Below are positions 1 to 64,000 of a stretch of 64,000 bases of DNA, one piece after another. The translations under genes and the position numbers were made by a program. The stretch comes from Chrysomallon squamiferum (lineage: Eukaryota > Animalia > Mollusca), in NCBI GenBank assembly GCA_012295275.1, contig CM022670.1, positions 41,106,001 to 41,170,000 of the forward strand. The letters are read 5' to 3'. Position 1 is the stretch's first letter, and every line of letters starts with the position of its first letter. The notes under the pieces are model-generated. The model was not told where the DNA came from. It did no database searches and saw only the letters and a program-made list of their open reading frames with translations.

Positions 1-3000
1 TCTTCAAGCAGTTACTAATGTCAGACACCAAGCCTTAAAATGGAAAGGTTATGTGACCAAAAGAAGAATTCAAAAACAAACACGTACAGTTAATCGGATG
101 TTTATTTATTTCATTACTGGACTAAACTTTTATTTTTTAATTTAACTTTTTCTTTAACTTTGTGTGTGTGTGTGTCTTGTTGTTTTTATTATACTGTTGT
201 TGTCTTCGGAATGAGATTTGTCATTCTAGACTTGTATGTGATTAATTAATTTACATCAAAACAAAAATCCTGAAATGCCTACTCAGTATGTATAAATATA
301 AAAACAGCAGACTAATATGTTTAGTCCATCAGTTTGCCTTCATTCAACTTACTGATGTATATTCACACACACATAATGTAATCCTAGAAAGTCACTTGTA
401 TATATTAAAATGATTAGAGCTAAAATCTTGAATATTTATAAGTTGACTAACATCATACAAATGACACAAACTTCTGCTTTGTTAATAGCTGTATAAATTG
501 ATAATTAATATTATGAAAATCCCATTTTTTGTTCTGTTAATAGCTGTATAAGTTGAAAATTAACATTATTTTTCATTCTTGTTACTGAGATTTATTTTAT
601 ATTATTAAAAAAATCAAATGTGACATTAGTTAGCAGTATTTTGTAGTTCAGACATGATTTTAAACTGCTTTATTTGTGGCAATAGATATGAATGGCTTCA
701 TTTTTTAAATTATTTATTTTGTTTTATATATTATTATTTAATTTTCTAAATTATTAAAAAGTTAGTTTATTTCCTGATTAGGTATCTTTATTTAAGTTTT
801 GTTTATGTTTTAGGTTTTAAGGTTTCATTAAACATAAGTTGAGTAATTTCTGTTTTGGTAACATGTTTAAATTCTGCAATACTATGATTAACATCTGCAG
901 CTCATTTTCCATACTGTAGAATATCAGAGGTAATGTCAGAGGTTTAGTTAAATACTGTTAGCATTACGTAATTGTTTCCAAATGCATTAAGTCACACTTT
1001 TTACTTAAGTTACACTGTGGATTACTGTTGTTTACTAGCAACTAATTAACAACCAAAATCTGAATTTTTATCATTTTTTAAAATCTGCTGGCCACTGGTG
1101 TTGTAGTAAATAAATACAAGGTTATATCTTAAAATAGAAAAATAAATATAAATAAATAAAATAATAATAATAAATGAATAAATAATTATAACATAAGAAA
1201 AATGTTTATGAAATTATTTTGGTACAGTTCTTGTATGTAACTATTCTAAAGGTTACATTATTTAACGATGATGATGATATGATGATGATGATGATTGTGT
1301 TGTTTTAAAGCATGGCCTGATAACATAGAACTATTTCTTTGAATTGTCTTTTAATACTTAAAATAAACTAACATTTTTTTCACTAAAACTTATTTTTACT
1401 AAACTGACAGCTGATGAGTGTCCATCAGGTATGTATTGTAGTTACATAGAGTAACAAACTATGCATGTTATTTGATGTTGGTAGATTTTATTTAAAACTA
1501 ATCACATCATGCTTCAGCGACAAACAAGCTTTTCAGTATTGCTGTTACATATGCTGCATTGTCTATAAAGTAAAACAAAAAAAAAGTTTTTAAAGTTAAG
1601 GTTGTTAAAAGTTCATGTTTCTTATTTTTGCTTTTATATATATTTAAAAACTGTATTGTATGTCTGTCACAATTTTCATTCCTTTGCAAATTTCAATTTA
1701 TTTATTTATTCTATTTTTATTTATTTATTTATTTTATATCATACAATATTTCATCTTATGATTTTATATGTAGATTAATAATAATAATAATAATAACAAC
1801 AAAAATAATTTCAATTTCATAATCAGCTGTGTTTTAATTGACCTTTTATTATAGTTTTTGTATTTTTTCATGTCTTTATCAATTTATTCACTGACTCACA
1901 TTTTAGTCCAGATAAATTAGAACAAAACTAAAAACTGAAGAGTTTTTCATTTTTCATTTCTATTTTTATCAGAGATCTGAAGATGATCTAATTTCACTTA
2001 AAAATAACTTTGTTTTATTCATCTCTCTATCTTCATTTTCAGTAAACATTTTCACTTCTTCCTATAAACAAATTGTTTTTAACAGACACTATCTCATTGT
2101 CAAGAATAATATGTAAATGTGTTATTCCTAAATGAATAATATAGAAATATTATTTATTTTTCACAAATACCATGTGGGAGGTTTTGTTTTTGTTTTGTTA
2201 AACAAGCCACTAACATTAGTTTGTTAAATATGTTTTCTTTTCTAAAACTGTGAAGTGGCAAAATGGTTCTAACGTTTATTAAATATTTAAGATAGATAAA
2301 TTCAGGTTTCCTTATTGTTCTCTGAATTATCTATAGAATAATTAATTATATACCATTATCTGCATTATATATTATTAAATTTGCTTCTTTCATTATACAA
2401 TAAATATTTAAATATATAATTCAATATACAAACACAGAAAGCAAATTATATGTAGTAAGAAATCATAATTATCACTGTTGTATTTACCAAATTGGCAAGA
2501 ATAAAATATGAATATCAAAGTAATTTGTTTACTTTTGTTTCCACAAATGATAGCTATACTAGAACATGAATATGAACATCACAAAGACCAAGAGATAACA
2601 GGCCAGTTAGGACTGGGTGACATCCACCCAGACTTTGTGAGTACCCAGGCAGAGGAGAAAGCTGCATCATCAAAGAGTTGTGGAAATCAAGAATTAATGA
2701 AATATTTTGCCAGTCTTGGCCAATCTACTGATGAAAATGAGACAATAAATCTGAATTTTGTTGAAACTCTGCTGCATGGTGGAGCAAACATAAACTGTAC
2801 TGACAAACATGGACAGACAATTTTACATGAAGTAAGTGTAGCAGAAATTTCTTAGTCTTATTATTTTAGTCTTGTCCAAGTGGTTTTTTAGTACCAGAGA
2901 CTTTCAATTCAGTTTTCATGGGTCACTAGATCTATAAATCTTGATGATCCATATTTTCTGTTTATCATAAGCTAATGATCTGTAAGTGGCCTTCCTTAGA

Positions 3001-4810
3001 ATTAAAATGTGTTTATTTACTATTTTCTTGTTAAGATTTTTATACTGTATTTGATTTTAATTATATTTAGGTTGCTCGAACATGGCATGTAGATGTTGCC
3101 AGATTTCTTATTGAACATAGAGCCAACGTCAATGCTGCTGACTTGTATGGCAGAACTCCACTCCATGTTGCAGCAGCAGTAGATTATGCAGACATGGTCA
3201 ACCTACTCATTGACAACAAAGGTGTGTGTGTGTATGGTTTTTCTTATTCATTAAGTATCCTCTTTCTCAAGGGTAGACTGGTCTGTTTATAACAGATTGA
3301 AATATGTGCAGTGTTGTATGTATTTCCCAGTCAAAATTGACAAATAATTCTGCTTATCGTTAAATATTATGTAAACAGTAACATGTAGTTCCATTGGACA
3401 TGGCAGCATGAAATATATAAATCACTCTAGTGATTTGAAGACATAAACCATGAATTTTTATTTTCCCGTAATGTCAGATATGGTGATTTTAAGTAATATG
3501 TTTTATATATAGTAGTAAATTATATGTGTTTATAAACAATTAGCTTTGTTGTCTGTTTCAGCTGACAAGGAAGCTCGGACAATTAACGGAGAAGATCAGA
3601 CTCCTGTCTTTTATGCAGCTAAATCTGATTCCTGCAAGTCTTTGAAAGCTCTCATTAAAAGAGGATGTGAGTTCAAAACAATCCGAGATGGCAAAGGTAG
3701 AACACCCATTCATGCTGCTGCTCAGCTAGGTAAATTTCAGATTTAGAAATTCTAATATTTGTTGTTAATATTTATCTGTATGAAGCTGATATGTTCATAA
3801 TTAATCATTTTACACATTGCTTTTAGTAGATTTTTTCCCTTTTTAGTACAAGGTAAAAATTAGTTATTATTATTATTATTATTAAATAATAATATTTGTT
3901 TTATATTTTTATTTCTAGGTATGTGACTAATGTATATATATATATATATAAAAACAATACATTTTTTTTCAGATCGCAGTGAGACAGCCAAGTTACTCCT
4001 AAAGGAACAGGCTCCTGTAGATGTCAGTGATAACTCTGGTGTAAAAGCCATCACCTGGATGATCACAAAAATGCCACCTGTGGTATGTACTGTTAAACCT
4101 TCACAAAACTAAAAGATTTCCCTCTCAAAGGAAAATAATAATATGGCATAATTATGTATTGACATAGTTAACAGTTCATAGAGATACTGTTTTACATACA
4201 AAATTTTGTGTGTGCTGTTTTTCAGGCCAATGAAGCTCTCAATCAGTTCCGAACAGCAAATCGTGCAAACAGAGAACAGCGTTTTTATCTCAGTCTTCTA
4301 GTTCAGGATAAAAGTGAGTTGTAATAACAAATTTCTCCTTTAAGATTTTTTAAATTTCAGTTGGTAATTATGTTTGACTGTTATTAAATACTATTTGTGG
4401 AGACAGACATACACATGTACTTTCTCACATATCAGATCTTAAGCTGTAAGAGAGAGTTGCAGTAAAGCAGGAATATACCAAGCAGAATTCATCATACCAA
4501 GATAACTTTGCTGCAACATATTCCTTTTCACTTTACAAAAACAGTTTTCTGACATTTAATTTATCATTAATGGAATAATGTTTTGTTTGAAAATTATATA
4601 TTATGTCAAATTTTTAATCTCTAGTAAAGTTTAATTAAATCTCACTGTCCAAACTTTTACAAAAACTGTTTTCTGACATTCAATTTATCCTTACTGGAAT
4701 ATTATTTTATTGTTAAGTTTTCAGTAATTTGTTCTGATACTTGTATTAAATTTCACTATTCAAACTTGAATTATTTCAGTTAAGCCCTATTTGATTTTGT
4801 ATCACACATG

Positions 4811-4849
<39 letters not shown>

Positions 4850-7800
4850 TTAAGTGTTTTGTATAGTTTTCAGTGTTTTCAAAGTGATTATGTTTTAATG
4901 TTTTACAGAAAAAGATCCAGATGGTGGAAAACCAACCCCAGTAAGTATTTCTCTTCTGACTTCTATTAATATGTGCATTTGTAATTAATAAATTTAAAAT
5001 AATTTTTATTATGAGATTATTTTAAAGCCTTACAATGTTTTACAAACAAATGTAATTACTCTCATGTTTCTGATTGATTTTGTGTATATACAAGCCAAAA
5101 AAAAAAATATATATTACATCTGCTTTAGGTTGGGTTTATTAATTAATTAAGTTGATTATAGGATGACAAATGACACTCTCTAGCATCAAATTAAAAATTT
5201 TAGCCGGGCACTTATCAAATTAAAATAATAATATAAAATGTGTAGTATAAGTAAAAAGTTATTTATCCATAGAGATGGGCTTTTTTCTGGTTGTAGAAGT
5301 CATTTTCTTTAAAAAAAAAAAAAAAAAGATTTAGTCAGAAAACTATTTATTTTCATTTGTTTTAAATGGGCTTTTCAGTTTTGTTCATTTGAATTATTTT
5401 CAAGATATGTATGTATTACACTCTACTTATTTCAGACAGTCTTTGAAAATACATGCCTAATTATGTGAGAAAAAACATTATCTGAATATTATTAAAGTTA
5501 AAAGCCAAAATAAAATAAAATAAAATAAAATAAACAAAAAAAAATAAATAAAATAAAGATAAAAAAAAAATTATAATGATACAAATAAATAAATAAATAG
5601 ATCATAATAAATAAAAATAAAAATAATAATAATACTTAAAGAAATAAAAGGATCAAATAAATATAAATATCTGTTTACATTTGTACCAGCTTCATATAAT
5701 TAATTAGCTACGTTAAAATATTGATTTACTGTGAAAGTTAAAAACATATAGCTAGTCAAATAAGAACTAAATAATTCATGAGAACATTTTAAAAGCTATT
5801 TCCTTCTATACCAGCTCCATGTTATTGTGCAGCAGAAACAATTCCAACTTCTTATGAATGAAACTATTCAGCGCTTGATTGAAATCATGTGGCAAAAATT
5901 TGGCCTGTATGTTTAGTGTGAATGCAGTTCTGTATTTGCAGTGGTGGTTGTATTCTTCTCAGTGTTACTGTCTGCTCAGATGGCTAAATGTGTGTTGCTT
6001 CAAATTTCAGGTTTTCTATCTCATACTAAACACACACATAGGCTAAACAAAATGATTTGTTAAAATTAAATTTTAGATATTAAATATCTATAAACTAACC
6101 TTTCTGTCAATAAGGTAATATTTCTCAATTTTTAAAATATAATAAAATATAATATTAGTTAATATTAATGGTTTTCTTTCTACATTTTTGATAGTGATTT
6201 TATTGTAGTACAATATTTTATTAGAACAGAAGCTAATCATTTATTAGACTTTGGAGTTCTTTTGTTGATGATATTTTTTCATTGTTGGAATAAGCATCTT
6301 AATTGTTTTCATAATCAATTAATTTCACTCAGTGTGTAAAAATATGAGATAAAAATTAAGTTATAAACAGCTACTAATACAAAAATATCACAAACTATAT
6401 AATAAGTGGATAGATCATTTCTGAAGTGGGCATTTGGTTTGATATAATGCATACATATCAACCATTTAACTACATAAAAATCATATTAGTGACAAATTAA
6501 ACATTCAGTTTTGTTTGTTTATTTAATTTTTCCTTTGTTTTCTTTATATATAATATGTCTGTTTTTTATTTTTGGACATTGAATTTTTGTCATGTGATTT
6601 GTCGAATGTGTTGTTCAAAATAAACCAAAAAATATTAAAATGTTCATAAAATGTTTATTAAGCAGTGGTCTTAAAATAAATAACAAATGTAGGTATATGA
6701 AATATCTATTTGTTCACTCCTTCACATTTAAACCAACATTATATTAATTTCTAATGATATATTTAATATTTACTAAAATAATAAAATAATATAATTCAGT
6801 ATTTATTAATCTGCTCAATGTATAGTAGAAAGCATTTGGCAGGGTCAGTTGTAAAATGGTTATTTATTTACCATACTTATTTAATTACTTTTATTTTTTA
6901 TTTTCCATTTAAACACACTTTCTTTCCGAATACCAAGATTTTTCATTGCAAATATTTAATTTTTTAAATTGCAAAAAAAACATTTTTTTTAAAATTTTGT
7001 GATTTTATGGTTGTTGTGTTTTTTTCTGTTATTTATTTATGTTTTATTTTTAACTGTTGTAAGCTTCATAATATGAACCTTCTTTGAATTATGTCACTTT
7101 GTTTCAGTAAATCAGGCACCATTTAAAATTATTTCTTAATGCTTAATAAGTGCTAATTGTTTCATGATAACCTAAGAGTGACTAATTGTTTTATTATGCT
7201 TGTCACAGTTGTAAATATATATATATCTGTCTTGGACAGGTTACTACCTGAGGTGGGATCTATGTGTGCAGTATATTATAAATACTGTATCACGTTTTTG
7301 TACATTAGAATACAAGACATGTTTAAAAACTGTATTTGCACTAGCATTGAACATTTACTATAGCAGTAAAGATTAATGTAGATGAATAGAAATATTGAAA
7401 TCTGGCACATCAATCATATATGGGTAAATACAATGAAAACAGCAATTATATAAATAACTAGTTACCAAGTGTGTTCAGGGGATAGTGACTGTTCCATGGG
7501 AATCATTCCACAGTTCTCTCCTAAGACAAACATCTCTGTGCTTTTATATATTTATTTGGTAACGTGTTATGAAACTTTCTGCTAGACGTCTGTCAGCAGA
7601 TCATTCTGTGATACAAGACCAGTAACACTGACCACTCCTGAGGTGATCAGTAATCCTGCAATTCCCAGGCTTTTAGTTGACTGAGCAGACCAAAACAATG
7701 TTAAATGCTGAACTGACAGATTTTTGAATTTTTTTTTAAATTTCGGTACTTACTAATAAGATATTGTTTTTTAATGTGTAACTCTTTTTCATTTTGCATT

Positions 7801-10800
7801 GTTTAAATGCTGTAATTATTCATATTTTATTAACAGCTTAAAGGCGGATGTGTGTGTGTGATAATGCATACGACCAGAGAAAATGTAATTTTTATGCAAC
7901 AAGCTAGAAATTAATTTTATGTTAAATAAAGTTAAATGAATTAAAACAAATTCAGTAATAATGTTATATTATTTCAACATTATGTTATAAGATAAGAATA
8001 TTTTTAAATAGTTTTATTATGTTAATATTTTAGGTTGTATATATTAGTATAAATGTTTTATGTTAGTAACTTATATCTTTTATTACTATGTTGTTATGTT
8101 AGTCTAAGGTATGTGTTTATTACAGTGTTATTATGCTGATTTGTAATGATATAAATGTTTTATGGTGGTGTGTTATTAGATATCTTTTTGTTACAGACGA
8201 GGTGCATGGATTAACTTGATGCTGAACTTGTTGTATATTCTCATGTGGACTTTTATTGGTGTTCTTGTGGAATATGATGACAGGCACCAATACACCTTAC
8301 CAAATGACATCTGGAGAATTGTATTATGGGTTAGTAACTCATTAAATGACATTTCATAGGTGCAAAAAAATATTTAATCAGGATGTATCTGGCCAAGACA
8401 GACCTTAAAGTGACTATTGTTGAACATTTGTGTTTGTTTATTTCAAACACACCTCCATCATTTCAAAGTTGCCCAGTTCATTTGCAAATTCTGGGTGTTT
8501 CTTATGATCTCTCACCCAAACAACACCTCAGGTTAAGCAAGGAAGCAGAGTTCAAAGTTGACTGACCATAATATCTCAACTGTCTTTTTACTCCTGTAAA
8601 TATGAAGTTATAAATAATTGATCTCGGAAATTATCAGCGATGAAGGGGTAATGTTCATTTTGAAAAAACTGAACAGTTTTTAAAATTGAATTTAAAATAA
8701 TAATAAAAAATGTATTGATAAAAGTTTGTATTTTACACACACCCAACATACAATCGGCTTCCAATATTATCACCAGGAAACAAATGACATGGTGAAAGAC
8801 TGGCTAGTAAATGGATGCATGTTTGCAGTAAACTAGTATAACAGTGCAGTATTTTAAGGTCTCTTAAGCTATCTGCGATTCAGTTTCAGTCCCATTCAGT
8901 ATTTCTTTAGTATTTCTTTAGTTATCATTGGAAGCATTTAGAAATTGATGTTACTTTTACTGCATCTTGAATCAACTATCTGAATTTTCTTTTAATATTC
9001 TGATGTTTTAAAATATTGTTATTTTAATTATTATAATTATTCTGTTTTTATATTTGAGATGATTTGATTGCTTCCTTGTTCATTGTTTGGTTGTATATTT
9101 GTTTCAGTTGGTAGCTGTTGCATTTACTGTATGGCAGATAGTGGAAGAGCTGTTGGAATACACTCGGTCAAAAAGAGCACATCGGGTTTGTAATCTAAGT
9201 ACTCTGATCCAAAACCATAGATTGATATAACCATTGTATTACATTTCCTAATTTTAACAAACTACAACAACTCTGTCATTAATGTTGTGGTTATGTTCAT
9301 GAAAGTACTTCTTTACCTGAAATGTTAAGTGAAACTGATTTTACACAGTTATATAAATGGAGGATTATGTCTTTGAAACATATCTGGCATATATCCTCAC
9401 ATGGTTAAGGGAAAAAAAATAATTCTCTACTGTAAACAGAAATAATGTATATTCACATACAAATAAGATAAATAAACAAAAATAAAATTAATATTTGTTT
9501 GATGGCTGATGCAATAATGGATGTAGTTGTGGTGGTTGGGAGAGTTGGAAGCTGCTAATAGATAGATGAGATTTCAATCCTTCTCCTGATCACTGAAATG
9601 CACTCAAAATCGATGTTTGAAAAGAGGAAAACGACACCAAACAACAAATATGGTGCTTAGAGCATCGGTTATAGAATGGAGCATTATGATAGTCAGGCTT
9701 GGAATGCCTTTATACCAAATATTTTATGTCATCATATATTTACATCTTTTATCTTTCTTAATTGTTGTTTATTTATCAGTTTGTTCCATCCTCATTTTTT
9801 GATTACCTCATCAGACCATCCATCCATCCACGAGTCTGTTCATGTTTTGTTGTTGTTTTCAGAATGCAATGAAGTGGCAAACTCAGGAAATAAATGAAGA
9901 TTTAAAATTCTGTCACCCTCAGTGGCCAGAAGAAAGACATTTCCTAGAATCAGAGTTGAAAGAACTAACCAAGCTAAGCCCTAACTACTTCAGTGACTAC
10001 TGGTAAAACATAAACAAAAATTTTATTTCATATTTCAGATGTTATTGGTGTATTAGAAACACTGTAACTTTTGTTTCTGTTTGAAAATAAGTGGAAATCA
10101 CAATTTATCTGTGCAAAATTTCTGACATTAAGATTTAGGCACATACAACAGAATTGTATGATTAAAAACATGTATTTTCTAAGAATATGTTTTGATGTTG
10201 TTTACTTCTTGTTTAATGCTTTGATTTGTTTTTTCTTGTTTACTTATACTGTAGATTTTTATTTAAAAACATAATGGTTTTGTATTTTTTAGGAATATTT
10301 TTGACTGGGTGTGTTACTTTTTGTTGTTGACATCAATCATCACTCACCTGGTTGACATTGGTTACCACACAAACCAGCTTGCACGTGCACATATCCGTGT
10401 GATGAGTGTTACAATAATTCTACTCTGGCTGAGGCTAATGAAAAATGCTAGAGCATTTTCAGTTTTTGGTATTTAAAAAAAAATTATATTTTTGTTTTTT
10501 CCTTACCCAGATTTAATTTATAAGAAACTTATGGAGCATGAACTTTATATTTAATTCATGATCTGTTGATATTTGAAAGCATGGAGAATAGTTCAGTATA
10601 ATTTGAACAAGTGAAAAATAAATTAGTAAGTAAATAATTACTATGAAAGAAATCAAAATAAAATCTGAAATAAATTAGTCAATACTTTTTTAAAAATAAA
10701 AGAAAGAAAGGAATTGTGAAATGTTTATCAGACTTTTTATTATGAATGTGCTGTTTTTGTTGTTTGTGGTGATGTTGTGTTTACTTGATATACTTTCTAA

Positions 10801-11107
10801 CAGGACCTTTCATTGTGATGCTGGGACACATGATGGGAGACATGGTGAGGTTTGCATTTCTCTACTGTGAGTTCTACATTCCATACGGTGAGTAACTTAT
10901 TCTTTACATAGTTACTACATGTGTTTATTTCTGCATTCAGAAAGGTCAAAAATGTGAAAAATTCAATCATGTTTTCTTTCATGACAGTGAAAGCAACACG
11001 TTCTCTGATTTGTGTCCAAATTTTCCCTAACAATTTGTGCCTCATTTCTTCAGATGCATTCACATACTGTTAATATTTAACAATTTTATCAGAATTTGTT
11101 TTTGTTT

Positions 11108-11138
<31 letters not shown>

Positions 11139-14100
11139 ATGTATGTATATAAAGAAAAAAGAAAACAAAAAAAGAAAAAACATTTTTCCCCAAGTTGAAG
11201 CAAATTCATGATTATTTTCCAGTTTGTGCCTTTTGGATGTTGTTTGGTGGGGAGAAGAAACCGGACTCGGGGAAAGGTCCATTGATCAATGTGACCTGGT
11301 TTAATGACATCGATCAGGTCATGTTTAGTCTGTTTAGGCTGACCCTAGTTGATGACTATGATTATGAGGTTAGTTAAAACTACTATGTATTTATAATATA
11401 TTAGAAAAGATGAAGTACATCCATACTTAGATATTTTACATATTAACTTTCATATTTTTGCTCTGTCAGTATTTTTAATTGTTTTTAATTTCAGTATTTA
11501 TTTATATGTAAAGAAAACAGTATTTGTCTTAGTTGTAATACTTAAATATATATATTTTCATTTTTTTAACTTTTTGAGCATTTGAAACAAGTTGATTCTG
11601 TCATGGCCGATATTCTTATTGGAACCTGGTTGGCACTGTCAGCCATATTGTGCCTTAATCTCTTCATAGCACTGTTGTCAGACACCTTTCAGCGGTAGGT
11701 TTTTGTTTGGCCTTGATCTGGTAAAAGCTGAGTATGTTTGAGTGTGCTGTTTAATGTCATATACTGGTGTGTTATTTTTATGTGTGTAAAAGATTAATTA
11801 TTTTGTTAAATTTATACAGTTACAGATACAACAGTTCGAATATAGGCCATAATGTTACAGTTTCACTTTGTTATGAAGAAATCATTTCAAATATTTATCA
11901 TTTTATTTTTCAGTCTGCTTGAGGATTTATAAACAGTATTTGGAAGTAACTCAAACTGATTTTGTTTGATGTTTTCTGGGTCAGAATAAAAAATGTTTTA
12001 ATGATTATATTTTGAATTATTAAAAAGGAAGCCCCAAGTTCAACAGTTACTCTTTTTGTCACAAAATATGTTTTATATATAAGTATATGCCAACTTGAAT
12101 ATACAAGAATTAGAATGTTGACTGGATTTAATATCCAAATATAGTATGATTCATTCTGCAGTCTAGTGATCCTCAGTCAATTGATATATATAGAGCTACA
12201 GCTCAGATAAATGTTGTTACCCTTATCTTATACTAATATTTGATATTTTCCTGCACAGGGTTTATGATAATGCTCAGTCAAATGCTCTCATGCAGAAAGC
12301 TATCACAATTTTAAACATCTGGGAAGGAATGTCAAAGAAACGACGTCAAAAATTTCTTAAATATGTGCACAGTGAATGCAACCCCAAACGAGATCCCTAC
12401 GATGATGATGTAGCAACTAGTGGAGAGGAGAATCTTAAAAAAGTCACCATCCAAATCAAGGTACAGGTTTTGAAATATTTGTTATAAATAATAATAATAA
12501 TAATAATAACAATAATAATAATAATAATAATAATAATAGTAGTAGTAGTAGTAATAGTAGTAATGATATTTTATGATAATCATGATGATATTACTGCTAA
12601 AGACTTTGATAATGATCATGTTTATACTACTACAGCTAATAATATTTATTATTACAATGATGATGTTCTAATATGCTAATAATAATACTCATCCTTTTAA
12701 AGGAAGGACTTGATGAACTGATACAAAGCTGGAAAGCAAGGTTCGGACGTGACATGCAGGTAAATATAAAAATGTTTAAAACAACAAAATCTGCTGATAA
12801 CTATGAGCTTTGAATATTTTAAATGTTAGATGTCTTTATAACAACCTTCATTCATTAATTCATTTTTATTCAAATGTGTCCAAAAACCCATTCTATTTTA
12901 GGAATTCTCTGGTGGTTCTGGTGGTGGTGGAGGAGGAGGTGGTGGTGGTGGAGGAGGTGGGAGTGGAGGAGGAGGTGGTATGGGTCAGGATGTAAAACGT
13001 AATCGTGGGGTGGTGGTCACGGTAGACCAGTTCAAGAAGGAGATCAATGTTTTACACATTGGAATAAAAGACTTGCAGGACAGACAGGAAAACATCATGA
13101 ACAGTCTGAAACGTGACACAAAAACTATCAAACATCTACTCCAGCAACTCAGTCAATCCATATTAGAATTAGGTTTGTACTGTTTTATAATCATGTCAGG
13201 TTGACTGGTATTATTGTTTACATTAAAAATAGGTAACAGATTGACTTATTTTACATAATAAATAGATAACTGAGATTGACTTATTTTACATTATAAATAG
13301 AAAACAGATTGAATTATTTTACATTATAAATAGATAACAGATTGACTTATTTTACATTATAAATATATAACAGATTTACAGATTTTACATTGTAAATAGG
13401 TAACAGAGATTGACTGTTCTTACATTATAAATAGATAACAGACTGAATTATTTTACATTATAAATAGATAACTGAGGCTGACATATTTTACATTATAATA
13501 GATAACGAAAACTGACTTAGTTTACATTATAAATAGATAAATGAGAATGACTTATTTTACATTAAAAATAGATAAGTGAGATTGACTTATTTTACATTAT
13601 AAACGTAATAATATAAATATTCAAATACAACATTATTTTATTGAAATGTTCAAACATCTGTAAAATTTAATGTGGTTTGTTATGTAGAATAATGCAGTTA
13701 TTAATGGAGTATTGTAATTTATATATTTTATCTTTGATTTTATAAACTTCAAATCAGGAATGTTGATGAGAGTTAACTACATTACTCTTTGTTTTAGGTG
13801 ATACAGGTCAGGAAGACACAGAAACGTATGTAGAACATGAACGTCACACAAGATCTGGACACAAGTATGTTTTCTTAATAACACTTCTATTTTAAAGTTT
13901 AATCAAGTCTGATATGTATTTTTCACTTTTTAATACAACCAAATGTCAGTTACGATACATCTATCAATCTGTCAACACATATCTTTGTTACATTATGAAC
14001 AACATAAAAACTTAAAATGCAGTAACGAAGTATATAAAAAATCACTCTTTAACACCTTTCTGCCATGGATTTAACTTGTGTGGTGGTTTAAAAAATCATT

Positions 14101-15423
14101 TTAATTTTATTCTTTAAATTCTTAAACCATCTCTGGACTTCTCTCAACTTTGTTAACTTCATTTTTATTTCTGTTTTCACTTCTTCTTCTTGTATAACTT
14201 CGAACTCATTCTGATGTTTATATACAAGTTTGTTTGTTTCCATTAAAAAAGAGAAAAAACAGAAAACTGAAATACTGTTGTCCCTCACTTGATAATTTTT
14301 TATAGCACTGTTTACAAAAGATATTAGTTTAGTAATTTTATTTATTATTACTGGGTTTTTTAACAAGCAGATCTGAAGGTCGAGTTAGACGAGTGAGACG
14401 TAAAAAGCAAACAAAAACACAAACTCATGAAGAATACAGAGATTCACAGGAACCAGCAACATGTAAGAATGCAGTCAGCTACAGCAACCTGCTTTTAATT
14501 TGTAGACAATATTAGTTACTTTTAATTTTGATAACTACATGTAAGAATAAAGCATCCTTTTTTAATTTGTAGACAGTATTAGTTACTGTCATTCATATTT
14601 TGATAACAACCATCAAGAATTCAATAATATTAGTAATCTGTTTTCTGTTTATAATTTGTAAACAGTATTTTCTATTGTTTATTTTTTGTATATAATACTT
14701 ATCCATTACCACTAAATTTATAAGTAAAATTGTACCATCCACTATCACCTGTTTTCATTCAAATGATATAGTAACCCCTTTATATCCTGTTAATCTTTTC
14801 TTAGTATCTGATAAAAATAACATCATAATTAATTTAAAAATTCTATGATATATATTTGTGTATGCATGTGCTGTTGACCCTCAAGTTCACAGACCTTAAT
14901 TTTTTATTTCCATAAAACAAAATAAAACTGAAAATGTCTAAAAATCACAAAATTTAAAGATACTGGCATTTCCACTTCGAACCTTATCTCAAGGTAGAAT
15001 TAAGTCATTTTGATAAAGACAATTCCTTCTCAAATCACTTTCCACCAAGATAAGAGTAAGTTTTACAATGAACCCATAGCCATCCTCACCCAACCTAGCT
15101 TACATTTTTCTGCTAAACATTTGTCTGTATATTATTCTTACATTATTATGTTACTGTATTATGTAGCTGTTATGTGTACTAAAGTTTAATATGTTAATGT
15201 TTACATTTGCAATTTCCCAGACTTTTGCATTTACAGGACTGCTGCTCCCCCTATTAGTCCATGAAAACAAGGGTCAGTAGTATATAAATATATTTTGTTT
15301 ATTTATTTGTAGTTGATTTTTTTCTTCTTCTTCTTTTCTTTTCTTTTTTATTTTATTTTCTTTTATTATTTTTTTTTTTTTTTTTTTGCAGACTTCCCAC
15401 ATTTTGATATATCTACTGTATAG
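1..15423 (+). CDS. TRPV-related ankyrin-repeat cation channel, copy A (first coding exon lies before the window)
   Basis: GT-AG exons with consistent phase: <1-83, 1411-1428, 2554-2831, 3071-3221, 3562-3729, 3973-4082, 4226-4313, 4909-4940, 5815-5906, 8197-8329, 9108-9185, 9863-10002, 10293-10468, 10804-10887, 11223-11368, 11579-11694, 12259-12460, 12703-12759, 12902-13172, 13798-13864, 14371-14462, then 15392 to TAG at 15421-15423. The paralogous last exon is at 16284-16316. Ankyrin motifs include GQTILH, GRTPLHVAA, QTPVFYAA and GRTPIHAAA. Other landmarks: pre-S1 IQRLIEIMWQKFG, S4-S5 ARAFSVFGPFIVML, pore FSLFRLTLVDDYDY, S6 LNLFIALLSDTFQRV, TRP helix MQKAITIL. The C-terminal exon choice is less certain. 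Confidence 0.88.
1411..1428 (+). CDS. 18-nt symmetric microexon of copy A (xDECPS)
   Basis: tgacag|ctgatgagtgtccatcag|gtatgt. Phase 1-1 matches the flanking exons. Confidence 0.65.
4815..4848. repeat. (CA)n microsatellite (paralog at 52387-52431)
   Basis: Read directly from the sequence. Confidence 0.95.
12488..12565. repeat. (ATA)n(GTA)n microsatellite (paralogs ~24531, ~39540, ~60161-60270)
   Basis: Read directly from the sequence. Confidence 0.93.
13215..13605 (+). repeat. 33-35 bp minisatellite (consensus ttttacattataaatagataacagagattgactta), intronic in copy A
   Basis: About 11 contiguous imperfect tandem units with no unique spacers. Confidence 0.93.
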
Positions 15424-17402
15424 CTTCCTTCCCAGATAACACCACAGGTATTATTTTTATATACTACATTATCTTCAGATAGAGAGAAAGACAAGTGGAT
15501 TTTTGCTTAAATATCTAACAAATTAAGTTGAATTTCAAATTTAATTTTTTCTTCTATACATTTATGCACAGAATGTGTTAATATTTAAGTGTTATATATC
15601 CAGATGAAATTTCTCTAATTGAGTATATCTACTGAAAACACTTTAACAGTATGACATTTTATATATTTAAGTATGACATTTTGGTAAGTCACTTTATCTA
15701 TAAAATGCAATTCCTCAGACCTGTGTTATTATTTTAAAAACTAAAATTTTCACAAGAATTATTGAACATTGTTACTTCTATTTAATTTTTTAAATTCAAA
15801 GTCATGTTTTCCTGTTCAGTTAATGAATTAATGATATTTTGTCTAAGATATTTCTGAGACACCTGAGAAAAAACATTTACCATGATGTTTTTATAATGAA
15901 ATTGTTCTTCTTACTGTTTAAACTGCTTTTACTGATACTATTATCAGCACATATTTTTATCTTATAATATATTGTGGATTATTTGTTAGTATATTTGAAG
16001 AATATATTTGTAAATAACTCAGTACTGAGTATATATTACAGAGTTGTGTTAAATGTTATATCATTAATGTAAAAATAATTACATTTAAGATTACTTGTAA
16101 GTTATTCATTATAGTGTATGTAATTAAAGAAAAGATTTCTGCTCAGTAAATTTCAAATTAGACCTGAATACAAATATTACCAGTAATTAACTGATATTAA
16201 AAAAAAAATATATATATATATATAATAAAGTAATAATGTTTACTGCAGTAATATAAATATGTGTCACTTTTTTTTATCTACAGCCACTAGATCATCAAGA
16301 CACAACTGAGTGTTAAAAACTGATTTTTAAAGGTGAAAATTACCATGAGTTATACCTGTGATCAACAAACATATCTAAAAGGATACAATACTACATTTGA
16401 ATGTGACTTATTATTTATTGCATTACAATATGTCCCAATTAATTTTTATAACTTTTCGTAAAAAAAAGAATTATATTTAAGAACATTTTCTTAATATATA
16501 TCATATATATATATATTTTATTTTTATTTTTATTTTTTTTCTGTGATGCACTGTGTTTTTAATGTGTAATTATATGCTCTGTTTAATATTTATGCTGTTA
16601 ATAGAAAAAATTTGTTTATAATGATACTGTTGGTATGAAATAAAATTAATAATTTCTGGCCAATTTATGTTTAGAAAAATCTCTCTCAAATGAATACCAA
16701 AACTAATCAAAGAGTGTAATCTGTGGACAAGGAATTGATTAGGGTTGAAGTATGTCATATGATGGCCAAAGCTAATATTTCTCCAAGCTGACCTGTCCAA
16801 CGATGTCATAATCCTGTGATAATAATGAAAGATTCAGTTACAAAAGGGATTAGAATCCATTTTTACTTATGGACTGACTAATAATAATTAACCATTACTT
16901 CGACCTCATTATTTCTAAAATCAATGACATCCAACAGTAAAGAACCAATGACTTGTTAAGATAGAGCAAAAGTACTTACATCATTTTCAGTTTTGCTTTT
17001 TGTTGTTGTTTAAAAAGTGATAAATTTTATGTAAATTATTTTGTAGATAAGCTCTTCAAATAAATCTTGCTGTAATAATGGCTCAAACTAAATGTATTCA
17101 TCTGCTTGTTTCATCTTCTTGTTAATCTGTGACAGACTGTCCCAAATAGAGTTTTGGAGGTGTTTATACTTAATTTTAGTGAATGAATATATGAACCTTT
17201 TACACCTTTCTTATTGATTAATGTTTATGTCCAACTATAAAGAAATGAAGAGGTATGTCTAAAAGATTTTCTCGTGATTTATAGCTTCATTAATCACTAT
17301 TTTTTGCATATTATTTTTTTTATGTACAAAATACACAATATATTTTCATGTTCTGTGAAGCAAAGTTGAATTTAGACATTGAGAGTTCAGTTTTATTGCT
17401 GA

Positions 17403-18080
17403 ATTCTGTTTGTCTTGCATTAACAGAGAATAAGACTCAAACCAACTGAAATATGGAGATATCTCTTCAGCTTTAAGTTGTAGCTTTTAAATAAATGAAT
17501 AAATGTTTGGTCTGAATGGCTCTTAAGACATTTAAGTATGGATAAGGTGTTTGAGATATGTTTATTATTATTATTATTATTATGACTGTCTGAGAGAAAT
17601 TCTGCAGATACTGTTCTTGAACTAAGTCTGGTAGCAAGTTTTCATTTGTGTCAAGATCCAAAATAATCCCAAAGACATCAAGAATATTTATCGTAATTTG
17701 TCATTTCCTGTAAGAAATTGTTGTTTTATCACTGCTTTTATTTAATGGTATGTTCAATATTGCAATTTAATTTTGTTATTAATTTATTTGTATTTTTATC
17801 AAATTTTATTTTTTGTAAATATGTTTTGATACAAATTTTTATAATATAATAAAATATGTAGAGTATATACATTTATTTTATAATTATATGAACTATCAGA
17901 TTTTTAAATTTATGTGATGCATAACCTTAGCCTATGACTGTTAATGCATTTATTTCATATGTGCATATCTTGTATGTTCTTAAATTGTACAACTTAAAGC
18001 TACAATTTAAAGCAGAAGAGGTATCTCCATATATCAGACGGTTTGAGTTTTATTCTCTGTTAATGCAAAACAAACAAAAT
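17403..18080. repeat. Inverted repeat, ~88-bp arms (17403-17490 and 17993-18080), ~500-bp loop
   Basis: The left arm attctgtttgtcttgcattaacagagaataagactcaaacc...gagatatctcttcagctttaagttgtagcttt is the near reverse complement of aaagctacaatttaaagcagaagaggtatctcc...ggtttgagttttattctctgttaatgcaaaacaaacaaaat. Confidence 0.85.
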
Positions 18081-18120
18081 AGCTGGGTGTAACTGTCATT
18101 TGATATAAATATGCGTGTGT

Positions 18121-18157
<37 letters not shown>

Positions 18158-18616
18158 TGAACAAAATACTACTAAAATCATTTTATATTTGTTTTTTACT
18201 AGATTTTATTATTTTAAATTAAATTAATCCATTGGTTCTAATGAAAGTTTTATTTATATGTCAATTTTCAATGAAAGAAATAATTGGTTTGCAGTTTGTT
18301 TGATTAATTATGACATTGCTTGAGTGTTTTCTTCTCTTTTTTTAATGATTTACTTAGTTTCCTTTAAAAACTTGGATTATTTTATTTTATATTTAAATAT
18401 TTCAGTCTAATGTACCAATTACTTACCTCCATAACCTAGAGAATGACAAGTTTGAGAAATATTTTTGATACTGGTTTAAATCTGTGTCTGACATGTATAC
18501 AAGAGCTAATAGCATGATTAAAAATGATTGAAAATCATGTTTTGTTATTGATATTCAGTTCTTATTTACTTTGTATGACCACTAACCTAAAAACAACAAA
18601 AGACAAAATATATATA

Positions 18617-18887
18617 CATTGGTACCTTGACTTACGAGGTTAATTCGCCCCGTGACCGAGCTCGTAACTCAATGTGCTCGTATATCAAATCAGTTATTCC
18701 AACTGAAATTAATTGAAATACCATTAATCCGTTCCAGCCCCCCAAAAACCCAATTTCTTTCTTCTTTTTCTTTTTTTTAACTAGTTTTTAAATAAGAAAA
18801 ATGTATTTATAAATGAGAAATATTGTATAAAAACAAAATAAAAAATAAAACTCGTAGGTTGGCGCACTCGTTAGTCGAGTAGCACTG
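18617..18887. mobile_element. Tigger/pogo (Tc1-mariner superfamily) internally deleted element
   Basis: Begins after TA with cattggtaccttgacttacgag and ends with the degenerate inverted terminus ctcgttagtcgagtagcactg. Longer versions at the same site in the other repeat units carry transposase remnants. Confidence 0.72.
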
Positions 18888-19385
18888 TGTTGGTATGTGT
18901 CAGAAATATTAATTGAATGGAATGTTTCGAAATAACTAGAAAGTGAAACTTGTCAAAATGATAAAATGAAGCCATTTTGCCTCTTTCTCAAATAAAGAAA
19001 ACACAAAACAATAACAACAACATCGATAATAATAATGAAAAAATAATAATAAAAATACTGAAAAAAAAAGTAAAATTATTTTAAAAGTAAACTCAGTTTG
19101 CCATAACTAACTTTTTGTTTTCATCACAAAAATTGGCAACAAATATTTTTGACAGTCTGCCTGGATTTTCTTTTCATGCAAGCTGGTAAAATATATGACT
19201 TACTGAAACAATCTGAAATTCCATACAAGCCTATCAATTTTTATTTTATTTTGAAACAAACATCTTTGAGCGTAAAAAAACCCATAACAACAAAAAAAAC
19301 ACAAAAAAAAAACCCATAATTGGATAATTTATGCAACTGTTTCTATAAAAAAAAAAATAAAAAATAAAATAAAATAATAAAAAAA

Positions 19386-20585
19386 TTGTGACATTAAATT
19401 CACACAAAATCTAATTCTGCATCTGTTATCATCAAGTATCCTCGTGTTTTTGGTTTTGACGCAGATAAGTAACAATCTCGCGTTGTGCAGAAATAACGAT
19501 GTTTTTCTTGTTATTGACGGAGACTGAACGTAATATATATACTTGATTAAAATATAAACATTAAATTCAATATACATGAGAGGGACTGAACTAAAAACAC
19601 AATCTAAAGATACATAAACACCATTAACGTGTCTGAGGATTACTTCTTGTTTACACGTAAATTACTTGGGAAATTCTTCCAAGACACGTGGGACATTAAA
19701 ATATATTAAACACTGTCACTGGTGCTTTCTTAAGGAACCCAGGATAGTAATGGTCTGCCAGTATTGGTCAGGGGTATGAAATGTTATCTGTGTGACTGTG
19801 GTGAAAGAGAGTGCAAGAGAAGAGAGAATATCTGGCAAGGAAGAAAGACGTTTTAGCCAATTCTCTGCATATAATTACTATACTTTTATCAGGATATATT
19901 GTTATTTTATATCATGGTGTATAAATGGGCACAGGAAATAAAAATATAATCGAAATCGAACTTGTGTAGTTTTTGTGTGAGGGTGCTGTACGCACAAAGC
20001 CACATATATATTGCGAGTTTTTGTTTGTTTCTCGTTAGTATGTGTAATACTTTAATGCGGTATGGGTTTTAACGCAGAACATGCGAGTTCCATAAAAACA
20101 AACTGATGTGGTCGTGGTCTAATTGTTTAATCGTGTTTTGACTTTAAGCAGACGACCATAATTGTATAATTTATGCAATTTATGCAATTTATACAGTTTA
20201 TACAGTTTATAAAAAACAAAACAAATGTGTGACATGAAATTCACAGAAAATCTAATTCTTCATCCGATATCAGTCAAGTATCCTTGTGGTTTCGGTTTTG
20301 ACGCAGACAAGCAACAATCTCGCGTTGTGCAGAAATAACGATGCATTTCTTGTTATTACTGACTGAGACTGAATGTAATATGTATACTTGATTAAAATAT
20401 AAACATTAAATTCAATATACATTGAGAGTTTTCGTTTGTTTCTAGTTAGTATGTGTAATACTTTAACATTCTTACCTTTTTAATGTGGTATGGGTTTTAA
20501 CGCAGAACATGTGTGTTCCATTAAAAACAGAATGGTGTGGTCGTGGTCTAATTGTTTAATCGTGTTCTATCAGCAGACGGCAGTG
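19386..20585 (+). repeat. Interleaved direct repeats upstream of copy B (also upstream of copy D, ~45780-46460)
   Basis: Block tgtgacattaaattcac...aattcaatatacat occurs at ~19387-19577 and ~20228-20422. Block gagttttt...gtcgtggtctaattgtttaatcgtgtt occurs at ~20015-20140 and ~20426-20566. Confidence 0.75.
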
Positions 20586-20854
20586 TTTTGTGCAGTTTGT
20601 GGGTGTAATTCATTGTGAAACTTCGGAGATACGGGGTTGTTTATGCATGGCGAAAAATTGCCTTATGAAAAACAGTACTTTTAGCTATATGGTTATGTTA
20701 ATTGTTTAATCTTATCGCAAACATGCGAATAGGAAGCATTGCTTTATTTAGTAGATGGAAAAAAAAATTAAAGGCCAATAAAATTTAAAAAGTGCTACAT
20801 TTTAAACTGCATTTGTTTATTTGTAAGCAGGTGCTCGTTGTTATTGGTAACCAA

Positions 20855-20948
20855 TGTGTCCAAAATGGCGTCTGCTTTCACTGTGTTTCACGTCTGCCTG
20901 TAAACTAAAGTAATGCTGATGAAGATAGACCTGTAAAATATAAAACCA
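20855..20948 (+). promoter_or_regulatory. Putative 5' non-coding exon / TSS-proximal region of copy B with YY1-like motif
   Basis: caaaatggcg at 20861-20870 in a locally CpG-richer zone, with candidate donor ccag|gttagc at 20948. Coding exon 1 is preceded by an acceptor (ttcactgtag, 21144), which implies an upstream UTR exon. Confidence 0.4.
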
Positions 20949-21151
20949 GGTTAGCTTTCTTATATATCGCTTCAATTACATTATTCACTACAAACCATCA
21001 CGTTGTAAAATATTCTAAAATAGTTTTAATTTCGCTCCTGAATGTAAAGAGCCGTTGCTAAGAATACAAACCAAATGTTCAGGCATGTGTGAGTTATCAA
21101 TACTGAAGCACACTTTTAAATTTTATATTTTATTTTCACTGTAGAGTGAAA

Positions 21152-23531
21152 ATGGCTGAAATAGACAATAAAAAGAAGATAAAGAAAAGATCTAAAATAT
21201 CACCTATCGAGGAAGTCAGTAACACAAGAGGAAAAGAAAATAAAGAATTTGCTTTGGATAATCTCAATCATGTTGGGTGAGAAACATGTATTAACTAAAA
21301 TATGAAATAAGCAATATGACGATAATGTCTGTTGTATTAGAAAGAAAGACAATTGTTTTGACTTGGTTTTTGTTTTTGAGCTACCATCAATGAAATTAGA
21401 AAGTTCCAACAAATTATTTTAAATTACCTTTATTTTTATTTTCTTCATTATAATATTATATATGATTAATCATTTTTTATTAATTAATTTATTTATTTGT
21501 TATTTTTACAAATACATGAAAGAAATTTCTTTTATTAAATGACAGGTACATTTACTACAGTTTACAACATTCACTGGTAACAGATTGTTTTCTTTCACAT
21601 CCCTTTTTATTTATTTTTGTAAAGCAAATAACCAAAATTCTTCCCCAAACAACAAAGATCATAAACTTAAGAACAAATCTGAATCACAAAATTATTCTAG
21701 CAGTTTTATTTCAGTTTTCTTTCATTCACATTATTTTGGCAGTGATTTCAAAGATGTTATTAATGTCAGACAGNNNNNNNNNNNNNNNNNNNNNNNNNNN
21801 NNNNNNNNNNNNNNNNNNNNNNNNNNNNNNNNNNNNNNNNNNNNNNNNNNNNNNNNNNNNNNNNNNNNNNNNNNNNNNNNNNNNNNNNNNNNNNNNNNNN
21901 NNNNNNNNNNNNNNNNNNNNNNNNNNNNNNNNNNNNNNNNNNNNNNNNNNNNNNNNNNNNNNNNNNNNNNNNNTTGTTTCTGTTTGAAGATGAGTGGAAA
22001 TCACAATTTATCTGTGCAAAATTTCTGACTTCAAGAAGTAGGTACATACAACAGAGTTGTTTGTTTAAAAACATGTATTTTCTAAGAATATGTTTTGATG
22101 TTGTTTACTTCTTGTTTAATGTTTTGTTTTGTTTCTTCTTATTTACTTATTTTTGTTTATTTTTTTATTTTTAAATAATGGTTTGGTGTTTTTTAGGAAT
22201 ATGTTTGACTGGGTGTGTTACTTTTTGTTGTTGACGTCATTCATCACTCACCTGGTTGACATTGGTTCCCACACAAACAAAATTGCGCGTGTACACGTCT
22301 CTGTGATGAGTGTTACAATAATTCTACTCTGGCTGAGGCTAATGAAACATGCTAGAGCATTTCCAGTTTTTGGTATTTAAAAAAATAATATTTTTGTTTG
22401 TCGTTATGCAGTTTTAATTTATAAGAAATTTATACTGCATACACTTTATATTTAGTTAATAATATGTTGATATTTGAAAGCATGAAGAATAGTTGGGTAT
22501 AATATGAACAAGTGAAAAAGAAATAGCTAAGTAACTAAATAATTACTATGAATCAAAACAGAATGTGAAATAAATATTTAAATAGTTTTTTAAAAATAAA
22601 AGAAAGAAAGAAATTGTGAAATTTTTATCAGACTATTTATTATGAATGTGCTGTTGCTGTTGTTTGTGGTGATGTTGTGTTTACTTGATATACTTTCTAA
22701 CAGGACCTTTCATTGTGATGCTGGGACACATGATGGGAGACATGGTGAGGTTTGCATTTCTCTACTGTGAGTTCTACATTCCATACGGTGAGTAACTTAT
22801 TCTTTACATAGTTATTACATGTGTTTATTTCTGCATTCAGAAAGGTCAAAAATGTGAAAAATTCAATCATGTTTTCTTTCATGACAGTGAAAGCAACACG
22901 TTCTCCGATTTTTGTCCAAATTTTCCATAACGATTTGTGCCTCATTTCTTCAGATGCATGCACATACTGTTAATATTTAACAATTTTATCAGAATTTGTT
23001 TTAGTTATATATATATGTAAAGAAAAAAGAAAAAAGATTTATATATATATGTTTTTGTTTTTTATATATATATATGTATATAAAGAAAAAAGAAAAAAGA
23101 TTTTTCCCTGAGTTGAATCAAATTCATGAGTATTTTCCAGTTTGTGCCTTTTGGATGTTGTTTGGTGGGGAGAAAAAACCAGACTCAGGGGAAGGTCCAT
23201 TGATCAGTGTGACCTGGTTTAATAGCATCGATCAGGTCATGTTTAGTCTGTTCAGGCTGACCCTAGTTGATGACTATGATTATGAGGTTAGTTAAAACCA
23301 CTATGTATTTATAATAATATTAGAAAAGATGAAGTACATCCATACTTAAAGATATTTTACATATTAACTTTGATATTTTTACTCTCTCAGTCTTTTTAAT
23401 TTTTATTAATTTCAGTATTTATTTATATGTATCCATTAAAAAAACTGTATTTTTCTTAGTTGTAATACTTAAAAATATATTTTAATTTTTTTATTTTTTA
23501 TTTTTTGACACTATTATATATATGTATATAT

Positions 23532-23566
<35 letters not shown>

Positions 23567-24529
23567 TCAAAAATTAATTTTCAGACAATGAAACAAGTTG
23601 ATTCTGTCATGGCCGATATTCTTATTGGAACCTGGTTGGCACTGTCAGCCATATTGTGCCTTAATCTCTTCATAGCACTGTTGTCAAACACCTTTCAGCG
23701 GTAGGTTTTTGTTTGGCCTTGATCTGGTAACAGCTGAGTATGTTTGAGTGTGCTGTTTAAAGCCATATACTGGTGTGTTATTTTTATGTGTGTAAAATAT
23801 TAATTATTTTGTTAAATTTATACAGTTACAGATGCAACAGTTTAAATATAGGACATAATGTTACAGTTACACCTTGTTATGAAGAAATCATTTAAAATAG
23901 TTATCATTTTATTTTTAAGTCTGCTTGAGGATTTATTAACAGTATTTGGAAGTAACTCAAATTGATTTTGTTTGATGTTTTATTGGTAAGAATAAATCTT
24001 TATTTAAAGATTATATTTAATGTTGATGATTATATTTTGAATTATTAAAAAGAAATTCACCAGTGCAATAGTTAATCTTTTTTCAACAAAATATGTTTTA
24101 TATATAAGTATATCACAACTTGAATATACAAGAATTAGAATGTTGACTGGATTTAATGTTGATTGGATCTAATATCTAAACATAGTATGATTGATTCTGC
24201 AGTCTAATGATCCTCGGTCCATTGATATATATAGAGCTACAGCTCAGATAAATATAGTTTCCCTTATCTTATACTAATTAAGATATTTGTTATTTTCCTG
24301 CACAGAGTTTATGACAATGCTCAGGAACATGCTCTCATGCAGAAAGCTATCACAATTTTAAATATCTGGGACAGAATGTCAAAGGAACGACGTCACAAAT
24401 TTCTTAAATATGTGCACAGTGAATGCAACCCCAAACGAGATCCATACGATGATGATGTGACAACTAGTGGAGAGGGGAATCTTAAAAAATACACCATCCA
24501 AATGAAGGTACAGGTTTTGAAATATTTGT

Positions 24530-24583
<54 letters not shown>

Positions 24584-26567
24584 TTATAATAATGATGATG
24601 ATATTATTGTTTTAGACTTCGATAATAATATTTATTATTACAATGATGATGTACTACTACTAATAATATTCATCCTTTTAAAGGAACAACTTAATGAGCT
24701 GTCAGAGGACATAAAAGACTTGAAGAGCAGTCTGAAAACTATCAAAATCCTACTCCAGCAACAGCATGGTAGATAACAGAGATTGACTTATTTTTAATAC
24801 ATTATACATAGATAATTGAGATTAACATATTTTACATTATAAATAGATAATTGAGATTGACTTATTTTACATTATAAATAGATAACAGAGATTGACTTAT
24901 TTTAAGTACATTATAAATAGATAATTGAGATTGACATATTTTACATTATAAATAGATAACAGAGATTGACTTACTTTAAATTATAAATAGATAACAAACT
25001 GACTTATTATACATAGATAAATGTGACTGACTTATTTTACATTATAAATAGAAAACAAATAGATGCATTCTGCACTATAAGTAGATAACCGAGATTGATT
25101 TATTTTATATTATCAATAGATAACTGAGATCGATTATTTTACATTATAAATAGATAACAGAGATTGACTTATTTTATATTATGAATAGGTAAAAAGAAAA
25201 CAAAACCACAAACTCATGAAGAATACAGAGATTCACAGGAACCAGCAACATGTAAGAATGCAGTCAGCTACTGCAACCTGCTTTTAATTTGTAGACAATA
25301 TTAGTTACTTTTAATTTTGATAACTACATGTAAGAATAGAGCATCCTTTTTTAATTTGTAGACAGTATTAGTTACTGTCATTCATATTTTGATAAGAACC
25401 ATCAACAATTCAATAATATTAGTAATCTGTATTCTGTTTATGATTTGTAAACAGTATTTTCTTTTGTTTATTTTTTGTATACAGTTCTTATCCATTACAA
25501 CTGAATTTTCAGGACTGGTGCTTTCCCTGTTAGTCCATGAAATGAAGGGTCATCAGTATATAAATATATTTTCTTTCATTTAGTTGTATTTGATTTGTTG
25601 TTTTCTAGTTGTTGTTTTTTTACAGCCTTGCCACCGTTTGAAGTATCTACCATACATCAGACCACAGCTCAGGTATTATTTTTTTTTATACTACATCATC
25701 TTTAGATAGACACAAGTTGCTTTTCACATTTTTACTTAGATATGTAACAAATTAAGTTGAATTTATTTGTTCATTTTTTTTCTATACTTTGTATACATTT
25801 AGACAGAATTTGTTATATTTTTATTTAAGTGTTATATATCCAGATGAAATTTCTCTAATTAAGTATCTCTACTGAAAACACTTTAACAGAGAGAATGTAT
25901 ATTTAAGTATGACATTTTGTAAGTCATTTTATCTATAATGTGCAATTCCTCAGACCTGTGTTATTATTTTAAACTATATTTTAAAACTTTAATTTTCACA
26001 AGAATTATTGAGCATTGTTACTTCAATTTAATTTTTATAAATCAAAGTCATGTTTTCCTGTTCAGTTAATGAATTAATGATATTTATGAGACACGAGAGA
26101 AATAAAAACATTTACTATGATGTTTTTATAATAAAATTGTTCTTCTTACTGCTGAAACTGCTTTTACTGATACTATTATCAGCACATATTTTTACCTTAT
26201 AATATATTGTGGATTATTTGTTAGTATATTTGATAAATAACTCAGTACTCAGGACATACTGCAGAGCATTATTAAATGTAAAGTCATAGTCTAAATATAA
26301 TTATATTTAAGATTAAAATGTGTTTTTATAATAACATTTCTTTACTTGTAAGTTATTCATTTTAGTGTAATTAAAGAAAAGATTTTTGCTAAGTAAATTT
26401 CAAATCAGACCAGAGCAAAAAGTATTACCAGTAATTAACTGAAATAAAAAATAATTAATACTAAATAAATAAATAATAAAAGTAATAATGTTTACTGCAG
26501 TAATATAAATATGTGTCACTTTTTTTATCTACAGCCACTATCTCATATAGACACTACTGAGTGTTAA
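21152..26567 (+). CDS. TRPV-related channel, copy B (interrupted by assembly gap; visible exons are open)
   Basis: Exons 21152-21276 (MAEIDNKKKIKKRSKISP...) and 21743 to the gap, then 22197-22372 (S3-S4), 22704-22787 (S5), 23141-23286 (pore), 23585-23700 (S6), 24306-24507 (TRP helix), 24684-24768, 25189-25251, 25626-25672 and 26535-26567 (PLSHIDTTEC*). The ankyrin, S1 and S2 exons fall in the gap. The two sides of the gap may belong to different copies. Confidence 0.75.
21774..21973. other. Assembly gap (200 N)
   Basis: Run of N. By comparison with copy D (47653 to 57697), about 10 kb of gene sequence is missing here. Confidence 0.99.
23533..23566. repeat. (GATA)n microsatellite (paralog 38523-38567)
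   Basis: Read directly from the sequence. Confidence 0.95.
24769..25188 (+). repeat. 33-35 bp minisatellite, copy B
   Basis: Same unit, about 12 copies, directly abutting coding sequence on both sides. Confidence 0.93.
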
Positions 26568-27675
26568 AAACTGATTTTTAAAGGTGAAAATTTACACAAG
26601 TTCTACCAGTGATCAACAAACGTATCTAAAAGGACATAATACTACATTTGAATGTGTTTTGTTATTTACTGCATTACAATATCTGCTATAAAAATGTTAT
26701 ACCTTTTTGCAAGAAAAAAAATTATATTTACAATCTATAAGAACATTTTTTTTTTTTTGGCGTATCATAACATGATATATTATATTTATATAATGTTTTT
26801 CAGTAAGGCACTGTGTTTTTAATATGTAATTATATGCTCTGTTTAATATTTGTAATCTGTGTATACAAGGAATTGATTAGGGTTCAAGCATGCATATGAT
26901 GGGAAAATCTAATATTTCTCCAAGCTGACCTGTCCAAGCATCTAATAATTTTGTGGTATTAATGAAAAATTCAGTTACAAAAGGGCTTAGAATCCACTTT
27001 TACTTATGGACTGACTGATAATAATTAACCGTTACTTCAACCTAATTAGTTGTAAAATCAATGACATTCAACAGTAAAGGACAAATGAATTGTTAAGAGA
27101 GTGCAAAAGAACTTCCATCCTTTTGAGTTTTGCTTTTCGTTATTGTTTTAAAAGTGATAAATGATATGTAAATTATTTTGCATCTAAGCTCTTCAAATCT
27201 TGCTGTAATAATGGTTCACACTAAATGTATTCATCTGCTTGTTTCATCTCCTTGTTATTCTGTAGTACACTGTGCCAAATTCAGTTTTCAAGGTATATAT
27301 ACTTAATTTTAATGAATGAATATATGAACCTTTACACCTTTCTTATTGATTAATGTTTATGTCCAACTATAAAGAAATGAAGAGGTGTGTCTGAACGATT
27401 TCATAGTGTTTTATAACTTTTTAATTAATATTTTTTTTGGCATTTTATATTTTATATGTTCAAAATTTATATTTTATATGTTCAAAATACACAATATATT
27501 TACATATTCTGTGAAACTAAGGTAGACATGGTGAGTTCAGTTTTATTGCTGAATTCTGTTTGTCTTGCCCTAACAGAAAATAAGACAAACGAGTAGAAAT
27601 ATGGAATATCTCTTCTCTTTTTATAAATTAATAAATATTTGGTCTGAATACCTCTTGAGACATTTAAGTATGGAT

Positions 27676-28500
27676 AAGGTGTTTGACATGTTTTATTATT
27701 ATTATTATTATTATGACTGTCTGAGAGAAATTCTGCTGATACTATTCTTGAACTAAGTCTGGTAGCAAGTTTTCATTTGTGCCAAGATCCAAAATAATCC
27801 CAAAGACATCAAGAATATTTATCCTGTAAGAAACTGTTGTCTTATCACTGCCTTTATTTAGGGATATGTTCAATTTTAGAATTTCGTTTTGTTAATTTGC
27901 ATTACATATTTTGTTTATTAATTTATTTGTATTATTTTACCAAATTTTCTTTTAAAATATGTTTTGATACAAATTTTTACAGTAAAATAAAATATGTCGT
28001 GTGTATTGATTTATTTTATAATTATATGAACGATAAAAAAAATTAATATAACGTGATGCATAACCTGAGCATGTGACTGTTAACATATTTATTTATTAAG
28101 GTGTTTGAGATATGTTTATTATTATTATTATGACTGTCTGAGAGAAATTCTGCTGATACTATTCTTGAACTAAGTCTGGTAGCAAGTTTTCATTTGTGCC
28201 AACATCCAAAATAATCCCAAAGACATCAAGAATATTTATCCTAATTTGTCATTTCCTGTAAGAAATTGTTGTTTTGTCACTGCCTTTATTTAATGGTATG
28301 TTCAATATTGCAATGTAATTTTGTTATTAATTTATTTGTATTTTTATCAAATTTTATCTTTTGTAAATATGTTTTGATACAAATTTTTATAGTATAATAA
28401 AATATGTAGAGTATATACATTTATTTTATAATTATATGAACTATGAGATTTTTAAATTTATGTGATGCATAACCTTAGCCTATGACTGTTAATGCATTTA
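27676..28500 (+). repeat. ~420-bp tandem duplication (2 units) downstream of copy B
   Basis: The marker atgactgtctgagagaaattctg recurs at ~27713 and ~28130. Confidence 0.88.
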
Positions 28501-29166
28501 TTTCATATGTGCATATCTTGTATGTTCTTAAATTGTACGACTTAAAGCTACAATTTAAAGCAGAAGAGGTATCTCCATATATCAGACGGTTTGAGTTTTA
28601 TTCTCTGTTAATGCAAAACAAACAAAATAGCTGGGTGTAACTGTCATTTGATATAAATATGCGTGTGTACACCTACACACACACAAACACACACACAACA
28701 CACACATGAACAAAATACTACTAAAAACATTTTATATTTGTTTTTTACTAGATTTTATTATTTTAAATTAAATTAATCCATTGGTTCTGATGAAAGTTTT
28801 ATTTATATATCAATTTTCAATGAAAGAAATAATTGGTTTGCAGTTTGTTTGATTAATTATGACATTGCTTGAGTGTTTTCTTCTTTATTTAATGATTTAC
28901 TTAGTTTCCTTTAAAAACTTGGATTATTTTATTTTATATTTAAATATTTCTGTTTAATGTGTCAATTACTTACCTCCCTAACTTAGAGAATGACAAGTTT
29001 GAGAATTATTTTTGATACTGGTTTAAATCTGTGTCTGACATGTATACAAGAGCTAATAGCATGATTAAAAATGATTGAAAATCATGTTGTTTTGTTATTG
29101 ATATTTAGTTCTTATTTACTTTGTATGACCACTAACCCAAAAACAACAAAAGACAAAATATATATA

Positions 29167-29860
29167 CATTGGTACCTTGACTTACGAGTTTAATTCGTTT
29201 AACTCAATTGCTCGTATATGAGTTCAATTATTCCAACAGAAATCCATTAATCCGTTCCAGCCAATTTGTTTTGTTGCTTTTTGTTTGTTATTGGTTTTTT
29301 GGGTGTTTTTTTTTTTTTTTTTTTTTTTGTAACGTCTTTTTAAATAAGAAAAATGTGTTTATAAATGTCAAATATTGTATAAAATATAAATTTTAAAAAA
29401 TGTAAAGAAATAAATTGGTTTTGTAAAGTGTGTTTATCTTGGCGATCAGTCAAATTATTTGAACGCATTTGGCTGAGTTATAGCCTTTATCGACTCTTCC
29501 TGCGTCAGTTTGGTGCATATCGTAGAAGTACTACGCTCGTACTGCTTAGCTAAGTCAACTACACGCACACCTCGCTCTTTTTTTTATGATTTCATGCTTT
29601 AATTCAATGGACATCATCAGCTTCCTCTTCTAGCACTGTCCTTTGCACTCGCTTTCCTATTTCTGGTCAGAAAATGGAAATTTGTCAAAATACTGCACAA
29701 AACGGGAGCACAACACATCAGAGATACTGCAATGGCATGGTAACCATGTGATGTAAAGGATGCTGAAGTTCGCTCGCAACTCAAAGCAAAAATCAGTCAG
29801 GCGACTCCTCGTAACTCAGATAACTCGTAAGTTGATGCAATCGTTAGTCTAGCTACAATG
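29167..29860 (-). mobile_element. Tigger/pogo DNA transposon remnant with N-terminal transposase fragment
   Basis: Same TA+cattggtaccttgacttacgag terminus. The minus strand at ~29450-29660 reads, with frameshifts, KASAKDSA..RKLMMSIELKHEII..GVRVVDLAKQYERSTSTICT..ESIKAIT. This is a CENP-B/psq-type HTH typical of Tigger transposases. Confidence 0.85.
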
Positions 29861-30301
29861 TCCAAAAACATTAACTGAATGGAATGTGTTGAAATAACTA
29901 GAAATTGATTTACAAGTGAAACTTGTCAAAATGAAAATAAAGTAATTTTCACTGTTTCTCAAATAAAGAAAAAACAAAACAATAACAACAACATCAATAA
30001 TAATAATGAAAAAAAAAAAATAAAAATATATTGAGAAAATTATTTTAAAAGTGAACTCAGTTTGTCAGTATTAACTTTTTATTTTCATCACAAAAATCAG
30101 CAACAAATATTTTTGACCATCTGCTTGGATTTTCTTTTCAAACAAGCTGGTAAAATTCATGACTTACTGAAACAATCTCAAATTACATACATGCTTATCA
30201 ATATTTTTTTTATTTCGAAACAAACATCTTTGAGGGTAAAAAAAAAACAACAACAAAAAACAAAAACGAAAACAAACCATAATTGGATGCAATTATTTCT
30301 A

Positions 30302-30332
<31 letters not shown>

Positions 30333-31923
30333 TGACATTAAATTCACACAAAATCTAATTCTGCATCTGACATCATCAAGTATCCACGTTTGAGCCAATT
30401 CTCTGCATTATAATTACTATGCTTTTATCAGGATATTCTGTTATTTTATATCGTGGTGTATAAATGGGCAGAGGAAATAAAAATATAATCGAAATCGAAC
30501 TTGTGTAGTTTTTGTGTGAGGGTGCTGTACGCACCCAGCCACATATATATTGCGAGTTTTTTTTTCTTTTTGTTTCCTTTGTTTTCTTTTTGCTTATTTA
30601 AACCTTTTTCTGTGTGTGTATGTGTGTGTCTTGTTGTTTTTTTAATTGAGATTTGTCATTCTAGACTTGTATATGATTAACTAATTTACACAGAAATAAT
30701 TATTCACATCAAAAGAAAGATCATGAAATGCCAACTCAGTATGTATAAATATAAAAACAGTAGACCAATATGTTTAGTCCATAAGTTTGCCTTCATTCAA
30801 CTTACTTATCTATATTCACGTACACATAATGTAATCTTAATGCATTTAGAAAGTCACTTGTGTATATTAAAATGATTAGAGCTAAAAATTTGAATATTAA
30901 TTATAAATTGACTAACATCATACTGATGGTAGAAGAAACAAATTTCTGTTGTGTTAATAGCTGTATAAGTTAAAAATTGACATTGTTGATCATCCCATTT
31001 TTCATTCTTGTTACTGAGATTTATTTTATATTATAAAAAAATCAAATGTGACATTAGTATCAGTATTTTGAAGTCAAAACATGATTTTAAACTGCTTTAT
31101 CTGTGGCAATGGATGACAATGGCTTCGTTTTATAAATGATTTATTTTGTTCTATTTATTATTGTTATTATAATTTTTTCTCATATATTATTAAACAATTA
31201 GTTTATTTCCTGATCAGGTATTTATTTAAGTGTTGTTCATGTTTTATGTTTTAAGGTTTCATTAAACGTAAGTTCAGTAAGTTTTCTTTTGGTAGCATGT
31301 TTAAATTCTGCAATACTACGATTAACCTCTGCACTCATTTTCCGTATTGTAGAATATCAGAGGTAATGTCAGGGGTTTAGTTAAATACTGTTAGTGTTAC
31401 TATACTGTTTACATAATTGTTTCCAAATGCATTTCTTCATGCTTTTTACTTAAGTTACACTGTGGATTACTGTACTAATTAACAACCACAATCTGAATTT
31501 TTATCACTTTTTAAAATCTGTTAGTCACTGGTGTTGTAGTAAATAAATATAAAGGTCATACCTTAAAATAGAAAAAATAAATAAATACACTGTTAATAAT
31601 AAATGAATAAATAAATAATTATAAGATAAGAAAAATGTTTATGAAATCATTTGGTATAGTTCTTATATGTAACTACTCTAAAGGTTATATTATTTAATGA
31701 TGATGATGATGATGATTGTGTTGTTTTAAAGCATGGCCTGATAACACAGAAATATTTCTTTGAATTATCTTTTAATACTTAAATATATGTTTAAAAACTG
31801 TATTGTATGTCTGTCACAATTTTTATTCCTTTGCAAATTTCAATTTATTTATTTATTCTATTTTTATTTATTTATTTATTTTATATCTTACAATATTTCA
31901 TCTTATGATTTTATATGTGGATT

Positions 31924-31926
<3 letters not shown>

Positions 31927-32004
<78 letters not shown>

Positions 32005-32020
32005 AATAATAGTAGTAGTA
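31927..32020. repeat. (ATA)n(ATG)n(GTA)n compound microsatellite
   Basis: Read directly from the sequence. Confidence 0.95.
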
Positions 32021-34738
32021 TAACAACAAAAATCATTTCAATTTCATAATCAGCTGTGTTTTAATTTACCTTTTATTATGGTTTTTATATTTTTTCATTT
32101 GTTTATCAATTAATTCACGGACTCACATTTTATTTCAGATAAATTAGAACAAAACTAAAAAATATGTAGAGTTTTCTTTCTTATGGATCACTCAATCTCT
32201 GCAGAGTTTTTCATTTCAATTTTTATCTGATATCTGAAGATTATCTAATTTCACTTAAAAATAACTTTGTTTTATTCATCTCTCTATCTTCATTTTCAGT
32301 AAACATTTTCACTTCTTCAATCAAACAAATTGTTTTTAACAGACACTATCTCATTGTCAAGAATAATATGTAAATGTGTTATTCCTAAATGAATAATATA
32401 GAAATATTATTTATTTTTCACTAATACCATGTGGAAGGTTTTGTTTTTGTTTTGTTAAACAAGCCACTAAAATTAGTTTGTTAAATAGGTTTTTCTTTTC
32501 TAAAACTTTGAAGTTGCAAAATGGTTCTAACATTTATTAAATATTCACTATTGTATTTACTAAATTGGCAAGAATAAAATAAAAATATCAAAGAATTTGT
32601 TTTCTTTTGTTTCCACAAATGATAGCTATACTAGAACATGAATATGAACATCACAAAGACCGAGAGATAACAGGTCAGTTAGGACTGGGTGACATCCACC
32701 CAGACTTTGTGAGTACCCAGGCAGAGAATAAAGCTGCATCATCAAAGAGTTGTGCAAATCAAGAATTAATGGACTATTTTGCCCGTCTTGGCCAATCTAC
32801 TGATGAAAATGAGACAATAAATCTGAATTTTGTTGAAACTCTGCTGCATGGTGGAGCAAACATAAACTGTACTGACAAACATGGACAGACAATTTTACAT
32901 GACGTAAGTGTAATAGAAATTTATAGGCTATTATTTTAGTCTTGAGTGCATTGTCCAAGTGGCTTTTTAGTACCAGAGACTTTCAATTCAGTGTTCATGG
33001 GTCACTAGATCTATAAATCTTGATGATCCATATTTTCTGTTTATCATAAGCTAATGATCTGTAAGTGGCCTTCCTTCGAATTAAAACATGTTTATTTACT
33101 ATTTTCTAGTTAAGATTTTTAAACTGTATTTGACTTTAATTATATTTAGGTTGCTCGAACATGGCATGTAGATGTTGCCAGATTTCTTATTGAACATGGA
33201 GCCAACGTCAATGCTGCTGACAAGTATGGCAGAACTCCACTCCATGTTGCAGCAGCAGCAGACTATGCAGACATGGTCAACCTACTCATTGACAACAAAG
33301 GTGTGTGTGTGTATGGTTTTTCTTATTCATTAAGTATCCTCTTTCTCAAGGGTAGACTGGTCTGTTTATAACAGATTGAAATATGTGCAGTGTTGTATGT
33401 ATTTCCCAATCAAAACTAACAAATAATTCTGCTTATCGTTAAATATTATATAAACAGTAACATGTAGTTCCATTGGACATGGCAGCATGAAATATGTAAA
33501 TCACTCTAGTTTGGCCTGTATGTTTAGTGTGAATGCAGTTCTGTATTTGCAGTGGTGGTTGTATTCTTCTCAGTGTTACTGTCTGCTCAGATGGCTAAAG
33601 TGTGTTAATCTGTATTAAAACATAACTGTGCGTTGCTTCAAATTTCAGGTTTTCTATCTGATACTAAACACACACATAGGCTAAACAAAATGATTTGTTA
33701 AAATTAAACTCTAAGTATATGTAATATATATCTGCTCACTCCTCCACATTTAAACCAACATTAACTTGTATTTATTAATCTGCTCAATGTACAGTGGATA
33801 GCATTTGGCAGATCAGTTGTGAAATGGTTGTTTATTTATAATGCTTATTTAATTATTTTTACTTTTTAATTTCCATTTAAAACACATTTTCTTTATTTCT
33901 ATTTTGTTTTTAATTCTTTAAATTATGTCACTTTGTTTCAGTAAATTATTTTTTAATGCTTAGAAAGTACTAATTGTTTCATGATAACATAAGAATGACT
34001 AATTGTTTTATTATGCTTGTCACATGGATTCCCTTAAGTTGTAAATATATATCTGTCTCAGACAGGTTACTACCCAAGTTGGCTTGCTCTAGGTGTATCG
34101 GATATAGGATCTTTCTATGCAATAAATACTGTATCACGTTTTTGTACCCTAGAACACAACAAACACAAGATATATTTAAAAACTGTATTTGCACTAGCTT
34201 TGAACATTCACTATAGCAGTAAAGACTAATATAGATGAATAGAAATACTGTAATCTGGCACATCAATCACATATGGGTTAATACAATGAAAACAGCAATT
34301 ATATAAATAACTAGTTACCAAGTGTGTTCAGGGATAGTGACTGTTCCACAGGACTCGTACCTGAGTTCTCCCCATATAAAAAAATATCTCCGGTCTTTTA
34401 TAACAAAGAAAAGGGACTTGCGTTATTTGGCAACATGTTACGAAATTTAGCTTGATTCAAATATGACGCAAATAATTTTTTACAATTTAATTAACAAAAA
34501 TGAAAGATATAATTAACAATATACAGAAAAAATATTGGTATTTGATACTCATATTTATCAGAAATGTGAATAAAGTTAATTTTATTAAGTTTTAAATGCT
34601 GAACTGATAGATTTTAGAATTGTTTTGTAAATTTTCAGTAATTACTAATAAGATATTTTTTTTTAATGTATAACCCTTGTTCATTTTGTATTGTTTAAAT
34701 GCAATAATTATTCATAATTATTTTATTAACAGCTTAAA

Positions 34739-34741
<3 letters not shown>

Positions 34742-34776
<35 letters not shown>
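34742..34776. repeat. (GT)n microsatellite
   Basis: Read directly from the sequence. Confidence 0.95.
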
Positions 34777-34777
<1 letters not shown>

Positions 34778-37700
34778 TAATGCATACCAACAGAGAAAAT
34801 GTAATTTTTATGCAATAAGCAAGAAATTAATTTTATGTTAGATAAATTTAAATGAATTAAAACAAATTCAATAATAATGTTATATTATTTCAACATTATG
34901 TTATAAGATAAGAATATTTCTTTTAAAATACTTTTATTATGTTAATACTTTAGGTTATAAATATATATATAGCAGTATAAATGTTTTAAGTTAATAACTT
35001 ATAATATATCTTTTATTACTATGTTGTTATGTTAGTCTAAGGTATGTGTTTATTACAGTGTTATCATGCTGATTTGTAATGATATAAATGTTTTATGGTG
35101 GTGTGTTATTAGATATCTTTTTGTTACAGAAAAGGTGCAGGGAAGAACTTGATCCTAAACTTTTTATATATTCTCATATGGACTGTTATTGGTGTTCATG
35201 GGGAATATGATGTCAGGTACCAATACAATTTACCAAACGACAGCTGGAGAATTGTGTTATGGGTTAGTAACTCATTAAATCAATGACATTTCATGGGTCC
35301 TAAAATTTTCAAATGAGGATGTATCTGGCCAAAAAAGACCTTAAAATGACCATTGTTGAACATTTATATTTGTTTATTTCAAATCATAACTCCATCATTT
35401 CAAAGTTGCCCAGTTCATTTGCAAACCCTGGGTGTTGCTAATGATCTCTCACCCAAACAATACCTCAGGTTAAGCAAGGAAGCAGACTAGGGTTCAAAGT
35501 TAACTGATCACAAAATCTCTCTACTCCCGTAAATATGCAGTTATAAATAATTGATTTCAGAAATTATCAGTGATGAAGGTGTAATGTTCATTTTGAAAAC
35601 ACTGAACTGTTTCTAAAATTGAATTTAAAATAATAATAAAATATTTTTTGATCAAAGTTTGTATTTTACACATAGCCGGTAAACAATTAACATCAGGAAA
35701 CAAATGACATAGTGGCAGACTGGCTAGTAAACAGATGCATGTTTGAAATAAACAAGCATAACAGTGCAAAAACAGTTATTTTTTATCCTGTTCTTTCCCA
35801 TTCACTATTTGTATGCATCACTATTTCTTTAGCAAGATTCATATTAGTTATCTCATCATCTGAAGCACATACAAACTAATATTACTTTCACTTCATCTTT
35901 AATCATCTTTTAAAATATTGTTGTTTTAATTATTATAATTATTATTTTTTTATCTTTCTGTTTGTTTCCTTGTTTGATTGCTTCATTGTTCATTGTTTGG
36001 TTGTATATTTGTTTCAGATGGTAGCTGTTGCATTTACTGGATGGAAGATAGTGGTAGAGCTGTTGGAATACACTCGGTCAAAAAGAGCACATCGGGTTTG
36101 TAATCTAAGTACTCTGATCCACAAACATAGATTATTCTTTGATATAACCACTGAAAGTACATCTTTAACTGAAATGTTAAGTAAAACTGATTTTACACAG
36201 TTATGTTTCTTTGAAACATTTCTAGCCAAATAGAATCTCACAGTTTCTGAAAAAGAAAAAAAAAAAAAGAGAAGAAAAACAAGAAATAAGGTGTAATTTA
36301 CAAACAAATAAAATAAAAAACGCAAATACAATAATATTTATTTGATGGGTGATGCAATAATGGATGTAGTTGTGGTGTCTGGGAGGGTGGGAAGCTACTG
36401 ATAATAGAGATTTCGGTCCTTCTCATGATCACTGAAAAGTATAGAGGAAACTCAGTCCTTATCATTGCTCAAAGTAAGTTTGGGTAAAAGAAAATTAACC
36501 GACAAGTATCGTGCTTAAAGCATCTGTTACAGAATGGAGCATTATGATAGTCAGGCTTGGAGTGCCTTTATACCAAATATTTTATGTCATCATATATTTA
36601 CATCTTTTATCTTTCTTAATTGTTGTTTGTTTATTTATCAGTTTGTTCCATCCTCATTTTGTGATTACGTCATCAGACGATCCATCCATCCACGAGTCTT
36701 CTCATGTTTCTTTTTTTTTTTTTTTTTTTTTCAGAATGCAATGGAGTTGCGAACTCAGGAAATAAAAGAAGATTTAAAATTCTGTCACCCTCGATGGCCA
36801 GAAGAAAGAAATTTCCTAGAATCAGAGTTGAATGAACTAACCAAGCTAAGCCCTAACTACTTCAGTGACTACTGGTAAAACATAAACAAACATTTTATTT
36901 CATATTTCAGTTATAATTGGTGTATTAGAAACACTGTAACTTTTGTTTCTGTTTGAAGATGAGTGGAAATCACAATTTATCTGTGCAAAATTTCTGACTT
37001 CAAGAAGTAGGTACATACAACAGAGTTGTTTGTTTAAAAACATGTATTTTCTAAGAATATGTTTTGATGTTGTTTACTTCTTGTTTAATGTTTTGTTTTG
37101 TTTCTTCTTATTTACTTATTTTTGTTTATTTTTTTATTTTTAAATAATGGTTTGGTGTTTTTTAGGAATATGTTTGACTGGGTGTGTTACTTTTTGTTGT
37201 TGACGTCATTCATCACTCACCTGGTTGACATTGGTTCCCACACAAACAAAATTGCGCGTGTACACGTCTCTGTGATGAGTGTTACAATAATTCTACTCTG
37301 GCTGAGGCTAATGAAACATGCTAGAGCATTTCCAGTTTTTGGTATTTAAAAAAATTATATTTTTGTTTGTCGTTATGCAGTTTTAATTTATAAGAAATTT
37401 ATACTGCATACACTTTATATTTAGTTAATAATATGTTGATATTTGAAAGCATGAAGAATAGTTGGGTATAATATGAACAAGTGAAAAAGAAATAGCTAAG
37501 TAACTAAATAATTACTATGAATCAAAACAGAATGTGAAATAAATATTTAAATAGTTTTTAAAAATAAAAGAAAGAAAGAAATTGTGAAATTTTTATCAGA
37601 CTATTTATTATGAATGTGCTGTTGCTGTTGTTTGTGGTGATGTTGTGTTTACTTGATATACTTTCTAACAGGACCTTTCATTGTGATGCTGGGACACATG

Positions 37701-38520
37701 ATGGGAGACATGGTGAGGTTTGCATTTCTCTACTGTGAGTTCTACATTCCATACGGTGAGTAACTTATTCTTTACATAGTTATTACATGTGTTTATTTCT
37801 GCATTCAGAAAGGTCAAAAAAATGTGAAAAATTCAATCATGTTTTCTTTCATGACAGTGAAAGCAACACGTTCTCCGATTTTTGTCCAAATTTTCCATAA
37901 CGATTTGTGCCTCATTTCTTCAGATGCATGCACATACTGTTAATATTTAACAATTTTATCAGAATTTGTTTTAGTTATATATATATGTAAAGAAAAAAGA
38001 AAAAAGATTATATATATATATGTTTTTGTTTTTATATATATATATGTATATAAAGAAAAAAAAAAAAAATTTTTCCCTGAGAGTTGAATCAAATTCATGA
38101 GTATTTTCCAGTTTGTGCCTTTTGGATGTTGTTTGGTGGGGAGAAAAAACCAGACTCAGGGGAAGGTCCATTGATCAGTGTGACCTGGTTTAATAGCATC
38201 GATCAGGTCATGTTTAGTCTGTTCAGGCTGACCCTAGTTGATGACTATGATTATGAGGTTAGTTAAAACCACTATGTATTTATAATAATATTAGAAAAGA
38301 TGAAGTACATCCATACTTAAAGATATTTTACATATTAACTTTGATATTTTTACTCTCTCAGTCTTTTTAATTTTTATTAATTTCAGTATTTATTTATATG
38401 TATCCATTAAAAAAACTGTATTTTTCTTAGTTGTAATACTTAAAAATATATTTTAATTTTTTTATTTTTTATTTTTTGACACTATTATATATATGTATAT
38501 ATATATATATATGTATATAT

Positions 38521-38567
<47 letters not shown>

Positions 38568-39538
38568 TCAAAAATTAATTTTCAGACAATGAAACAAGTT
38601 GATTCTGTCATGGCCGATATTCTTATTGGAACCTGGTTGGCACTGTCAGCCATATTGTGCCTTAATCTCTTCATAGCACTGTTGTCAAACACCTTTCAGT
38701 GGGTTTTGTTTGGCCTTGTTTGGCCTTGATCTGGTAACAGCTGAGTATGTTTTTGGTGTGCTGTTTAAATTTTGTATACTGGTGTGTTATTTTTATGTGT
38801 GTAAAATATTAATTATTTTGTTAAATTTATACAGTTACAGATGCAACAGTTTAAATATAGGACATAATGTTACAGTTACACCTTGTTATGAAGAAATCAT
38901 TTAAAATAGTTATCATTTTATTTTTAAGTCTGCTTGAGGATTTATTAACAGTATTTGGAAGTAACTCAAATTGATTTTGTTTGATGTTTTATTGGTAAGA
39001 ATAAATCTTTATTTAAAGATTATATTTAATGTTGATGATTATATTTTGAATTATTAAAAAGAAAATTCACCAGTGCAATAGTTAATCTTTTTTCAACAAA
39101 ATATGTTTTATATATAAGTATATCACAACTTGAATATACAAGAATTAGAATGTTGACTGGATTTAATGTTGATTGGATCTAATATCTAAACATAGTATGA
39201 TTGATTCTGCAGTCTAATGATCCTCGGTCCATTGATATATATAGAGCTACAGCTCAGATAAATATAGTTTCCCTTATCTTATACTAATTAAGATATTTGT
39301 TATTTTCCTGCACAGAGTTTATGACAATGCTCAGGAACATGCTCTCATGCAGAAAGCTATCACAATTTTAAATATCTGGGAAGAATGTCAAAGGAACGAC
39401 GTCACAAATTTCTTAAATATGTGCACAGTGAATGCAACCCCAAACGAGATCCATACGATGATGATGTGACAACTAGTGGAGAGGGGAATCTTAAAAAATA
39501 CACCATCCAAATGAAGGTACAGGTTTTGAAATATTTGT

Positions 39539-39589
<51 letters not shown>

Positions 39590-39776
39590 TTATAATAATG
39601 ATGATGATATTATTGTTTTAGACTTCGATAATAATATTTATTATTACAATGATGATGTACTACTACTAATAATATTCATCCTTTTAAAGGAACAACTTAA
39701 TGAGCTGTCAGAGGACATAAAAAAGACTTGAAGAGCAGTCTGAAAACTATCAAACGCCTACTCCAGAAACAGCATG

Positions 39777-40223
39777 GTAGATAACAGAGATTGACTTATT
39801 TTTAAAATCATTATACATAGATAACAGAGATTGACTTATTTTTAATATTTTAACAGATTGACTTATTTTACATTATAAATAGATAACACAGAGTTTGAAC
39901 ATTATAAATTAGATATAGATAACAACATAGATTGACTTATTTTTTTAATTATAAATAGATAACAAACTGACTTATTATACATTATAAATAGATAACAAGA
40001 CACTTATTTTAATTATAAATAGATTACAGAGATTGACTTATTTATAAATAGATAAATGTGACTGACTTATTTTTTTACATTATAAATAGAAAAAACAAAT
40101 AGATGCATTCTGCATTATAAGTAGATAACCGAGATTGATTTATTTTATATTATCAATAGATAACTGAGATTTTACATTATTATTTTTTTATATTATAAAT
40201 AGATGAATAGGTAAAATGAATAG
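39777..40223 (+). repeat. 33-35 bp minisatellite, copy C (irregular)
   Basis: Same unit with many indels. Confidence 0.88.
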
Positions 40224-42692
40224 GTAAAAAAAAAAAAACCACAAACTCATGAAGAATACAGAGATTCACAGGAACCAGCAACATGTAAGAATGCAGTCAG
40301 CTACTGCAACCTGCTTTTAATTTGTAGACAATATTAGTTACTTTTAATTTTGATAACTACATGTAAGAATAGAGCATCCTTTTTTAATTTGTAGACAGTA
40401 TTAGTTACTGTCATTCATATTTTGATAAGAACCATCAACAATTCAATAATATTAGTAACCTGTATTCTGTTTATGATTTGTAAACAGTATTTTCTTTTGT
40501 TTATTTTTTGTATACAGTTCTTATCCATTACAACTGAATTTTCAGGACTGGTGCTTTCCCTGTTAGTCCATGAAATGAAGGGTCATCAGTATATAAATAT
40601 ATTTTCTTTCATTTAGTTGTATTTGATTTGTTGTTTTCTAGTTGTTGTTTTTTTACAGCCTTGCCACCGTTTGAAGTATCTACCATACATCAGACCACAC
40701 CTCAGGTATTATTTTTATATACTACATCATCTTTAGATAGACACAAGTTGCTTTTCACATTTTTACTTAGATATGTAAGAAATTAAGTTGAATTTATTTG
40801 TTCATTTTTTTTCTATACTTTGTATACATTTAGACACAGAATTTGTTATATTTTTATTTAAGTGTTATATATCCAGATGAAATTTCTCTAATTAAGTATC
40901 TCTACTGAAAACACTTTAACAGAGAGAATGTATATTTAAGTATGACATTTTGTAAGTCATTTTATCTATAAAATGCAATTCCTCAGACCTGTGTTATTAT
41001 TTTAAAACCGTTAATTTTCACAAGAATTATTGAACATTGTTACTTCTATTTAATTTTTATCAATCAAAGTCATGTTTTCCTGTTCAGTTAATGAATTAAT
41101 GATATTTTGTCTAAGATATTTATGAGACACGAGAGAAATAAAAACATTTACTATGATGTTTTTATAATGAAATTGTTCTTCTTACTGCTGAATCTGCTTT
41201 TACTGATACTATTATCAGCACATATTTTTACCTTATAATATATTGTGGATTATTTGTTAGTATATTTGAAAAATAACTCAGTACTCAGGACATACTGCAG
41301 AGCATTATTAAATGTAAAGTCATAATGTAAATATAATTACATTTAAGATTAAAATGTGTTTTTATAATAACATTTCTTTACTTGTAAGTTATTCATTTTA
41401 GTGTAATTAAAGAAAAGATTTTTGCTAAGTAAATTTCAAATCAGACTAGAGCAAAAAGTATTACCTGTAATTAACTGGAATAAAAAATAATTAATACTAA
41501 ATAAATAAATAATAAAAGTAATAATGTTTACTGCAGTAATATAAATATGTGTCACTTTTTTTTATCTACAGCCACTAGATCATATAGACACTACTGAGTG
41601 TTAAAAACTGATTTTTAAAGGCGAAAATTTCTACAAGTTCTACCAGTGATCAACAAACGTATCTAAAGGGACATAATACTACATTTGAATGTGTTTTGTT
41701 ATTTACTGCATTACAATATCTGCTATAAAATTTTTATACCTTTCTGTAAGAAAAAAAATTATATACACAATCTTTTAAGAACATTTTTTTTTTTGGAGTA
41801 TCATAACATGATATATTATATTTATATAATGTTTTTCAGTAAGGCACTGTGTTTTTAATATGTAATCATATGCTCTGTTTAATATTTGTAATCTGTGTAT
41901 ACAAGGAATTGATTAGGGTTCAATCATGCATATGATGGGAAAATCTAATATTTCTCCAAGCTGACCTGTCCAAGCATCTAATAATTTTGTGGTATTAATG
42001 AAAAATTCAGTTACAAAAGGGCTTAGAATCCATTTTTACTTATGGACTGACTGATAATAATTAACCATTACTTCAACATAGTTAGTTGTAAAATCAATGA
42101 CATTCAACAGTAAAGGACCAATGAATTGTTAAGAGAGTGCAAAAGAACTTCCATCCTTTTGAGTTTTGCTTTTCGTTATTGTTTTAAAAGTGATAAATGA
42201 TATGTAAATTATTTTGCATCTAAACTCTTCAAATCTTGCTGTAATAATGGTTCACACTAAATGTATTCATCTGCTTGTTTCATCTCCTTGTTATTCTGTA
42301 GTACACTGTGCCAAATTCAGTTTTCAAGGTATATATACTTAATTTTAATGAATGAATATATGAACCTTTACACCTTTCTTATTGATTAATGTTTATGTCC
42401 AACTATAAAGAAATGAAGAGGTGTGTCTGAAAGATTTCATAGTGTTTTATAACTTTTTTTAATCAATATTGTTTTTGGCATTTTATATTTTATATGTTCA
42501 AAATACACAATATATTTACATGTTCTGTGAAACTAAGGTAGACATGGTGAATTCAGTTTTATTGCTGAATTCTGTTTGTCTTGCCCTAACAGAGAATAAG
42601 ACAAACGAGTAGAAATATGGAATATCTCTTCTCTTTTTATAAATTAATAAATATTTGGTCTGAATACCTCTTAAGGCATTTAAGTATGGATA

Positions 42693-43930
42693 CGGTGTTT
42701 GACATGTTTTTTATTATTATTATTATTATGACTGTCTGAGAGAAATTCTGCTGATACTATTCTTGAACTAAGTCTGGTAGCAAGTTTTCATTTGTGTCAA
42801 GATCCAAAATAATCCCAAAGACATCAAGAATATTTATCCTGTAAGAAACTGTTGTCTTATCACTGCCTTTATTGAGGGATATGTTCAATTTTAGAATTTT
42901 GTTTTGTTAATTTGCATTACATATTTTGTTTATTAATTAATTTGTAGTATTTTACCAAATTTTCTTTTAAAATATGTTTTGATACCAATTTTTACAGTAA
43001 AATAAAATATGTCGTGTGTATTGATTTATTTTATAATTATATGAACGATAAAACAATTTAATATAACGTGATGCATAACCTGAGCATGTGACTGTTAACA
43101 CATTTATTTATTAAGGTGTTTGAGATATGTTTATTATTATTATTATGACTGTCTGAGAGAAATTCTGCTGATAGTATTCTTGAACTAAGTCTGGTAGCAA
43201 GTTTTCGTTTGTGTCAAGATCCAAAATAATCCCAAAGACATCAAGAATATTTATCCTGTAAGAAACTGTTGTCTTATCACTGCCTTTATTGAGGGATATG
43301 TTCAATTTTAGAATTTTGTTTTGTAAATTTGCATTACATATTTTGTTTATTAATTAATTTGTAGTATTTTACCAAATTTTCTTTTAAAATATGTTTTGAT
43401 ACCAATTTTTACAGTAAAATAAAATATGTCGTGTGTATTGATTTATTTTATAATTATATGAACGATAAAACAATTTAATATAACGTGATGCATAACCTGA
43501 GCATGTGACTGTTAACACATTTATTTATTAAGGTGTTTGAGATATGTTTATTATTATTATTATGACTGTCTGAGAGAAATTCAGCTGATACTATTCTTGA
43601 ACTAAGTCTGGTAGCAAGTTTTCATTTGTGCCAACATCCAAAATAATCCCAAAGACATCAAGAATATTTATCCTAATTTGTCATTTCCTGTAAGAAATTG
43701 TTGTTTTGTCACTGCCTTTATTTAATGGTATGTTCAATATTGCAATTTAATTTTGTTATTAATTTATTTGTATTTTTATCAAATTTTATTTTTTGTAAAT
43801 ATGTTTTGATACAAATTTTTATAATATAATAAAATATGTAGAGTATATACATTTATTTTATAATTATATGAACTATAAGATTTTTAAATTTATGTGATGC
43901 ATAACCTTAGCCTATGACTTTTAATACATT
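42693..43930 (+). repeat. ~417-bp tandem repeat (3 units) downstream of copy C
   Basis: The marker recurs at ~42728, ~43145 and ~43562. Confidence 0.88.
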
Positions 43931-44100
43931 TATTTCATATGTGCATATCTTTTATGTTCTTAAATTGTACAACTTAAAGCTACAATTTAAAGCAGAAGAG
44001 GTATCTCCATATATCAGACGGTTTGAGTTTTATTCTCTGTTAATGCAAAACAAACAAAATAGCTGGGTGTAACTGTCATTTGATATAAATATGCTTGTGT

Positions 44101-44131
<31 letters not shown>

Positions 44132-44593
44132 ACACACACATGAACAAAATACTACTAAAAACATTTTATATTTGTTTTTTACTAGATTTTATTATTTTAA
44201 ATTAAATTAATCCATTGGTTCTAATGAAAGTTTTATTTATATGTCAATTTTCAATGAAAGAAATAATTGGTTTGCAGTTTGTTTGATTAATTATGACATT
44301 GCTTGAGTGTTTTCTTCTTTTTTTTTATGATTTACTTAGTTCCTTTAAAAACTTGGATTATTTTATTTTATATTTAAATATTTCAGTCTAATGTACCAAT
44401 TACTTACCTCCATAACCTAGAGAATGACAAGTTTGAGAATTATTTTTGATACTGGTTTAAATCTGTGTCTGACATGTATACAAGAGCTAATAGCATGATT
44501 AAAAATGATTGAAAATCATGTTTTGTTATTGATATTCAGTTCTTATTTACTTTGTATGACCACCAAAAAACAACAAAAGACAAAATATATATA

Positions 44594-45293
44594 CATTGGT
44601 ACCTTGACTTACGAGTTTAATTCGTTTAACTCAATTTGCTCGTATATGAGTTCAATTATTCCAACAGAAATCCATTAATCCGTTCCAGCCAATTTGTTTT
44701 GTTGCTTTTTTAATTTTGTTATTGGTTTTTTGGCAGGGGTTTTTTTGTGGGGGTTTTGTTTAATTTTTTTTTTTTAATTTTTTTTGTAACGTCTTTTTAA
44801 ATAAGAAAAATGTGTTTATAAATGTCAAATATTGTATAAATTTTAAAAAATGTAAAGAAATAAATTGGTTTTGTAAAGTGTGTTTATCTTGGCGATCAGT
44901 CAAATTATTGTAACGCATTTGGCTGAGTTAAAGCCTTTATCGACTCTTCCTGCGTCAGTTTGGTGCATATCGTAGAAGTACTACGCTCGTACTGCTTAGC
45001 TAAGTCAACGATACGCACACCTCGCTCGTGTTTTTTATGATTTCATGCTTTAATTCAATGGACATCATCAGCTTCCTCTTCTAGCACTGTCCTTTGCACT
45101 CGCTTTCCTATTTCTGGTCAGAAAATGGAAATTTGTCAAAATACTGCACAAAACGGGAGCACAACACATCAGAGATACTGCAATGGCAAGCTAACCATGT
45201 GATGTAAAGGATGCTGAAGCTCGCTCGCAACTCAAAGCAAAAATTGATCAGGCGACTCCTCGTAACTCAGATAACTCGTGGTCTAGCTACAAT
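44594..45293 (-). mobile_element. Tigger/pogo DNA transposon remnant (paralog of 29167-29860)
   Basis: Near-identical to the element at 29167, including the HTH fragment at ~44900-45110. Confidence 0.85.
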
Positions 45294-46561
45294 GTCCAAA
45301 AACATTAACTGAATGGAATGTGTTGAAATAACTAGAAAGTGATTTACAAGTGAAACTTGTCAAAATGAAAATAAAGTAATTTTCACTCTTTCTCAAATAA
45401 AGAAAAAACAAAACAATAACAACAACATCAATAATAATAATGAAAAAAAAAAAAAAAAAAAAAAATTAAAAATATATTGAGAAAATTATTTTAAAAGTAA
45501 ACTCAGTTTGTCAGTATTAACTTTTTATTTTCATCACAAAAATCAGCAACAAATATTTCTGACCATCTGCCTGGATTTTCTTTTCAAACAAGTTGGTAAA
45601 ATTCATGACTTACTGAAACAATCCCAAATTCCATACATGCTTATCAATATTTTTTTTTTTTTTTTTTTTGAAACAAACATCTTTGAGGGTAAAAAATAAC
45701 AACAACAACAAAAAACAAAAACAAAAACAAACCATAATTGGATGCAATAAATTCTATAAAAAAAATAAAAAATAAAAAAAATGTGTGACATTAAATTCAC
45801 ACAAAATCTAATTCTGCATCTGACATCATCAAGTATCCACGTTTGAGCCAATTCTCTGCATTATAATTACTATACTTTTATCAGAATATATTGTTATTTG
45901 ATATCATGGTGTATAAATTGGGCAGAGGAAATAAAAATATAATCGAAATCGAACTTGTGTAGCCACATATATATTGCGAGTTTTTGTTTGTTTCACGTTA
46001 GTATGTGTAATTCTTTAACATTCTTATCTTTTTAATGCGGTATGGGTTTTAACGCAGAACATGCGAGTTCCATAGAAACAGAATGGTGTGGTCATGGTCT
46101 AATTGTTTAACCGTGTTTTGACTTTAAGCAGACGGCCATAATAAGATAATTGTATAATTTATCAATCAAGTGTGCTTGTGGTTTCGGTTTTGACGCAGAT
46201 AAGCAACAATCTTGCGTTGTGCAGAAATAACGATGGTTTTCTTGTTATTGACGGAGACTGAATGTAATATATATACCTGATTAAAATATAAACATTAAAT
46301 TCAATATACATTGCAAGTTTTTCTTTGTTTCTGGTTAGTATGTGTAATACTGTAACCTTCTTAGCTTTTTAATGCGGTATAGGTTTTGACGCAGAACGTG
46401 CCAGTTCCATAAAAACAGACTGATGTGGTCGTGGTCTAATTGTTTAATCGTGTTTTGACTGAAAAAAAAAAAAATTAAAGGCCAATCAAATATAAAAACT
46501 GCTACATTTTAAACTGCATTTGTTTATTTGTAAGCAGGTGCTCGTTGTTACAGGTAAGCAA

Positions 46562-46655
46562 TGTGTCCAACATGGCGTCTGCTTCAACTGTGTCTGACGT
46601 CTGCCTGTAAACTAAAGTAATGCTGATGAACAAACAGCTGTAAAATATAAAACCA
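46562..46655 (+). promoter_or_regulatory. Putative 5' non-coding exon / TSS-proximal region of copy D
   Basis: caacatggcg at 46568-46577, candidate donor ccag|gttgtc, and an ETS-like cggaagt at 46801. Confidence 0.38.
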
Positions 46656-47033
46656 GGTTGTCTGTTTTTACATATCGCTTCAATTACATTATTCACTATA
46701 AACCTTCAGTTTGTAAAATATTCTAAAATGGTTTTAATTTCGATCCTAAATGTAAAGAGCTATTGGTAACAATACAAAACAAATGCTTAGGCAAGGAAAA
46801 CGGAAGTTAAATTTTCAAATAATTTTAATAATCAACGAAAGAATTATACTTATTTTTTTTTCTTTCTTAAAATGATAAAATAAAAATATAATTAAGTTTT
46901 AATGAATACTCCAGTGCATGCGGTAATTAAACTACGGGGAATCCAATTTTATGTGTGTAGGCTATGTATGTGTGAGGTATCAATACTGAAGCACACTTTT
47001 AAATTTTTTATTTTATTTTCACTGTAGATGAAA

Positions 47034-50000
47034 ATGGCTGAAATAGACAATAAAAAGAAGATAAAGAAAAGATCTAAAATATCACCAACCGAGGAAGTTA
47101 GTAACACAAGAGGAAAAGAAAATCAAGGAATTGCTTTGGATAATCTCAATCATGTTGGGTGAGAAACATATATTAACTAAAATATGAAATAAGCAATGTG
47201 ACTATAATGTCTGTTGTATTAGAAAGAAAGACAATTGTTTTGACTTGGTTTTTGTTTTTGAGCTACCATCAATGAAATTAGAAAGTTACAACTAATTCTT
47301 TTAAATTAACTTTATTTTTATTTTTTAAATTATAATATTATATATGATTAATCATTTTTATTTATTAATTTATTTATTTATTATTTTTACAAATAGATGA
47401 AAAAAATTCCTTTTATTAAATAACAGGTACATTTACTACAGTTTACAACATTCACTGGTAACAGATTGTTTTCTTTCACAATCAATTTTTAAATTATTTT
47501 AAAGCAAATAACCAAAATTCTTCCCCAATCAACAAAGATCATAATTTAAGAACAAATCTGAATCACAAAATTATTCTAGCAGTTTGATTTCAGTTTTTCT
47601 TTCATTCACATTATTTTGGCAGTGATTTCAAAGATGTTATTAATTTCAGACAGGAACCCTTCTGTGTGACCAAAAGAAGAATGCAAAAACAAACAAGTAT
47701 AGTTAATCGGATGTTTATTTTTTTTTTTCATTATTGAACTAATTTTTTTTCTTTTTGCTTATTTAACCCTTTTTCTGTGTGTGTGTGTGTGTGTGTCTTG
47801 TTGTTTTTTTGAATTGAGATTTGTCATTCTAGACTTGTATATGATTAACTAATTTACACAGAAATAATTATTCACATCAAAAGAAAAATCCTGAAATGCC
47901 TACTCAGTGTGTATAAATATAAAAACAGTAGACCAATATGTTTAGTCCATAAGTTTGCCTTCATTCAACTTACTTATCTATATTCACGTACACATAATGT
48001 AATCTTAATGCATTTAGAAAGTCACTTGTATATATTAAAATGATTAGAGCTAAAAGGTTGAATATTAATTATAAGTTGACTAACATCATACAGATGGTAG
48101 AAGAAACAAATTTCTGTTGTGTTAATAGCTGTACAAGTTAAAAATTAACATTGTTGATCATCCCATTTTTCATTCTTGTTACTGAGATTTATTTTATGTT
48201 ATAAAAAAGTCAAATGTGACATTAGTATCAGTATTTTGAAGTCAAAACATGATTTTAAACTGCATTATCTGTGCCAATAGATGTCAATGGCTTCATTCTA
48301 AAAATTATTTATCATTATTATTTTGTTTTATTTTTATTACTATTTATTTTTTTCTCATAAATTATTAAAAAATTAGTTTATTTCCTGATCAGGTATTTAT
48401 TTAAGTTTTGTTTGTGTTTTATGTTTTAAGGTTTCATTAAACGTAAGTTCAGTAAGTTGTCTTTTGGTAGCATGTTTACTCATTTTTCCATATTGTAGAA
48501 TATCAGAGGTAATGTCAGGGGTTTAGTTAAATACTGTTAGCATTACTATACTGTTTCCGTAATTGTTTCCAAATGCATTAAGTCACGTTTTTTACTTAAG
48601 TTACACTGTGGATTACTGTTGTTTACTAACAACTAATTAACAACCACAATCTGAATTTTTATCACATTTTAAAATCTGTTAATCACTGGTATTGTAGTAA
48701 ATGGAAAAAAAATAAATACACTAATAATAATAAATGAATAAATAAATAATTATAACATAAGAAAAATCTTTATGAAATTAATTTAGTATAGTTCTTATAT
48801 GTAACTACTCTAAAGGTTATATTATTTAATGATGATGATGATGATTGTGTTGTCTTACAGCATAGCCTGATAACACAGAAATATTTCTTTGAATTATCTT
48901 TTAATACTTAAATATATGTTTAAAAACTGTATTGTATGTCTGTCACAATTTTTATTCCTTTGCAAATTTCAATTTATTTATTTATTCTATTTTTATTTAT
49001 TTATTTATTTTATATCTTACAATATTTCATCTTATGATTTTATATGTGGATTAATAATAATAATAATAATAATAATAATGATAATAATAATAGTAGTATA
49101 ACAACAAAAATAATTTCAATTTCATAATCAGCTATGTTTTAATTTACCTTTTATTATTGTTTTTATATTTTTTCATATGTTTATCAATTAATTCACGGAC
49201 TCACATTTTATTTCAGATAAATTAGAACAAAACTAAAAAATATGCAGAGTTTTTCATTTCGATTTTTATCTGATATCTGAAGATTATCTAATTTCACTTA
49301 AAAATAACTTTGTTTTATTCATCTCGCTATCTTCATTTTCAGTAAATATTTTCACTTCTTCAATTAAACAAATCATTTTTAACAGACACTATCTCATTGT
49401 CAAGAATAATATGTAAATGTGTTATTCCTAAATGAATAATATAGAAATATTATTTATTTTTCACTAATACCATGTGTAAGGTTTTGTTTTTGTTTTGTTA
49501 AACAAGCCACTAAAATTAGTTTGTTAAATAGGTTTTCTTTTCTAAAACTGTAAAGTGGCAAAATGGTTCTAACGTTTATTAAATATTTAAGATAGATAAA
49601 TTCAGGTTTCCTTATTGTTCTCTGAATTATCTATAGAATAACTAATTATATACCATTATCTGCATTATATATTATTAAATTTGCTTCTTTCATTATACAA
49701 TAAATATTTAAATATATAATTCAATATACAAACACAGAAAGCAAAATATATGTAGTAAGAAATCATAATTATCACTGTTGTATTTACTAAATTGCTAAAA
49801 CTTTGAAGTGGCAAAATGGTTCTAACATTTATTAAATATTCACTATTGTATTTACTAAACTGGTCAGAATAAAATAAAAATATCAAAGAATTTGTTTTCT
49901 TTTATTTCCACAAATGATAGTTGTACTAAAATATGAATATGAACATCAGAAAGACAGAGAGACAACAGGTCAGTTAGGACTGGATGACATCCACCCAGAC

Positions 50001-51334
50001 TTTGTGAGTACCCAGGCAGAGAATAAAGCTGCATCATCAAAGAGTTGTGCAAATCAAGAATTAATGGACTATTTTGCCCGTCTTGGCCAATCTATTGAGG
50101 AAAATGAGACAATAGATCTGAATTTTGTTGAAACTCTGCTGCATGGTGGAGCAAACATAAACTGTACTGACAAACATGGACAGACAATTTTACATGACGT
50201 AAGTGTAACAGAAATTTATAGGCTATTATTTTAGTCTTGAGTGCATTGTCCAAGAGGTTTTTTAGTATTAGAGACTTTCAATTGAGTTTTCATGGGTCAC
50301 TAGATCTATAAATCTTGATGACCCATATTTTCTGTTTATCATAAACTAATGATCTGTAAGCGGCCTTCCTTAGAATTAAAACTTGTTTATTTACTATTGT
50401 CTAGTTAATATTTTTGAACTGTATTTGACTTTAATTATATTTAGGTTGCTCGAACATGGCATGTAGATGTTGCCAGATTTCTTATTGAACATGGAGCCAA
50501 TGTCAATGCTGCTGACTTCTATGGCAGAACTCCACTCCATGTTGCAGCAGCAGTAGACTATGCAGACATGGTCAACCTACTCATTGACAACAAAGGTGTG
50601 TTATTGTTTTTCTTATTTATTAAGTATCTTCTGTCTCAAGGGTAGATTGGTCTGTTTATAGCTGAAATATATAAATCACTTTAGTGATTTGAAGACATTT
50701 ATTTTCCCATAGTGACAGACATGGCTAGGGAATTATATAAAAATTAATTAAAACATTTAAGAACTCAGATAAATCAAGTAAAATCTGATTTCATTCAGTG
50801 ATTCCTTTTAAACCACCAAAACTATGTGAGCTATTTCTGGATAAAAGAAGTGTGTTTGAGATGTGCTGATTTTAAGTAATATGTTTTATATATAGTAGTA
50901 AATTATATGTGTTTATAAACAATTAGCTTTGTTGTCTGTTTCAGCTGACAAGGAAGCTCTGACAATGAAGGGAGAAGATCAGACTCCTGTCTATTATGCA
51001 GCTAAATCTGATTCCTGCAAGTCTTTGAAAGCTCTCATTAAAAGAGGATGTGAGTTCAAATTAATCCGAGATGGCAAAGGTAGAACACCCATTCATGCTG
51101 CTGCTCAGCTAGGTAAATTTCAGATTTAGAAATTCTAATATTTGTTGTTAATATTTATCTGTATGAAGCTGATATGTTCATAATTAATCATTTTACACAT
51201 TGCTTTTAGTAGACATTTTTCCTCTTTAATACAAGATAAAAATTAGTTTTTTTTAATTTAATCAATTTCTTTTAAACAATTTATTTACTGTTTTTAAAAA
51301 AAATGGTCTTTTTAATTGGAACTTTTGTGATTAC

Positions 51335-51367
<33 letters not shown>

Positions 51368-51374
51368 GATTATA

Positions 51375-51430
<56 letters not shown>

Positions 51431-51492
51431 TGTTTTTATTATCATTAAATAATAATATTTGTTTTATATTTTTATTTCTAGGTATGTGACTA

Positions 51493-51527
<35 letters not shown>

Positions 51528-52384
51528 CAATACATTTTTTTTCAGATCGCAGTGAGACAGCCAGGTTACTCCTAAAGGAACAGGCTCCTGTAGATGTCAG
51601 TGACAAATCTGGTGTAAAAGCCATCACCTGGATGATCAAAAAAATGCCACCTGTGGTATGTACTGTTAAACCTTCACAAAACTAAAAGATTTCCCTCTCA
51701 ATGGAAAATAATAATATGACATAATTATGTATTGACATAGTTAAGAGTTGATGTAGATACTGTTTTACATGCAAAATTTTGTGTATGCTGTTTTTCAGGC
51801 CAATGAAGCTCTCAATCAGTTCCGAACAACGAATCGGCCAAACAGAGAACAGTGTTTTTATCTCAATCTTCTAGTTCAAGATATAGGTGAGATGTAATAA
51901 CAAATTTCTCTCTTAAGATTTTGTAATATTTCAGTTGGTAATTATGTTTGACTGTTATTAAATACTATTTGTGGAGACAGACATACACATGTACTTTCTC
52001 ACATATCAGATCTTAAGCTGTAAGAGAGAGTTGCAGTAAAGCAGGAATATACCAAGTAGAATTCATCATACCAAGATAACTTTGCTGCAACATATTCCTT
52101 TTCACTTTACAAAAACAGTTTTCTGACATTTAATTTATCATTAATGGAGTAATATTTTGTTTGAAAATGATATATTATGTCAAATTTTTAATCTCTAGTA
52201 AAGTTTAATTAAATCTCAGGGTCCAAACTTTTACAAAAACTGTTTTCTGACATTTAATTTATCCTTACTGGAATATTATTTTATTGTTAAGTTTTCAGTA
52301 ATTTGTTCTGATACTTGTATTTAAATTTCACTATTCAAACTTGAATTATTTCAGTTAAGCCCTATTTGGTTTTGTATCACACAT

Positions 52385-52432
<48 letters not shown>

Positions 52433-53218
52433 TTAAGTGTTTTGTATAGTTTTCAGTGTTTTCAAAGTGATTATGTTTTAATGTTTTACAGAAAAAGATC
52501 CAGATGGTGGAAAACCAACCCCAGTAAGTATTTCTCTTCTGACTTCTATTAATATGTGTATTTGTAATTAATAAATTTAAAAGAATTTTTATTATGAGAT
52601 TATCTTAAAGCCTTACAATGTTTTACAAATAAATGTAATTACTCTCATTTTTCTGATTGATTTTGTGTATATATCGAAGCATATATTACATCTACTTTAG
52701 GTTAGGTTTATTAATTAATTCAGTTGATTATAGGATTAGATAAATGACTATCTAGTTTAAAATTAAATATTTTAGCCGGGCACTTACCAAATTAAAATAA
52801 TAATGTAAAATGTGAAGTATAAGTAAGGAGTTGTTTATCCATAGAGATGGGTTTATTTCTGGTTGTAGAAGTCATTTTCTTTAAAAAAAAAGAAAAAAGA
52901 TTTGGACGGAAAACTATTTATTTTCATTTGTTTTAAATGGGCTTTTCAGTTTTGTTCATTTGAATTATTTTCAAGATATTTATGTATTATACTCTACTTA
53001 TTTTGGACAGTCTTTGAAAATATATACCTAATTAAATGAGAAAAAAAATTATCTGAATATTATGAAAGTTAAAAGTACCTACATGCCAAAAAAATAAAAA
53101 ATAAAAAATAAAAATAAATAAATATATAAATAAATAAATAAATACATAAATAAATAAGATAAAAATAAAAACAATAATAATAATATAAATAAATAAATAA
53201 ATAGATCAAATAAAAAAA

Positions 53219-53271
<53 letters not shown>

Positions 53272-53276
53272 TAATA

Positions 53277-53311
<35 letters not shown>

Positions 53312-56300
53312 AAAGATAAAATAAATATAAATATTTGTTTTCATTTGTATCAGCTTCATATAATTAATTAGCTAAGTTAAAATACTGATTTACTGTGAAA
53401 GTTAAAAACATATAACTAGTCAGATAAGAACTAAATAATTCATGAGAAAATTTAAAAGCTACTTCCTTTTATACCAGCTCCATGTTATTGTGCAGCAGAA
53501 ACAATTCCAACTTCTTATGAATGAAACTATTCAGCGCTTGATTGAAATCATGTGGCAAAAATTTGGCCTGTATGTTTAGTGTGAATGCAGTTCTGTATTT
53601 GCAGTGGTGGTTGTATTCTTCTCAGTGTTACTGTCTGCTCAGATGGCTAAATGTGCGTTGCTTCAAATTTCAGGTTTTCTATCTCATACTAAACACACAC
53701 AAAAAAATTAAATTTTAGATATTAGATATCTACAAACTAACCTTTCTGTCACTAAGGTAATATTTCTCAATTTTTAAAACATATTAACATAATCATATTG
53801 GTTAATTCTAATGGCTTTCTTTCTTCATTTTTGATAATGATTTTATTGCAGTACAAACAATATTTTCTTAGAACAGAAGCTAACATTTATTAGACTTTGG
53901 AGTTCTTTTGTTGTTGATATTTTTTCATTGTTAATATGTTGGAATAAGAATCATAGTTGTTTTCATAATAATTAATTTCATTTAGTGTGTAAAAATATAT
54001 AAAAATTAAGTTATAAACAGCTATTAATACAAAAATATCACAAACCAACCATTTAACAACATTTGAAAAATTATATTCAACCATTTAACAACATAAAATT
54101 ATATTATTGACAAATTAAACGTTCAGCTGTGCTTCTGTATTTATTTTTTTCTTTGTTTTCTTTATATATAACATGTCTGTTTTTATTTTTGGACATTGAA
54201 TTTTTGTCATGTGATTGTCCAATGTGTTCAAAATAAACCCCCAAAAATATTAAAATGTTCATAAAATGTTTATTAAGCAGTGGTCTTAAAATAAATAACA
54301 AATGTAGGTATATGTAATACCTATTTGTTCACACCTTCACATTTAAACCAACATTATATTAATTTCTAATGATATATTTAATATTTACTAAAATAATAAA
54401 ATTTAAAAATGTTCTGGTAAATGATCTGCCCTGACAGTTAACATTGCCTCCTTAATTCAGTATTTATTAATCTGCTCAATGTATAGTGGAAAGCATTTGG
54501 CAGGGTCAGTTGTAAAATGGTTATTTATTTACCATACTTAGTTAATTATTTCTATTTTTTATTTTCCATTTAAAACACACTTTCTTTCCAAATACCAAGT
54601 ATTTTCTTTGTACTTATTAATTTCTTAAATTGCAATAAAAACATTTTTTTTTTTAAATTTTGTGGGTTTTTTTTTTTTTATTTATTTAAGTTTTCTTTTT
54701 AACTGTTCTAAGTTTCATAATATGAACCTTCTTTGAATTTTGTCACTTTGTTTCAGTAAATGGGGCAGCTTTTTAAATTATTTCTTAATGCTTATTAAGT
54801 GCTAATTGTTTCATAATAACATGAGGATGACTAATTGTTTTATTATGTTTGTCACAGTTGTAAATATATATATATCTGTCTTGGATAGGTTACTACCTGA
54901 GGTGGGATCTATGTATGCAGTATATTATAAATACTGTATCACATTTTTGTACACTAGAACACAAGACTTGTTTAAAAACTGTATTTGCACTAACATTCAT
55001 AGAACATTCACTATAGCAGTAAAGACTAATATAGATGAATAGAAATATTGTAATCTGGCACATCAATCACATATGGGTTAATACAGTGAAAACAGCAATT
55101 ATATAAATAACTAGTTACCAAGTGTGTTCAGTGGAGTCATTCCACAGTGATCCACAAAGAAAAAACATCTCTGGTCTTTTATGTATTTATTTGGTAACAC
55201 GTTATGAAACTTGCTGCTAGACGTCTGTCACCAGATCATTCTGTGAAACAAGACCGGTAACACTGACCACTCCTGAGGTGATAAGTAATCCAGCAATTCC
55301 CAGGCTTTTAGTTGACTGAGCAGACCAAAACAATGTTAAATGCTGAACTGACAGATTTTTGAATTTTTTAAAACTTTTGGTATTTACTAATAAGATATTG
55401 TTTCTTTAATGTATAACTCTTTTTTATTTTGAATTGTTTAAATGCAATAATTATTTTATTAACAGCTTATGGGGGGGGGTTGTGTAATAATGCATACAAA
55501 CAGAGAAAATGAAATTTTTTTATGCAATAAGCAAGAAATTAATTTTATGTTAGATAAAGTTAAATGAATTAAAACAAATTCAATAATAATGTTATATTAT
55601 TTCAACATTATGATATAAGATAAGAATATTTTTTTAATAGCTTTATTATGTTAATATTTTAGGTTATATTAGTATAAATGTTTTATGTTAGTAACTTATA
55701 TCTTTTATCACTATGTTGTTAGGTTAGTCTTATTACAGTGTTATTATGCTTTATTTGTAATTACATAAATGTTTTATGGTGTTGTGTTATTAGATATGTT
55801 TTTGTTACAGACGAGGTGCATTGATTAACTTGATTCTAAACTTGTTGTATATTCTCATGTGGACTTTTATTGGTGTTCTTGTGGAATATGATGACAGGCA
55901 CCAATACACCTTACCAAAAGACATCTGGAGAATTGTGTTATGGGTTAGTAACTCATTAAATCAATGACATTTCATGGATGCAAACAATTTTTAATCAGGG
56001 TGTATCTGACCAAAACAGACCTTAAGTTGACTGATCATAAAATCTCTCTACTCCCGTAAATATGAAGTTATAAATAATTGATCTCAGAAATTATCAGTGA
56101 TGAATGTGTAATGTTCATTTTGAAAACACTGAACTGTTTCCAAAATTGAATTTAAAGTAATAATAAAATATGTTTTGATCAAAGTTTGTATTTTACACAT
56201 AGCCAGTAAACAATTAACATCAGGAAACAAATGACATAGTGGGAGACTGGCTAGTAAACAGATGCATGTTTGAAATAAACAAGCATAACAGTGCAAAAAC

Positions 56301-58734
56301 AGTTATTTTTTATCCTGTTCTTTCCCATTCAATATTTTTATGCATCACTATTTCTTTAACAAGCATTCATATGAGTTATCTCATCATTTGAAACACTTAC
56401 TGATATTACTCTTATTTCATCTTGAATCATCTTTTAATATTATGATGTTTTAAAATAATGTTGTTTTAATTATTATAATTATTCAGTTTTTATGTTTGTG
56501 ATTGTTTGATTGTTTCATTGTTCATTGTTTGGTTGTATATTTGTTTCAGTTGGTAGCTGTTGCATTTACTGTATGGCAGATAGTGGAAGAGCTGTTGGAA
56601 TACACTCGGTCAAAAAGAGCACATCAGGTTTGTAATCTAAGTACTCTGATCCATAGCCATAGATTATACTTTGATATAACCATTGTATTACATTTTTAAT
56701 TTCAACAAACTACAACAACTCCACCATTAATGTTGTGGTTAGGTTCTTGAAAGTACTTCTTTAACTGAAATGTTAAGTGTAACTGATTTTACACAGTTAT
56801 ATAAATTGAGGATTATGTTTCTTTGAAACATATCTGGCAAATATATTCTCACACATTTTCTGAAAATGATAAATAAAATCCCAGAAATAATGTATACTTT
56901 ACAAACAAATAAAATAAATAAACAAATATATATTTAAAATTAATATTTATTTGATGGCTGATGCAACAATGGATGTAGCTGTGGTTGGGAGGGTGGGAAG
57001 CTGCTGATGGTAGAAGAGATTTGGGTCCTTTTCATGATCACTGAAAAGTTTAGAAGTTTGGTCCTCATCATTGCTCGATGTGAACTTGTACATTACCTCA
57101 AATCTTTGGACTTGAAATGGATGTTTGAAAACAACAAAAAAGCCACCAAACATTAACAAAAAAATATGGTGCTTAAAGCATCGGTTACAAAATGGACTGT
57201 TACAACAGTCAGGCTTGGAGTTCCTTTATTCTATATATATCATTGTATATTTATGTCTTTTAATTTTTATGTCAAAGTTGTTATAAGAAAACTAATATTA
57301 ATTGGGATATGTTCTACTGGGTTACTGTTCCTTTAAAATGTCATAAATACATTTATCCATCCATTATCTATATCTTCAACTAATTGTTGTTTGTCCATTC
57401 ATCAGTCTGTTCCGTCCTCATCTTCTGATTATCTCATCAGACCATCCATTCATCCACGAGTCTGCTCATGTTTAGTTTTTGTTTTCAGAATGCAGTGAAA
57501 TTGCGAACTCAGGAAATAAATGAAGATTTAAAATTCTGTCACCCTCGATGGTCAAAAGAAAAACAATTCCTAAAATCAGAGTTGAAAGAACTAACCAAGC
57601 TAAGCCCTAACTACTTCAGTGACTACTGGTAAAACATAAACAAAAATTTTATTTCATATTTCTGTTATAATTGGTGTATTAGAAACACTGTAACTTTTGT
57701 TTCTGTTTGAAGATGAGTGGAAATCACAATTTATCTGTGCAAAATTTCTGACATTAAGAAGAAGGTACATACAACGGAGTTGTTTGATTAAAAACATGTA
57801 TTTTCTAAGAATATGTTTTGATGTTCTTTACTTCTTGTTTAATGTTTTGTTTTGTTTCTTCTTGTTGACTCATTTTTCGATTTTTATTTTAAAGCAATAA
57901 TGGTTTTGTGTTTTTTAGGAATATTTTCGACTGGGTATGTTATGTTTTGTTGTTGATATCAATCATCACTCACCTGGTTGACATTGGTTACCACACAAAC
58001 CTAGTAGCACGTGCACACATCCGTGTGATGAGTGTTACAATAATTCTACTCTGGCTGAGGCTAATGAAAAATGCTAGAGCATTTTCAGTTTCTGGTAGTT
58101 TAAAAATATATATATTTTTGTTTATCCTTACCCAGATTTAATTTATAAGAAATTTATGGTGCATGAACTTTATATTTAGTTCATAATCTGTTGATATTTG
58201 AAAGCATGGAGAATAGTTCAGTATAATTTGAACAAGTGAAAAATAAATAAGTAAGTAAATAATTACTATGAAAGAAATCAAAATAAAATCTGAAATAAAT
58301 TAGTCAATACTTTTTTAAAAATAAAAGAAAGAAAGAAATTGTGAAATTTTTATCAGACTTTTTTGTTATGAATGTTCTGTATGCCGTTGTTTGTGGTGAT
58401 GTTGTGTTTACTTGATATACTTTCTAACAGGACCTTTCATTGTGATGCTGGGACACATGATGGGAGACATGGTGAGGTTTGCATTTCTCTACTGTGAGTT
58501 CTACATTCCATACGGTGAGTAACTTATTCTTTACATAGTTATTACATGTGTTTATTTCTGCATTCAGAAAGGTCAAAAATGTGAAAAATTCAATCATGTT
58601 TTCTTTCATGACAGTGAAAGCAACACGTTCTCCGATTTTTGTCCAAATTTTCCATAAAGATGCGTGCCTCATTTCTTCAGATGCATGCACATACTGTTAA
58701 TATTTAACAATTTTATTAGAATTTGTTTTTGTTC

Positions 58735-58770
<36 letters not shown>

Positions 58771-60173
58771 TATATATGTTTTTGTTTTTATATATATATA
58801 TATATGTATATAAAGAAAAATGAAAACAAAAAAAGAAAAAAGATTTTTCCCTGAGTTGAAGCAAATTCATGATTATTTTCCAGTTTGTGCGTTTTGGATG
58901 TTGTTTGGTGGGGAGAAGAAACCAGACTCAGGGGAAGGTCCACTGATCAATGTGACCTGGTTTAATGACATTGGTCAGGTCATGTTTAGTCTGTTCAGGC
59001 TGACCCTAGTTGATGACTATGATTATGAGGTTAGTTAAAACTACTATGTATTTATAATAATATTAGAAAAGATGAAGTACATCCATACTTAAAGATATTT
59101 TACATATTAACTTTCATATTTTTACTCTGTAAGTATTTTTAATTGTTTTTAATTTTAGTATTTATTTATATGTAAAGAAAACAGTATTTTTCTTAAACAT
59201 ATATTTTCATTTTTTAACTTTTTGAGCATTTGAAACAAGTTGATTCTGTCATGGCCGATATTCTTATTGGAACCTGGTTGGCACTGTCAGCCATACTGTG
59301 CCTTAATCTCTTCATAGCACTGTTGTCAGACACCTTTCAGCGGTAGGTTTTTGTTTGGCCTTGATCTGGTAACAGCTGAGTATGTTTGAGTGTGCTGTTT
59401 AATGTCATATACTGGTGGTGTTATTTTTATGTGTGTAAAATATTAATTATTTTGTTAAATTTATACAGTTACAGATACAACAGTTCAAATATAGGACATA
59501 ATGTTACAGTTACACTTTGTTATGAAGAAATCATTTCAAATATTTATCATTTTATTTTTAAGTCTGCTTGAGGATTTATAAACAGTACTTGGAAGTAATT
59601 CAAACTGATTTTGTTTGATGTTTTCTGGGTCAGAATAAATTTTAATTTAATGATTATATTTAATGTTGATGATTATATTTTGAATTTTTATAAAGGAAAC
59701 CACCAGTGCAATAGTGCAATCTTTTTGTCAACGAAATATGTTTTATATATAAGTATATCACAACTTGAATATACAAAATTAGAATGTTGATTGGATCTAA
59801 TATCTAAACATAGTATGATTGATTCTGCAGTCTAGTGATCCTCAGTCAATTGATATATATATAGAGCTACAGCTCAGATAAATATAGTTTCCCGTATTTT
59901 ATTCTAATTAAGATATTTGATATTTTCCTGCACAGAGTTTATGACAATGCTCAGGCAAATGCTCTCATGCAGAAAGCTATCACAATTTTAAACATCTGGG
60001 AAGGAATGTCAGAGGAACGACGTCATGGGTTTCTTCTCTATGTGCACAATCAATGCAGCCCCAAACGAGATCCATACGATGATGATGTGACAACTAGTGG
60101 AGAGGACGATCTTAAAAAAGACAACATCCAAATAAAGGTACAGGTTTTGAAATATTTGTTATAATAATAATAA

Positions 60174-60207
<34 letters not shown>

Positions 60208-62669
60208 TGTAGTTGTAGTAGTAGTAGTAGTTGTAGTTGTAGTTGTAGTTGTAGTTGTTGTTGTTGTTGTAATGTTATTTTATGATGATGATATTGCTGC
60301 TAAAGACTTAGATAATGATCATGTTTATACTACTACAACTAATAATATTTATTATTACAATGATGATGTTCTAATATGCTAATAATAATATTCATCCTTT
60401 TAAAGGAAGGACTTGATAAACTGATACAAGGCTGGAATGGAATGTTCAGACATGACAAAATATCTGACATGCAGGTAAATATAAAAATATTTTAAAAAAA
60501 CCCAAATCTTCATAATTGCTTTATAACAACCTTCATTCATTAATTCATTTTGTTCAAATGTGTCCAAAAACCCATTCTATTTTAGGAATTCTCTGGTGGT
60601 TCTGGTGGTGGAGGAGGAGGTGGTGGTGGTGGTGGTGGAGGAGGTGGGAGTGGAGGAGGAGGTGGTATGGGTCAGGATGTAAAACGTAATCGTGGGGTGG
60701 TGGTCACGGTAGACCGGTTTGAGAAGGAGATCAGTGTTTTACACACTGGAATAAAAGACTTGCAGGACAGACAGGAACACATCATGAACAGTCTGAAAAC
60801 TATCAAACATCTACTCCGGCAACAGCATGGTAGATAACAGAGATTGACTTATTTTTAATACATTATACATAGATAACAAACTGACTTATTATACATTATA
60901 AATAGATAAATGAGACTTACTTATTTTACATTATAAATAAATAATAGAGAGTGACTTATTTTATATTAGAAACAGATAAATGAGACTGACTTATTTTACA
61001 TTATAAATAGATAACAGAGATTGGCTTATTTTACATTTTAAATAGATAACAGAAACTGATGTATTTTGCATTATAAGTAGATAATCGAGATTGACTTATT
61101 TTATATTATAAATAGATATCAGAGATTGGCTTATTTTTGCATTATAAATGGATAACTGAGATTGACTTTTACAGTATAAATACATAACTGAGATTGACCT
61201 ATTTTACATTATAAATAGATAACAGAGATTGACTTATTTTATATTATGAATAGGTAAAAAGAAAACAAAACCACAAACTCATGAAGATTACAGAGATTCA
61301 CAGGAACCAGCAACATGTAAGAATGCAGTCATCCACTGCAATCTACTTTTAATTTGTAGACAATATTAGTTACTTTTAATTTTGATAACAACAGGTAAGA
61401 ATAGAGCATCCTTTTTTAATTTGTAGACAGTATTAGTTACTGTCATACATAATTTGATAACAACCAATCAACAATACAATAATATTAGTAACCTGTTTTC
61501 TGTTAATGATTTGTAAACAGTATTTTCTTTTGTTTATTTTTTGTATACAGTTCTTATCCATTACAACTGAATTTTCAGGACTGGTGCTTTCTCTGTTAGT
61601 CCATGAAATGAAGGGTCATCAGTATATAAATATATTTTCTTTGATTTAGTTGTATTTGATTTGTTGTTTTATTTTGTGGGGTTTTTTTGTGGTTTTTTGC
61701 AGACTTCCCACCCATTGATATATCTATGATGCAGCTTCCTTCCCAGACCACACCTGAGGTATTATTTTTTTTTATACTACATCATCTTTAGAGAGAGACA
61801 AATTGTTTTTCACATTTTTACTTAAATATGTAACAAATTAAGTTGAATTTCAAATTAATTCTTTTTTCTTCTGTACTTTGTATACATTTAGACACAGAAT
61901 TTGTTATATTTTTATTTAAGTGTTATATATCCAGATGAAATTTCTCTAATTAAGTATCTCTACTGAAAACACTTTAACAGAGAGAATGTATATTTAAGTA
62001 TGACATTTTGTAAGTCATTTTATCTATAAAATGCAATTCCTCAGACCTGTGTTATTATTTTAAAACCGTTAATTTTCACAAGAATTATTGAACATTGTTA
62101 CTTCTATTTAATTTTTTTAATTCAAAGTCATGTGTTCCTGTTCAGTTAATGAATTAATGATATTTTGTCTAAGATATTTCTGAGACACGAGAGAAATAAA
62201 AACATTTACTATGATGTTTTTATAATGAAATTGTTCTTCTTACTGCTAAAACTGCTTTTACTGATACTATTATCAGCACATATTTTTTTATCTTATAATA
62301 TATTGTGGATTATTTGTTAGTATATTTGACAAATAACTCAGTACTCAGGACATACTGTAGAGCATTATTAAATGTAAAGTCATAATGTAAATATAATTAC
62401 ATTTAAGATTAAAATGTGTTTTTATAATAACATTTCTTTACTTGTAAGTTATTCATTATGGTGTAATTAAAGAAAAGATTTTTGTTAAGTAAATTTCAAA
62501 TCAGACCAGAAGCAAAAAGTATTACCAGTAATTAACTGAAATAAAAAATAATTAATACTAAATAAATAAATAATAAAAGTAATAATGTTTACTGCAGTAA
62601 TATAAATACGTGTCACCTTTTTTTTTTTATCTACAGCCACTAGATCATATAGACACTACTGAGTGTTAA
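47034..62669 (+). CDS. TRPV-related ankyrin-repeat cation channel, copy D, complete (about 885 aa)
   Basis: 22 coding exons: 47034-47158, 47623-47696, 49921-50198, 50445-50595, 50945-51112, 51546-51655, 51799-51886, 52492-52523, 53478-53569, 55811-55943, 56550-56627, 57489-57628, 57919-58094, 58431-58514, 58884-59029, 59227-59342, 59936-60137, 60406-60474, 60586-60829, 61254-61316, 61703-61758, 62637-62669. They total 2658 nt with matching phases and no internal stop, ending PLDHIDTTEC*. An in-frame upstream ATG lies at 47028. The last three exons are less certain, with an alternative stop at 60835-60837 if the minisatellite intron is retained. Confidence 0.88.
51331..51429. repeat. (TTA)n microsatellite
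   Basis: Read directly from the sequence. Confidence 0.95.
53090..53330. repeat. (TAA)n/(TAAA)n low-complexity tract
   Basis: Read directly from the sequence. Confidence 0.9.
60830..61253 (+). repeat. 33-35 bp minisatellite, copy D
   Basis: Same unit, about 12 copies, directly abutting coding sequence on both sides. Confidence 0.93.
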
Positions 62670-64000
62670 AAACTGATTTTTAAAGGTGAAAATTTCCACA
62701 AGTTCTACCAGTGATCAACAAACGTATCTAAAGGGACATTTGAATGTGTTTTGTTATTTACTGCATTACAATATCTGCTAATTAATTTTTATACCTTTCT
62801 GTAAGAAATAAAATTATATTTACAATCTTTTAAGAAGATTTTTTTTTTTTTGTATCATAACATGATATATTATATTTATATAATGTTTTTCAGTAAGGCA
62901 CTGTGTTTTTAATATGTAATTATATGCTCTGTTTAATATTTGTAATCTGTGTATACAAGGAATTGATTAGGGTTCAAGAATGCATATGATGGGCAAATCT
63001 AATATTTCTCCAAGCTGACCTGTCCAAACATATAAATAATTTTGTGGTATTAATGAAAAATTCAGTTACAAAAGGGCTTAGAATCCATTTTTACTTATGG
63101 ACTGACTGATAATAATTAACCATTACTTCGACCTAATTAGTTGTAAAATCAATGACATTCAACAGTAAAGGACCAATGAATTGTTAAGATATGTGCAAAG
63201 GCACTTACATCCTTTTGAGTTTTGCTTTTTGTTTTTGTTTTAAAATTGATAAATGGTATGTAAATTCTTTTGCATCTAAGCTCTTCAAATCTTTTTGTAA
63301 TAATGGTTCACACTAAATGTATTCATCTGCTTCTTTCATCTCCTTGTTATTCTGTAGTACACTGTGCTGAATACAGTTTTGAAGGTATATTTATACTTAA
63401 TTTTAATGAATGAATATATGAACCTTTTACACCTTTCTTATTGATCAATGTTTATGTCCAACTATAAAGAAATGAAGAGGTGTGTCTGAAAGATTTCATA
63501 GTGTTTTATAACTTTTTTAATCAATATTTTTTTTGGCATTTTATATTTTATATGTTCAAAATACACAATATATTTAGATGTTCTGTGAAACTAAGGTAGA
63601 CATGGTGAGTTCAATTTTATTGCTGAATTCTGTTTGTCTTGCCCTAACAGAGAATAAGACAAACGAGTAGAAATATGGAATATCTCTTCTCTTTTTATAA
63701 ATTAATAAATATTTGGTCTGAATACCTCTTAAGACATTTAAGTATGGATAAGGTGTTTGACATGTTTTATTATTATTATTATTATTATGACTGTCTGAGA
63801 GAAATTCTGCTGATACTATTCTTGAACTAAGTCTGGTAGCAAGTTTTCATTTGTGCCAAGATCCAAAATAATCCCAAAGACATCAAGAATATTTATCCTG
63901 TAAGAAACTGTTGTCTTATCACTGACTTTATTTAGGGATATGTTCAATTTTAGAATTTCGTTTTGTTAATTTGCATTACATATTTTGTTTATTAATTTAT

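What the first reader, a model, noticed from the sequence alone, without database searches (positions are those of the whole stretch)
1..62669. Young tandem expansion of an atypical TRPV-related (TRPVL-like) channel: a candidate diversifying sensory receptor cluster
Seen: four same-strand copies with alignable introns and spacers, so the duplications are recent. At least two look coding (A, D) and the visible part of B is open. Known: S4-S5 GPFIVML..GDMVRF, S6 LNLFIALLSDTF and QKAITIL parallel TRPV5/6 (GPFTIMI..GDLMRF) and TRPV1 (QRAITIL), and invertebrates usually keep few TRPV genes (Nanchung/Inactive types). Inference: the long S2-S3 linker (FCHPxWPEE), the Trp-less TRP helix and the distinct pore suggest the poorly characterised TRPVL group. 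It appears to be undergoing birth-and-death expansion, like a chemo- or thermo-sensory receptor family. TRP channels are tetramers, so the paralogs could co-assemble combinatorially.
Basis: partly seen in the sequence, partly recalled or inferred. Interest (0 to 1): 0.82.

Follow-up and report, generated by a model that had tools for sequence, protein, structure and literature searches.

The report
Partly decaying tandem TRPVL channel array
Four side-by-side copies of a little-studied animal ion-channel gene (TRPVL) lie here, likely in a deep-sea-vent-type snail; two are near-intact, one is cut by an assembly gap and one is dead, a pattern that likely reflects ordinary gene birth and decay rather than a new receptor repertoire.

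Summary
The array is real and the gene is TRPVL (renamed TRPW in catshark). Copy D (22 coding exons, 885 aa, open) is 51% identical to the published Capitella TRPVL and has its fingerprint residues. The nearest relative is the single TRPVL gene found in Gigantopelta aegis; A, B and D form their own clade beside it. A is near-intact (stop 20 codons early). B is open but split by a 200-N gap. C is a promoterless pseudogene lacking exons 5-9. Introns differ 7-9% between copies, except B/C (0.3%), so only B/C could be a haplotype or assembly echo. RNA contigs hold spliced transcripts, A-type and D-type letters, and a fifth, more ancestral copy not in the window. The pore is conserved (A-D membrane dN/dS 0.30; filter TLVD resembles TRPV6 TIID). 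The cytoplasmic ends are eroding, and an alternative exon used by relatives is broken in A, C and D. No comparison shows dN/dS significantly above 1. TRPVL multiplication (Hydra 5, catshark 4) and molluscan TRP clusters are already published. Verdict: observation confirmed, family call confirmed, adaptive sensory diversification unshown.

The parts
1..16316 (+). Copy A, TRPVL gene, near-intact. Exon 1 and the start of exon 2 lie before the window. Exons: 2-83, 2554-2831, 3071-3221, 3562-3729, 3973-4082, 4226-4313, 4909-4940, 5815-5906, 8197-8329, 9108-9185, 9863-10002, 10293-10468, 10804-10887, 11223-11368, 11579-11694, 12259-12460, 12703-12759, 12902-13172, 13798-13864, 14371-14462, 15392-15447, 16284-16316
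   Evidence: open for 864 visible codons
15421..15423 (+). Premature TAG in the penultimate exon of A; removes the last 20 residues of a tail predicted to be disordered
   Evidence: low pLDDT of this part in the ortholog model
6793..6843 (+). Broken remnant of the alternative exon 9b in A (5' part deleted, two stops)
20759..21773 (+). 5' part of copy B: upstream region, 5' UTR exon ending 20949 (by match to D), exon 1 21145-21276 (ATG 21152), start of exon 2 from 21743
   Evidence: 4.6% substitutions against D
21774..21973 (.). Assembly gap of 200 N, true size unknown; hides B exons 2 (part) to 12
21974..26567 (+). 3' part of copy B, open: exons 22197-22372, 22704-22787, 23141-23286, 23585-23700 (shifted acceptor after an insertion), 24306-24507, 24684-24768 (fused, shortened exon lacking the Gly run and part of the coiled coil), 25189-25251, 25626-25672, 26535-26567
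30557..41604 (+). Copy C, pseudogene: begins in intron 2 (no promoter, exon 1 or exon 2), exons 5-8 and most of 9 deleted at about 33510, exon 16 donor lost, frameshifts in exons 17, 18 and 20
33765..33815 (+). Broken remnant of alternative exon 9b in C
46466..46656 (+). Upstream region and 5' UTR exon of D (donor after 46656; start of the exon not determined)
   Evidence: spliced joint to exon 1 in RNA run X8
47028..62669 (+). Copy D, TRPVL gene, open, 885 aa. Exons: 47028(ATG 47034)-47158, 47623-47696, 49921-50198, 50445-50595, 50945-51112, 51546-51655, 51799-51886, 52492-52523, 53478-53569, 55811-55943, 56550-56627, 57489-57628, 57919-58094, 58431-58514, 58884-59029, 59227-59342, 59936-60137, 60406-60474, 60586-60829, 61254-61316, 61703-61758, 62637-62669
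   Evidence: all introns GT-AG, one stop at the end. RNA contigs laid on D join UTR-1, 3-4, 4-5, 5-6, 6-7 and 7-8, some carrying other copies' letters. The last three exons are inferred from homology; read-through of exon 19 would stop at 60837
54451..54504 (+). Broken remnant of alternative exon 9b in D (5' part lost, in-frame stop)
58884..59029 (+). Exon 15 of D: turret, pore helix and filter motif TLVDDY, identical filter in all four copies
60831..61257 (+). 35-bp minisatellite in the intron after exon 19; also at 13217-13603, 24770-25192 and 39855-40171

Best explanation
This is a lineage-specific tandem array of TRPVL (TRPW) channel genes, likely made by repeated segmental duplication and now in birth-and-death turnover, whose surviving copies are predicted to form tetrameric calcium-permeable channels with essentially the same pore. 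Shown: four copies, their lesions, family membership, a clade of their own beside the Gigantopelta gene, purifying selection on the A-D membrane part, and loss of alternative exon 9b in A, C and D. Inferred: C arose dead from B by a duplication running from intron 2 to just before the next promoter; the copies are fixed for the exon-9a isoform while a more ancestral copy seen only in RNA lies outside the window or in the gap; retention of A and D mainly adds dosage or a splice-form-specific version of the channel, with relaxed constraint on the cytoplasmic ends. Predicted: calcium preference, because the filter TLVD puts an aspartate where TRPV6 has D542 of TIID.
For: Family: D is 51% identical over 789 aa to Capitella ELU06894.1 and 47% over 707 aa to Dimorphilus CAD5123450.1, both listed as TRPVL in PMC9242649 supplement. 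Tree: A, B, D form one clade (support 100), sister to Gigantopelta (100). Paralogs, not alleles: intron substitutions A-D 491/7168, A-B 108/1398, B-D 96/1427; B-3', C and D lie on one gap-free stretch; D-type letters occur together with A-type and B-type letters in both DNA runs laid, from two samples and two studies. Selection: A-D dN/dS 0.30 (CI 0.16-0.55) in exons 10-16, 1.28 (0.60-3.28) in exons 3-9; B-D 0.74 (0.42-1.44); C-D 0.94 (0.51-1.87). Pore helix to S6 differs at 1-3 of 53 residues and S5 at 0-1 of 37 among A, B, D. Erosion: in-frame deletions in D exon 2 and in the tails of B and D, premature stop in A, dead C. Exons 9a/9b are alternative isoforms in Gigantopelta and Haliotis; 9b is broken in A, C, D. 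Expression: two RNA runs hold 0.18 and 0.16 of the sampled words of D 55700-61800 against 0.194 expected from D's own exons and 0.073 from A plus B. Filter: TLVD followed by D/E-Y in 91 of 97 family members; TRPV6 filter is 539-TIID-542 (PMC10510737); best structural match of the ortholog model is TRPV6, Z 22.3, rmsd 7.5, 528 aligned, tied with ankyrin-repeat proteins.
Against: A dN/dS near 1 fits relaxed constraint but also a mix of positive and purifying selection; the pairwise test has few sites and gene conversion blurs it. B differs from A and D at 10-12 of 57 residues in S3-S4, more than drift-only clipping would need. The copies evolve faster than the Gigantopelta gene with abalone as outgroup (D 51 vs 27, p=0.009; B 24 vs 7, p=0.003) though not significantly with limpet (p=0.08-0.14). 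The RNA runs also hold intronic contigs, so D-specific letters inside one exon may be DNA or pre-mRNA; D's own exon 1-2-3 joints were not among those listed. Ion selectivity is read from a motif only; Foldseek ranks TRPA1 marginally ahead of TRPV1/5/6 (E 2.7e-15 against 6.7e-14 to 1.3e-13).
Confidence: 0.6

Rival explanations
1. One reading: the copies are being kept by selection as a diversifying chemo- or thermosensory family, with changes in S3-S4, the S2-S3 loop, the TRP helix and the ankyrins retuning gating, and mixed tetramers widening the range.
For: Catshark trpw1 is expressed in the sensory layer of the olfactory epithelium (10.1101/2024.05.23.595469 section 33). The two vent peltospirids studied expanded TRPM genes in parallel (10.1101/2024.05.23.594666). 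A-D differences concentrate in the S2-S3 loop (10/55) and TRP-helix region (14/75), B's in S3-S4 (10-12/57). At least three sequence types appear in RNA.
Against: No dN/dS interval lies above 1. One of four copies is dead and a second clipped. B's private changes include residues seen in 0-4 of 97 relatives (R557S, D692N, A703E, N704H, I762M), although its overall share of departures at conserved columns (7/100) equals that of the Gigantopelta gene (15/221). In the abalone passages read, TRPVL is not among the genes named as tissue-enriched or heat-responsive. Tissue of the RNA runs is unknown.
Confidence: 0.2
2. The channel works like TRPV5/6, a constitutive epithelial calcium-entry channel, and the extra copies were selected for dosage in gill or mantle ion uptake.
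For: Filter TLVD matches TRPV6 TIID; pore conserved across copies; TRPV6 is the top whole-chain structural match; the Xenopus member is deposited as 'calcium transporter 2' (BAC24124.1, a name only); a coral 'TRPV5/6-like' channel is inwardly rectifying and calcium-permeable (PMC12503276), though whether it is TRPVL could not be told from the text read.
Against: TRPVL lacks the TRP-helix tryptophan (A at that position); the one expression study read points to olfactory neurons and brain; dosage selection should homogenise copies, yet their cytoplasmic ends diverge and erode.
Confidence: 0.12
3. Part of the array is an assembly artefact: the 3' half of B and copy C are one locus assembled twice (haplotypes or noisy consensus) beside the gap, so the true count is lower and some of C's small lesions are base-call errors.
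For: B starts at a gap edge; B and C differ by 7 substitutions in 2800 bases but by 18 internal indels, many in homopolymer or microsatellite runs; their spacers differ by about 2.5%, a plausible allelic distance.
Against: No gap lies between B, C and D; the spacer before C resembles the spacer after C, not the one before B, as a tandem duplication predicts; C's large deletions are not base-call errors; A, B-5' and D types co-occur in two DNA runs; RNA points to more copies, not fewer. As an account of the whole array (all copies being haplotypes) it is very unlikely.
Confidence: 0.12

Closest known systems
TRPVL family (Peng et al. 2015, recalled and as cited in the papers read; references Capitella ELU06894.1, Dimorphilus CAD5123450.1), renamed Trpw in catshark (10.1101/2024.05.23.595469)
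   Same: 51% identity to the Capitella reference, fingerprint residues, four clear ankyrin repeats, six membrane helices, long S2-S3 insert, TLVD[DE]Y filter, Ala in place of the TRP-helix Trp
   Different: Most gastropods found carry one gene (abalone two); here at least four linked copies and a fifth in RNA, with shortened N- and C-termini and loss of exon 9b. Not to be confused with the WD40-bearing choanoflagellate 'TRPW' (10.64898/2026.06.15.732245)
Gigantopelta aegis TRPVL gene (XP_041358930.1 and isoform XP_041358932.1)
   Same: Nearest relative, 63% identity over the full alignment, same Gly-rich tail; exon 9a isoform matches window exon 9 at 87%
   Different: One gene with two alternative exon-9 isoforms in the protein collection; the window copies keep 9a only
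Published TRPVL multiplications and molluscan TRP 'hotspots' (Hydra TRPVL1-5; catshark trpw1, trpw2.1-2.3; TRPM clusters in vent and intertidal molluscs)
   Same: Lineage-specific multiplication of TRP genes, in molluscs as local clusters
   Different: The clusters highlighted in vent snails are TRPM, not TRPVL, in the passages read; whether the Hydra and shark copies are tandem was not stated
TRPV5/TRPV6
   Same: S4-S5 linker motif, T-x-x-D filter, overall fold (Z 22.3, rmsd 7.5, 528 aligned)
   Different: Only about 20% identity; membrane-region E-values no better than 4e-11; TRPVL-type residues at four diagnostic positions; fewer ankyrin repeats

Membership tests
TRPVL (TRPW of catshark) | Orthology to the published reference sequences | tested here: met
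   D vs ELU06894.1 51% over 789 aa, 786 bits; vs CAD5123450.1 47% over 707 aa; accessions tied to ids and to the TRPVL label. In the tree the copies nest in a mollusc clade (99) of the same family
TRPVL (TRPW of catshark) | Fingerprint W - N G aromatic F W N F I A A (PMC9242649 Table 1) | tested here: met
   D reads W, A, N, G, Y, F, W, N, F, I, A, A: 11 of 11 specified positions. The aromatic at 591 was placed from a recalled TRPV1 anchor and agrees with the one-residue gap; without that gap the column is V
TRPVL (TRPW of catshark) | Four ankyrin repeats followed by six membrane helices | tested here: met
   Pfam Ank on exons 4 and 5 (exon 3 weak, E 0.023), Ion_trans below cut-off on exon 16; four clear repeat motifs plus a degenerate fifth in the translation; helices in the ortholog model, mean pLDDT 78
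TRPVL (TRPW of catshark) | Monophyly against TRPV and TRPA in a tree that includes those families | not tested
   No full TRPV or TRPA sequence was returned by the tools; the tree holds family members and unnamed distant rows only
TRPV (Nanchung/Inactive, TRPV1-6) | Full 12-residue fingerprint with F434, Y441, aromatic 666, L678 and TRP-helix W697 | tested here: not met
   D has A, N, W, F and A at these positions
TRPA1 | Long ankyrin array and NLLIG/R697 fingerprint | tested here: not met
   Four to five repeats, NLFIA and A697; Foldseek similarity to TRPA1 is only marginally ahead of TRPV
TRPV5/6-like calcium-selective channel (works like) | T-x-x-D selectivity filter giving calcium selectivity | tested here: inconclusive
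   Motif present (TLVD vs TIID); matched by motif and position after the pore helix, not by residue-level superposition; selectivity needs electrophysiology
Adaptively diversifying sensory receptor family | Positive selection among paralogs | tested here: inconclusive
   dN/dS 0.30 to 1.28 by region, no interval above 1; few sites
Adaptively diversifying sensory receptor family | Paralog-specific expression in sensory cells and distinct stimuli | not testable with these tools
   Only assembled contigs of two RNA runs of unknown tissue

The most novel reading that the evidence does not exclude
In a vent-snail lineage the TRPVL gene spawned five or more copies that dropped the ancestral exon 9b, kept a TRPV6-like calcium pore and rebuilt their gating parts (S2-S3 loop, S3-S4, TRP helix, tails), giving a set of co-assembling calcium channels tuned to different temperatures or vent chemicals; it would be a natural allelic series for finding the stimulus of a TRP family with no known activator.
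Probability: 0.15. Interest if true: 0.72.

Novelty: new member of a known kind. Interest (0 to 1): 0.33.

Why it matters
TRPVL is an old TRP family, present from cnidarians to frogs and fish, for which I saw no functional study in the passages read and no solved structure. A young set of paralogs with one pore and different gating regions is useful material for finding its stimulus, and the TRPV6-like filter gives a direct, testable prediction of calcium selectivity for the whole family. The array itself is an ordinary kind of event: TRP clusters are common in molluscs and TRPVL has multiplied in Hydra and sharks.

Tried and rejected
No whole genome is held for this window, so copies outside it could not be counted. 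A first model of D with a short exon 2 (47650) and a stop at 60837 was replaced after homologs and RNA showed the acceptor at 47623 and three more exons. The apparent 1-base insertion in B exon 1 lies before the ATG and is not a frameshift. Exon 15 alone found no solved structure. A search with exon 3 for longer proteins, meant to recover the fifth copy, scored none of 39 candidates. Metagenome contigs gave 3 loci at 68-75% identity, not this organism, not followed. The mixture-model tree did not finish; FastTree was used on 42 chosen relatives plus three window rows. The search for 'xCaT2' listed only germ-plasm and imaging papers among 20 of 46. No paper held both 'Peltospiridae' and 'TRPV'. 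Four look-ups in earlier scan notes returned nothing. Reads were laid only on D 46400-52800, so splicing of exons 9-22, expression of B's 3' half, and the B/C junctions are untested; the fifth copy's private exon-3 letters were absent from the two DNA runs in the table shown, which may be a threshold effect and leaves its genomic presence unconfirmed. Spacers hold no ORF resembling a mobile-element gene at 70 aa or more by eye. No complex prediction was run.
Full report
Observation. The window is AT-rich animal DNA with one 200-N gap at 21774-21973. Self-BLAST and exon mapping show four + strand copies of one gene with alignable introns and spacers. Copy D has 22 coding exons from 47034 to 62669, all introns GT-AG, and one open frame of 885 aa. 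RNA contigs add a 5' UTR exon ending at 46656 and join exons UTR-1, 3-4, 4-5, 5-6, 6-7 and 7-8 when laid on D. Copy A is open for 864 visible codons; it keeps a longer exon 2 and an extra tail exon that match the ortholog, but has a stop 20 codons before the normal end. Copy B has exon 1 and 31 bases of exon 2 before the gap and an open 316-aa 3' part after it, with a shortened fused exon in the tail. Copy C starts in intron 2, lacks exons 5-8 and most of 9, and has a lost donor and three frameshifts.

What the gene is. One exon of D found 11 proteins among 244 candidates, led by Gigantopelta aegis at 76%. The Gigantopelta protein found 182 relatives (120 listed) in molluscs, annelids, brachiopods, amphioxus, echinoderms, tunicates, sharks, bony fish and frogs. 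Two of them, Capitella ELU06894.1 and Dimorphilus CAD5123450.1, are among the six TRPVL references of PMC9242649 (supplement rows). D is 51% identical to the first over 789 aa, whereas the membrane part of the ortholog matches solved TRPM2, Nanchung and TRPV5/6 only at E 5e-12 to 2e-10. D carries all 11 specified residues of the TRPVL fingerprint in Table 1 of that paper, including the four that separate it from TRPV (one position rests on a recalled anchor). The catshark paper extends the family to vertebrates, renames it Trpw, places it sister to TRPA, and reports trpw1 in the olfactory sensory layer (section read). In a FastTree tree of 45 rows A, B and D form a clade (100) sister to Gigantopelta (100) within molluscs. 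The organism is therefore likely a neomphaline gastropod related to Gigantopelta; this is inference from the nearest protein. No TRPV or TRPA sequence was available for the tree.

Copies or haplotypes. Intron substitution rates are 6.8% (A-D), 7.7% (A-B), 6.7% (B-D), 8-9% (C against A, D), and 0.3% (B-C, 4/1572). B-3', C and D share one gap-free stretch. In the two DNA runs laid (2 of 7 DNA-type holders listed; two samples, two studies; one could be the source), D letters occur beside A-type letters in exon 3 and intron 4 and beside B-type features (the G before exon 1, the 175-base skip). So A, B and D are paralogs. B and C are the doubtful pair: 7 substitutions but 18 internal indels over 2.8 kb, 2.5% in the spacers. 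The simplest reading is a young duplication from intron 2 of B to the spacer just before D's promoter, which made C promoterless from birth, with later conversion; an assembly echo at the gap edge is not excluded.

Expression. Two RNA runs hold 0.18 and 0.16 of the sampled words of D 55700-61800; D's exons account for 0.194 of that stretch, A plus B transcripts for 0.073. On 46400-52800, cover is exon-enriched from exon 3 on, though intronic contigs occur too. Run X9 has one exon-3 contig identical to D and one with 9 other letters, the number by which A differs there. Run X8 has a spliced exon 3-4-5 contig with 20 other letters and 24 gap letters, longer than D as the Gigantopelta protein is; 10 of its 13 listed letters match none of A, C, D, and its upstream end matches neither A's nor D's exon 2. 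This points to a fifth, more ancestral copy outside the window or in the gap.

Evolution of the copies. dN/dS (Nei-Gojobori, bootstrap intervals) is 0.30 (0.16-0.55) for A-D exons 10-16, 1.28 (0.60-3.28) for A-D exons 3-9, 0.60 for A-B, 0.74 for B-D and 0.94 for C-D. S5 and pore-to-S6 differ at 0-3 residues among A, B, D; differences sit in the S2-S3 loop, S3-S4 of B and the TRP-helix region. Relative-rate counts show faster change than in Gigantopelta with abalone as outgroup (p 0.003-0.012) but not with limpet (p 0.08-0.14). Gigantopelta and Haliotis make two isoforms with alternative exons 9a and 9b, 9b resembling the form in limpet, Aplysia and Capitella. A and D use 9a; 9b is broken in A, C and D. 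One X9 contig joins exon 8 straight to an A-type exon 10, out of frame, as expected if the 9b choice now fails.

How it likely works. By established TRP biology (recalled) the subunits form tetramers. The filter reads TLVD then D/E-Y in 91 of 97 relatives, and the calcium-selective TRPV6 filter is TIID with D542 (PMC10510737 passages); calcium preference is therefore predicted, not shown. An AlphaFold model of the Gigantopelta ortholog (pLDDT 78) matches TRPA1 and TRPV1/5/6 about equally by Foldseek and TRPV6 best as a whole chain by VIA-align, tied with ankyrin proteins. I commit to birth-and-death with a conserved pore, retention for dosage or a fixed splice form, and relaxed ends (0.6). Adaptive sensory diversification (0.2), selected epithelial calcium dosage (0.12) and a B/C artefact (0.12) remain.

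Prior knowledge. Hydra has five TRPVL genes (supplement of PMC12980990), catshark four, abalone one in that study and two by my search. Mollusc TRP families number 31-167 genes and are enriched in local clusters, with TRPM expansions in Chrysomallon and Gigantopelta (10.1101/2024.05.23.594666 passages); many TRP expansions as clusters are reported in 10.1101/2021.11.14.466824 (first fifth and passages). Searches for TRPVL (61 papers, 20 listed), trpw1, TRPVL with duplication or single-cell expression, and Peltospiridae with TRPV (0) showed no report of this array in what I read; the bioRxiv supplements with cluster tables were not seen and may already list it. Other papers seen as passages only: 10.64898/2026.06.15.732245, 10.1101/2025.09.17.676462, 10.1101/2023.09.14.557824, PMC11526382, PMC12503276 (passages and one section). 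Peng et al. 2015 was not read.

Verdict. Real array, correct family, a new instance of a known kind of event. Interest 0.33; the points worth keeping are the TRPV6-like filter of an uncharacterised family, the loss of exon 9b in the duplicates, and the hidden ancestral copy.

Noticed in passing
window 49921-51112 (RNA run X8, record 22): A spliced transcript with 24 more bases in exon 3 and letters matching none of A, C, D: a fifth, more ancestral copy outside the window or in the gap
   Followed up: partly
window 52523 (RNA run X9, loose end): Exon 8 joined directly to an A-type exon 10, skipping exon 9 and shifting frame; may follow from the decay of alternative exon 9b
   Followed up: partly
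window 6793-6843, 33765-33815, 54451-54504: Remnants of a mutually exclusive exon 9b that is an intact isoform in Gigantopelta and Haliotis
   Followed up: yes
window 58431-58514 and copies: Exon 14 (S4-S5 linker and S5) is identical in all four copies at DNA level, exons 8 and 9 identical in A and D, while neighbouring exons differ by 5-11%: patchy gene conversion is likely
   Followed up: partly
window 60586-60680 and 12902-12990: Gly-run (GGT/GGA repeat) in the tail of A and D, shared with Gigantopelta and Littorina, deleted in B and C
   Followed up: no
window 42714-43674: 417-bp tandem unit, 2.3 copies at 98%, in the spacer after C; related repeat in the spacer after B at about 27650-28500
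   Followed up: no
window 62670-64000: The spacer after D continues to the window end aligned with the other spacers, so the array may go on downstream; A's exon 1 lies upstream
   Followed up: no
proteins P0003/P0050 clusters: Haliotis species carry two TRPVL genes on contigs of the same length, perhaps a separate linked duplication; second, long-branched copies also occur in Pecten, Lineus, Lingula and Saccoglossus
   Followed up: no
proteins P0072, P0150, P0117: Xenopus 'XCAT2 / calcium transporter 2' and zebrafish si:ch73-193i2.2 are TRPVL members, often labelled TRPA1-like or pyrexia-like in databases; they offer model-organism entry points
   Followed up: partly
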